Source: a virus
Taxonomy: Duplodnaviria; Caudoviricetes
Direction: 5' to 3' (one strand)
Length of the DNA stretch: 64,000 nt
IMG/VR virus record: IMGVR_UViG_3300002220_000322
Coordinates: 1-64,000 of that record
Both the position numbers and the translations under genes were made by a program. Under the pieces are notes generated by a model that had not been told where the DNA came from, ran no database searches, and saw only the letters and a list, made by a program, of their open reading frames with translations. Below, one piece after another: positions 1-64,000 of this stretch. Each line of letters starts with the position of its first letter. Position 1 is the stretch's first letter.

Positions 1-1089
1 GAATATGCTTTAGTTGAATTGAATAAAAAAGAAGCCCCAAGTTTACTTCTTGAGGATTATAATTATTTTATCAATAAAGCTATAAATCAATATATAAATA
101 AGATATATAATGCCTATGATATTAATCAGCAAAAATCTGATGATCTTAGGGTATTAAAAGCTACGGCTATGCTTTCCCCAGCTAAAAGTGATGAATTTGC
201 TAATTCATACTTATATAGCAAGGCATATGAAGTAGATTTACCAGATGACTATTTACATATACTAAACTGTGTAGTAGAGTATAAAGTAAAGAAATACTAT
301 AAATGCTATAATGCAGAAGATAGAGTTCATTTTGGAGCAAAAAGGCTTACTGCCGATATGTTTTCCCAAATATTGAATAATTATTATTTAAGACCTACCT
401 ATAAATCTCCCTACTTTTATATAAACAATGTCACTATTGAAAATGATTATCCTACAAAAGATAATCAAAAAACAATAGTTGCAGAAAATTATATAATATC
501 ATTTACTAATGTAGATGAATTAATTTCGGGAGAAACTACTCTTACAATATCTACTCCTAATGGAGAATTGTCTTTTGTATATGGTACAGATTTTACTGAT
601 AATACTACATTAAAAGCTGCATTAGATTTAGAACTAGACGGCATAAATATAGATGGCGGAGTTATAATTCCGTCACTGGATAATAGTGGAATTAAACAAG
701 TAGTTGCAGTTGGAAGCAATGATCCAGATATGCAAGTTACAAAGGTACCAAGAGTAGAAAGAATTCAGGAAAATAGATATGGAAACAGATCTAAAGTAAG
801 AATGGAAATTAGGTATGGCAAAGATGATGCTGTATTTGAATTAAATAAAGTATATATAGATTACCTGAAGGCTCCTCAATTTATAAGATTATCTCAAGAA
901 GAGATTGATAAAGTGGAAGACTCTTCTCAGGTTTTAGAATTTCCAGATTATGTGTGTCAGGAGATTGTTAATGAATTAGTTAGACTATTAATGGAGAATG
1001 GAAGTGATCCTAGATTACAAACTCATATACCTATTAATCAGTCCATAGCTCAACCACAACAAGAACAACCACAACAACAAAAAAGATAA
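1..1089 (+). CDS. crAss-like ring/head-tail adaptor virion protein (5' end outside window)
   Basis: Frame is open from base 1 (EYALVELNKKEAPSLLLEDYNYFINKAINQY...). The C-terminal LEFPDYVCQEIVNELV resembles crAss ring proteins as I recall them. Ends TAA; first gene of the structural cluster. Confidence 0.6.
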   Translation, partial: EYALVELNKKEAPSLLLEDYNYFINKAINQYINKIYNAYDINQQKSDDLRVLKATAMLSPAKSDEFANSYLYSKAYEVDLPDDYLHILNCVVEYKVKKYYKCYNAEDRVHFGAKRLTADMFSQILNNYYLRPTYKSPYFYINNVTIENDYPTKDNQKTIVAENYIISFTNVDELISGETTLTISTPNGELSFVYGTDFTDNTTLKAALDLELDGINIDGGVIIPSLDNSGIKQVVAVGSNDPDMQVTKVPRVERIQENRYGNRSKVRMEIRYGKDDAVFELNKVYIDYLKAPQFIRLSQEEIDKVEDSSQVLEFPDYVCQEIVNELVRLLMENGSDPRLQTHIPINQSIAQPQQEQPQQQKR

Positions 1090-1118
1090 AATTTTTAAAA
1101 TAATAAATTTTTAGTGAA

Positions 1119-2252
1119 ATGTATCAATTTACAACGAGCACAATCATTAATTCTAATGTAGATTCTAACGGTAGTACCCCTAAGTATAGCGGAAACAGTT
1201 CTGCATTTAGAGTAACAAGGGTTAATACCTTTTTAAAAGATAAAATAGTCAGTGTTTATAAAAGGCCCTATGCGGCTGGAGTAAAAGAAGTAGCAACTGT
1301 AACAGTTCCTACATTAACAACTGGCGAAGTCGCAAGACTAGTAATAGATCTAAGGATGTCTCAGAATACTTTTTCTGACTTCGCAAATACATACTTGTAT
1401 TTTAAAAAACCAATAGTAGTTGAAGTGGTAGCTACAGGAACCGCAGCTACAGACGCTACTGCATTAGTAGCTCAGCTTAATGGCTTAAAAGATAGATTTG
1501 GTCATGGGTATGTAATAGCTACTGTGGTAGGAGCTGATATTACTCTAACTGCTACAGATGTTTATCAGAGATTCCACTCTGTAACTGTAGAAGAACTAGT
1601 ATTAGCAACTAATTCTATTGTACAATATAATTCCGTAGTTAAAGCTACAGGAAGTGTATCTGTTGCAGGAGCAATAGGTTTTGGAGACGATGACTGGATG
1701 ATGAGGATTGTTAAAGTTCCTACTTTAGATAACTTACGTCCTTTTGGAATTAACAGAGAAGAACTTCCTGTAATTGGTGGTAACTATACTCAGTACACTT
1801 TAAGATATGTAACAGATAAAGATCACAACGATGGGGTATGGTCAGGAGCAAATTCTGTTACTACTCATGTATTTTATGTAAAATCTGATCTAGTAGCTGG
1901 TTTTGAAGCAGCTCTTGCAAACACAGGTTTGGTAGTAGATACAGTCGGTGTAGCTGTTACAGGAGTAACAATAACTAGTGGAAACCTAGACTTATCTGAT
2001 TTCCCAAGCACTGGGTATCAAATTACTTATACTACTACACCTAGCGGTGTAACAGGAGCAGTATGGGAGGCTAATGCAGCTGGTAACGTAGATGCGGCTT
2101 TAGCTGACGCAGATTTTACAAAGGTAACAGTAACTCCTACTGGGCAGATACTATTAGCTTCAGGTCATGGTTTAGCAGCTTCTGACAAGATTGGAGTAAA
2201 AGTAACTATAGATGGATTTACCACTACAGCACAAATTACAGTTCAAGCTTAA
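1119..2252 (+). CDS. Auxiliary capsid/decoration protein with C-terminal Ig-like domain
   Basis: 377 aa, T/V/A/G-rich. C-terminal VAVTGVTIT...YQITYTTTPSG...VWE looks like a Big_2 Ig domain. Followed by its own terminator; all three Trp codons are TGG. Confidence 0.6.
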   Translation: MYQFTTSTIINSNVDSNGSTPKYSGNSSAFRVTRVNTFLKDKIVSVYKRPYAAGVKEVATVTVPTLTTGEVARLVIDLRMSQNTFSDFANTYLYFKKPIVVEVVATGTAATDATALVAQLNGLKDRFGHGYVIATVVGADITLTATDVYQRFHSVTVEELVLATNSIVQYNSVVKATGSVSVAGAIGFGDDDWMMRIVKVPTLDNLRPFGINREELPVIGGNYTQYTLRYVTDKDHNDGVWSGANSVTTHVFYVKSDLVAGFEAALANTGLVVDTVGVAVTGVTITSGNLDLSDFPSTGYQITYTTTPSGVTGAVWEANAAGNVDAALADADFTKVTVTPTGQILLASGHGLAASDKIGVKVTIDGFTTTAQITVQA

Positions 2253-2256
2253 TATT

Positions 2257-2290
2257 AAAGGCGGGCAGCTCTGCCTGCCTTTTTTTATTT
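2257..2290 (+). terminator. Rho-independent terminator
   Basis: AAAGGCGGGCAG-CT-CTGCCTGCCTTT stem followed by a T tract, immediately after the TAA at 2252. Confidence 0.85.
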
Positions 2291-2302
2291 TAAATATATA
2301 AT

Positions 2303-2968
2303 ATGGTTAGTAAACTCGCATATGCTATATATAATGATATAGTAAGTGGATTGGTAGGAATAACATCAAATCCAACAATATCTATAGAACAACTAGAAGA
2401 TGATGTAGTTGATGAAAGACTACAAATTATAAAGGAGTATTCCTTAAAAAATTTAATCCCAAAGAAAGATTTATTTATGTCTATAAATTGCATAGATATA
2501 GATTGTAAATCTTTAGATAAATGTGATTGTGGTACAGACCTAACTACCCCAGAGTTACACTTTCAAATTCCTCAACTAATAAATGACTTTGCAGAGGATG
2601 CCATAGAATATATTGGGTCTATAAATAGAGAAGTGGAATTTAAAGTATATACAGATAAAAGTTTTAGATATCATAAGTATAAAAGAAGGGGAAGTAATAA
2701 ACCATTTGTTTACATTGAGACTACACCAAACGAAAATAATATGTATGATGGATGGATATTTAATGCTCCTTTTACAAAAAAAATATCCATAATAGGAATT
2801 TTTAAAGACCCAAGACAATTATCACAGTACTCTTGTTGTTCAGGAGATGATCTAGAAAATTATACTTTTATCTCTACAGAAATTAAAAAAAGACTTACTG
2901 AGAAAAAAATTAGGTATTATAAACAATTATACCAAGGACCAACTCCTAATAATCAAGTGGCAAAATAA
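2303..2968 (+). CDS. crAss-like ring/tail protein
   Basis: 221 aa, TAATG-coupled to the next gene. Contains IIGIFKDP and Cys clusters; lies in the ring-protein cluster. Confidence 0.5.
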   Translation: MVSKLAYAIYNDIVSGLVGITSNPTISIEQLEDDVVDERLQIIKEYSLKNLIPKKDLFMSINCIDIDCKSLDKCDCGTDLTTPELHFQIPQLINDFAEDAIEYIGSINREVEFKVYTDKSFRYHKYKRRGSNKPFVYIETTPNENNMYDGWIFNAPFTKKISIIGIFKDPRQLSQYSCCSGDDLENYTFISTEIKKRLTEKKIRYYKQLYQGPTPNNQVAK

Positions 2969-3672
2969 TGAAGGAATATCCATTTTTTACAGCATATACA
3001 CAGGCTAATGATTTGTACGGTTTTAATAGTCCTGCTGACTATTTTGAAAACGTAGGAATAATAGCTTGGGGGAAAATAGGAAATCAAAGATATAGACTAT
3101 ATTCCTTTAAAACCAAACCAGATAAAAATCCCGATGGCAGCTATTACGTAGACTTACCATGTAATTGTGATGAAATAGAAGCAGTTACAGCTAGTTATGA
3201 GGATTATCAAAAAACAAGCCCATCTATTTTACAAGAAAATTTAGATAGTGCCTGAATAGAAAGTTATGTGGAATCTAGAAAATCCCACACTAATCATTTT
3301 TATCCATCTGGGAAATATATAAAGTATTTAAGAGAAGGAAATAGGATATATTTATCAGATAGATTTGACGAAGTTAATATTTTATATAAAGGCTTTTTAG
3401 TAGATGAAGAGGGTTTACCTTCCTTAACAGATAAAGAGGTAGATGCAATAGCAGTATTTTGCGTATATTCTAAAACTTTTAAAGATGCTTTGGTTACTAA
3501 AGATCAAGCAACTTTTCAACTAGCACAAGTATTAAAATTAGAATGGGAAAAGAAATGTACTCAGGCTAGAGTACCAGATTTTATAAATCAAAATGAAATG
3601 GATGAAATATTAAATGTTGCGGTTTCGTGAGATAGAAAACGATTTGGTAAATCATTTAAGCCCATTAGGTAA
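2968..3672 (+). CDS. Tail tubular/ring protein (TGA=Trp at 3253 and 3628)
   Basis: ORFs 2968..3255 and 3268..3630 share a frame and are broken only by TGA. Read-through ends SWDRKRFGKSFKPIR-TAA, whose last base overlaps the next ATG. Confidence 0.7.
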
Positions 3673-4703
3673 TGAGGGTGCTTTTTAATCATGGGATTAC
3701 AGCAGAAGAGTTATATACCAATATGCCTCCTACAGTTTTTCAAAAAAAATGATCTTGACTTATAAAAAATGGTTGTAGTAATATGACCTACCAAGAGGCA
3801 ATATCAGACCCATTTAAGTACGGTATTAGTATTATAATGAATAAGGTGATTGATGATAAGGTGAGATTTTTAATGCCCGTGATTGGAAGCACATATATTG
3901 ATTTTGAGGTGGTATTAGAAGAAGACTTTATGAGGCATAGAAGGTATGGAAGATTTCAAAATATAGATATAATAAATTCGGACTTTACTGGTTACTCTAT
4001 AAGATATTATTTTAGTAATAGAGCATACCAAAAATCCTTTCAGTTTTATTTAGGAGGAGAATTAAAGAGTAAATTTTTAGAAAAAATAAATTCAGGAGAG
4101 AAATTCTACTCCATTAAAAATATTACTATAAAAGATATAATTCCAGAACTTCATAAGAAATTTCCCAATTTTACTAAAAAGGAATTAAAAAACTTAATGG
4201 TATTTGGATTAAAACGAATGCATGCGGCCATTAGATATGGTTGTGGTATAACTATATCTACTAATAAATATAGTAATTGTTATTTTTTTATAGGGGCTTT
4301 ATATTCTGATCCAAAAAGACAAGTTAGAAATTATGTAGCAAAAAGGGATAAAAAACTTAGAATATTACATAAATGAAATGAGACAAAATGAGATAACTAC
4401 TATTATATAGGATTATCTCCAGGTGCTTTTGGGAAATGAGTAGAAAATAATAAAACTAGAAGAACTTTAGTAGAATTTAATAATGTAATATTAAGAAAAA
4501 TTCAAGAAGAGATATATTCTAGAGATAGAGAAGTTTATTTATTTAAAGTTAAAATGAAAAAACCTTTAGGATGAACTCATAGAGAAGAAACTCTAATATA
4601 TAGAAATCCTGAATATATAGGGAAAACAGTGGATTGAAAGTTTATTCCTTCCACATTAACATGAAAAGAATTAATAAAAGAATATGAGGCAGGAACAAGT
4701 TAA
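3672..4703 (+). CDS. Conserved crAss structural-module protein (possibly the IHF/HU-like gene), 343 aa, 8 TGA=Trp
   Basis: ATG overlaps the previous TAA. Frame is open to TAA 4701-4703 when 8 TGA are read through, and the end overlaps the next gene start. Product is inferred from position and basic composition. Confidence 0.6.
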
Positions 4704-7014
4704 CACTTTTGAAGGAGGTTTAGTATATGACTTAAATCCCCTTGTTACTCCTAACAATGTACTTACTGATGTTGTAAATGGTACATTCATTACATTTAAT
4801 GGAAATGAATTATCATTACAAAATGATGCTGGAAACATAGTTATAAATATAAAAGATTCAAATGATACTATTCCTACATATAATCCTACTTTATCGTATA
4901 CAGTAGGTAATAAAGTAGCTACAACAGATGGAAGAACTAACCAATTAAGATATTGATTATGTGTATCTAATACTAACATAGGAGAAGATCCAAAAAGTTA
5001 TCCTAATAAATGAGAAGAATATATAGTCAGGCTTTCACCAGGATTTTACCCATTAGCAGTAAAAGAATACGGCGGAGTATTATATATAATTTCTGGTAAG
5101 AATATACTAAAAATGTCTGAAATTTATCAATCGGATAAAATATATTCAAAAGGAGACATAGTGAGGCTAGGGTTAGATTATATAGGACAAGAAATACAAG
5201 GGCATTTTTATATGTCCCTTAAATATAATAATAATGAACCTATATCAAATACTGCATATTGGAAATATTTAGGAGATATAGAAGAAGCTAAAAAATATGA
5301 TGAAGTTGAATTTGGAAGTTATCCAAGTCCAAATAGAATATCTAATAATAATTCTAATACACAAGAAGAAAGTATAAGTTCTTCTCAAATCTCTAGTACA
5401 AAAATATTAAATGAAGCTACTTTAGGGCCTGGAGATTATTTAACCTTTGATAATACAACTTTAGATTTAGATTATATAACCAGGCCAGGAGAACATCCTC
5501 CAAGATTTTATATAGTTAAACTACAACAACAATTAAGTAGTGGATATAAAGATCTAACACAGGATATAAATGATGCCTTTATTAATTTTTCAGGAAATAA
5601 AAATGAGCATTGATTAAATTCCCCAGAATTTAAATTTTTTACTCCTCATCTATTTAGGGGTAAAATAGGAGTTTCATTAGAAATAACACCTCTTAAATCT
5701 TTTACTATTTCAAATAGCCCATTAAGTTATAATCCTACTACAAAAAAATACAGTACATCTATAATAGCAAGTGTGTATTATTGAGATAATGTATATGGGA
5801 TAAAAGTTTCAGGGTTTGAATTTACTGCCACGATAGAAGGAATATCTACACCTATAGTTATAGGATCGGTGTCTAATGTGGCAGGAGCAGGTTATGATAG
5901 ACACGTACTTCAAATATTTACCTTAAACGATATTGATTATATAAATACTGGGAAAATATTAAATATTATTGTAAAGCCTATATTTATGTATAATAATACT
6001 AATATAGCATGAAATGAATTGCCAATAGAATATAGTAATAATTATATAAGAGAAAGAAACATTTTAATATATGACAAAGCTTCTTCAGGAGGAATTTCTA
6101 TAAGCAAAGCATTACAACTATTTCCTCAACTAAATGCGTGTGATTTATCTAATCCTGGGTATAGGAAATATACTATATTGCCTTTAGTTAATTCTTATGG
6201 AGATCTTGTAGATATGAATTTATCTACAACTTCTACTCCTTATGTACTGACATTATGAGGAGAATCTGCTCCTATTAATACATTATCAGTTGGGACCTAT
6301 TATTTAAGTGGTAATAGTATATCTAATATATTATGATCTTCAGATTATAGCAGTCCTCAGTATGACGCTGTAAAATCAATATTAGAAGCAGAGATATTAA
6401 ATACTCAAGTAATAATAGAAGACTTATCTTGTGAATTAATACCATTTACTTTAAAAATACATGGGGCTAATGATAATACTAGAATAGTTATTACTCAGCA
6501 AGGAATGAGTTATGTAGATTTATTTGGTTCTGAAAATACATTCTTAGTTAGAAAAGGTATATCTTTTGGTATATATGTAATACCAGAAGAGCATTATTAT
6601 GAAACTATAGAAGATACCAGAGTAATAAATGAGGCTACAACTTCTAATTATACATTAATAGCTAATTTGACTCTACATACCTTTGACGATTTTAGAATTT
6701 TAGGATGATTACACTCTCCACCAACGTGGAGCCCAATAGCGGCAGAAGTAACCTATAAAGACATATCTCTGGTGGGCAACTATGGAAGCCAGATGGTAAC
6801 AATTACTAAGGTATTGGAAACAAATAGCACATATTATCCCTCTGCAATTATATTAATGGATGGTTTTGAATCGGTTAAATTTTACTCAGAGGTATATAGC
6901 TATAGATTAGTAGGAATACCGCAAACTAGTCAAATGATATTTTATAATACTCCCAATCCTTTAGACTTTACTATGTTATCTGGATCGGTCTTTAGAATCA
7001 CTAAAAACTTTTAA
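4684..7014 (+). CDS. Muzzle/tail-stabiliser N-terminal part with variable and CBM-like insertions, 776 aa (8 TGA=Trp)
   Basis: Five ORF-track pieces in one frame joined by TGA only. Starts NTFEGGLVYDLNPLVTPNNVLT...NGNELSLQNDAGN and contains PGFYPLAVKEYGGVLYIIS and EFGSYPSP, which I recognise from crAss tail-stabiliser N-termini. Confidence 0.65.
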
Positions 7015-7016
7015 TT

Positions 7017-10000
7017 ATGGCACTTCCAGGAAATTTAAACAACTCTCCTATAATAACTACTACTATACATGGGTTCCCTACTGGGGGAACTCTTGTATAT
7101 AAGTATGCTCCTTTTCAAAATTTAAAGAATAACTTTCCAGGACAAGGAGAATCTGGATTGTCAGATTTAACTTTAAAAGCTGAGGAGGCAGGAATTTCAG
7201 TAGATAAACCAATAATTCTACAAATAGAGGAGGCTTATGATGGATCAGCCAATCTAATTATTAGTGATAGAGAAAATCCTTTAAAACTAGTTAATTCAAG
7301 ATTTTATCTAACTGATTCCTCTAATTATAAAATAGCCGATAGAAAAGGTAACTTAGATACTAATATTTATACAAGAGATAATTTTAAGACAGAGGCTGGA
7401 TTAATAAAAACTACTAAATCTATAGTAACCTTAGATTTTTTAGGGGTATTAGAAGGAGGAAGATTACCTGTTGGTAATTATAACTTTTATTTTAGGTTAG
7501 CTGACTTTGATGGAAATGAAACAGACTTTATATCAGAATCTGGTCAAGTAGTATGTTATATAGGGGCAGTAAATAAACCTTCTTCTATAAGAGGAGGATT
7601 ATTAGACGAAAATAGTGAAAAAATGGTTAAGTTTAGATTAAATGATCTAGATTTAGCCTATGATTATATAAATGTTTACTACACTAGAAATACTGGAGAA
7701 GATCTTATAGACACTACCCATGTATATAAAGTAAACAATAAATTTAAAATTACAGGAACCTCTACTACTGTATCCATAACAGGATATGAAGAAGTAGAAA
7801 CTTTATCTTTACAAGAATTAAATTTAAGATATGCTCTTTTTGACAAAGTACAAACAGTAACTAGCTGTCAAAATATGGTATTTGCTGGAAATATAGATAA
7901 TAATTACGAATTGTTTTCTAAATTAGAAAAGTACAGTCTATTTATAACTCCTAAAATTTCTTTAGAATCTAATATAGGAAATATAGACAGTAATTATTCA
8001 GATAACTCTATAAATAGTAATGAATACTATAATCCAGACAATATATATTATAGACTATCATACTGAGATGAGGAAATATATAGGTTTGGTATAGTATATA
8101 TAATGAATGATTTTAGTTTGTCTCCTGTGTTTAATATAAGAGGTAAAAAGAATATACATACTCAAAGTATCTTTAATCCTTTAGACATAACTCAAGAAAT
8201 AAGCTATGATGAAAATTATAATATCTTATATAATGACCAGAAAACAGATGAAAATGTAAAGGGAGTATTTAGAATAGATCTAGGACCGGAAAATATATTT
8301 AGTAATACCGATGAAATAAAAAGTATAGGTATAAAGTTAGAATTTGACCCCTCTTTATTTTCTCCCGCAGCACAATTAGAAAAAATTACTAGAGGATTTT
8401 TTATAGTAAGACAGAAGAGAATACCTACAATTTTAGCCCAAGGATTATCTATAGGCACTACTAAGAAAGGGTATATCCCTACTATAAAAGGAACTAATGG
8501 ATATTTATTAGAAAGCTTTCTACAAGCTGAATCTAGAGGTAATAAAACTATACCAAGACTAAGGAGAAGTATTTATACTATATCAGATTCTGAAGTAAAT
8601 AAAAATGCCTTAATATGTCCGGAGGCTTCTATAAGAAATGAAATTTTTGGTTCTATATTCAATTCTTCTACTTTCTCTCTACAAAAATCTAAATATCAAC
8701 TAACTGATAAGAATTTTTATGGAGCATCAGGAGTAGAGTTTAATAAAAGATTCTTTAATGTAAATATGTCTTATAGGAGTAGACCTGCTGAAGAATTGCC
8801 TAAAAATTCAGAATTATTACTTATATCTCCTGAAACTAGTATAATAAATAATAAACAAGCTTATTTTAGTTCAGTTGCAGGTAATGCACATGAGGCATGA
8901 AAACATACAGATCCTATACATGGAAATGTAGATGAAATTATTGAGGCTACATTGGTAGACAATAAAACTTTATCTACAGATACTAGAAAAACAAGGGGAA
9001 TATTTAATAGTTATATAGGACTTAGCAATGAAGTAGAAGATTTACATTATTATAATATATACAATAAAGATTATAGTATAAATAAAATAGACGATTACTT
9101 CAAGATTAGATATAATGATTCTTCTCCATTTTACCCAGTTTCAGATAGAGTAGGATGGAATAATCTTATAGGAATAAATAGTCATACTGTATATAGAGGA
9201 GACTGTTACATATCCACCTATACCCACAGAGTTATGTGGAATTTTGCTGATCCAGAGTTTCCAACAAATAATAAAATAGTAGACCCATATACTTGGTATA
9301 AAAACTATAAAGTAAAGGAGACTACTATAAAAATAAGTGGAGGGTCTTTAACAGATACAGATATAGTAGTGGAGGATAATAGTAACTTCTTACAAAATAA
9401 TACTGCTGATAAAATATCATATCGAAAAGTATTAAATACATTTACCTATAAAATAGGGGAATTAGTTAATGATATTGATAATGGGATAGATTTAAATAAA
9501 GCTACAATACTGACTCCGGAAGATAAAAAATTTAAAAAATATTCAGATTCTAATGGAGAATTTGGCACCAGTAAATTAAATAGAGCAGATATAAATGCAG
9601 TAGGGTTAGGACACTGAGTAACTTTTAAGATATGCAGTAATATAAACCTGGCGTTACGAGACCAAGACTTTAATAATCCATCAGAAGAAGCAATATATAA
9701 AAGAAAAAGAAGCTTTTATCCTTATAGTTCAGAGGACCTAAATAATAATTTACCCGAATCTACTGTAATAAATAAAGGTATAAGTAATACATTAGGTAAT
9801 AGGCAGTATTTTGAAATACCAGATGTTCCTTTCATAAAAACTAGTTTTACCAATAGGATATACTATTCTAATTTGCTTATAGATTCTATATTTAAAGATG
9901 GAAGTAGAGTATTTGAGTCTCAAAACTATCAAGATTATACATTAGAATACGGCCAATTAGTTAAATTAGTAGAATGGTATGGTTCATTAATAGCTGTAAT

Positions 10001-11351
10001 GGAACATGGGGTATTAATGATACCTGTAAATGAAAGGGCTATATTAGCAAACCAATCTGGTGAGGACGTCTCTATAAATACAGAAAAAGTTTTACCTAAA
10101 AATCCCAAAGTACTTTCTAATACTTTTGGATCAACTTGATCAGATTCTATAATAAAAACTCCAAGGTTTATTTATGGGATTGATACAATAGCTAAAAAGA
10201 TCTGAAGAACCAATGGAGAATCTTTGGAAATAATATCTGATATGAAAATACAGAAATTTTTAAATGATAATATACTATTAAAAGTTACTGATAAAGAAGA
10301 AGATATTATTAGACATTTTGTAAAAAGTCATTATAATGCATTTAAGTATGATGTAATTTTTGTATTCAAATATGGACTTAAAGAATGAGTTTTATCTTGA
10401 AATGAGCTGGCTGATAAATGAGTAACCCGTTATACATGATTTCCTGAATTTTCTGAAAATATAAATAATATTTTTTATACCTTTGCAAATAAAGATAAAC
10501 ACCCCACACATTACGGCAAATTATTTAAACATGGATGGGCCGGAACTCTAGAAGAACAAAATTACATAAAATCAACGTTCTGATATGAACAACAACATCC
10601 ATTTGAATTTGAATTTGTAGTAAATGGCACACAGGGAGTTCAAAAAATCTTTAACAACTTAAAGATTATATCTAATAAAGCAGAGCCACATTCTTTTACC
10701 TACGAAGTAGTAGGGGAAGGATATGATTGATTTAAATATAAAGAAGTTATATCCTGAATGGAGAACCACGGTGATTTTAATACAGGATTTGGTACAGAAG
10801 ATTTAGATTTTATGTATACTGAGGATGGATATTATTCTATTTCAGAGGGAACTACTTCATATGAAGATGCCTATAAATTTTTACTTACTCATAACATGAA
10901 AGAAATAGAGGCTATATATCCAGACTTTCCTAGACCTCCAAATGCAGGAGATTTAGATTATTTTATGAAATTGCCTTATATACCTAAAGTAAAAACTCCT
11001 TCCCCAATAGATACTATAGATTGAAATACATTAAAATATGATACTGTTTTAATCAATGATCTATGAAATGGAGAGGATAGGGTATTATCTCATCAACTTG
11101 GTAGAAATATGAATAATGCAAGTTTTAGGAGACTAAAAGGAAATATGCATTATGTAGAAGATTCTTGAGATATACAGATTCAACCCGTTAGGTTTAGGTA
11201 TGCTTTTATGAAAGGGGATAAATTAAGGTTTTCTTCCTTTGTTGAAATGAAAGTAAGAGATAAATATGTAAAAATAAGAGTTTCTTATACAGGCAAGAAA
11301 CTTGTTATTATAAACGCAATAAGAACATTATTAACTATAAGCCATGCTTAA
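7017..11351 (+). CDS. Muzzle/tail-stabilisation protein main part, 1444 aa (about 15 TGA=Trp)
   Basis: Single frame to TAA 11349-11351. TGA falls at Trp-type positions: LSY(W)DEEIYRFGIVY, LGH(W)VTFK, GST(W)SDS, KKI(W)RTNG. C-terminal RDKYVKIR motif. Confidence 0.75.
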
Positions 11352-12528
11352 TGATAATCTACAAAAGTTAGAAATGATTAATATCTTTAATAGATATAAA
11401 TTAGATACAAGAACATTACAACCTATGACTCCTAAGTCAGGCAGTTTACCATGAGGAGATAAACTTAGAAAATCGTTAAATTTATCTGCATATAATTTAG
11501 GTAATATAGCAAAAAGTGATTATGGTAAATATATAGGGCAAGGTGTAGGAACATTATCTACTATTATTCCCTCTCAATCTGAGGATCCTACTACTAATTT
11601 AGTAAATGAAGGATTAGGAACTGTGTCAGATATAGCAATGTCTATTCCGGGAGGACAAACTGTAGGATTAGCAATGAAGGCATCTGGATTAATAGGTAAG
11701 GGAGTAAATGCTATAACAGGTGGAGCATTAACTATGGACAATTCTACTAGCGGTATAGACAAAGTATTATCTTCAGATTATTTAAATTGAACTCCTATTG
11801 GGTTATTTAATAAAGCTACTTCTTCTAAAGTAGAGGGTACTGATCAAGACTTAGCTAATTTAGCGGGAAGCTATGGTAGCTCTGAAAATATAGACGACTA
11901 TGAAAGAGGAGGTCTAGCTAAAGGATTTGATAAATTATTTAATTTATTTAGAAAAAAGAAAAAACCTACTAAAGTAGAACAACAAAAACAAAAGGTAGAA
12001 GGAGCTCAATCTAGAAATGTAATGAAGGCAATGACTGCACAGCAAGCTAATAAGGATATGTTGGCAGGAATTAATACTACCAGTAATGTGGTTCAGAAAA
12101 ATATACAGCAATTATCAGGAGGATTTAGTCCGGAAGCTTTAAGAGTATTATCTGCTAAAAGAGGAGATATATTAACTATAAAAAATGCTAAAAGGAAGGC
12201 TATTACTAAATTTAAAGAAGGAGGTCCATTTAATGTAATAGTAGATGGAGCTTTACATGCCAGAAAGCATAATTTAGATATAGAGGATATAACAAGTAAA
12301 GGAGTACCAGTCATATCTTACGAAGAAGGAGGAGAGGTAGTACAACACGCTGAGGTAGAAAGGGAAGAAATTATATTTAATAAAGAATTAACTTCTAAAA
12401 TAGAGGATCTTTATAATAAATATAAGGACACAAATAACGACGATATTCTTATAGAGGCTGGAAAATTACTTACCTTTGAATTACTTGAAAATACTGTAGA
12501 TAATGCTTTAGTAATTGATAAAGTATAA
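11344..12528 (+). CDS. Virion cargo/ejection protein (2 TGA=Trp; alternative start 11374)
   Basis: Open frame with a G/A-rich hydrophobic N-half and C-terminal NVIVDGALHARKH...KGVPVIS...QHAEVEREEIIF. No Cys. Confidence 0.6.
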
Positions 12529-13106
12529 TGAATAAAGTAAAAATAAAAATAGCTGATAAGACCTTCAAGGTAGAATTAGCTAACACAGAAGAGGAAAAAG
12601 AAAAGGGATTACAAGGGATAAAATCTCTTCCTAAAGATGAGGGCATGTTGTTTATATTTGAAGATACTGAGGAGGTATCTATGTGAATGAAGGATACCTT
12701 AATTCCTCTAGATATAGTATTTATAGATCCAGAATTATCTGTAATAAAAATATACCAAGGAACTCCTGAATCAGAAGAAATATTTACAGAAGAAAATGTA
12801 GGCTTTGTACTTGAAGTGAATCAGGGTTCTGGTATAGCAATTGGAGATGAATTAGATTTTGCACCCAATTCAAGGGTAAAAAAAGATAAAATGGTAGTGA
12901 TAGGGGCTAATGGAAAGCCGCAAATGGAATTAGAAGGAGGAGAGAGAATATTTAGTAGAGGCAATACTAAAACTCTTATAAAATTTGCAAAAAAAGCAGA
13001 TATGTCCCAAAGAGATTCTGATTTTAAGGCTTTAGGTAAGAGAGTATTTAAGTTTATAGAGGCTCAGGATAATAACGAGCCTGAGTTTGTAGAATTAAAA
13101 AAGTAA
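12528..13106 (+). CDS. DUF192-family protein with C-terminal crAss-type extension (TGA=Trp at 12684)
   Basis: VELANT...KGLQG...GMLFIF...SM(W)MKDTLIPLDIVFID matches the DUF192 signature (WMKNTxIPLDxxF). The conserved Trp is encoded by TGA. ATG overlaps the previous TAA. Confidence 0.85.
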
Positions 13107-13112
13107 CAAATT

Positions 13113-13388
13113 ATGAAAGTTAAGAAATTTCAAATGGGTGGTGAAATGTCACAGGGAGCACCCGCTCCAGAACAAGGAGCCCCAGGAGCTCCAGCAGGAG
13201 GAGGTCCAGAAGAACAAATAGCTCAGATGGCTATGGAGATAGTACAACAACTTGGACCAGAGGCAGCCGCAATGTTAGCGCAGGCTATTATGCAGGTATT
13301 GGAACAAGGAGCTGGAGGACCTGCTCCAGAGGGAGAACCAGTATATGCTAAAAAAGGAGGTAAACTTACAATGATAGGCAGACGATAG
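13113..13388 (+). CDS. Small low-complexity virion/cargo protein
   Basis: 91 aa, G/A/P/Q-rich, with KKFQMGG and YAKKGG motifs. Ends in TAG followed by a terminator. Confidence 0.7.
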   Translation: MKVKKFQMGGEMSQGAPAPEQGAPGAPAGGGPEEQIAQMAMEIVQQLGPEAAAMLAQAIMQVLEQGAGGPAPEGEPVYAKKGGKLTMIGRR

Positions 13389-13398
13389 CCTACCTTAA

Positions 13399-13436
13399 CA
13401 AGGGAAGCAGACATTCTGTCTTCCCTTATTTTTATT
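13399..13436 (+). terminator. Rho-independent terminator
   Basis: AAGGGAAGCAGA-CAT-TCTGTCTTCCCTT stem followed by ATTTTTATT. Confidence 0.75.
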
Positions 13437-13457
13437 AAAATACATAAATTATATAAT

Positions 13458-16400
13458 ATGTCAGTTGTAAGAAAGTATCAAGGGGGTGGAAAATCCGGAC
13501 TTTCCTTCAAGGACTATGCAATACAAAACATTAAAAAAGAAGAGTTTACTCCTGAAGCCTTAGCAAGTTTTCAATCTGCTGTGGATAAGTTTGATCAGTT
13601 AGCTAAACTTGATAACCTAGGAGAAGTATTTGCTATTGACCCAAAAGAAGGAAAATATACTATAAATGTAGATAAAATAAAGGATACTAATTTAAGTAAC
13701 ATAAATTGAACAGGTAGTTCTTTACCTGGTAAAAGAAATTTCTTTGGAAGATATAATTCTAGGGATATTAGGGGAGAAGAGGGATCTGGAGAAAGTAAAT
13801 ATATGGGAATAGTTGCTAATTTATTTGGGAACTATATGAAGACCTTCCCTTCTACAACCAGTACTAATGTATCTAAATCTTATAATTTAGGAGATATACA
13901 GGATTATATAAAGAACAAAGAATTTGGAGGGAAAGATTTTGATTTTGATTTATTATTATCTCAAAATTCAGAACCAGAAATACAAAATAAAGTAGTAGAA
14001 TTAGTAAAAAATTCTCTACAAGATTATATAACCCAATCAAGTAAACAGGGACATAATCCTCAAGAGTATGTAGACCTACAAAAAGCCCACGATATACTAA
14101 ATAAAGTTAATAACGCTCAGTCTTTTGAGGACGTACGTTTAGCTGTATTACCATTAGGTTGAAATCTAAAAGAGTTTTTAAGTTCAAAACCACAAGATTC
14201 CCCGGAAGTAAATAAACAAGATTCGTTTGGAGAGTTTTTATCTAGCAGAAATATACCAAAACATATTTATGAAGATTGGTATTCTAAGGGGTGAACATCT
14301 GCAAAAGGAAATCTTCCAGATTATTTAACTGATGTAAATCTTAAAGAGTGGTTTAATTCTTTGGGAGGAATAACATTATCTGATGACTCTGGGGCTAATA
14401 TAGAATTATTGTCTCCTACAGGAGAAAGTTTATCAAATTATAAATTCGACTTAAGTTCTCCTTTATACGGCACTTACTTAGGAAAAGATAATTTTGGGAG
14501 ACTAAAACACTTTAGGCCAGGAGTAGAAGGGTATGTAAATCCTGACACAGATTCAGTTCAAGGAGCTGGATATAGGCCCATTAAAGGATTAGTAGAAGGC
14601 AATACAAATTGAACTATATTAGGAGTACCTGAGGAAAACGAAGAGGGGTGGTCTTATACTAATAGGTTACTTCTACAAGATAAAAGTGGAAGGAAGGTAG
14701 AAGTAGTTAAAGCAGAAGATGGGACTTATAGGGATAAAAATAACAACCCAGTTGATATTAAACTTCAAACTTTTGGAGAAGGAGTGGTAGAAGGAGAGTA
14801 TTTCGATGTTAGAAAACTTCTGGAAAATGATCCATTCAAAGATATTAAAGGAAGAGAAGATAATATAGAGAATATTGTTAAAGAACACGAGCCTCTAATG
14901 AGAGAAGGTTTTAGTAGGGAAAGCTATGAAAAATTTAAGGATTTAATAGGAAGACTTAGATATAAATTAGACTCTCCTTCATACTTAGATAGAGAAATGG
15001 CAGCTGGATTATATAGACAACTACTGTTAGATCCAAAATTAGCAAAAGATTTTTATGCCAGAACTAATGAAATAGGTAAACTTAATAGAGTTGCTAATAA
15101 GGCCAATAAGATATGAGGAAATAAACCTTCCGGTATGTATTATAAAGGAGGTATAATAAAAGCACAACAGGGGACTAAATTATCTACTAAAGAGGAAAGT
15201 TGACAAGACTATGTAAATAAAATAAGCACTTCCACTAAGTCAGGAGAAGGGGCTCCAATAAAAAGCTGAAGAGGTACTTTAAAAGACGCAAGTGGGTTAG
15301 AAAAGGCTGCGTTAGCTTCATCAGTAGCCAGTATACTTCCAGGAGTGGGGGCCCTTGGTGGATTAACAAGTGCTGGTCTAAATACTATAAGAAAAATAAA
15401 AGGCGAAGATGTTTCTGCTGGGGAAATTTTATTAGATTTGGGATTTGCAGGCTTAGGATTAGTAGGATTAGGCGGAATAGGAGCAGCAGTTAAATTAGGT
15501 AAATCTGCTAAAGTAGCGTCAAAAGCAGGGCAATTAGATGAAGCTATGAAATTAACTAAAGAAAGTCCTAAAGTACTTAAAAAATTAGGGTTGCTAGATA
15601 ATAAAATAAAAATTGCAACTGAATCTTTAGAGGAAATATCAAAGACTTTATCTCCAGAAACTTTAAAAAATTCTACTTTTAGAAGCGCTGTTAAAAAAAT
15701 AGCTGGGAAGACAGGACCTATAAAAAATACGGGCCTTACTCCGGAGGAAATTGTTATTCTTAAGGAAGCTGGTATATTTAAAAAAGGAGCCAACCCTTCT
15801 AGTTTATTAAGTAAAAATGCTAGCGAAACATTAAAGTCTTTACAACAAAAAGAAAAGGCATTAACAAGAGCAATAAAAGCAAAAGATAAATTCGTTAAAC
15901 AAATAGACGATACCGTTAAAAAGTTAGAATCTGAGAAGAGTCTCATAACTACACCAGAAGTTCCAGGATGAATGGGTAAAAAATTAAGTAGAGTACCAGA
16001 TAAAGCTAAAAATATAGCAGCTAATACTTATGGTATTGGGATTGTAGGACTTCCTGGAGTTTTAGGAGCAACAGAGGTAGTAAAAAGTGTATCAGAGGAT
16101 GGACTAGCTAACATTAAATCAAGTGATTTAAAACAATTAGCTTATACAGCAGCGGGGACAAAACGATTTTTAAATAATAAAAAATTAGCGTCTTCTATAA
16201 AGAGTATAGTTAAAACCGAACCAGGTAAAGCTAAACTACAAGTAAGAACTAAAGCATATGACACAGATCTTAAAGCTCCAGAAATTGTTAAAACTCCAAA
16301 TAAAGTTAAACAGTTTTTAAGTAGTAAAGCCAAAACTAAAACAACTTCAGTAGAAGCAACTAACAAAGAAAAGTGAGATACGTTTGCTAAAGAATTTAAA

Positions 16401-17858
16401 GAAAAAACTGGACAAGACTTACCTAAAAATGTATCTATAAAAGACATTAAAAATATAAAAGGAGAAGATACAATAACTGGAATAGTTAAGGCCTCAGATT
16501 CTAAATTAACCCCAGAACAATACGAGAGAGCAAGTAGAGCTATAATGGGTAATACTAGTAATTTTTCACTTCCAAATTTTTTAAAAGTAATTAAAGGACA
16601 GGAGGGAATAAAATTAAATTGGGCTACTTATGGAAAACCAAAGTATTTAACAGCTAAAGATCATATATTTACACCTGCCCCAACACTACCATCAGTAATA
16701 TCAAATTCTAACCCTTTAAAAAAGCCATCGGCTTTTAGTAATTCAGTTCCTAGGGAAATGTGGGATTTAGATCCAGCATCCTATTTACAAAAGATAAGGA
16801 ACCCAACTAATACATTAACATTAACTGGTAAATCTATAAATACCCCAATAAGTAATATTCCTACAAAAACTCAATCAGGAGCTTTAGGAGTAGATAGAAA
16901 ATGGGATATTAAAACTCTTTCTGGTAAAGTAGATCCTTTAGCGGCTATTAATTTGGCTAAATTAACAGCATCTAACTTGGCAAATAAGAGAATACATAGA
17001 GATCTTATAAAAGCCAACGAGGCCTCTTATTATGCTAATCCTATAATGCCTAGAATAAATTTAAATACTCAATCTACATTTAATCCTTTATATGAAAATA
17101 TGGCTTCTCAAAATAGAATGTTAGGAAGGAATATAGCAAAAAGTACTGATATAGATAGAGGAACTGTAGCTAGGCTAAATGCAGAAAAAATGGCTAACGA
17201 TGTTATGATTAAAGGAGATTTAGCTAATCAAGACACTATAAACAAACTTAGGGCTGCTCAAAATGAAATGGACTATAAAGTTTTATTAGCTAACTCTGAG
17301 GCAGTTACAAAAAATAGAGCAAATTTAGCAGGTATAGCTAGTAAAAGATCTTTAATAGACGCAGAGTTAAGAAAAGATAGAGCTGGGCAATTTGATCAAT
17401 ATCTAAGTTCAGTAGCTTCTGGATTAGAGGCTAAGAGATTAAAAAAGGAACAAACAGAAGCAAGGGAAAAGTATTTTTCACTGGTTACTGACCCAGAGTA
17501 TAAAAAATTATACGAAGAGTATAATACAAACTACTCTGAAGAAGCCTTAGCTAATCTTAAGAAACAGTTTGAAGACGCTAATAAAACAAATCTCTATAAG
17601 CCTAAATGGGAAGGTTCTGAACAGGAAGTAAAATGAAAATCTAATAAAGAGGCCTTAGCTAAGAGAATACAGTTAGCAGAAGAAGTTTTACAAGCAGGAT
17701 TACTTAGACATAGATTAGGTCTTTTTGCCAAAGGAGGAAATATATCTGAAAAAATAAAGTCTAGAGATAGGGCTTTATTAGCAAGAGCAAAATATTACGA
17801 GTCTATATTAAGAAATACTGGACAAGTAAGAAGTTCATTACTATCATTATTTAAATAA
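13458..17858 (+). CDS. Large cargo/ejection protein with hydrophobic Gly-rich (membrane) segment, 1466 aa (10 TGA=Trp)
   Basis: Seven ORF-track pieces in one frame joined by TGA only; TAA at 17856. ILLDLGFAGLGLVGLGGIGAAV is a candidate TM helix. No Cys. Confidence 0.7.
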
Positions 17859-17859
17859 T

Positions 17860-19740
17860 ATGAAAGTTAATATAAATAAATATAATACAGGTGGTCCTTT
17901 TCATAGGGCCACCTTTATTCCTGCTGCTATGTTACCTGAAGATTCAGTTGGAGCAACTACAACAGGGGACTCTGATAAAAAATCAGGAAAAGGATTAGTG
18001 GAAGATGATTTATTAGAAAAATTAGTAGGTAATGGTCTTACTAGCGACGTTAATATGTTAGTAAAGGAATTATCCAAACAAGATATGAATAGTATATTAT
18101 CTCCAGGAGGTACTAATAAGGTATTACAACTTATAGGAAAAGTAAATGAGATAAAAAACAATAAAGAGATGTGAAACGAGGCTATAACACAGTCTAAGGC
18201 TAATGGTTCTTTTTCAGAAGTAGCAGTTTCTTCTGAAGGAGCTGTTTTTTATAAAAACTCAGAAGGAACTATAGGAGCTACAGATATAAATTCTTATACT
18301 AAGAATCCTAAAAAATATGGAGGACTGTTAACAGTATCTGACTTACTTTTAGAAAGACAAAGAAATAACGGATTGGCTTTTGACACCAAAATATTTAATA
18401 TAGCTACTGCTTCTATAGGAATGGAAAAAGTAGTAGACTATGTATCTACTTTAGTTAAAAATATAGGTATGGATACTAGAGAGTTTACAGATACTTACTC
18501 AAAACAACAACTATTAGAAAAACAAAAGCAAACTCTCTCCCAACTAACAGGTAAAGTTCCTAGTAATTCCGAAATACAGGCTCTACATTCTCTACAAGAG
18601 GCCTTTGACACTCCAGGAGATTATACTGAAATATATACTAAAATAGCAACAGGGGAAGGTAAATTTGGAACAGCTATGAATTATATATGAAATAGTATGG
18701 ATCCAAGATTTAAAAATAAAGTGATAGTTACTGCCGCTGTTAATGGTGTAGAAAATCCTAAACAATTTATGCTAGAAATGATGGTGGCTAATAATGCCTC
18801 TACTATGACTACTAAAATTTCCCCAATTAAAGAAAATTCATTAACAGATGTGGACAATACAGATACTACAAAATCCTTAACTAATTATCAAATGTTTCAT
18901 AAAGATAAGTTAAGAAACCCAGATATGAGCTTTGTGTTTAATGATCCTAAATTACAGGTTTTATTTAGGGGAGCTGTAGGAGGAGTAGGACCAGTAATAA
19001 CTCCAAAAGGAGAAACTGTAACTATGACTACTCTAGGAAATGTACTGAGTACTGGAATAGAACAGGTGTTAAAAGTAGGGGAAATATATTTTGGAAATAA
19101 AAAAGTTCCCAGAGAAGAAATTAATTCTATTATATATGATGGAGCAGATGCAGCTAAGGTATATATGCCAGTAAATAACCTAGGAGGACCAGACTATGAA
19201 TCTTTTAAAGAATTTAAAGAGGTATATAGTATATACGAAGCCAATAAAAATCAACTAACCACTCAGGATATAAAGGAATTGTTTGATTCTCATGGATTTA
19301 AGGTAGATGTTGAGGAGACCATAGAAAATGGAAAAATAGAGAAAGTATTAAAAGAAAATGAATATGTTAAACCATTTTATATTTTATATGGTTATACTAA
19401 TGACGCTACCTCTTTAATAGGGAAAGATAATGAAAATTTTGTAACTAAATTATCTAGAGATGAGAAGAAAGCTATAGTTCCTCAATTAGAGCAAATTTGA
19501 ACTGTAGGTACTGGAAAAAATAAAGTAAATATGACCCCCTCTAAATTCTGAAATATAGAAGATTATTATAAAGGAATGATAGCTATTCCTTATAGAAAAG
19601 AACATGCCGCAATAGTAGATGGTCAAGTAGGGCAAGGACCAAGAGAAAAAGTATCAACCATATTAGATGTCCAAAGAAATATCAGACATTCTTCACAGCC
19701 TGCCACAGGAACTACTAGGGCTATACAGTTAACAAATTAA
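17860..19740 (+). CDS. Cargo/ejection protein, 626 aa (4 TGA=Trp)
   Basis: Single frame from ATG 17860 to TAA 19738-19740. N-terminal NKYNTGG motif; no Cys. Confidence 0.65.
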
Positions 19741-19744
19741 TTAT

Positions 19745-22700
19745 ATGAAAATAACGAAACCAAATGATATATTAGTAGCTACTATTAATAATCCTAATTC
19801 CTCTACATACGATTTGATGTCTATAGGATTAACTCCGGAAAATACATCTTTTTTTCCAGATAAAGATACTTATAAAAGTAGCAATTATATAAAAGATATA
19901 TTTAAAACAGAAGATGGTAAATTTGACGATGTTTCCTTTGATAATTTCTATAATTTAGCTTCGTATCACTATCAAAATATGAGTGATGAGGTATACCTCA
20001 AATCTTTAGATGAAGTAGAATATAGTCCTTTTGATATAACAAGACCTAAAGAGGCTAAAACTTTTAAGGTAGGTGTAAAATTTGAAAAAGAAATAAATCC
20101 ATTTAGACAGTTATATAGTAGAACAGGTATAAATAGTATAGACGAAAGCCCTTTTTCTTTAAGAGAAATTGCTCAGCAGGAAAAAATATATGATCCTGAT
20201 ACTGATACTTGGTCTGATAAATCAGCTAATGATATTTCGCTACTTAAAAAATTATTTGGGGAAACTTTAGTATACGCCCAGTGGGATGAAGACGGTACTC
20301 ATGTAGATCCATCTTCCCAGAGGGTTATAAAACATAAAAAGGGAGATTGAAAAGTAAACGACAGGGGTAATTTATATATAGAGAAATTAGCTGGGAGGGA
20401 AGTATATGGAAAACAAATAGTAAATCCCATGGATTTATTAACTACAGATGGGTCTGTTTTAAATCAGTTAGATTTTTTTGATTCAGATAGTAAAGATAAA
20501 TCTATAACCAAAACTGCCTTTAAAGTAGCTTTTGATATTGCTCCCTTCTTAGTGCCGGCATCTCTTCCTTTCTTAGGAGCCTTAAAAATTCCACAGGTTT
20601 ATGGAGGAATAAAGGCTGCTGTTGGACTAGCCGCAGTTATGCCTACCTTTTTTAAGTCTTTAGATGGGATTTTAGAAAATAATAATACTGGAGGAATAGC
20701 TAATTCCTTCACAGCAGCAGAGGGGTATATGTCTAAATTTACTACTTCTTCTATTTCAGATAGGGGCCAAAAATCATTATTTACCTATGAACAAATGAGT
20801 CAAATGGTAGGAGATATATTTTCTCAAATTTATGAACAAAGAGCAGCTGCAAGTTTATCTAAATTAATTACTAGAAATAAAGAATTAAAGTTTTCCGATA
20901 AACATAAAGAACTCATTACAAAAATAAATGATGGCATTATAAAAGACGTTATGGCAGGGAAAATAGGCTGAGATAAAGCTTCGGAAGTAGCTAATATAGC
21001 TAAAAGTAAAATTCCAGAACTGGCTGATTTTTATAATGCCAGATCTAATTTATCTAGATCTTTTTCTTTGGGTTATATGGCCTTAACTTCTACCGGACAA
21101 ATATATGGAGAAGCTTTGGATGCAGGTTATGATAGGAGAGTAGCTGGTTTTGCTTCATTAGCAGCTGCTGCGGGACAATATGGTATTATGATGAATAATG
21201 CTATGGGCACTTGATTCTTAGATGAAAGTACTGGATATACTACTTCAAGTAATAGAGCCATGATATCAAAAAGTATAAAGGGGTACCTTGATGATATACA
21301 AGAACATATGAAAGCTATACCTACAAATCCAGGTAAAGCTAAAGGAGGACTTGCTACTACTTTTAGAAATATAAAAAATAAAATGTATGATATATTCACC
21401 TCTCCTTCTGAGTTACAAAATGCTATGGTTAAGAATGCTTTTGTTGAGGGGGTTGAGGAAGTAACAGAACAAATGGTATTAGATGCTACAAAAGGAGTAT
21501 TTGATACGATGTCCTACCTAGGACTTATTAAACAAAAAGGTAGCTTTGGAGGATTTTCAAATGCCTTTAGTAGAGAAGGATTAGAAGAATATGTAGCTAA
21601 CTTTGTTGGGGGTTTATTAGGCGGGGCCATGTTTGAATTTAATAGAAGAAAAATAGAACCTTGAGTTTCTGGAGAAGCTTTGCCACCAGACACTAAAAGA
21701 TCTGTATATCAACTAGTTGCTAATGGGCAAACTGAGGCTCTTATAGAAGAAGTTAAAAAACAAAAAAATAAATTAGGAAATAATTATATATCTGCATTAA
21801 GTAATAATGATCTTCCTACAGAAGCTGCTCCTGGACAATCTCAAGCAGACTTAATAGCAGACATGGCTATATCTATGATAAGAAATATAGATGGGACTAT
21901 GAAAGCTAAGGGACTTGCTGTATCAGACGAAGATATAGTAAGACATGCAATGATAGATCATTTAATTATACAAGACTTAGAAAATTCTAAAGGAGACTCT
22001 TCAATAGGAATAGAAGGTATAATAGTGGATGATTTTAGAAACGCAGCTTCTGAGATATTAAGAATAGAATCTGATATAAAAAGACTATCAGAAAATAAGG
22101 AAAAAGAAGAGGAGAATAAAGAAGAAATAAAAAGGCTTAAAGAGCAATCTAAACTACTTGAGAAAAGAATAGAGGATATAAAAGAAGGAAAATTAGCAGA
22201 GGATTATTTTACACAAATGTTATTTTATTTATCTAAAGATATTAGTGAACATTGACTTAATATAGATAAAGAAACATACACTAAAATAAAATATGAAAAA
22301 GAATATAATGATTTAGAAGCTAAAGGCCTAGGTATAACTAAAGAAGTTATAGACAAAGAGTGACAAAACTACATAGACTCAAAAGACTTAAGAAAAAGTA
22401 TAGAAGTCGCTACTAAGGCTTATCTAGCTTTAGAGAAAGAAATGAATCCTTCTATAGCTAAATATATAGATTCAGGTTATATAGAAGAGCGTAAAAAAAC
22501 TATCTCTAATTTAGTAGATAATTTAAAAACTCTAAAGTTATTTGACGTATCAACAAAAGAGTCTAGAGATAATACTATAACCCACTATATACGCACTGCT
22601 AAAGAGGTAGAATCACTAACAGGTAAGAGAATAATACCTTGGGAAGTTATAAATACAGATGTAGCAGATAAAATTATACAGGAAGAACTATTATCCTCAG

Positions 22701-25700
22701 TAGATTCTAAAACTGGGGCAAGGAGTAGCGTAAATATAAAATATTTAGAAGAAGAAGTTAAAGTAGGAGAAGATACTATTAAAAGAAGGGACATTATAAA
22801 AAATATTTTAAATCTAACATTATCAAGTCTTCCTCCCGAATCTTTAGTATATGATATGATTGTGGATAGATTTAACAATAATGTATTAAACTATAATTCT
22901 CAATTAGATAGACAAATTTCAGAATTAGAAAGTAAAATAACTTCTTCAAATTCTACAGAATTACAAACTCAAATTTTAGAACTAGAGAATAGAAAAATAG
23001 AGGTAACTTTAGAAACTTATGAAGATTCTAGCTTTAGACAAAGGCAAATATTTGAAACGGATGGTAATTTAATAGCCAAACAAAATGAATTACAAATAAG
23101 CCAAGAAGAAATTGATATAATAACAAATTCTACTAAAGAAGAACTATCCTCTATTATGACTTCTTATTCAGAGATTTTATCTGACTATGCTAATAAAAAT
23201 AATATACCTAATGTAGAATCTTTATCAGAAGAACAAAAAATAGAAGCTTTATCAGGAGTAATAGCCTTATATAACGCAGTTAATAGAAATAATTTAATTT
23301 CTAATATACTAGAATCAGAAAATGATGATAAATTCTCAGAAGTAGAAAAAATAATCAATGATTTTATTGATAGGCTAATAAATATTCAACCAAAAGTGGA
23401 AGAATATAATGATTTTAAAAATAATATACTCTCCACTTTAAAAAAGCCAGATTTATTTAATGTAAATAATTATGCAATAGAGGCAGTAATAAAAGAAATT
23501 AAACAGTCTAAAAACTTAGATAGAGAGTTATTTTTAGAAATTCAAAAAATGTTTTCCTCTTTAGTTTCTGGTATAAAAAATAAATATCTAAAAGAAATAT
23601 ATTTTACTGATGAGGACATCTTCAATTTATTGGAAAATATAGAAGAAATTTATCCTAATATAGCAGAATATGTAGATAGTATAGTTAATGAGGATGAGTA
23701 TGAAGAAATAATGCCTTCGTATATAAGAGAGGCTTTACATAAAAGTCCAGACTTAGAATCTGCAGCTTTAAGATTAGAGCAAGCAAGTACTACATTATTA
23801 GAATTAAAACGAAATAATGATAAAACTTTAAATAAGTTAGTAGAACTAAAAGAAATAATCTCTAATTCAGATAATTTTATTTCTAATACAATATATGATT
23901 TTTTAGAGAATTTTGAATTATCTTTGGAAGGAAATGAAAGTATAGATAAAAATACAGTATTTTCTGTCCTAAAACAAGAAGAACTTTCATTATTTAATTC
24001 CTCTGACATAACTAATTATATAGCAGAGGGATTAAGAGACCAGCACATACAACAAGCTATTAATACTTTGAAAATGGCTAAATCGGTTGTTTTTGGCATG
24101 CAGACTACTAGTATTGATTTAGGAGATCCTTATGGATTTATAGCCTCCAGACAATCTTTTGTTAAAAATAATAAGTTAGATTCTGATATTAAGTCTTTAA
24201 AGACTATAAGTTCTGATAGTGCAACAGTTATGTTGTCTGATTTACAAAGAATAGAAAGCAAACTAACTTTCCTAAAAGAGTTAGCTAAAGATAATTCTGG
24301 TAAAATTTTTGTAGAACAAGAGATAACTAGAAGTAGAGTAAATGAATTATCTTTAAAAGAGTGGGAAAGGCTTGTAAAGGTTGGTCTAGAAATAAATGGA
24401 AAGTCTTTTCTTCCAAATATAGAAGATATTTTATCTTCTAAAGATTCAGTTGATAAAAAACTTCTTAAAATTGAAGAGTCCCTCTTTGAAAGATATAAAG
24501 ATAGCACCCTAGAAGAAAAACTAGAAGTAGTAAGGGAGCTTATTAAGGAATATAAGTATGTAAATTCTGTAGATACTTTGTATAAGGTAGACGGAAGTGA
24601 TAGAATTTCTAAAGAGATGAAAGAACTTAATAAAAATGATTTTTTATTAGGTCTGATTTCTAATATAGTAATAAATTCTAGAGACTTTAATAATAGATTA
24701 CTAAATATACTTAATGGTACTTTTAATAAATCCCCATTTTTTACTCAAGAGTTAGCTGCTAAAATTGCATATGCTTCTATAGTAAATCCAGAACTATTCT
24801 CCGAAGTAGCTAAAGAAAATAAATACCTTGGAGCTCAGGTAACTGACTATATTACTTATGTGCTTGGAGATGCAGGAACTGGGAAAACTACTGTAATATT
24901 TAAGACATTATTGATGATGCTACAGAATAACAATCCTAATATGAGTGTTTGATTTGCAGCTCCACATAAAGAGCAAGCGTCTAAATTACATAAGGAAATA
25001 TTAGAAGAGTTGGACATAGCTACTCTAGATGTAAAAAATTCTTTTGATAAAAATGAATTATTTGAAAGATTGGGTATAAAAGAAATACTTAATCAAATTA
25101 ACGAAGAAAATAGTGATTTGATAACTGAGGAACAAAATAATCTTACTTTACATTTAGATAAAGTAACATTTAAAATACCTACAGATTTACCTAATATAAT
25201 CTTTGTAGATGAAATCACTCACTTTACTGCCATAGAATTAGCCGTAATGAATGAGTTAACTAAGAGGGCTAGGATATCAAATGGAGATATTCCTGGAATT
25301 AATATGAGAATATTAGGAGCAGGTGATCCCACACAAAATGGAGCTATTTATTCTAAAAATAATAATCTATTTTATAATGTAGATTGGGCATCAGGAATAT
25401 TTACTCCCCAACTTAATATAACTGTTAGAGCTTTAAATTCCCAACAGAGAACAAATAATGATTATTTATCAGCATTAACAAAAAAAGCTATAGCTAATTA
25501 TTCTACTAGTAAGGATATTCCTGTAGTAATGAATATAATAGGCAGCGGAGTTACTTTAACAAACCATATTTCTAATAATAAATTAAATGGTACATTAGTA
25601 GTAGAAACAGAAACTTTACCAGAAAATATTATAGGAGTCTTAAAAAATATTATATCTGATAATCCAAATGCAAAAATAGGTATACTAAATAATTCTTTAG

Positions 25701-28636
25701 AAATATCTGATGAACTTAAAGAAGCCCTGGGTAAAATAGGAATATCAGAAAGTAATTATAAGGTATACACAGAGAATACAGTACAAGGGTCTGAATCCGA
25801 TTATTTTATTTTTCCTTCTTCATTATTAACAAGCGAAAATATAGTAAGAAGTTTAAGAAAACTATATACCTATACAAGTAGAGCTAAGTATGGTAGTATA
25901 ATATTAAAAACTGGAGATATACAAAATAAAGATGGGACTGTTGTAAATCTTATACCAAAACCACAAGGTTATTCAGAGTCTATACAACCAATGTTACCAG
26001 AAGTAGTAAAGGCAGACAAAGAAAAAAGAATCCAATCTTTAAAAGAGTTATTAGACCCCGATTTTAATATTAAGTATGATAACTTTAAATTTATTATAGG
26101 AGAGGTTACTATAGACGAAGATCAAGAAGATAGTATTTTTAAGGGTGAGGAAACAATTTCTCAAGAACCAGAAGAAGAAACTTTTATAAAACCAGAGGAT
26201 AATTTTAATTATAGAGCTCATACCTTTTATAATGATTTAAATATTGAATATGAAAATAAAAGGGGAAAAGTACTATTATATAAAAATGATTCTTTTTACG
26301 GATTATCTTATGGAATAAGTAAATGAAACACAGTAGGAGACAGGGAGGTTATTGAATTAACTACTCAAGAATTTAATAAATTAGTTGATGACTATGTATC
26401 TGCAAAATATGGAATTTGAGGAGGAATATTAAAAGGAAAACCAATCAAATTACCTAGAGGAAATGATTATTTATCTAATGTACTAGGTAGTAACTACTCT
26501 GGAAATTTAAAAACTTCTATAGTTCTTAAAAAAGGAACATATAATAATAGTTTAAATTCTCCATTTGCTAAACAGGAAGACAATATCTCAGAACATTTAG
26601 CTACGGGAGATAAATACTTAAATTTATTTGCCAAAATAGAAATTAATCCTGATAATTTTCATTATGTGCATTTGGCTACCATGCCTAAAATAGAAACAGT
26701 ACAAAAGTTTTATGATCAATATGTAACTAAAAATTCTAAATCTGCTAAAGCTTATTCAGATTTTATTACTAATGGTGGAGACGAATATGAAATTGATATA
26801 AAACAATTAGATATAAAAACTTCTACCAGGGCATTAAAAACTAAAGTAACTGAAAATACTTTATCTAATTTACAAAATATACCTGGATTAAGATTTTTTA
26901 ACGGTACTAAATTTACAAAAACTCCCTCATATAATTTATTTCCAACAGGAGAAGCTGGGTTTAATGAATTTAAGAATATATACAAAAGACATACTTTTGG
27001 AAATCAAATATCTGACGAAAAACTAAAAGAAATGTATTTTGGAAGAATAAGAGAAGATGGGTCCAAAACTCCAGGATATAAAGGTAAACCTTATGTAATA
27101 GTATCTTTTGTAGAAGACTTTTCCCAAGCACAAGTACTATTATTAAGAAGTAAGGCAAGAAGTTTAAAAGATATAACTGAATCTCTGAAGAATCCTTTTA
27201 ATTTAACGTCTCCAAAAAGCGCTAAACAAATAATAAAAACAAGTAAAGAGGGAAGTTATGAGAGAAAGAGGCTTCATGGCTTTACAGATACTTTGTTTAG
27301 TGGGAGTCAAGTATTAGATATGTTAATTGATTTAGCAGTAGACAAGCCAGAATTATTTAATTCTTTTTTTAAAACTGGAGCAGAAGCTTTATTAGTAACA
27401 GAACAAAAAATAAAATCTTGGAATGTTGATAATATTATAAAAGAGGATTTTTTAACAAACTATTTAGGAGCAATATCCGGTGTCTTAGAAAAAGACCTAT
27501 TAGCAAATATAACCTATGCTAAAGCAGGAAGTGCTGATCCATTGAGACAAGTACTTACTGAGATACAAATATCAGTTAAAGATTATGTAGACAATAATAA
27601 AAGTATAGATAAAAAAGAGTTAAGAAAAAAACTACTTGATATAGTAAAAAATAAAAAGGTTTGGTTTAGCAGATTCTGAAATTTATTTAGCTTTAAAAAT
27701 CAATCAGATCTAATTATTACTTTTCCAGACATTTTGCCAGAAATAAAATCTCAATATGAAGGATTTTCTAAGGTAATGAATAGTATGATAGATTATTGAA
27801 ACGATAGGGGAAAAATTTATTTTAATACTTCTATTACCCCAGAAGCTAAAGGAACCTTTGTATTAAATAAAACAGAGTGGGATAATGATAATTTATATAT
27901 AAATAGATTGCCAGAAGGATTTTATTTATCGGTAGACCTATCTAAAGAAGTTACACATAGACCTACTCCTAATTTAGAGAAAAAAAGACTAGCTCAAATA
28001 TTATCTTATACTACATATAATGGAAATCCTATATTATCTGAGAATAGTACTGATATAGTGGAAACCCTAAATAAAAAGATAGAAAAGGCTGTAGTTATTA
28101 AAGAAATTTTAGAGCATAACAACAATATTAAGGAACTAGGAGAAGTATATTTCTTACAAGACTTAATATCTTTAGATCTAAATACTCTTCAAGAATATAA
28201 GAATGAATTAGATAATAGAAAAAAGAAACAGATTTCTACTGAAGAGGCTATTACATTATTAAAGGACATATCATCTAAATTAGAAGATAGTGGCTCTTAT
28301 AAAGTATTAATAGTAGAAGCATTAGTAGAAAAATTAAATTTTTTAATAGATAATGATAAACTAGTGTCTGACTCTAGAATTACTAAAGAAGATATTAATG
28401 TATTAGAGAGTATATCCAATAATATAGACTTTACTATTAAATTTTTAGATTCTTTCTCTAATTCGCAGACTGAGGTTTCTGAAATTCTTGGATTAGACCC
28501 CGTATATGATGATATAAACACAGCTTTATCTAGTTTATACTGGGATCAATTTTTTAAAGTAGTTAGACCAGACCTATCGTTAGAGTCTTTATCTCCTACA
28601 AGTTTAATAATAGACTTGTTTAACCTTTGTAATTAA
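19745..28636 (+). CDS. Giant virion protein with N-terminal hydrophobic segments and an SF1 helicase-like domain, 2963 aa (11 TGA=Trp)
   Basis: Eight pieces in one frame. Helicase-type motifs GDAGTGKT, (W)FAAPH, IIFVDEIT, GAGDPTQ, TVQGSESD, LYTYTSRA. The only Cys is the penultimate residue. Confidence 0.75.
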
Positions 28637-28642
28637 TTAATT

Positions 28643-31600
28643 ATGATATGTAGTGTAGAAAACCAAATAAAAATATACAACAGATTAAAGTTAATTAGGC
28701 CTAGAAATAAAGAGACTGTAGTAGAAATACTACAGTCTTTTGTACCTAATTATACTATAGAACAAGCTGTGAGAGAATTTGATAAAGTTCCAAAAGAATA
28801 TTTATTAAATGTACTTAAAGCAGTAGGTTACAATCCAAAAACAGATTCTCAGGTAATAAAAGAAGATAAAAAAGTAAATAACATAAATACAATTTTTACT
28901 TCGTCTTTTATTCCTAATTTATTTGAAACCCTACATGTAGCAGAAAGTTACTTTGAACAACAAGCTAAAGAACTTATAACAATAGCTACTAAAATAGGAT
29001 ATGGAGATAAATATGTAAGTTCTAATGTAGAACTAAATAACAATATTAAAATATTAAAAAACGATCTATTTGAAAAAATAGTTAGATTTTTAAGAAATAG
29101 GGGAGTAAAATTAGACTATGATAAATATTTTAAAGATGATATATTTCTAGAAAGTGCTAAATTATACTCAGGAAACGTTTTTAATAATTATGATTTATAT
29201 AAGGAGGTCTTAAAAACTTTAGAACATTATCTGCTTGGAGATAATAACCAAAAAGCTATATTGTCATCTAGAGGAGCTTATATTCCTAATATAAAAGGAG
29301 ATATCAGAAAAGCATTAGATAGACAAGTATTTGATGCTTACAATGCTGCCATAATATTATCTAATTTTGATAATATAATGGAAAAGTATTTTGGTAATTC
29401 TATTTCTTTAGATTACTCTGCTTATAATAATTTTGTAGATCCAACAAATAATAGTTTTAAAGGGAAATATCAAATAAAAGAAAGTGGAGAAAAAGTTCCC
29501 TATTGGTTACAGGATTCCCATGCCCAAGAAAATGTAGAAACTATAGAGGATGAACTTAGTTCCAATATTATTAATATTATCAAACACATTAACAAGCAGG
29601 GAGAAGAAACTGGTATTTATTTAAGTACTAATGATTTTTATAGTTTGGGGTCTTATATTAGAGAGTTTGAAAAAGAGAACTTAATTACTATACTTAATAA
29701 TAAAAGTAATGGTCTAGAAAGGTATAAAGACTGGGAACCTCTGGAAAATAATCCAGTTAAAATGCTAGGATGATATCTAGAGAATATAATAGAAGCCTAT
29801 AATCAAGATTTTAAATATGATTTAAATGCAGCTTTAGGTAAACATTTTTTACATAGAGTGGACATAGTTAAATCTATAAACAATTTTTTAACTTCTGTAA
29901 AAACTAAGGAAGAAAATTCAGGGTTTTATTTAACTAGAATACTTGGTCATAAACTTATAAATACTTATGGAGCTAATTACTCTGTATACAATATAAATAA
30001 TCATAAACTTATTTCACAGGAGATGCATTCTCATAATTCCAATAAGGTAGATTTAAATAATACTACATATAGACATTTATTAAACAATGTTTCTCAGCCA
30101 AATAAGTTTTGAATTAAGGTATCTCCTAAAGAAAATATGACTGATAGAGAGTTAAATACTCTATTAAAAGAAGAATTAGAAAGTATAAAAGAAATAATCT
30201 CCACTGATTCTGGATTATCTGATATAATATTTAAGAGTTTAGGGATTTTTATAGGTAAACATGGAGCGGCACAATTAAGAAATAAATTAGGAGAGAAGAC
30301 CGCCACCACAATACAAGATATTTTATCAGAAATTAGAAGTAAAAAAGCGATAGATGATGAATCTATTCCTAGAAGTATATTAGATAGAATTATAGAAAAT
30401 GAGAAAAATATAGACGATGAAAATTATGGAGAGGTCTTAATACCTAGTGATGTAATATCTCCATTAGTTAGAAAAATCCAGGATATTCAAGACATTTATT
30501 TAGATAATTTTATCTTAAGACCTATAATGAATATATCTACATTAAGTGGAGAACAAATACCAACTTATAAAATTCCAAATTTAATGTATAGTGATACCCA
30601 GGTATTACTAGATAGATATGAGATAGAACAAGAAAAAGAGACTAATTTTACTTCTTTATTCTTAAAAGATAATATTTTGTTGGGAACTTCTACTGGACTA
30701 GAAGCAATAAATAAAAACAAGAATAAATCGGTAAGTAAATTTAATGTATTAGAAAGTTTTACTTATAATTTTGAATATTCCTTCTTAAATGCTTTTAAAC
30801 CTACTAAAGAACAACCATCAGGAATACATGTGCTTATGGGTAATTACTCAGACAAAAGTACTATAATGTCTAAAGTAATAAGTTTAGGGGCTGTAAATAA
30901 AGAAGGAAAATATATAATAGGAAGTCATACTGGAGAAAATATTGCAACTATCGAGGAAGTAAAAGAACTATTTAGAACTCAGTCTTTAGATTTTTATACG
31001 GACACTTTAAATAATATATTTGAAAATTATAAAAAAATTGGAGTTAAAATAGATTCTAATGTAGATTCTAATATAAAGAATATAAATATCTTTCTAAAAC
31101 AATTTAAAGACAGAAGTTCTTTTTTAAAATTTGTACACGGAAAAGCAATATTAGACCCAACTATAGAGATAGTTTCAGAATTAAGTTATTCTATTTATTT
31201 AGAAAATAAGAAAGCTAGACTAGCTATGAACCAAGCTATAGTGGATAACTATAGAATATTTAAAAGTAAAGATAGATTTAATGATTTTGTAAAAAGAGAG
31301 GAAGAGTCTCTTATTAGTAAACTAAAAGAAGAATTGGGATCAGAAAATGGAGTATCCTTTTTATTTACAGAAGATAAATTATTTAACATAGAGAAGTCTA
31401 TAAATAAAGATTATAGTGGAGAAGGATCTCCAGTAATTAATCACTGATTGTCTTCTTTAGGAATAACTAAAACAAACTATAAGCCATTTATAACAGAAAA
31501 AGGACATAAAGTATCTTTAAATAATAATAGGATAAACCCATTATTAGAAAGGTGAATGTGGGTAAGTAATTTATTTAAACACGAGTATTTAGCTCTTACC

Positions 31601-34600
31601 GTTAAAATGGAATATATGCATCCAGCTAAAAAAATAGTATATAGAGGAGATTCCTTGGAGGTTGATGTGGAAGCTCTAGACAATGAAAATAGGATAAGAA
31701 TACCTCAAATGTCTAAGAGAAATGTATCCTTTACCGCAACATATGAAATACCTACAAAACATACAAGAGAGGGAGCTCCAGATAAGGTAAATATAGCTGT
31801 TATAGAAGATTATTCTTCTCCTTTATATAATTTGTCTGGAGTTACTACTAACGCTAAAGTACATGATGGAAGTTCCTATATATCATATGTATATTCTAGA
31901 ATGATAGAGTCTTCTTATCCTGGAAAATCGTATAAAGGTACAAAGAAAAGAATAGGTACTTTTATTAAAGAATCGTCTAGTGCTCTTAAAAAAGACGCAG
32001 AAACAGTTATAACAAACTGAAAAATTAGAAACTCAAATAAATCTGTTATAAGGTTTGAACTTAAACAGAAACAAATGCTTTCTGCAATAAATTTACCTAA
32101 TTTTTCTAGAACTTTACATAAATTACCGACTAGTGGGATTTATTATAAAGATGGGGAGTATTTTAGAATAAATGAATATTCAATAAATAATGGTTTAATG
32201 GAAGTAAATTTATCTAAATATAATAACCTTACTAAAAAATTTGAATCTTTAGGTAAGATGCCTCCACAAAAAATAAATACTTTGTATGATATATGAAAAA
32301 TATTTGGAGGAGAATATTCAGCGGACCTAGATAAAAATGGATTTACTTTTACAGAAGGATCTAATGATCTATTATTTGATTTAATTACCTCGGTTAATAC
32401 CGACGGAAATTATTTCTTAAAAAATAATATGATACATATAATATCTAATGAGACTTCCTTTAAATCAGGATCTACAAATGTAAACCCTAGTAGCCATTGG
32501 TATGATTCTAAAATAGAAAAGCTATCTTATTCTACTTATAAAGGGTCTTATTTAGGACCTCAGTTAGATGCAAACCATGATATAAATGAATCTCATATAA
32601 AGGAAATTACTCAGATAATTTCAGCCTTATCACAAAATCCTAAATCTGCTCCTATAGCTAATGAAATATATAATGATATAGCCAGAATAATAAGAGAGTC
32701 TGCTAAACCGTATCTAAGTAAAATTACAAACTTAGATAACGAGAAAATGGAAAGTTATTATAAAACTTTATCTAGAAATTTTGCTTATGCTTTAGCAGGC
32801 TCTAATAACACAGGGCTAGCTAAAACTATAGCAGAGTCTTTTGGACAAGGGTCAGTATTACCTTTTAGTCACCAAAGTTTATTTAAAGATTTTACCAGGG
32901 ATTTAATAACTAAGATGAACAATGAATTCATTACTAGATATTATCCAGGAATTGGAGTAGTATTAAATCCCTCTCATGGAATAATACAAGTATATGAAGA
33001 CATAAATGGTAACATAATGTCACATAATGATATTATAAAGAGGGCTATACAATGATATAATGCTCTACCCCAAAAACAACCTTTGTCAACTGAGCAGATT
33101 ATTGATTTATATACAGAGCAAACTTTTCCTCCGCAAGAAATTACCCTAGCAGAAGTAAACTTAGGAGATATTATAGAAATTGAGGGGAGAATTGAAAACT
33201 TAAATGATATAGAGTTATATTATAATATTAAATTTAATTCTAATTTACCGTTAGGAACTTTAGTTAAAAAAATATACAATGTTCCTAGGGATTTAAAGCC
33301 AGCAGAAATAACATTTACATATAATGGAATAAAAAGTAATGTTTTTGATTTACCATCCGTTAAATTAAAGTATGCATTAGAAAAAGGAGAATCTAATATA
33401 AATTTAGATAGATTAGCTAACTATTGAGGAATAGCCAGAGATAATGATTTTGTAAAAAACATGGCTTTAAAACTAACTGCATGGACACAACGAAATTTAG
33501 ATTTATTAGATGAATCTTTTGTTATTGCTACTGTTGTAGATGAGCAGGGGAATATAATTCCTGAAGAAACTTTTATACCAGAAGATAATTTAGTAACTAC
33601 TCCATTTTCAGAGGTTAAAGATATATATATAAAAAGTAAGGCAGTCCCAGTAACAGACTATGTATTTAAACCTGCAGAACTTATAATGGGAAATATGTAT
33701 AAAAACATATTTAATACTGAGGAGGATAGTATAGATATTATTAAGAATACAGTAAACGATAGGGGAGAAAACATATATTTTAAAAATAAACTTGATAATA
33801 TATATATAGAAGACAATAAAGAGGCAGACTTTAAGTTAATTTTATCTGAAGGAGATAAACCTGTATATATTAAATATGTTAAGGAATATCCAGCAGCTAT
33901 TAAGGAAAATAATAGCATCTTTGTTCCCCATTATGACGATAATACAGGAGAATTAAATACTTATAGAGTTAGTAATAATGGCACTCCTTTATATAAAAAA
34001 TTACCGGAGTCTAAAATTATAAGCCATGATGGTTACGATATAGTTTATATTAAAATAGGTAAAAATATAAAAGTTGATGCAGAAACTAAAACATTATTAT
34101 CTAATAACTTTAGTAGTGATATTAGGGAATTTTTAAAATCTTTTAAAGGGAAAATTAAGGCTATTATACCATTAATGAACGGAAGTAATGAGTTAACTAC
34201 TAACCTAGTTAAGAACACTAAAAATGGGTTAGTTCCATCAAATTCTAATGAAATTACTTTTAATATATTTAAAAAATTCAGCGGGTATAATTCTAAAGAT
34301 AATAAGTTATCTAAAGATTGATTTAAAAATAATAAAGAGGCTATTATAACTCAGTTAGGAAATAAAATGTTGGCTTCATGAGAAAAATCTCTTGAAGTAG
34401 TATCAGCACGTATTCCTGCTCAGTCTATGCAATCATTTATGGAAATGAAAAACATATCCTATTTTGATACGGATACTAATGATGCTTTTGTTTCTGTTTG
34501 ACAAATTTGATTACAAGGCAGTGACTTTAAATAAATATTGGAGTCACTATAATAAATCTCGTTAACTGCGGGAAACTCCTTAGAGCTTTTGCTACGAACT

Positions 34601-37600
34601 TAAGATAGAGATATACTTAAGGGTTATAATTAACTATTATAAATATCGTAAAAAGGTAAAAGATTGGACAATCCGCAACCAAGCGTCCTAGATAAAATTA
34701 TTTAAAGTTTAGACTATTAAATTGACAAAATTTTATTAATTTTATATAATAGGATGAAGGCTCATCGACTATCCCGGAAGGGAGTAGAGACTTCATTTAG
34801 TATTAATTTATTAAATGAATAATTATGTATAAAAGAAAAATTACAAAAAAGTTAAATTTAAATCAAAAACAACTATTAATAGGGTTGTTAATTGGAGATG
34901 GAACAATTTCATCAAATTATGTTTTTAAACTTTCTCATGGAGAAAATCAAAAAGAATATTTAGAATGGAAAATACAACTATTAAACAAACTAAATATAAA
35001 AAATAATGGATTAAAAACATATATATCAAATTCTGGATACAATGAAGGTAAATTAGTATTATATTCACAAATATCATTAAATGCAACAATAAAAGCATTA
35101 AGAAGATCAATTTATACACCTAAGAAAAAAATAACTAGGAAATTATTAAATTGGTTAAATGAACAAGGATTAGCAATTTGATATATGGATGATGGGCATA
35201 TTAATGTAAATACATCTCAACAAAGATCTTCTATTCAACATACAATTAAAATAGCTACTTGTGTAGATTTTGATACAATAAATGAAATAATAAAATATTT
35301 TTCAGAAAGATGGGATATAAAATTTAGACCTTTTAAAGAAGGTAATAATACTTATTCTATTGCTTCTAGTTCAGAAGAAGATTGTGAAAAATTTTGTAAA
35401 ATTATAAAACCGTATATTAATCAAGTACCTAGTTTATTATATAAAATTAGAAAAAATTTAACTAAAGAAGAATTTTTAGAATTACAAATTAAAGGTCTCG
35501 AAATGCGAGACATTATATATTAATTTATATAATGAAGATATAGTCAGTCTTTATATGAAAGTATAAAGGTTTAACGGATATAGATAAATCTTATATAATG
35601 GCCCACGGATTTAATAAAAATGGACAATATGATTTTTGAAGTGATATATTAGAATATAACACACGTAAACAATTAGATGCTTTAGAAAGATTACCAATAC
35701 CTCAAGACAGCCAAATAAATATTTCTGCTGATGGTATTGATGTAACTAATTTTATATTAGAATTATCTAAAGAAATATCAGGAATAGAAGAAAATTATAA
35801 TTTAAGTCCAGAAAATATCAATATTTTAGGTAAATTATTGAGAACTATAAATAGTTCTCCGATTAAAATAAACACTAATTTAATTTCTGAAGAAGATATA
35901 GATAAAGTACTTACTTTAGTAAATAAATATAATAAAGATAATAGTTATTTACGAAAAGAAGGAGCTATAAAAAACTCTATTGTGTCTAAAATTAGACAGA
36001 TTATATCTTTACCAAGTAATCAATTATTAGCTACAGAGCCCGTAGATGTTAAACCCTTAGCAGATGCAGGAGATAGGGCTAAAGAAATTATAGGATTCAG
36101 TGAGCCTAGATTTTCTAGTTGAGATATGATAACTTCCTATAAACAACAAGAAGATGCTTCTATAGGTAAAGGAGATGTTGGTATAGGGGCTAATGGATTA
36201 AAAGTATTCTTTGCATTAAGTAATTATTATAATAATTATTATACTAAAGAAGTTAACTTTGAAAAAGACATACTCATAAGTCCTAAAAGCTTTTTAAAAG
36301 AATTTACTATTAACGGAAAAACTAGGGTGATAACTAGTATAGCTAATGTAGATATTCCCACAAAATTTTTAGAGGATACTTTAAATATATATGGATATAA
36401 TAATCTTAATAAAGAACTTACAAAACTAAGTACAGAAAAAGCAGCAATTAATGCCTCGGCTTTCCTTACTGGGGCTACAGACAATGCTAAAGAATTAGTA
36501 ATGGCCAAAATAAATGCAACGCTAGAATTAGCCTCTATGCATATGTATTTAATATCTTTGGGTTATAGTATTGAAGATGTTTCTATATACATGAATTCTG
36601 ATTTAGCCAGGTATGTATCTAAACAAGCTACTGGTAATATCTTTAAAAACACTGATGAAATATTTGTTCCAAGTATAATAGATGCATATAAAATAGTAAA
36701 TACTAATATTAGTCAATCTGAAATAGATCAGTTTAAAGATATATATTATGGGGCTCAGGAGTTTAGAGTATTAGCCTCTATATTAAAAGTAAATCAAAAG
36801 GCTTCTGCTAATATACCTGAATTGAATAAATTTCTTTCAAAATTTGAAGGGGCTGTTTATAGCAGAGAACATAAAGTACTAAATAAACATTTAATAAAAC
36901 TGAGAAATCCAGATTTATGAAAAATTAAAATAAATGGAGGAAAAGATATAATTGATATGATTATAGATGATAACCCCCTACTTAGTAAACATCCTGATGC
37001 TAGAAAATATGTGGAAGAAGTTTTATTAAGAGCTTCTAATATAAAAGTTAATTATATAGACGAGAATGGTTTTACTAATTCTAAAAGAGTAAGTTTAATA
37101 GGAGGTCAGTTTGATTTTAGATATTATATACACTTAGAAAACTCTAATTATAGAGCCGCTGCCATAGAATATTATAATTTATTTAAAAATACTATAAATA
37201 TATTTGATGTAATAGAAAATTCTCCACATTTTAGAGAAATGGTTAATGGGGTAGGAATTATACATAATGTAATGTCTACTTATTCTAAGAAATATAATAT
37301 GGCCTTTAATAAAGTAAGAGATCTTGTTAGATTAGAGGGTACTAGAATAGTAACTAATAATAAAGAAGTTAAACACTTATTTGGAAATTCAGCGTTACCT
37401 ATAAAAATATCTGATATAGTTTTAGCCCGATCTTTCAGAGCTATAGAAAATTTCATAGTGTCTGGTTGATTTAAGTCTGGGAAGAGAGTATCTGATTTTA
37501 GATTTAACCCTAAAAATTTATTATCTTTGGCAGGAATACCAAAACTAACCTTTTATTTAAATGATAATATTAAATATTATTCAATAGGAGAAATTAAGGG

Positions 37601-38411
37601 ACTGAAAAATATAGACGATATAAAGAATAACATAATAGAAATAACTCCAACCCAAGAAGAGGATTTTATTATAGATTTAACTACTGACTACGGAATAGCT
37701 AATTTTAAGATATTTATGGAAGAAGTAGTATTAAAGATACTACAACAATCTAAAGCCAATAATATATTAGAATTATTAAGATTAAGTTCTGTTAAAAATT
37801 CTATGGGGCTAATATCTACGCAGATAGTTCCGTCTTTTAATATAAGTAGTTTAAATTCTCCAATTAATATGGAAAAGTTTCAAGCATTACTTACTTCCTT
37901 TAATGAAATAGATTCCACAGTTGAAAACGGTTTAAAAATAAAAAATTCTGAAAATAAAGTAATTTCTTATAAAGATTTGTTTTATGTATATAATTTAGTA
38001 GTAAATAATGAAATGTATGGAGATAAACGGTTAACTCCTTTATTTGACGATTATATTAAACACGAAGATTCTTTAGGGAGAGAGTATTTAGATTTTGTAA
38101 GTAGTGTAGATTCTAATAGAGTTAATATATTTGAAATACCAGAATTAGGAACAGATACAGAGGCAATAAACTTAAGAAATCAACTATATTCTAATCAAAT
38201 AGATGATATTTTATTTATGCTATTTCATAATAGAGGAGCCTTAAATATAGATAAAGTTAATTATAAAATTGAATTGAAAAATGCAAATTTTATATTAAAT
38301 ACCTATATGGAAGAAAGAGGCAGAAAAGACACGGCTCCTTATATAGCACTAAATGCTATACTGTCTATTCTAAATAATAAAAACTTAATAGTAAACTTCA
38401 ATTGCGATTAA
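28643..38411 (+). CDS. Virion RNA polymerase, spliced join(28643..34528,35577..38411), about 2906 aa (16 TGA=Trp)
   Basis: Exon 1 ends ARIPAQSMQS...LQGSDF and exon 2 begins DIDKSY. Splicing restores GSDFDIDK, the DxDxD catalytic loop of crAss/phi14:2-type vRNAP. Also contains HDG and ATDNAKE motifs. Confidence 0.88.
34722..34750 (+). promoter_or_regulatory. Putative sigma70-type promoter inside intron, upstream of the endonuclease
   Basis: Perfect TTGACA-17 nt-TATAAT, about 75 nt before ATG 34825. The AT-rich background weakens significance. Confidence 0.45.
34825..35523 (+). CDS. Intron-encoded LAGLIDADG homing endonuclease, 232 aa (TGA=Trp at 35179)
   Basis: Two motifs, LLIGLLIGDG and GLAI(W)YMDDG (LAGLIDADG_2 type). 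Lies between the R and S elements (P8 loop). Confidence 0.9.
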
Positions 38412-38412
38412 T

Positions 38413-41400
38413 ATGGCATGTTATTATTATATAAAGTTGCCAAATGGTGGCGAGGTAAAAATCCTCGCTACCATTTCAACTATAACAAGTAAAGATGGTA
38501 AATTATATGAGGACTTTAATAAACAAATACAAAGTCATTATAGAGATCCAGAAAATAGTACTTTTATAGATTTTTTAAAAGAACAAAACCTAAATCTACA
38601 TGTAAATACTTTAAAAAGTATAATAGAAAACTCTAATAAAGATACTTTTTTAAATAATCTTAATGATAAAATTACAACTCAGTTAGGAACACAAGATTTA
38701 TCAAGTGCTTTAAAAAGATCTCTATGAGATAAAAATAAGAAAATAGAATATATAAATAATCAAGGAAGATCAAAGAATATAAGTTTAGGAGAATTTTTAA
38801 ATAAAATAAAATTTCCAATATCTAAAAAATATTTTGAAGGAATAAGTCCTACTAATTTAATAGGAATAAAAAGACTGAGCCAAATAAAACAAGATTTAGA
38901 TATATCTATATCAGAATTAAATTCTATAGGAATGGACTCTTCTTTAGTAGAGTCTTTAAAAAATATATTAAATAAGACTTTTTACCAAAAAGATAGGACA
39001 CAAGATATATTCTATAATATAAACTTTGATTCAGAAGTAAATGATTCTTTAGTAGTTTTACCAGAAGAAAGTAACTCCCCTATTATATTTTATAATGGAA
39101 TGAATGACATGTCTCTTTTTATGGGAACATTTAAATATCTTGGAACTAAATTATCTATTGAGGAGTTAGTAAATATTATAAATGATTATAATAAGGAACT
39201 AATAAATAAAGAAGGTAAGGAAAGTAAAAATATAATAGATACTAATAATTTAACAGTTAATGATTTTTTTATAGGTAGTTTTAAAGAAACTAATAAAGGA
39301 ATTGAGTTTAATGATCCTGAAATAAATAAAGTATTTAGATTCAAAAAAAATGCAGAAACTACTATAAACTCTATTATATCTTTAATTTCTTCTAAAATAT
39401 CTGATTCTGAAACAAATATAAAAAAATTAGAAAAAGACTTCAAACGCTTATTTAAATTTATAGATCCAGATAAATATGGTAAAGGGGTAGATTCTATTGA
39501 ACAAAGTATAATAAATAATTATGATATAGAACAAAAGGAAAATAAGCAACTTACTAATGAAATAAAAGCAAAGGATATATTAAGTTATATAAGTATAAAA
39601 AATAGAGATTATCATTACTCTAGGCCAATAGTCAAAAAGGGACTAGATAATGAAGAAGATATGTATACATATCTATTAAATAATGTATCTAAGAATAGAG
39701 ACTTACTATCTGTAACTATATTAAATAAAAATAAGTCTGTTTTTAATAAATTACTAGTACCTACAGAATTTCATATAATTTCTGGAGGAATAAGAGTAGT
39801 AGGATTCTATGAATCTGGTGGGGAGATTGTTTGAGAAAAAAGAGGATTTATATTTTTAAATAAAGGAGAAAGTGAAATATCTCATAGGCAACTCTTAGAG
39901 GAAAATCCTATAATATATACTACAAATGCTGAAGAACTATCAAGTGATAATTCTATAGTAATAATATCCCCAGAAGACGATTTTTTACCAAAAGAATTAG
40001 TAGCAGAGGCTTCAGTTAGAGGAGGAAGAATAGTTTTTAGTACAGAAAAAAGTCCAAATAAAGAAATAAGTTCAGTAATTAGGGGAGTATATCCAGGAGT
40101 TATAAAAGGAAATTCTATAAGAACAAAAGCCGGATCCTTGGAAGAAATATCAATATCTACGGAGAGAGTTAAAAGACTTAAGACTGATAAAAGTTTATTT
40201 GAAGACGAATTTACAGAAGGGGAAATAGATAGAATGTCTTTTCTAAGATCTTTGGATACTATAATTCCTACTAGAGACTTTATACCAGTAGAAAAGGGAG
40301 ATTATATAGAAACCACAGTAGAGAGAAATGATAAAAAAAGTAAATTATATAATAAAATAGTAGCAACTTCTGATAAGGATGTTTATATATTAATTAAAAC
40401 TTCTAAGGGAAATTATTCTGTAAAGCCTATAAATAAAAACTTAATATCTAAAATCTTTAAAAAGCCCATATCATTAGATATAGGTATAGTAAAAAAAGTA
40501 GGAAGTTTTCATAGAAAGGTTATAAATGATAAATCTATTTCTAAGGATAAGTTTTCTGCCATAGATTCTTATGAAGCGGCCAAGAAGGACGATTATTTAG
40601 TTAGTTATAGTAACGGAATTTATACTATATATAAAATAACTAATAAAGAAAATAGAGAAGGTATAGAAATTATATTAAAAAATGATGTAGAAATATCAAA
40701 AAAGTATTCTAGATTACCCGAAGAACTAAATAATTATTTTATAGTAACTAACAGAAATATATACTCAGAACATGCTATAGATATAGCTGAAAAAAATAAT
40801 ATATTTTTAACAACTGAAGTTAAGCAGGAAGAAAGTATAGAATATATACCTATACAGTATTTTGTGCCAAAAGATTATAAAATAGAGGATTTAACTATAT
40901 TAGGATCTGGAATTTCTTTAGAGGGTAAAATATATATGCCTAATATTAGTGATCCTATAGACGAGAAAATATATAAAGACATAACTAAAGATTTGGCTAA
41001 GTACTTAAATGAAAAAAGAAAGATAAAAGGAGAAGATAAATTATATATAAAGTCTAGAAATAATTATTATCTTAGATATAATGCCTCTTTGTATCAAACA
41101 GATTTTACTACTGACACTTCTTTTAAAGAGAAATATCTAAAAGAACATTCATTTGTTACTCTGAAAAATCCTAATAATCCAGATAAATCAGGATCTAAAA
41201 CATATAGAATTATAGGAAGGTCTGATACTATATTGACTTTAGAATATGCAGTTTTTAATGACGAAGGTAAGCTTCTATCTATACAAAAGAAGCTTGATTT
41301 ATCTAAAGAAGAAGATAAAAATAGCATTAAATGACTATATGTAATGAAAGGAAGCATTAGTCATAAGGAAATGACTGCTAGAATAAAAGAAAAAGAGTTA

Positions 41401-42090
41401 TCTAGCCAACCAAAAACTAAGGAAGTCATAAAAGAGAGAAAAGAACTTTTATCTTCTATCTCTCAGCAATTTATGAATATATTTAAAGTACCTTCTACAA
41501 TAGTGTCTAATATAGGAAAGCCTGAATTATCTAAGAAAAAAGCATGAATTCAAGCAAGTACAGATAATAAACCTATAATTTACCTTAATTTTGATAATAA
41601 AAACACAGACGAACATGATGTAGTACATGAATACTTGCATTTATTCTTAATGCCCCTAAAGTATAAAGAATTAGGAACTGGAGAGATAAATCTATACGAG
41701 GATTTAATGTTAAAATATAAAGAAAGTTATAAAGATAAAAAAGAAGGCAAAGACAAAGACTTTATATTAAACTCAAATGATTGGTCTAAGATAGAAGAAT
41801 ATTTTGTAAGAGATGTATCTAAAGCTATAGTAGAGGGAGGAATAGAAGGAGTTATAGATTACGGAACTTTTGTAAAGGCGTTTAATGAATCTTTATACTC
41901 TCTTGGTATAGAAGATTTATCTATAGATACTACTAATTTAGTATCATTATTAACTACTAGAATGTCTGAGATATTTAAAGGTACTAAAAGTAAATTAGCA
42001 AAAAGCGAATTAATATTATTTGATGCTAATTTTAGAGAGTGACTATCTAATAATCTTTCTAATGGAAAGTTAAAAATAAATTGCGAATAA
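38413..42090 (+). CDS. Giant virion protein with C-terminal zincin-like metallopeptidase motif, 1225 aa (5 TGA=Trp)
   Basis: Single frame. KA(W)IQ...IIYLN...VVHEYLH (HExxH at 41626-41640), with downstream EEYFV as candidate third ligand. Starts MAC, ends INCE. Confidence 0.72.
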
Positions 42091-42091
42091 T

Positions 42092-45000
42092 ATGGCATGT
42101 GAATATGAAATAGCCGGAGTTAAAAATAGTTTAAATTTTGGAGAAGTAATAAAATATTATTATAAATCTACTGGGTTACTCGCTAATACTAATATATTTA
42201 GTAGTGAGGAAATAGTAGCCAGTGTTTATAGTAGAATACAAAAACAATTAGATAAACAAAATTTAAAACAAGAAGTATCAGATGATAAAGAAGTATTATC
42301 TAAGGGCAAAGGTAAGGTGGCTGTATTAGATTATATTACAAGTCAAAATAATACTGATGTATATAAAAAAATAGGGTTAGATAAAGATAGACTAGTACCA
42401 GAATATAATAAGGATAATTATATATTAAATGAGACTAAAAGAAGGATAAGACAGGATGGTTTTCCTGCTCCTGAAAAAGACTCTTTAAAAGATATTTTGG
42501 AAAAATATCCACAGGCTTCTAAATATGTATCTGAAATAGAAGAAGAAATATTTATAGGAGAACAAACTAAGAATCTAAGTTTAGGTATCCATAATATACT
42601 AGCTAGGATATTTAGAGAAGAAGGAGAAGTTAGTGATTATACCAGAGGAATGCTTCGTAAATTAATAATAGACAATCAAGATTATTTACATGGAGATATT
42701 GATTTATGAGTAGATAAATTTATTTCTATATTTGATAATTTATATGAAAAGATAACTGCCAAAGGAGAGAGAGTATTAACTGAAGTAGTATTAGAATCAG
42801 AAGAAGCTGCCCTAGCCCAAGTAAGGGGTAAAATAGATATACTAACCATTGATAGTTCTGGAAGAACTCATATATATGATATAAAACTATCAAAAGACCT
42901 ATATGAAGATTGAAGCTCAGAAAGAATTTTACAAACTGATTATCAATTAGCTTTTTATAGAGCATTATTAGGACAATATGTAAAAACTGACGATGCAACT
43001 CTAAATATAATACCTATTAGATTAGGAGGACTAAATGCAGATAAAAAAATAGATGTAAATAATCTAGTATTGGATAAGATAGTAGATAGACTTTCACAAG
43101 AGGGGGGTAAAGGATTATTAGTAACAGGAAGGATTTATAAAACAGCTAGATTATTAATACCCAGTACTACTGAACTATTTTATGATCCAGAAAAGATAGA
43201 AGAAGTTAAATCAGATCTATCTCTTATATTTAAAGACTATAATATAAAAACCTCTGGAAGTGATTATGATGTAGAAACTTTGCTGGATAAAGCAGTAAAG
43301 CAACAAGGAATAACTATGTTTCTAGAAGGATTTGAAGATCCTAGAGCACATATAAGAAATAATAGATTATTTATAGATCATAAAGTAGGGGATAGATATA
43401 AGACGGAAGAAGAATTAAGGATAGAATATAGACCTATAATAGAAAAGTATGTAGCCTTTGCAAAAATGTCAGAAAACAATAATGTATCTCAGTTAATGCA
43501 AAAAATAATATCTTCTATTGATAAAAATGGGGAAACAATACAGATGATGAATCCAAGAGATCAAATTATAGTAAATAATATAGCTCATCAATATATAAAT
43601 GGAGATTATGATGTAGTCAGAGGTTCAGATGAGTTAGTTTCTTTAGGTATTATATTATTAAGAAATAAAAAATATGGATCCTATGTACTATTAAATATAT
43701 CTTCCCATAATCAAAAGGATAATTATGATAATAAATGGTTATATAGAGATGTAGATTTTATAAAAGCAATGGCTTTTTTAAATAGATACCATAAAGACCT
43801 AGACTTAGATTTTAATAAAGTACAAGACATAATAACTTATAATCCTTTAGAAAACCAAATATTTTATAAACACCTAGAGTCTGGTTTTAGAGAATTTGAT
43901 GTTCTTATGAAAGAACATGGCCTAACTTTAAATTTAAAAAATTCACATATATTGCCAGCAGAAAAGAAAGCTTCTATAGAAATTAGGGAAGCGCAAAGAT
44001 ATATATCTAATAAATTGTCAGAGGGAGACAAGGCTTCACTAAAATCAATACTTGATAAATATTCTGAGCAAATAGAAGACTTGACAGTAGAAAGACTGAA
44101 AAATATGGTTAAAGATTTTATAAAAGCTTTTCCTAATTTAGAAAAAAAATCTTTTGAGTCAGGATTTGACTTTAATAATCATATAGAATATCTATTCGGA
44201 ATGATTAATACACTACTTCTAATAAAAGCTGAACAAATTCCTATGGGAGATTATACTGGATTAAATAATTTTAATATTAATTTTTCAAGTATATATGATA
44301 TATTTTCTGGCTTCTTTAAGAATACTAGAGAATACGACGCAAAAGAAAAAAGAATATTATCTTTTATGGATGGTTTAAAAATGGCTACCCCAGATAGAAT
44401 AGGATCTAAAGATTTACAGAATATAAATATAATGTTATCTGGTACTAACTCTTTTATTAGACAAAGTTTTTATAAACAATCTACTATCATATCTGGACTA
44501 ACCAGGAAATATTATGATTCTATAAACTATACTAATTGAGAACAAAACTGAGTAGGAGATCATAGAACAAAGTTTCAAAATATGTGATTTAAAACTAGTA
44601 ATGGCAACATTTCTATGGAATGGAGAACTAAAAATCCATATTCAGATTCTTTGGAGGATAGTATGACTGAATCGGAAAAAGAATATTTAAAAGGTATTCT
44701 CTTTGAAATGAATAAAAGAAAGTTAAATATTCCTAAATCAGAGTTAGATAAAGCAAATATAACTACTCTGGAAAGCATGGAAAAAACTATGCCAAGTACT
44801 TATCAGAAAATAGTTAAAATGATTGCTGATAAGACATATTTTAAAATGCCCTTAGTTAGATCTCAACAAATAGGAAGACATACTTCAGTAATAAGAAAGG
44901 GATATGCTCATGCTGTTGATGTTTATAAACAAGAAATGTATAATTCAATAGACTCAAGAGAATTAGAATCTGATGAAATAAGGAGTCTAAAAGAAAGATT

Positions 45001-46735
45001 GGGATATTATGAAATGTATAATATTTATGATAGACAGACAGATAAGTTTAAAGAAGAGGCTATAGAAACCAAAGGGATAGATTATTTTGAGTTAGATTTA
45101 GACGCTATAAGTCATAGACTTACTTTTAATCAAATAAGAAAAGCTCATTTAGACAACATTCTTCCTGTTATAAATGCTTATACGTGATGGATGAAAGTAC
45201 AATCTGGAAAAGCAGGGGAGGATATATCAAAAGAGCTAGAACATGTAAAAAATAGAATAAAATTAGCTGCAGCAGATGAGTCTATAATAGACCCAGAAGC
45301 AGAAGATGTAGTACAGGCAGCTACGGTTGTTAAAAAAATAACTACTGCTGGTATGTTGGCTTTTAGACCAGCTCTATTTTTAAAAGAGATGACTATAGGA
45401 CTTTATAAGGGATCTATGCTAGCATTTACTAAAATATACGGAGGAGAAGAACAATTTACTATATCAGATTTAGGAAAAGCATTAGGAAAACTAGCAACTA
45501 TAGATAAAAAATTTGCTAGAGAATGAAATATGATTGATGGAATAAATAATGAATATGGTTTTGCGAATAGAGACGTAAACTCCTTAGCCCCAAGACTTCA
45601 AAGTAATAGAAGGGGTCTACATATGGGCTTAGGTCCGTGAATGTATATTATGAATACTGTTCCAGATTATTATAATAGATTAGCATTGCTTTTAGCTAAA
45701 ATGATACATGATGGTTCTTATGATGCTCATGGATTAGACAAAGACGGATATTTGACTTATGATCCTAAGAAAGATAAAAGATTTTCTTATTATTTTGAAG
45801 TTAGAGATAAGTATAAAGCTGAAGAAGGAAGTGTTGTTAAGTATAAGTCTTCTAATGCAGATAAATTATATAATAAACAAAAAAGCTTATATAATCTCCT
45901 AACAGACCAACTAAACTCTGAAAGAATAAGAATGGGATATGAAAAGTTTAGTGAAGGAGATATTGTAGATAAAGCTTATTCTGAATTAGAAAGATCAAGT
46001 TATAAATCTTTTGTAGACGGTGTTTATGGATATTATGATGTGGATTCTCAATCTGAAATACATAAAACATGGTATGGAATTTTATATTTACAATTTTTAC
46101 AATTCTGGCCAGGTAAAATGAATATGTGATTTGCTAGCTCTAAGAAGAAGGGAGTAACTCCTACCGGAAGATTTGAACAAATGAGTAAAGAAATTGATGG
46201 GAAAAAAGTTTTACTTTGAAGAAGAGAAGTTATAGACGAGGAAACTGGAAAAATTACTGGTTTTGAAATTACTGAAGAAGATACTGGAGACCCTGCATAT
46301 GAATGAGTAGGTACACCGCAAGAAGGATTGGCTATTGCCCTAATGATGACAGCTAAAGATATAGTCACTTTTAATTGAAGTAACATAAAATCTGATGATT
46401 TAAGAACTAGAAGAGCTTTATATGGACTTTCTGATGGCTTATTAATGCTTATATTTTTTGCTATTATTTCTAATTTATTGAAAGCATATAGAGAAGAAAA
46501 TGGGGATGATGGTATAGACGGAGAAACTATAAGATTTATAGATGCTGTCAATGATAAAATATTAAATGAAGCTAATATTTTAGATAATACTTTTGGGGCA
46601 CTAAGATCTAAACCTGCTTTTTGAACTTATAGTACCAGAGTAGCTGGTAATGTAATAGATGTAATAGAGGGAGACAGAACAGCAAAACAAGCTTTAGCTA
46701 AAAATATAAGAGCATTTGAATTTTTAGAAGAATAA
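42092..46735 (+). CDS. Giant virion protein with N-terminal PD-(D/E)xK nuclease domain and C-terminal hydrophobic helix, 1547 aa (13 TGA=Trp)
   Basis: Single frame to TAA 46733. LGIH...TE...RGKIDIL...IYDIK...YQLAFY lies in a stretch missed by the ORF track. Also E(W)VGTPQEG and GLLMLIFFAIISNLL. Starts MAC. Confidence 0.72.
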
Positions 46736-46787
46736 AAAAAAATAGGGGAGCCCCAGCATATAGCCGAGACTCCCCATTTTTGTTTAT
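46734..46787. terminator. Probable bidirectional terminator between the convergent late and early blocks
   Basis: A tract, then a GGGGAG...CTCCCC imperfect hairpin, then a T tract, between two converging stop codons. Confidence 0.7.
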
Positions 46788-47057
46788 TTATTCATCATAT
46801 ACGTCCATTCGTAGGACTTGTTTTGTATTTAGATCTATAACTGATACTAATTGTAATTTTAAATTATCTGATGCTTGTTTAATAGCATAGTTTATATCGA
46901 AAACTCCCATAGAAATTAATTTCTTTATTTCAGTTAGTTGTTCTGCAGTTAAATCTTTATTTTTAGTATCTTTTATATAACCTATTAAAAACTCATTCAA
47001 TTCATTATCATTTATTTGTCCGGTTTTTAGTATTTTCTTAACTATATCTCTATACAT
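46788..47057 (-). CDS. Hypothetical protein
   Basis: 89 aa ORF overlapping the upstream gene in an operon-like chain. Confidence 0.65.
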   Translation of the reverse strand: MYRDIVKKILKTGQINDNELNEFLIGYIKDTKNKDLTAEQLTEIKKLISMGVFDINYAIKQASDNLKLQLVSVIDLNTKQVLRMDVYDE

Positions 47058-47466
47058 ATTTTTTCTGTATTATAACTTCATAATTCTTAATATTAACTTG
47101 TATAAGAGATATTTCAAGCTCAGACATAGTATTTATAGGTTCTTTAAGAACATATTTTATATTATCCATTATTTTTCTAATATCTTGTGGAGATACAACG
47201 AGAGATATACTTTTTTTATGTTTAAAATAATACCATTCTTGTTTGTTATCTCCTTCATATTCACCTTCCCCAATAATTTTAAGAGTCTTTTTATCTACAG
47301 CCCAGGTAATTTCTCCTTCATATATATCTACATCATCATCTGAAGTAAATTTAAAATTGGCATATAAATATGGATATAAGTTAGCTACTTCTTCTGGAAG
47401 TTCAATAATAGAACCTACCTTTTCACTGTTAGGAAACTCATTAATTAATTTATATTTTTTTAACAT
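47050..47466 (-). CDS. Hypothetical protein
   Basis: 138 aa ORF, tightly packed, ends TAG. Confidence 0.65.
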   Translation of the reverse strand: MLKKYKLINEFPNSEKVGSIIELPEEVANLYPYLYANFKFTSDDDVDIYEGEITWAVDKKTLKIIGEGEYEGDNKQEWYYFKHKKSISLVVSPQDIRKIMDNIKYVLKEPINTMSELEISLIQVNIKNYEVIIQKKYV

Positions 47467-47467
47467 A

Positions 47468-48079
47468 TTAAGGTATATATAAATTTGTTGGATTGTTTCT
47501 ATGAATTTCTACTTCTGGATATCTTTTTACGAATTCTCTTGTATCAAAAGGCTTTGTAATTAAGTGATATCCTACTTTAGTTGGTAATACAGCTAAAATT
47601 TTAGAAGGAGAACCAAATAAGGTATGTTTTTCTATAGGCTCACATTCTAAATTTATAAACGACATCATAATAGGACTAATTTCTTTAGAATCTACGTCTA
47701 AAATCCAAATTCTATCATCGGTATTAGCTACTCCACATGCTGTATTATATGCTGTTGCAACATTATGAAAGTTTCTATTATGTAATTGCTCAGATATTTT
47801 CTTAAGAGTATTAAAGGCGGTTTTATAAAAACTTCTTTTATTTAAGTTTATTCCAACTCTAGCATTAAATATATTTGCCAAAGCAATCATTTCCTCTTTA
47901 TATTTTTCTAATTGTTCGACAGATTTAATATAATAAGCTTTAATTAACCTATTATTGTTATTAGTTCCTTTTATAACTCCTGGATTATCTTTTTTTCTTT
48001 GTAAAATTTGAACAAAGTAAAAATCATCCTCTGATTCAAACTTTAATAATTTTTTTATTAGATTAAAATTATCAACCAT
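47468..48079 (-). CDS. Conserved phage protein, possible archaeo-eukaryotic primase (AEP)-like fold
   Basis: 203 aa. WILDVD (hhhDxD) and PTKVGYHLI (TxxGxH) resemble AEP motifs I and II. Function is inferred. Confidence 0.45.
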   Translation of the reverse strand: MVDNFNLIKKLLKFESEDDFYFVQILQRKKDNPGVIKGTNNNNRLIKAYYIKSVEQLEKYKEEMIALANIFNARVGINLNKRSFYKTAFNTLKKISEQLHNRNFHNVATAYNTACGVANTDDRIWILDVDSKEISPIMMSFINLECEPIEKHTLFGSPSKILAVLPTKVGYHLITKPFDTREFVKRYPEVEIHRNNPTNLYIP

Positions 48080-48333
48080 TACATATATTTTTCGAGGATT
48101 CTAACAATAGCGGCTTTTACTTTATATCCATAAAAATCTTCTTTCTTTTCTCCGTCTACCTCAATAATTACATAAGGTACAGCCTTAATTCCAGGATTTA
48201 ACTCTGGATTTTTTTCTATATCTATTTTTTCAACAACAACATTTTCATATTCTTGTTCTATCTCTTTAAGCACTGAGGCTAAGTTTTTACATGGGGCGCA
48301 CCATGTAGTATAATAGTCAATGATTTTTATCAT
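48079..48333 (-). CDS. trx: Thioredoxin
   Basis: WCAPC active site and a cis-Pro-type AVP motif; 84 aa. Confidence 0.9.
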   Translation of the reverse strand: MIKIIDYYTTWCAPCKNLASVLKEIEQEYENVVVEKIDIEKNPELNPGIKAVPYVIIEVDGEKKEDFYGYKVKAAIVRILEKYM

Positions 48334-49010
48334 ATATTTAATATTAAAGGTTCTTCCATATAATCTAGGTAATCACAAAACCATACAGTAGAATGTCTAG
48401 TATGTAATTTAACTAATTTTTTTACATGAGTGTGTCCTACTATTTGAGTATATCCTTTTAAAGGTTTTTTCAATTCCTCCTTATCACACCAAAAGATGCC
48501 CCCGATAGGAAAACTTCCCCACCTTCTATACCCAACTTGGTTTAGAGCGATATCTTGATTTCTATCTTTTGGGTTATTTAATTGGTCTGCTATATTACTT
48601 TGAATATCTCCTTTAAAATAATGAGTAAACCAATAATCTTGAATACCAGCATGAGTAAAAATATACTTTCCTTTCTGGAAAGCATTTTGAAAAAGGCTTT
48701 TATTCTCTTGAAAAATGTCATGTACATCAAAACTTATTTCATGGCGCATACCAGAACACGAAAAATTCTTTTCTCCCAATCTTAAATATGCTATGTCGTG
48801 ATTACCTAATAGAGTAATAACTTTATCTTTATTATCTAGTTTAAATTGAATAATATCATTTAAGTTATTAATCATCTCAATATTTGAATGTGTAAAAGAA
48901 TCTACATAATCCCCTAAAAAAACTATTAAATCACTGGTTTCTTGTATAAATTTTTTCCAAATATTTTTACAGTGAATATCTGGTATAACATTAATTTTAA
49001 AATTATTCAT
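48330..49010 (-). CDS. Calcineurin-like metallophosphoesterase
   Basis: DIH, GDYVD, GNHD, THAG and GHT motifs. Ends TGA immediately followed by TAA. Confidence 0.88.
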   Translation of the reverse strand: MNNFKINVIPDIHCKNIWKKFIQETSDLIVFLGDYVDSFTHSNIEMINNLNDIIQFKLDNKDKVITLLGNHDIAYLRLGEKNFSCSGMRHEISFDVHDIFQENKSLFQNAFQKGKYIFTHAGIQDYWFTHYFKGDIQSNIADQLNNPKDRNQDIALNQVGYRRWGSFPIGGIFWCDKEELKKPLKGYTQIVGHTHVKKLVKLHTRHSTVWFCDYLDYMEEPLILNI

Positions 49011-49065
49011 TTTTATTCATTTTAAAGAAGTATTTTTTTAGTAATGGATTATATTAACTTTATAT

Positions 49066-49112
49066 AAAAAATACCCCTACAGCCCTATATGGATGTGGTA
49101 GGGGTATTTTTT
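49066..49112. terminator. Bidirectional-type terminator hairpin
   Basis: Perfect 15-bp inverted repeat AAAAAATACCCCTAC / GTAGGGGTATTTTTT. Confidence 0.8.
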
Positions 49113-49113
49113 A

Positions 49114-49287
49114 TTAATATTTGTCTTTTGAATTAATATTAAAAAATTCTGAGTATTTAAATATAATTCTAAAAGTAGTAATTATTATTCCTAAGAAACC
49201 AATTATAAACAATTCTACAGTTCCAATAAATATAGCAATTATACTTATAATATAGAATATAAGCCATAGAATTAATCCTATTTTCAT
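49114..49287 (-). CDS. Small membrane protein (57 aa, not in ORF track)
   Basis: MKIGLILWLIFYIISIIAIFIGTVELFIIGFLGIIITTFRIIFKYSEFFNINSKDKY. Fills the gap between the upstream stop and the terminator. Confidence 0.6.
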   Translation of the reverse strand: MKIGLILWLIFYIISIIAIFIGTVELFIIGFLGIIITTFRIIFKYSEFFNINSKDKY

Positions 49288-49288
49288 A

Positions 49289-49525
49289 TTAAGTTAAACT
49301 CCATTCATTTTTAATACAATATAATATAGAAATTACTGCTATTTCTTCTACATTATTTTGATCTGTAGGAGATAATCTTTTATGTATAGAATCTATAAAT
49401 TCTTCTGGAGAATTACACAACTCTTCAAATAAAATATTACCATGTATCTCGTAAAGTTCTTTAAGTACGTTAGATAAATTATCAGTTAGTAAGTTTACTA
49501 ACCAATTAAATTTAGTTTTGTTCAC
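49289..49525 (-). CDS. Hypothetical protein (GTG start)
   Basis: 78 aa ORF in the packed minus-strand chain. Confidence 0.55.
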   Translation of the reverse strand: MNKTKFNWLVNLLTDNLSNVLKELYEIHGNILFEELCNSPEEFIDSIHKRLSPTDQNNVEEIAVISILYCIKNEWSLT

Positions 49526-49685
49526 TGTTTTTTAATTTTTTTATGTTTTCTCTATTTATAGCTATATCTAATTTATTAGAAAGAATATTCTTTTTGTTTT
49601 TAATAGCTGTAAATAAAGCTTTAAAACTAACTACTGTATCTAATACTAAAAGTATTAAAATTAAAATCAACATCCAAAGTTCCAT
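49512..49685 (-). CDS. Small protein with N-terminal TM helix (57 aa, not in ORF track)
   Basis: MELWMLILILILLVLDTVVSFKALFTAIKNKK...; ATG just after the upstream stop. Confidence 0.55.
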   Translation of the reverse strand: MELWMLILILILLVLDTVVSFKALFTAIKNKKNILSNKLDIAINRENIKKLKNSEQN

Positions 49686-49691
49686 AACTTT

Positions 49692-49964
49692 TTATTTTAA
49701 ATTTGTAAATACAGGGTCTGCCTCAGATATTTCAGGATCATATATTGAAGCTGTTGGATAAACCCCAGTGGAAGGAATAGGAGAATCAGAAAGGGTACTT
49801 TCTATAATCTCTAGATATCCAAATTTTATTTTTTTAGAAAATTTACTTTTAGTATAAACCTCCTTTAATAAAGATAAAGCTTCTTCTTTATTACTGGCCT
49901 CAACCTGTACAGGAATTTGTACTGTAACAATCCTGTCTTCTTCGCAAATAAATTTATATATCAT
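49692..49964 (-). CDS. Hypothetical protein
   Basis: 90 aa ORF overlapping the ligase stop. Confidence 0.6.
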   Translation of the reverse strand: MIYKFICEEDRIVTVQIPVQVEASNKEEALSLLKEVYTKSKFSKKIKFGYLEIIESTLSDSPIPSTGVYPTASIYDPEISEADPVFTNLK

Positions 49965-51132
49965 ATCTTATTGTTTTAAATACTGGTTGCATAGGAACTC
50001 CTCCGTCGCTTAAGGTAAAATACTTTACATCTCCCATTTTACCAATAATACTATCCATACAATCTATGTATTCTTCTTTTTCTTCCCTACTACCCATAGG
50101 TTTAGCTTCAAATAATTTTCCGTTTTTGGCTTTTAAAACAAAACAAAAATCCTCTGGTCTCAATCCCTCTTTATAGTCTACTATCTCAAAACTATCCTCT
50201 AAATAATCTTTTACTTTTATCCAATCGGAATTTCTTTTTCCTGGCTCATATTTTTTATGGGGCTTTCTAGCAACTAGTCCTTCAAATCCTTCTGAAACAA
50301 ATTTATCATGGTATTTTTTAATATTATTCCATCCTTCTAGATAAATATGTTCTACTATCCTAATACTGGATTCATTTTCAAAATATAATCCCAGGTCTAT
50401 AAGATCATCAAGTCTTTCATTAAAGTATTTATTAGTATCAACTATATCAAACACCCAAAACTCTAATTTATTACAGCGATTTTCCCAGGTTTGTAATCTA
50501 GCAGCTCCAGATATTTTTTGTAGAGACCACCCATGAACATAGAGTTCTCCGTCTAAGGCTATGCCTGTATTATTTTTTAAATACTCTATTAATAATTCAT
50601 TATTTCTTATGTGAGAGGTAGCAACATCATAATTCTTACCTCCTCTACTTATAGAAATAACTTCTCCTTTATCTTCAGACCACTTAAATAAACACCTTAC
50701 TCCGTCAATTTTTCTGCTACAGAATAGCCCCTTATTAAAAATATTAACAGAACAATCATTAGAAGATTTTGCCAACTGGGGCTTTATATTTCCTTCTTGA
50801 TCTGTTTTTATACTAGGAACTATTGTGTTTAGTTCGTCTTGGGTAATTACATTAAATTTAGTAGTAGTAAGATTTGATAACTTTTTATATCCCTTATCTA
50901 AAGCTTTATTTATTAAAGAATTAAACTCTAATTCAGCCTGCATAAATACAGACCTCTTAGCTTTACCTCTTTCTATTGTCTTAGTTGGCTGTTCTGTAAA
51001 TTTTCCGCCAAATTGTCCAGTATTTCTTCTTATATAATAAGTATTACCTTCCTGTTCTAGAGTAAAAATAGCTACTTGAATTTTATCTCTAGCATTTCTG
51101 GTAACCAATACAACTTCATTTTCTACTATCAT
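49954..51132 (-). CDS. lig: ATP-dependent DNA ligase
   Basis: KIDGVR (motif I), LDGELY, FWVFD, EGLVAR, WIKVK and a C-terminal OB fold. Confidence 0.92.
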   Translation of the reverse strand: MIVENEVVLVTRNARDKIQVAIFTLEQEGNTYYIRRNTGQFGGKFTEQPTKTIERGKAKRSVFMQAELEFNSLINKALDKGYKKLSNLTTTKFNVITQDELNTIVPSIKTDQEGNIKPQLAKSSNDCSVNIFNKGLFCSRKIDGVRCLFKWSEDKGEVISISRGGKNYDVATSHIRNNELLIEYLKNNTGIALDGELYVHGWSLQKISGAARLQTWENRCNKLEFWVFDIVDTNKYFNERLDDLIDLGLYFENESSIRIVEHIYLEGWNNIKKYHDKFVSEGFEGLVARKPHKKYEPGKRNSDWIKVKDYLEDSFEIVDYKEGLRPEDFCFVLKAKNGKLFEAKPMGSREEKEEYIDCMDSIIGKMGDVKYFTLSDGGVPMQPVFKTIRYDI

Positions 51133-52518
51133 TACTTAATTCCGCTATCTCCAAAACCAGTTAATCCTCTTGTACTTTCCGGAAGAGTTTCTACTTCCTT
51201 CCATTCTATTGTTTCAAATTTAGATAATACTGCTTGTGCAATTCTATCTCCTTGTGCAATCTCAAATACTTCCTCTCCTAAATTAATAAGTATTACTCCC
51301 CAAAAATTTCTAAAACCCATTTTGTTATCGTAAAGACTCTTTATTCTTTACCTCTGCAATTTCATTTGTTATAGTTGCAGTTCAGACTATATCATCAGTA
51401 ATTACTTACTGCAAGGCGCTCGTGTTAGTATCATCATCCACAGCATTGTCTGTTGGGATTAAACTATTAGTCGTTGAACCTTCAAAGATATTACTATCTA
51501 AGCTTGGCTGCTGATTGTCTACTTCTAGATTTTCCAGCAATTCACCTTGTTTTAAGACGCCAGTTATATTATGCAATATTGTATGTTCTGATCTAGTTAA
51601 AATTTGTAAATTATCTAATCTATTGTCCGATTTAATTTCATTAATATGATGAACATCATAATCATCCTTTAATACATAAAAGTTATTTATAAGTTCAAAG
51701 TATTCTTTATTAAATAACCTATAATTTTTTTCTATAATTAATCTATGTTGTCTAATTCTTCCATGTGTATTACACTTAGGATGATTTGGACAATATTCAT
51801 AGATATAATCATGATGTATTATTTCTAGTCCTTTATAAGAATTATTAAGTTCTCCTTTTAAACCAAATTGATGATTTCCTTCACCAGACATATAATTAGA
51901 TTTTAATTTACTTGCACAATTAACTGAACAAGTAATATCATTTTTTACTCTTTTTATTCTAGATTCTTTTAAATACATTTTTATACCACACACCGCACAT
52001 TCACAGTTTGGTGTTTTATTAAATTTCTGCCATTCTTCATAACATTTATATGAACAAAATTTAGCAGGAAACTTTTTTGTATTTATTACATAATCTTCTT
52101 TTTCACAAATTTCACATTTCATAACTTTAGATTTTTAATTATATCCAAAGATACGAATTATTATCATGAAAAATTATAAAATTTAGAAATTTGTGAATTA
52201 ATCCTGGAACCGTTGTTTAGCGTCTATAGTACCAGGTGTATTAAGTACAGTTACTCCTTCTTTAACAGCTAAACCACTTCTTGGTCGTATCTGAACTTCA
52301 AATCCTTCAGGGACAGCGGCCATTATATTAGTAGGTACTAATGCCCTACCTCCTGGAAAGATAAGTAAAACCTGTCGATCTGAGTCAAAGTCAGAAAAAT
52401 GGAACCATTTATCTGAAAGACCTCTAGAAAAATCTGCTCTAAGATCCATACCAGCATCCCCCGGATTAGTATATTTTGGTAGTTCGTTATTACTTTTATT
52501 TATTACAGGTATTTGCAT
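51132..52518 (-). CDS. dut: dUTPase, spliced complement(join(51132..51317,52219..52518)), 161 aa
   Basis: AGMDL, RPRSGLA, GTIDA|GFRN, GDRIAQ and [10 protein letters not shown] motifs, split over two exons. Confidence 0.92.
51406..52122 (-). CDS. Intron-encoded HNH homing endonuclease with N-terminal Cys4 zinc-finger repeats
   Basis: CxxC...FCSxxC twice, [21 protein letters not shown]...H. Starts in the P1 loop and reads through the ribozyme core. Confidence 0.88.
   Translation of the reverse strand: MKCEICEKEDYVINTKKFPAKFCSYKCYEEWQKFNKTPNCECAVCGIKMYLKESRIKRVKNDITCSVNCASKLKSNYMSGEGNHQFGLKGELNNSYKGLEIIHHDYIYEYCPNHPKCNTHGRIRQHRLIIEKNYRLFNKEYFELINNFYVLKDDYDVHHINEIKSDNRLDNLQILTRSEHTILHNITGVLKQGELLENLEVDNQQPSLDSNIFEGSTTNSLIPTDNAVDDDTNTSALQ
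52146..52153 (-). promoter_or_regulatory. Bacteroidota-type -7 promoter element for the HNH gene
   Basis: Minus strand CGTATCTTTG matches TAnnTTTG, about 24 nt upstream of the HNH ATG. Confidence 0.6.
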
Positions 52519-52790
52519 TATATTAGTGTTTTTAAGTTATATTCAATTTCTTTTTCCCAATCGGGATTATTTTCTGACCAAATAGCCATAATATCTTTTA
52601 AATTTTCATCTTGAAAAATAATAAGAGGGAGATTCCTCGTACCATGCTCTTCTTGCATTTTACGAAGAGTCCCCCTTTTCTTATATTTATTAAAATTAAA
52701 CAATTCAATATAAGCCTTATTATTAAACTTTTGAACGACATCTATTATGAAACTAGTTTCGTTATCATATAAGACTTTAATAGTTTTCAT
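52518..52790 (-). CDS. Hypothetical protein, possibly Cys-less glutaredoxin-like fold
   Basis: 90 aa. [10 protein letters not shown] resembles the glutaredoxin cis-Pro region, but there is no CxxC. Confidence 0.45.
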
Positions 52791-53551
52791 TATACTCCTA
52801 ATAAATTATTAACTATTACAGTTTTTTCAAATTTATTTAGAATATCTTTAGTATCATTTGTTAACATTTGGGTAAAACTACCATAAATGTCAAATAAAGT
52901 AGGGTCCATTCCTTCAGGAATATAATATTCACTATCTTGGTTTATAAACAATTCCTTATAAGCATTTATAGGAGTACTTGCGGATATTTTGACTTTACCA
53001 AAGCCATAATCTTCATACTCTCTTAGGGAATAGTCTACCCATTCACCTAGATACCGCTTTCTTTCATCCCTAGATAAATAAGTTTCTTTTAAAGTTTTTA
53101 AAAATCCAGGAAATGTATTTTGATACTCTAATAACTCCTTAATGGGATTTATGTTTATAGGTTGTCCTGGAATTAAATCTTGGGTATTTAAAAGAGTAGG
53201 AGAAAATACACATAGATTTGTACATGCTCTGTTTAAGTATCCCCTATATAATTTAACTACTGGTTTTCTAACATCAATGCCATATAAAAACCCAATAACC
53301 TCATCATGATTATCTATACAATATTTTTCAGGCAATACTGCTTGTATTAATACTCTATTATATGTGATATCTTCTTTATTTTTAGTCTTAGTTACTTGTT
53401 CTGGAAGAACTACTTGAATTCTAAAATCATCAGTAAATTTAGACATTTTTTCGATAAAGGGTTCTGTATAAATTTTAGTGGAAAAAAACTCTTTATCTTT
53501 TATGATTGTTTCTTTACCTTGAAACAATTCTGCTATTGAAATATTATTCAT
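52790..53551 (-). CDS. Conserved crAss protein (DUF932-like)
   Basis: 253 aa with a GYLNRACTNLCVF motif like DUF932/DUF945 R-x-x-C-x-N. Family call is tentative. Confidence 0.5.
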   Translation of the reverse strand: MNNISIAELFQGKETIIKDKEFFSTKIYTEPFIEKMSKFTDDFRIQVVLPEQVTKTKNKEDITYNRVLIQAVLPEKYCIDNHDEVIGFLYGIDVRKPVVKLYRGYLNRACTNLCVFSPTLLNTQDLIPGQPININPIKELLEYQNTFPGFLKTLKETYLSRDERKRYLGEWVDYSLREYEDYGFGKVKISASTPINAYKELFINQDSEYYIPEGMDPTLFDIYGSFTQMLTNDTKDILNKFEKTVIVNNLLGV

Positions 53552-53846
53552 ACCATTCAGCTAATGTTCTTAAATCAATCAATCCATAACTTTCCCAAAA
53601 AGAAGTCATTTCCTTATAAGTTTCTTCTGAAACTTCCCTTATAATAAGAGAATTTATTAGTTCTTCATAAGACTTAAAATTAATATATTCATTTGCACCA
53701 AAATAAATTTCTACATCATCACTAATGTCTAAAGAAGACATTCTTTCTTTCCATAATGTAAATTTATCTTCTGTAGTAAACCACAATACTGGAACATCAA
53801 ATTCATCTGCCCAGCAAAGATTCATTTCTATTAATACATATTTCAT
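53544..53846 (-). CDS. Hypothetical acidic protein
   Basis: 100 aa, overlaps both neighbours. Confidence 0.6.
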   Translation of the reverse strand: MKYVLIEMNLCWADEFDVPVLWFTTEDKFTLWKERMSSLDISDDVEIYFGANEYINFKSYEELINSLIIREVSEETYKEMTSFWESYGLIDLRTLAEWYE

Positions 53847-55249
53847 AATAATAACCTTCCTTCAAATATAGAATTTCCTATTAATATATCATAATCTAAA
53901 CAAGCCTGAGTATTTCCAAAGTTTTTATGTATCCATTCAGAAGAACCAAAGAAAGATCCTACAGATTTATATCTAAATTTCTTGGCATATGTAGTAGCCG
54001 TTTGATGTAAATCTCCTTTAATAAAATGGATAGTGCCATTTAATTTATTATAATCTATTAATTCAGAAATTTGATTTTCTGTTCTATCATTTAAAACTAA
54101 AGGTAATCCTTTAAACATATCTTTTGCGTCTTTTCCGTGAGAAAGTAAGAAAATATGATCTTTTACCTCAAAAGAATCAATAAACTTATTAAATACTCTA
54201 GCCGTTAAATTAGGAATTCTAGAAGGCAGTAGATATTCTAATACTTTGTTGGCCATATACCCTGCATCACCATCATGATTTCCTCCTTCTACTGCTATAT
54301 ATTGTATAGAACTAAATTTTCCAGAGACTGCCAAACTATCAAACAACTCAACAATAAGTTTTATAAAATTATTAAATTGTTCTTTATTATTCATATTTTG
54401 TGGGAGAGTATGTCCTCTTCTTGTAGTTTGTCCGTCCATACCATCTAATGAATCTCCTAAATTACATACTATAATATTAGTAGCATTAAAGTTATAAGCA
54501 TCTTCAATTAACTTAGTGATTATTTTAGCCATTCTAGTTCTAGCTACTTCATAATCAAATTTATTTTCGTATAAAGAAAATGGAGAAACATCTGCTCCTA
54601 TATGCATATCACTTAAATATACTATAATAGTATTATCAGTAGCTAAGGTAGGGGTCGAATAGGTTATCTTAGTTTCTATATTTAACTCATTGAGAAATGA
54701 AGAAAAGTTTATTACAGATTCTTGCAAATCTCTGTGTTTTTTTCTTAATTCGTTATAATCCTGTTCTAATTTTTTAGACCTGTTTTGTTCTAGTCTTTTT
54801 AGGAAATTATTATCTTTATTTTGATAATATAGTTCCTCCATTTGTTCATATGTATGTTCTTCCTTTATATGAGGGGCAAATGGAACACAATCTTTAGTAA
54901 TATTAAAGGCTCTTAATATTTTTTTAAAATCTCTGAAAGTAAAATGAGGAAAATATCTTGAAGCAGCCCTTTGAGTAAGGTTAGCTCCTTCATTAGAGTA
55001 TAGATTATAGATTAAATTCATCTCTTCTCTAGAAAGTTCTCCTTCCAAAGTTGGCTTATCTCTTACAAGAATTTTAAATTTATACCCCTTAATGGGATTT
55101 TTTACTTCTCCATTAATAGTAATTGTTTTTTCTGAATCTCTTATAATTTCTGTATGATTTCTTTCACTCATGCTTTCATCATAGGAGGCATCATAATTTA
55201 CTTCTTCGGGATTATTTTCAGAAAGACTATTTTGATTTAATTCACTCAT
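53843..55249 (-). CDS. Calcineurin-like phosphoesterase/nuclease with N-terminal helical region
   Basis: SDMHIG, GDSLDG, GNHD, SHG and GDLH motifs. Ends in TGA (ATGA overlap). Confidence 0.8.
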   Translation of the reverse strand: MSELNQNSLSENNPEEVNYDASYDESMSERNHTEIIRDSEKTITINGEVKNPIKGYKFKILVRDKPTLEGELSREEMNLIYNLYSNEGANLTQRAASRYFPHFTFRDFKKILRAFNITKDCVPFAPHIKEEHTYEQMEELYYQNKDNNFLKRLEQNRSKKLEQDYNELRKKHRDLQESVINFSSFLNELNIETKITYSTPTLATDNTIIVYLSDMHIGADVSPFSLYENKFDYEVARTRMAKIITKLIEDAYNFNATNIIVCNLGDSLDGMDGQTTRRGHTLPQNMNNKEQFNNFIKLIVELFDSLAVSGKFSSIQYIAVEGGNHDGDAGYMANKVLEYLLPSRIPNLTARVFNKFIDSFEVKDHIFLLSHGKDAKDMFKGLPLVLNDRTENQISELIDYNKLNGTIHFIKGDLHQTATTYAKKFRYKSVGSFFGSSEWIHKNFGNTQACLDYDILIGNSIFEGRLLL

Positions 55250-55304
55250 TTATAAGACTTTTGAAGCAGTTACGCTGTTAATGATGTTACTTTTTTTAAT
55301 AATG

Positions 55305-55336
55305 AAAAAAAGGCCAGTAGTAAATACTACTGACCT
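55305..55336 (-). terminator. Rho-independent terminator
   Basis: Minus strand AGGTCAGTAGTA-TTT-ACTACTGGCCT followed by a T tract, downstream of 55353. Confidence 0.8.
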
Positions 55337-55352
55337 ATCTAGAATTGTTTGG

Positions 55353-55937
55353 TTATTCACGGGTGAAGAAGATAAACTTACCCATTTTTGCTGATTTTGA
55401 AGGAGTATATTTACCATAAGAGGCATATTTTTGTCCTTCAGTTACTTCTTTTACAATCTCAATCACATAATCTTTTTTGTTAGCTTCAATAAGCTCTTTC
55501 ATTTTCTTTACAGCTACGTCTTTTTTCTCTGCCTTAGCTTCTACAGCTCCTACAGATAATACCTCAACTGTTACCTCAACAGAGGTTTCTCCTTCTTCAT
55601 TTACTACTGGACGTTCCTTAGTTTTAAAAGTACCTTCTTTAATTTGATAGGTAGTTTTAGTTTTCCTTTTTCCATGAGTAGCCTCGTTAATTACATTATA
55701 AGGACGTAACCTTGAATCATCAGTTGCGGGATCTACAACTAAATATGCACCCATAACTTTATGTTCCTTAATATAATTCTCCATGAAATTTTTCAATTCT
55801 TTAGAATTTACAGGAGAACCTTTACGTTTCCATGACTGAGTTGCATTTTTCAAATCTTCTAATTCAACTTCTAAATTTGTTGATTTCAGTGCTTTTTCTT
55901 TTGAATAACCTTGTGCTTCTACGATTTTCATATTCAT
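55353..55937 (-). CDS. Conserved hypothetical K/E-rich protein in its own transcription unit
   Basis: 194 aa, flanked by a promoter-like element and a terminator. Confidence 0.7.
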   Translation of the reverse strand: MNMKIVEAQGYSKEKALKSTNLEVELEDLKNATQSWKRKGSPVNSKELKNFMENYIKEHKVMGAYLVVDPATDDSRLRPYNVINEATHGKRKTKTTYQIKEGTFKTKERPVVNEEGETSVEVTVEVLSVGAVEAKAEKKDVAVKKMKELIEANKKDYVIEIVKEVTEGQKYASYGKYTPSKSAKMGKFIFFTRE

Positions 55938-55995
55938 TTACATTTTTAAAATTTTAATAAAAAATATCTGGTAAGTCTATCATCTAAATACTATA

Positions 55996-56030
55996 CAAAG
56001 ATACATACTTAAATTGAATAAAACAATAAA
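55996..56030 (-). promoter_or_regulatory. Bacteroidota primary-sigma-type promoter
   Basis: Intergenic minus-strand TTG...GTATCTTTG (TAnnTTTG at 56003-55996), about 60 nt upstream of ATG 55937. Confidence 0.65.
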
Positions 56031-56048
56031 AAGTATGTTAATAAATTG

Positions 56049-56966
56049 TTAAATTGACATTGATTTATATTTTCCCTTAACTTCAGTATAATCTTGTTTA
56101 TGTATTGTATGTAAGATTTTACTAAAAGCTTCATCTATAGAATATTCTAAAAGGAAAATACAAATATAAAGTTCTTTTAAATCTGCTAGGGAAAGGCCCT
56201 CACTTCTAACTACTAGTTCTTCCAATTTAGTGTCAGGAACTCTCTTAAATTTAAAATATTCTCTCCTAACTACTTCATTTGGATAATCTATAGCTATCCT
56301 TAAATCTATTCTACTAGGTCTTAAATAAGTATCATCAAGTTCTTCAGTGTTATTACTAGTAGCAATGATAACATGATGTTCTATTTGAAGCTTTCCATCG
56401 AGAAAATCTAATAGATACGATTCATAATCTGAATATTCATCTATATCCTCCAGTATAGTTATAATAGGAGTAGTGGGCTGAATTTTTCTAAAACTATTTT
56501 TTAAAAAAGAAATATAATGAACTAAATTACTAGGACCCTCTACTTTAAATACTATTCCCCCAGATTTTATAATTCTGTCTGAAGCAAGAGATATAATAGA
56601 ACTTTTACCAGTTCCAGGATATCCTTCTAATAAAATACCTCTTTTATGAACTAGTTTATTTTCTTTATAAAGATCTGATTTTTTCCAAAATAAATCTATT
56701 TCTGATAATAGAGTTTCTGTTTTAGAATCACTAAAGATAAATAATTCATCTGAACAAACAGTTATTTGTTTGCAATAAATACCATAGTCCCTACTAAACT
56801 CTACAGAATATAATCCGGGGTCTAATTTACCTTGCACTTTAATATTAGTAGAGGGTCTAAAAATATCATCTTCTACTAACCACAAAGAAATGGGTTTATC
56901 TGACATAGGTCTTGTTGATACCTCATCAGCTTCTATAAAAAATATTGAGTCTAAAATGGAGTCCAT
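56049..56966 (-). CDS. AAA+ ATPase
   Basis: GYPGTGKS Walker A, ILEDID Walker B, ATSN sensor, LRPSRID arginine finger. Confidence 0.88.
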   Translation of the reverse strand: MDSILDSIFFIEADEVSTRPMSDKPISLWLVEDDIFRPSTNIKVQGKLDPGLYSVEFSRDYGIYCKQITVCSDELFIFSDSKTETLLSEIDLFWKKSDLYKENKLVHKRGILLEGYPGTGKSSIISLASDRIIKSGGIVFKVEGPSNLVHYISFLKNSFRKIQPTTPIITILEDIDEYSDYESYLLDFLDGKLQIEHHVIIATSNNTEELDDTYLRPSRIDLRIAIDYPNEVVRREYFKFKRVPDTKLEELVVRSEGLSLADLKELYICIFLLEYSIDEAFSKILHTIHKQDYTEVKGKYKSMSI

Positions 56967-57373
56967 GTATTTAATATTTGTTTTATTTTATTTATTATTT
57001 CGTCAGAAGATTTTAAACCACAGCTATTTGCAGACTTATGTCCATAAGATAAATCTTCTATAATTATTGAAAAATTTTCTAAAGAATTACTAAAGCTAGA
57101 AGATATATTAGGGCCTACTATTTTTTTAATTATATCAAAAGGAGTTATTTTAGGATTTTGTTCCTTAAGTTTTAAATAAGTAAGACAAAGCAACGATATT
57201 AAAACAAGAGTTTGTTCAACGCTATTACCTTCTATATATCCTATACTAAAGGATAAGTCGTGTAATTTCTTTTTATCTGCATACTCTAATTTATTTATCT
57301 CTTCACTTAGCTCTCTTATTTTAGAATAATTACTAGAATCCGATGGGTTATTTTTTAACTGTTCATTTTCCAT
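56951..57373 (-). CDS. Hypothetical protein
   Basis: 140 aa, overlaps both neighbours, ends TAG. Confidence 0.65.
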   Translation of the reverse strand: MENEQLKNNPSDSSNYSKIRELSEEINKLEYADKKKLHDLSFSIGYIEGNSVEQTLVLISLLCLTYLKLKEQNPKITPFDIIKKIVGPNISSSFSNSLENFSIIIEDLSYGHKSANSCGLKSSDEIINKIKQILNTWTPF

Positions 57374-58407
57374 ATAGCAATATCAGTTAATAACTTTTTA
57401 AATTCTTGTATTCCTCTTTTTACATGAGCATTTTTAACTTTATATACTTTAGTCTGAAAATTTGGCACAGTCTCTAAAACAACCATATTAGCATTAGTTT
57501 TATAAATAAGACCAAATTGTTGTTGTACAGCACATTGTGCTAACCAAGAATACAAAGCTATCTGTCTATAATATCTATATTTCTGAAAAGACCCATCAAA
57601 CCACTTCCAAACACTTTTATCTTCTTCTACTACTTTAACTCTATTACCCATAAAAAAGGTAATGGGTTTACTTGTAGTTTTTAAGTCATTTATAATTATG
57701 ATATTATTATCATGATCTATTAACAAATTGTCAAGCTTACCTTTTATTTTAAGTATTATACTCCTGTCTCCTACGGTAACTTTAATATCACATAAAATAG
57801 CATACTCATTAAAAGACTCAATAGAACCTTTAAGTTGTTCAGGATATACAAATTTAGTAACATCCGAATTATCTAAAGCAGTTTTTATACAAGAATAATA
57901 TTTTGAATAATTACTATCAGATAAATAGATAGGACATTTACCAAAATTTTCCTTCCTTTCAATTTGCTCTTCGTGTCTAAGATAATGATAATATTTGAAT
58001 CCTGTCTTTAAGGCTGTTTTTAATCTATTACTAGATAATTTTCCTTTGTAGTAATCTGCAGAAATAGAAGCTAGGTTTACACACTCTACAATACTATAGC
58101 CTAATTTTCTATTTTTAAATACCTCTTCTATAAATATACCTAATTTTCCGCCTGGCTTAATAAATTTGGATATATAAAATAAATCTTTTTGAAGTAAGGA
58201 TGCATGTATAGCACCTCCTAACTCAAAAGAAGAAGAATACTCAGATTTAAATCCTTCTTCAAATTTTTCTATAGAACCTCCTTCATCTGGGTTTATGAGA
58301 CTTAACTTAGAATTAGATATATATTCTTTATACTGTTCACTAAAATATATAGCATCATCCATTTTAGTAAAGATAATGCTATCAGGAATTATTTCAATTT
58401 CCGCCAC
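57355..58407 (-). CDS. PD-(D/E)xK exonuclease (RecE/exonuclease VIII-like)
   Basis: ISNSKL, GGAIH, NE, KGKLD, NDLKT and YYRQIALY motifs. Confidence 0.8.
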   Translation of the reverse strand: MAEIEIIPDSIIFTKMDDAIYFSEQYKEYISNSKLSLINPDEGGSIEKFEEGFKSEYSSSFELGGAIHASLLQKDLFYISKFIKPGGKLGIFIEEVFKNRKLGYSIVECVNLASISADYYKGKLSSNRLKTALKTGFKYYHYLRHEEQIERKENFGKCPIYLSDSNYSKYYSCIKTALDNSDVTKFVYPEQLKGSIESFNEYAILCDIKVTVGDRSIILKIKGKLDNLLIDHDNNIIIINDLKTTSKPITFFMGNRVKVVEEDKSVWKWFDGSFQKYRYYRQIALYSWLAQCAVQQQFGLIYKTNANMVVLETVPNFQTKVYKVKNAHVKRGIQEFKKLLTDIAIWKMNS

Positions 58408-58895
58408 AAATTTAATATATTATTTATATCGAGATCATATACTCGATAGGGTGTTTTAATTTTCTGATTATGAGAGGCATCCATAAGTAAACAAAAAATA
58501 CCATTAGAATGACATTCCCTAAAAGTTTCTACTTTATCGTCTATAAATATGTCACATTCTAATTCTTTTAAAACTTTTATCTTACTTTGTCCCCAAGAAA
58601 CTTGATGAACATTACTTCTTCCCGGAATATTATTTAGTTTTAATGATTCTTTTGTCCAGGATTTGGGAATGCCTCTAGCGCTAACAAAACCTTTAGGTTT
58701 AAAATTAGGTCTATTTTTTAAAGATAAAGATAACCAAAATTCTTTTTCTTTGCTTAATTTTGTTAATCTTTTTTTAACAAGATTTGAATTTAACCAAGAC
58801 TTAGGAACTTTAGTATTAAATCTATCGGCATATCCTTCGTACCAATTAAAAATAACATCATCTATATCTAAATAAATATTGAGAGATTTTTTCAT
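58389..58895 (-). CDS. HAD-superfamily 5'-nucleotidase-like hydrolase
   Basis: LDIDDV motif I, VSAR motif II, K, FIDDK motif IV. Confidence 0.8.
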   Translation of the reverse strand: MKKSLNIYLDIDDVIFNWYEGYADRFNTKVPKSWLNSNLVKKRLTKLSKEKEFWLSLSLKNRPNFKPKGFVSARGIPKSWTKESLKLNNIPGRSNVHQVSWGQSKIKVLKELECDIFIDDKVETFRECHSNGIFCLLMDASHNQKIKTPYRVYDLDINNILNLWRKLK

Positions 58896-58898
58896 AAT

Positions 58899-59213
58899 TT
58901 ATAAAGTTAATTGTTCATAATCTTTAAAGTCTTCTAATTCTTTGCCTGTAATAACTTCTTCTATTGTATAATGAAAATACTCATCATAGATCATAGAAAG
59001 ATGTTCTAATTCTTCAGGAGTTAACTCCTCATATTCTTTATATGGAAACTCCTCTTCAAGTACATATTCTTCACAACCAAAAGACTCAAAATTTTCATAA
59101 GCCAAAGTATTGGCAAATATTTCTATTTCATCTAATTCTTTATCTGTGGTTAGGACATATGTATTATCCATACCGCACCAATTAGTGCTTACTGTTATTA
59201 AATATTTCTTCAT
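58899..59213 (-). CDS. Hypothetical acidic protein
   Basis: 104 aa, TAATG-coupled. Confidence 0.6.
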   Translation of the reverse strand: MKKYLITVSTNWCGMDNTYVLTTDKELDEIEIFANTLAYENFESFGCEEYVLEEEFPYKEYEELTPEELEHLSMIYDEYFHYTIEEVITGKELEDFKDYEQLTL

Positions 59214-59539
59214 TAAAAAGTTTCGTATACTATGGTATCCATTTTATTTTCTAGAAAAGCAAGAGTTTCTGAAGTTATCCAAGGATATTCTGAAGTATCT
59301 TTAAGAACAGATAATTCATAATATAATGAAGAAAATCCATCTTCGTAGCCTTGTTTTAGTCCTACATAAGACCCTTCCTCAAATCCTTTATTGTAATACT
59401 CTACTGCAGAAGTAGAAATATCCTCCATAAGATCATTAATTTCAGGTTCTAATTCTTGTAACAATTTAGAAGAAAGGTCATAATCATCCTCTTCATATCC
59501 AAAATGTTTATTTAAAAATGAGGAAATAATATTAATCAT
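59213..59539 (-). CDS. Hypothetical protein with GxxxG repeats
   Basis: 108 aa, KGFEEGSYVGLKQGYEDG. Confidence 0.6.
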   Translation of the reverse strand: MINIISSFLNKHFGYEEDDYDLSSKLLQELEPEINDLMEDISTSAVEYYNKGFEEGSYVGLKQGYEDGFSSLYYELSVLKDTSEYPWITSETLAFLENKMDTIVYETF

Positions 59540-59957
59540 TTAAATAAGTTTTTAATAATTCATAAAAAAATTCTTTGGGAATTATAGCAAATTCCCCCAT
59601 TGAAGTAATATTTACATTACCTTCTTTTTTTTCTTGAGCATTTCATATAATGCATAAAGGTTTATCAAGTTTTCCTACCTCAGTATTTAATTTTTTAATA
59701 CTAGGAGTAGTTTGAGTTTTTTTAAGTTGAAAATAACAAGGAAGAATTTTATCTTCGTCATTTATATCTATTTTCATATCATCTAATTTTTTACTAGAAG
59801 ATCTTGAGGTTGATATGTTTTCATTGCCTGTTAATTCTTTTAACTCATTAACTATTTGTCTTTCGTAAGCATTACCTTTATTTTTACTATAAGAACCTGC
59901 CTTTTTCTTTTTAGGCTTTTCTTCTGTTCATTCTTTTTCTATTTGTTTCTTTGCCAT
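59532..59957 (-). CDS. Holliday-junction resolvase-like PD-(D/E)xK nuclease, 141 aa (TGA=Trp at codons 10 and 105; absent from ORF track)
   Basis: MAKKQIEKE(W)...SKNKGNAYERQIVNELK...KID...YFQLK...CII(W). The KGxxYER...D...(Q/E)xK pattern is Hjc-like. The gene fills the gap between its neighbours exactly. Confidence 0.75.
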
Positions 59958-59959
59958 AA

Positions 59960-60157
59960 TTATTTCATCCATTCTGTAAAACCCTCTTCAATCGCTTCTA
60001 GGGGAGAGAGAGTTGGGTTAAGTTTCATAAATTTTAAAGCTGAAAATATCACCTCTATATCTAATTCCTCTTCTCTAGCTATATCTATAAGTTCCATAAT
60101 CTTATCATATTGTTCTGCGTCCCTCATACCTATTTCATCAAAAAATAAAAAATTCAT
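59960..60157 (-). CDS. Hypothetical protein
   Basis: 65 aa, coupled to the primase stop. Confidence 0.6.
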   Translation of the reverse strand: MNFLFFDEIGMRDAEQYDKIMELIDIAREEELDIEVIFSALKFMKLNPTLSPLEAIEEGFTEWMK

Positions 60158-61188
60158 TAAAATACATAAAAATGTTTTGTTTGTTTTATAGATTTATCAT
60201 TAATTATTTGATTTAATTCTTCTACAATACTCCAAAATACATTAGAACTTACTTTTTTATATAAATCACTAATATCTTTTGAATATTTTCTTTTAATAAA
60301 TATACATCTGACTCCATAGTTTTTTATATATTTTTTAGCTCCTCTAACTCCAGCTAAATCATTATCAAAGAAAACAAATATGTTTTGAAATTTATCTTTT
60401 ATTTTCTCCATTTGAGATTCAGTCATTATAATATTTTCTGAGGTAGGAGCTATAGAAATAAAGCCATATTCATGTAATAGTAATAAATCTTTCATAGATT
60501 TTATTATTATACAATGACTTCCTGCCTTTGGAAGTTGCTTACTTCCATGCCAATGTCTGGAGGTCCAATTACTAATAAATCTATATTTCTTTTTAGTAGG
60601 CATATATAGTCTCCAGAGCTCATCTCCGTTGGAATTCTTACCGCCGTAGTATCCATAAATTGGAGATGAGTCTGTGAAACTATTAAAATAAACACCATTT
60701 AAAAATATATGTTTTATAGAATATACTCTAAACTTTTTAAGGGTTGTTAAGGATATTCCAAATGAACCCCACCAAGATAACTCTTTTTCAGAAAAATCTT
60801 TAATTTCTACTTGTATTATAGCTTTTTCAGTTTCTTTAATAATAGAACCTGTATAATTTAATTTAGGTTCGTTTATAGGATAATTCTCCATTTTTATATA
60901 GCCAAAATCGTTAGCTATAATATTTAGAGCTTTATAATAAGAAACATTAAAAATATACATTACTATTGAAACAAAATCTCCAGAGATACCTGCAAAGTCT
61001 TTAAAAATTAAATCACCCCTTTTATTCTTATAGAAAGAACAAGTAGGATGATTATCTTTTCTTAAAACAGAAGGGCTTTTAAAAAGCCCTTTTTTGACAG
61101 GAACTCCTAAATAATGCTCAAAATAAGCCTCAGCAGGAGCTTTTTCTAATAAAAATTGTTTAGTTATTCTTGGCGGTAATTCAAACAT
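60157..61188 (-). CDS. dnaG: DnaG-like DNA primase
   Basis: Degenerate Zn-finger region (SPSVLRKDNHPTCSF...FKDF), KSMKD, TOPRIM FFDNDLAG, KDISD. Confidence 0.82.
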   Translation of the reverse strand: MFELPPRITKQFLLEKAPAEAYFEHYLGVPVKKGLFKSPSVLRKDNHPTCSFYKNKRGDLIFKDFAGISGDFVSIVMYIFNVSYYKALNIIANDFGYIKMENYPINEPKLNYTGSIIKETEKAIIQVEIKDFSEKELSWWGSFGISLTTLKKFRVYSIKHIFLNGVYFNSFTDSSPIYGYYGGKNSNGDELWRLYMPTKKKYRFISNWTSRHWHGSKQLPKAGSHCIIIKSMKDLLLLHEYGFISIAPTSENIIMTESQMEKIKDKFQNIFVFFDNDLAGVRGAKKYIKNYGVRCIFIKRKYSKDISDLYKKVSSNVFWSIVEELNQIINDKSIKQTKHFYVF

Positions 61189-61199
61189 ATATTAAATTT

Positions 61200-61895
61200 T
61201 TATAATTTAAAAGATATATCTAGACCATGATCTACTTGTGGAGTTTCAAACATGGTAGTAGCATCTACCTCAGTGGGTTTAGCTGTTGTAGAATTTTTAA
61301 TTCTATCTGCTTCATATGGAGTAAATGCAATTTTACTCCCGATAAAGTTATTTCTAATGTATGCTTTACCGTCTCTATTTACAGAAGCAAAAAATCCAGG
61401 AAAAATAGCTTCTCCTTTATTATTTTTAAGAAGTTTAATCTTAGTGACGGCCCCAATACCGGGCTCCAATACAGCTGCCACAACTTTTCTTAGATCTTCC
61501 CAATTTTTAGCCTTAAGACTGGCTTCTCCTTTATCAATTTTACTTGCTACTGTAGGGTTGATACTATCTATAGCATGTTTAAGTAATAACATAAGGCTCT
61601 CAACTCCAGAAGGTTGAGGAATTTTTTCAACATTACCATTTTTATTAGTAAATTCTCTTTCTGTTCTTTGATATTCATCTTCTTTTGGTTCAAAGATTGT
61701 ATGTTCGTATACTCCATCCTCATTAGAAAATTTTAATATTAAAACTTTGTATAATTGTGAAGGGTCTTTAACGCCTTGAATATCTTTAATTTCGCATCCA
61801 TCAAATTTTACAGTGTAAATTTCATTACCCTCTAATCTAGGTTTAATAGAACTCTGAGATGATCCTGCTGTATTGTCAAATGAAAAAAAGCTCAT
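61200..61895 (-). CDS. Putative ssDNA-binding/replication protein
   Basis: 231 aa, beta-rich N-terminus, acidic/aromatic tail, between ATPase and primase. Function inferred from context. Confidence 0.45.
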   Translation of the reverse strand: MSFFSFDNTAGSSQSSIKPRLEGNEIYTVKFDGCEIKDIQGVKDPSQLYKVLILKFSNEDGVYEHTIFEPKEDEYQRTEREFTNKNGNVEKIPQPSGVESLMLLLKHAIDSINPTVASKIDKGEASLKAKNWEDLRKVVAAVLEPGIGAVTKIKLLKNNKGEAIFPGFFASVNRDGKAYIRNNFIGSKIAFTPYEADRIKNSTTAKPTEVDATTMFETPQVDHGLDISFKL

Positions 61896-61900
61896 ATTTA

Positions 61901-62443
61901 TTATAATTTAAAAGTTAATTCATGTATCTCTGTTGTGTCATCATCTTCAGTTAATAAATCTGGTTCTATGTTTTCAGCCATTTCTTCAACCTGCGCTAAA
62001 GTTTTAGGTTCTGTAGACTCTAAAAAGAAGATTCCAGGTTTAAATTCTTTTAATTTAAAGGTTGTGCCATATTCTGCTAATACAGTATTTGCTTTACCTC
62101 TGTAAGTAACTGTATTTGATTTAGTTACTTTATTACCAGATCCCTCTTCTTCAAAAGAAAGATCTGATCCTATAATAGGAAGTCTAGTCTTGCCTACTTT
62201 TTCGTACTTGATAATTATTCTGTCCTCTGGCTTAACATCTAGATCTGCTGCACATTTATTATTAAGTACTAACTTATTATCTTCCCTAATTAAAATAGCT
62301 TCATCTTCCATAACTATTTCTTTAGTGGGGGCTTTTTTAGTAGTTCTTTTCTTTTTTTCTATACCATCTACAAAGGTAGTAAGGTTAGAAACTAATTCGG
62401 TTTCTGGATCAAAATCGAATGTTACTGTTACTTGTTTAATCAT
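61901..62443 (-). CDS. Hypothetical protein with acidic C-terminal tail
   Basis: 180 aa, overlaps the ATPase stop; ends ELTFKL. Confidence 0.6.
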   Translation of the reverse strand: MIKQVTVTFDFDPETELVSNLTTFVDGIEKKKRTTKKAPTKEIVMEDEAILIREDNKLVLNNKCAADLDVKPEDRIIIKYEKVGKTRLPIIGSDLSFEEEGSGNKVTKSNTVTYRGKANTVLAEYGTTFKLKEFKPGIFFLESTEPKTLAQVEEMAENIEPDLLTEDDDTTEIHELTFKL

Positions 62444-64000
62444 TTAATGAAGGATAAATATTTTCCCAATAAGCAGTTATCTTGCCGGTTTCATTATCTT
62501 TAGAAGTCAACCTTAAGGTTTTTCCTGACAGGTGGGGCATTCTAGCACCACAAAGAACAGAATTCATATCTCCAAAATTAGCCATCAAATCCCCAGTTTC
62601 AATGTCTCTATAAACATAGCAGATGGCATCACTGGAGGCACTTAATATTCTACCTAATTTACCTGTTAAATCTAAATCTTTAACATTTAATTCTGTACCA
62701 TTTTCATTTAAAGCTTTATCTTTTACGTGACCTACAAGAATAATATTAGGACATACTTTAGTAAACCAGCTAATTACATTTTGAATAGCTTCCCTAACGT
62801 ATAAATACATTTTGTTAACTTACACTTTCATGTAAGATCAGACTATATCTTTAATTTTTTGTATGTGAATAAATATACCCATTATTTAGAATTTTATCCA
62901 ATTTATAACGTAATCCTTCTTTTTTAAAACCTTCTTGTAATTCACAATAGCTTCTGGAATGAAAAGTTTCTATAAGATTATAATCTTTATCATATTTATA
63001 AACCCTTTTTGCTCTAGCATTATTTTTACTAGCTTTTTCTTTTCATTCTTTAGATTTTTCTTTATTTTTAGCTCAATGTTGAGTTTTATAATCTTTACAT
63101 GGATCATATTCTTCTTTATAAAGAAATACATAATCTTTTAAATAATTTAAAGTATGTTTACATACTTTAGATATATTTGATGTTGTTATATCATAAAATT
63201 CAGCTGCTTCTGAAATAGAATTAAATTCTTTTTCTAGTTCTCCAGTAAATCTATTTACTGAAACAACTGCTTTACCTCTTGCTTTTTTAAAGTTTTCTAT
63301 TGCTTCTTCATTTTGTTTAAAATGTACATAATTAAGACAAATATCTGTCATATTATATCCATTTTTAACACTATTATACTCTTTAATATATCCTTCTTCT
63401 ATTTTTAACAATTCTTTTCTTTCTATACCATCAGGATAGAAATCAAAAATAATTATCTCAAAATTATCTTCTCCATGTTTATTTCATGAATTTTGAAGTT
63501 TTGTAGAATGATGTCTAGATTTTTTTAAATAAGTATAATGTCGTTTTAATCTCTTTATAATAGATTCTGCTGAACCTATATAAATTTTGTTAGAAACTAC
63601 ATTTTTAATTCCATAAATTCCCGAATAACTTGGTAACTCTTTACAATTTTTAAATTTTATCATTTTATTTAGTTTAAAATTTTACTTATGTAAAGTTACA
63701 AAAAATTATTCTAACTTTTCCCAACATACAAATATTGTTAGTATTTATATGTAAGTACTCCCCTGCCGAGGATAGTCGTTGAACCTTCAACCAAAAAAAT
63801 TAATTTTTGGAAGCTTGGATGCGGATTTCCCAATTCTTTTTGATTTTACTATACCTTTCATCGTTACTGAAAGCCATTATATATATTACTACTATAATTT
63901 AGTTAAAAAGACTCTAAGGGGTTTCCCGCAGTTAGTTAGAAATGAGCTATTAAATAACCCGCACCATTAGGAAGTTTAAGAATGTTTGCATCAGGACTAA
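62436..64000 (-). CDS. AAA_24/Sak4-like ATPase, spliced; exon 2 is 62436..62807, exon 1 from 63957 runs out of the window
   Basis: Splicing gives ILKLPNGAG|YLYVREA...IILVGHVKDK...LDLTGK...SDAICY, typical of this phage ATPase family. Confidence 0.78.
62808..63956 (-). mobile_element. Group I intron in ATPase gene (1149 nt)
   Basis: Minus strand P1 GGGU|UAU pairs with AUAGCUC (U-G at the splice site). Core elements: P AACTGCGGGAAA, Q AATCCGCATCC, R GGTTCAACGACTA, S AAGATATAGTC. Terminal G at 62808. Confidence 0.9.
62851..63663 (-). CDS. Intron-encoded GIY-YIG homing endonuclease with NUMOD1-like domains, 270 aa (3 TGA=Trp)
   Basis: SGIYGIKN...KIYIGSA...R...H...LQNS(W)NKHGEDNF, E...GYN, and EFNSISEAAEFY. 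The ORF track shows only the middle fragment. Confidence 0.88.

Follow-up and report, generated by a model that had tools for sequence, protein, structure and literature searches.

Paired terminal cysteines at the facing ends of giant crassvirus cargo proteins and their possible role as a head-to-tail tether

Crassviruses are the most abundant human gut phages, and it is an open question how, and in which order, polymerase-associated protein amounting to roughly a megadalton is loaded and ejected through a channel of less than 50 Å (PMC10172136, PMC13434306). The ejection order of crAss001 was left to packing and unspecified interactions (PMC10172136), and crassvirus ejection was called unresolved in a 2026 paper (PMC13434306). 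The locus described here raises this question for four separately encoded giant proteins, P1 to P4 (Table 1), in which cysteines are found at the ends where neighbors face each other and nowhere else.

The window analyzed (28% GC) covers the first 64 kb of a phage genome assembled as one contig of 102,859 bases. Several studies of hydrocarbon and wastewater environments contain its DNA in their metagenomes, and no RNA data set was among those listed as carrying the window sequence. A frame scan of the window yielded long frames in the plus-strand block only when TGA was read through. In-frame TGA codons number 95 vs. 43 TGG in this block, and 10 vs. 97 in the minus-strand block. In alignments to homologues, TGA stands opposite Trp 98 times and never opposite Cys, so that the read-through assumed in the original prediction is upheld with TGA as Trp, while an assignment of TGA to Cys was rejected. 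Consequently, no cysteine is hidden in the four proteins. No tRNA genes were detected in the 64-kb window.

Table 1. Features of the cargo region, given as positions in the window
Feature	Position	Strand	Remarks
Muzzle gene	7017-11351	+	PF25731 crAss_MUZ, E 3e-24
Cys-free gene, probable cargo	13458-17858	+	1466 aa; position of crAss001 cargo proteins
Cys-free gene, probable cargo	17860-19740	+	626 aa; position of crAss001 cargo proteins
P1	19745-28636	+	2963 aa; first chain member; code 4
P2 (virion RNA polymerase)	28643-34528 joined to 35577-38411	+	2906 aa spliced; code 4
Group I-type intron	34529-35576	+	1048 nt; interrupts catalytic motif
LAGLIDADG homing endonuclease	34825-35523	+	232 aa; PF03161 E 3e-24; phrog_11023
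P3	38413-42090	+	1225 aa; code 4
P4	42092-46735	+	1547 aa; last chain member; code 4

The locus represents the RNA-polymerase cargo block of a crassvirus in which TGA is recoded. The muzzle gene and a polymerase with a DFDID motif place the phage among crAss-like phages. The cargo genes lie downstream of the muzzle gene and close the structural block, and the strand of the genes changes after position 46735. In described crassviruses, giant virion proteins are likewise encoded downstream of the muzzle and cargo genes, with a central DFDxD polymerase as well as zincin and PD-(D/E)XK domains, and some phages have them as fusions (10.1101/2020.03.07.982082). Residues 1701-1922 of P1 form an SF1-type helicase domain (AAA_30), P3 has a zincin HExxH motif (aa 1072-1076), and a PD-(D/E)XK nuclease domain (PF12705) was detected on P4 homologues. 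The nine invariant columns of the P3 alignment include both of its cysteines and the zincin residues H, E, H, and E. PHROGs assigned no family to any of the four proteins, and fold searches with the P3 model returned only weak partial matches (Spt5 KOW/Tudor-like and SprT-like, TM 0.1 or less). Pairwise BLAST of the window proteins against phi14:2 and crAss001 gave no useful match; the connection runs solely via intermediates, such as locus L047.

Cargo proteins of phi14:2 and crAss001 were found in virions by mass spectrometry, and in crAss001 the virion proteins gp47, gp49, and gp50 have to unfold in part to get through constrictions of under 50 Å (PMC10172136). Judging from these cultured relatives, in which P3 has no separate orthologue, the four giant proteins of the window are most likely packed in the virion and injected. 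The two genes directly upstream of P1 are probable counterparts of crAss001 cargo proteins 1 and 2, as suggested by their position downstream of the muzzle gene rather than by their sequence. Since they lack terminal cysteines, they are considered to lie outside the chain.

The polymerase gene is interrupted by an intron. The 5' exon ends in U and the intron in G, and exon 1 stops within the catalytic motif. Splicing restores DFDID (DFDxD type) and yields a protein that matches six intron-less relatives, which share this motif, residue for residue at the joint, in support of the splice originally drawn from the sequence. The intron-encoded endonuclease contains three cysteines and is not a chain member. 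An Rfam search gave no match to the intron at the gathering score, a related-locus search with a single polymerase exon returned no matches, and the intron-less joint was not clearly seen in DNA contigs from other runs covering the region.

Together, P1 to P4 comprise 8,641 aa and contain six cysteines, one per facing end. The sole cysteine of P1 is residue 2962 (codon 28628-28630), those of P2 are residues 3 (28649-28651, exon 1) and 2905 of 2906 (38403-38405, exon 2), those of P3 are residues 3 (38419-38421) and 1224 (42082-42084), and that of P4 is residue 3 (42098-42100). The first member has no N-terminal and the last no C-terminal cysteine, while the middle two have both, which confirms all six positions and the linear-chain topology of the original prediction. 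At a frequency of 0.865%, about 75 cysteines would be expected in 8,641 aa, and six or fewer have a probability of ~1e-24; random placement would put one cysteine within five residues of each of the six facing ends with P ~3e-17.

The same arrangement was found in relatives. Twenty-six genomes from Steigviridae, Intestiviridae, Suoliviridae, Crevaviridae, Flavobacterium phage Fpv1, and unclassified relatives, with chains of two to five members, hold 41 junctions. Cysteine is present on 82/82 facing ends vs. 1/50 outer ends, counts which exceed the number of independent events as the genomes share ancestry. The chance background is 1-2% per end. The N-terminus of the first member carries cysteine in none of 24 genomes. 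Throughout the P1 family, 72 of 73 proteins have a cysteine within the last 15 residues and none within the first 10; conversely, 38 of 39 full-length P4 family members have one within the first 10 residues and two within the last 15. All four inner ends examined in 25 four-member loci carry it, and even a P3 of only 288 aa in a relative keeps both. For chains with inverted genes, the order was set by homology to phi14:2. For crAss002 and PQ006092, the start was set at an in-frame ATG further downstream than the annotated or first one, as the cysteine rule indicates.

Named residue pairs are available in cultured phages. The phi14:2 proteins gp67-gp66-gp65 (GenBank tags gp078-gp077-gp076; gp66 corresponds to PDB 6VR4) contain four cysteines in 5398 aa, all of them at facing ends: C1797 of gp078 faces C3 of gp077, and C2179 of gp077 faces C3 of gp076. 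In crAss001, gp47 C2339 faces gp50 C5, and gp50 C2404 faces gp49 C5. The expected conservation of terminal cysteines in facing pairs was thus borne out. It had also been argued that common internal cysteines in homologues would speak against a link. On average these are rare (0.11% across the 26 genomes), with the opposite seen in a cr272_1 protein of 6386 aa that contains 38. Many internal cysteines are tolerated in some lineages.

A few outer ends do carry a cysteine, namely in the last protein of locus L094, at the C-termini of proteins P0040 and P0041, and in gp47 of p-crAssphage, where it has no partner. A related-locus search using P0040 returned no matches. Another apparent counter-example, P0048, was rejected as a TGA recoding miscall, an annotation error exposed by the cysteine rule itself. 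Outside the group, N4 gp50-52 and phi13:2 gp124-127 contain no cysteine anywhere, and the pattern is therefore not general to ejected proteins.

In relatives with a fusion of P1 to the polymerase (Suoliviridae, Fpv1, and cr108_1), the start of the chain lacks cysteine and a single pair is left on the facing ends. Where the polymerase and P4 are fused (p-crAssphage, crAss002, cr127_1, and ctbg_1), the end of the chain lacks cysteine and again one pair is left, and fusion of the polymerase to the zincin protein (L041, L045-L053, and L061) shortens the chain by one member. Splits have the reverse effect: P1 of MT835492 is divided in two, giving a fifth member with its own new cysteine pair, and the split polymerase of L041 likewise acquired a new pair that includes a cysteine at the new start. 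This new start is similar in sequence to the N-terminal end of the last chain member in Suoliviridae (33% identity, E 7e-9; profile E 5e-8). The rule thus holds through five kinds of rearrangement (three fusion types, the P1 split, and the polymerase split), and the fusions respect the chain order. All cysteines are also retained in crAss001, DAC15, cr116_1, and PQ006092, in which P1 is encoded on the opposite strand. The co-variation anticipated for fused and separate neighbors was therefore observed, and together with retention across strands it indicates that selection acts at the protein level and favors linkage between different neighbors. A link of some kind is, in our estimate, very probable.

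The anatomy of the ends suggests how neighbors might contact each other. The C-termini of P2 and P3 are predicted to consist of a helix and, after it, an alternating hydrophobic strand with the cysteine at its end, and the N-termini of P3 and P4 start with Cys-x-Tyr-x-hydrophobic. Cysteine is the sole invariant residue in alignments of the P2 C-terminus and the P3 N-terminus. In a single-chain model of a P3 homologue, residues 5-19 form a hairpin and the C-terminal tail is unpaired; similarly, the modeled polymerase leaves its last 10 residues unpaired (pLDDT below 50). Conserved hydrophobic strands that find no partner within their own chain would hint at docking on the neighbor, in alignments that are shallow (24-26 rows; 19-25 rows for paired ends). 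As the P1 C-terminus is unconserved apart from its cysteine, a folded lock-and-key interface is doubtful at P1/P2. A profile of the P4 N-terminus matched 45 cluster representatives; each match falls within residues 1-56, and each of these proteins has the cysteine. Proteins at different chain positions in different families share homologous N-terminal modules, and the module is seen at protein starts only. None of the solved structures displays a cargo junction.

From these patterns we infer a docking step, a disulfide with a place and time of formation, and a role in ejection. The proteins would be tied head to tail in the fixed order P1, polymerase, P3, and P4, with each C-terminal tail docking onto the small N-terminal module of the next protein. 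At P2/P3 and P3/P4, a hydrophobic strand would most likely be added to a beta-hairpin, and at P1/P2 a variable, mostly helical end would dock; the two terminal cysteines would then form an interchain disulfide. Such a link could stand in for gene fusion: the set would be packed in equal numbers and drawn through the tail channel as a single unfolded thread, and reduction in the cytoplasm of the host could cleave the link. We regard it as reasonably probable that a head-to-tail disulfide tether replaces gene fusion in this way, with joint packing of the set, threading in a defined order, and reductive release. It is proposed, with slightly better than even confidence, that two to five separate giant cargo proteins (~5,000-9,000 residues) form a reversible disulfide-linked thread via portable terminal modules, in which the first protein draws the polymerase and the remaining members through the tail in set order until host reduction releases them, an order-wide, redox-cleavable substitute for a polyprotein. 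Interchain disulfides are present in the crAss001 virion tail (PMC10172136), and the same study recorded virion mass spectra with and without reduction, from an excised band. The phi14:2 polymerase gp66 was purified alone in DTT and was active in this form in transcription assays (10.1101/2020.03.07.982082), and the link is therefore not needed for catalysis.

The comparative data would fit equally well if the same neighbors were paired for another job or at another time, i.e., by non-covalent docking during assembly or in rebuilding a transcription complex after entry, with a disulfide that only stabilizes the contact or forms in the periplasm and an ejection order independent of it. Virions are assembled in the reducing cytoplasm and many of the hosts are anaerobes, which counts against an early bond, and the conserved hydrophobic patterns at the ends are as expected for docking. 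However, the cysteine is kept at the variable P1 end and in proteins otherwise purged of cysteine, which suggests that a covalent bond was selected, and the strictly linear end-to-end topology fits threading better than a globular complex. We therefore judge this alternative possible but rather unlikely. Less probable still is a metal ion (Zn or Fe) bridged by the paired cysteines of neighbors, possibly with a second chain copy supplying the rest. Such a bridge would be workable in a reducing cytoplasm and would give the same co-variation, but there is one cysteine per end, with no CxxC, and neither a conserved His nor a second conserved Cys was found near the four ends examined in 25 loci; it is also doubtful that a metal clamp would hold up while the proteins are unfolded and pulled. 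A CxxC metal hook of the Rad50 type was rejected on the same grounds.

Each terminal cysteine might instead act alone, in closing its own protein into a ring, in pairing the same ends of two copies, as a site of modification (lipid, thioester, or splicing), or as an anchor to a shared structural protein. The middle proteins do carry a cysteine at both ends and a few unpaired outer cysteines occur. Nevertheless, this leaves unexplained why the first N-terminus (0/24 genomes and 0/73 homologues) and the last C-terminus are devoid of cysteine, and why sets of two members carry just a single N-terminal and a single C-terminal cysteine, these being on different proteins. In addition, the P3 model does not appear to pair its own ends, no signal peptide precedes the N-terminal cysteine, and both the residue preceding the C-terminal cysteine and its distance to the end vary, unlike in intein junctions. 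These functions are accordingly considered improbable, and a split intein or trans-splicing was rejected, as a Pfam search revealed no Hint domain, the residue before the C-terminal cysteine varies, and a His is absent. A by-product of a DNA or RNA junction motif, such as one for translational coupling, or plain chance has a negligible probability. Stops and starts in the window are indeed only 1-6 nt apart, in AT-rich sequence. However, TGT and TGC are both in use (83:17), the facing codons are 7 to 280 nt apart across relatives, the feature is absent from other junctions of the same operon, and in crAss001 and DAC15 the pair is kept although the genes lie on opposite strands, thousands of bases apart. 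Non-adjacent genes, both codons, and variable spacing exclude a nucleic-acid motif.

The terminal-cysteine rule is a real, order-wide, and apparently undescribed feature of crassviruses. No description of a terminal-cysteine link was found in the literature searched, which mostly did not include subscription papers, and cargo cysteines are unmentioned in the crassvirus literature examined. What appears to be new is the linking principle, while the proteins themselves are known. If the disulfide tether proves true, it would answer the question of ejection order with named residue pairs in cultured phages and would explain the free fusion and splitting of cargo genes in a constant order.

The closest known system is the Crassvirales cargo block itself (phi14:2 gp67-gp66-gp65; crAss001 gp47, gp50, and gp49), which has the same terminal cysteines. 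The window differs from it in having four members, a separate zincin protein P3, TGA as Trp, and an intron. Schitoviridae (N4 gp50-52 and DEV gp71-73) resemble crassviruses in their giant ejected virion RNA polymerase and in cysteine depletion, which has been attributed to passage through the periplasm (PMC11445570), and the N4-type polymerase fold is unrelated to that of crassviruses (PMC13434306). In contrast to the window proteins, N4 gp50-52 are free of cysteine up to and including their termini, and the DFDxD-type enzyme and the terminal cysteines rule out an N4-like ejection operon for the window locus. In AB-type proteins, two chains are held together by a single disulfide while they cross the membrane, and the bond is reduced once translocation has brought them to the cytosol. 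These two chains are usually cleaved from one precursor, whereas crassviruses would link two to five separately encoded proteins in series, a functional analogy without homology. In chaperone-usher pili, each subunit contributes a terminal strand to the sheet of its neighbor, resulting in an ordered linear polymer. Pilins, however, have an Ig fold, donate an N-terminal strand, and are not linked covalently, while the strand proposed by analogy for crassviruses would be C-terminal and secured by a disulfide.

Use of the TGA codon differs across the window. In the late plus-strand block (4684-46735), tryptophan is encoded by 95 TGA versus 43 TGG codons, whereas TGA is hardly used for tryptophan in the early minus-strand block (47468-64000; 10 TGA versus 97 TGG), where most of the 10 TGA codons fall within two genes (62851-63663 and 66853-67731). 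No tRNA genes were found within the 64-kb window.

Three further genes without cysteine occupy the interval between the muzzle gene and the cargo genes, and a hairpin that looks like a two-way terminator follows the gene of the fourth giant protein, P4 (see table).

Cysteine-free genes upstream of the cargo genes and the hairpin downstream of P4
Feature	Position	Remarks
Cys-free gene, 394 aa	within 11344-13388	no family
Cys-free DUF192 protein, 192 aa	within 11344-13388	
Cys-free Gln/Gly/Ala-rich protein, 91 aa	within 11344-13388	start similar to starts of both cargo genes
GC-rich hairpin, A run and T run on flanks	46745-46780	directly after P4; convergence point of both transcription directions

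Among the relatives, the cargo-1-like gp47 of p-crAssphage (L008:5588-8161) carries its sole cysteine at the penultimate position, and the protein that follows it has no N-terminal cysteine; the terminal cysteine of gp47 is unpaired and lies outside the chain. Starts of the Met-x-Cys type were located 32 codons downstream of the annotated start of crAss002 gp33 (L010:17088-17184) and 18 codons downstream of that in PQ006092 (L090:15801-15855), and both annotated starts are probably placed too far upstream. Several GTDB genomes with unrelated names (Allosphingosinicella, Clostridium, Sphaerochaeta; loci L091-L098) contain crAss-like contigs of ~100 kb, and one 15-kb crAss-like contig of this set is filed under Micrarchaeota; these are probably mis-binned phage contigs.

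In the model of a homologue (L073:1268-4591) of the third giant protein, P3 (38413-42090), small beta domains are abundant in the middle part, and the top matches of a fold search were Spt5 KOW and Tudor repeats, all of them weak (TM-scores ≤0.1). Should this modelled likeness hold, P3 might assist the polymerase in the manner of a transcription factor, which we regard as a lead only.

The polymerase gene itself is interrupted within or immediately beside its catalytic motif in many of the relatives (L004, L020, L025, L038, L041, L050, L076, and L090), and the insert of L004 bears a LAGLIDADG motif and occupies a position identical to that of the insert in the window. The catalytic-motif region of this gene is a common homing target. 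In crAss001 (L003:18434-29724), it is gp50 that bears the DFDxD motif and shows similarity to the crystallised RNA polymerase phi14:2 gp66, whereas an earlier report described the crystallised protein as homologous to gp49 (PMC10172136).
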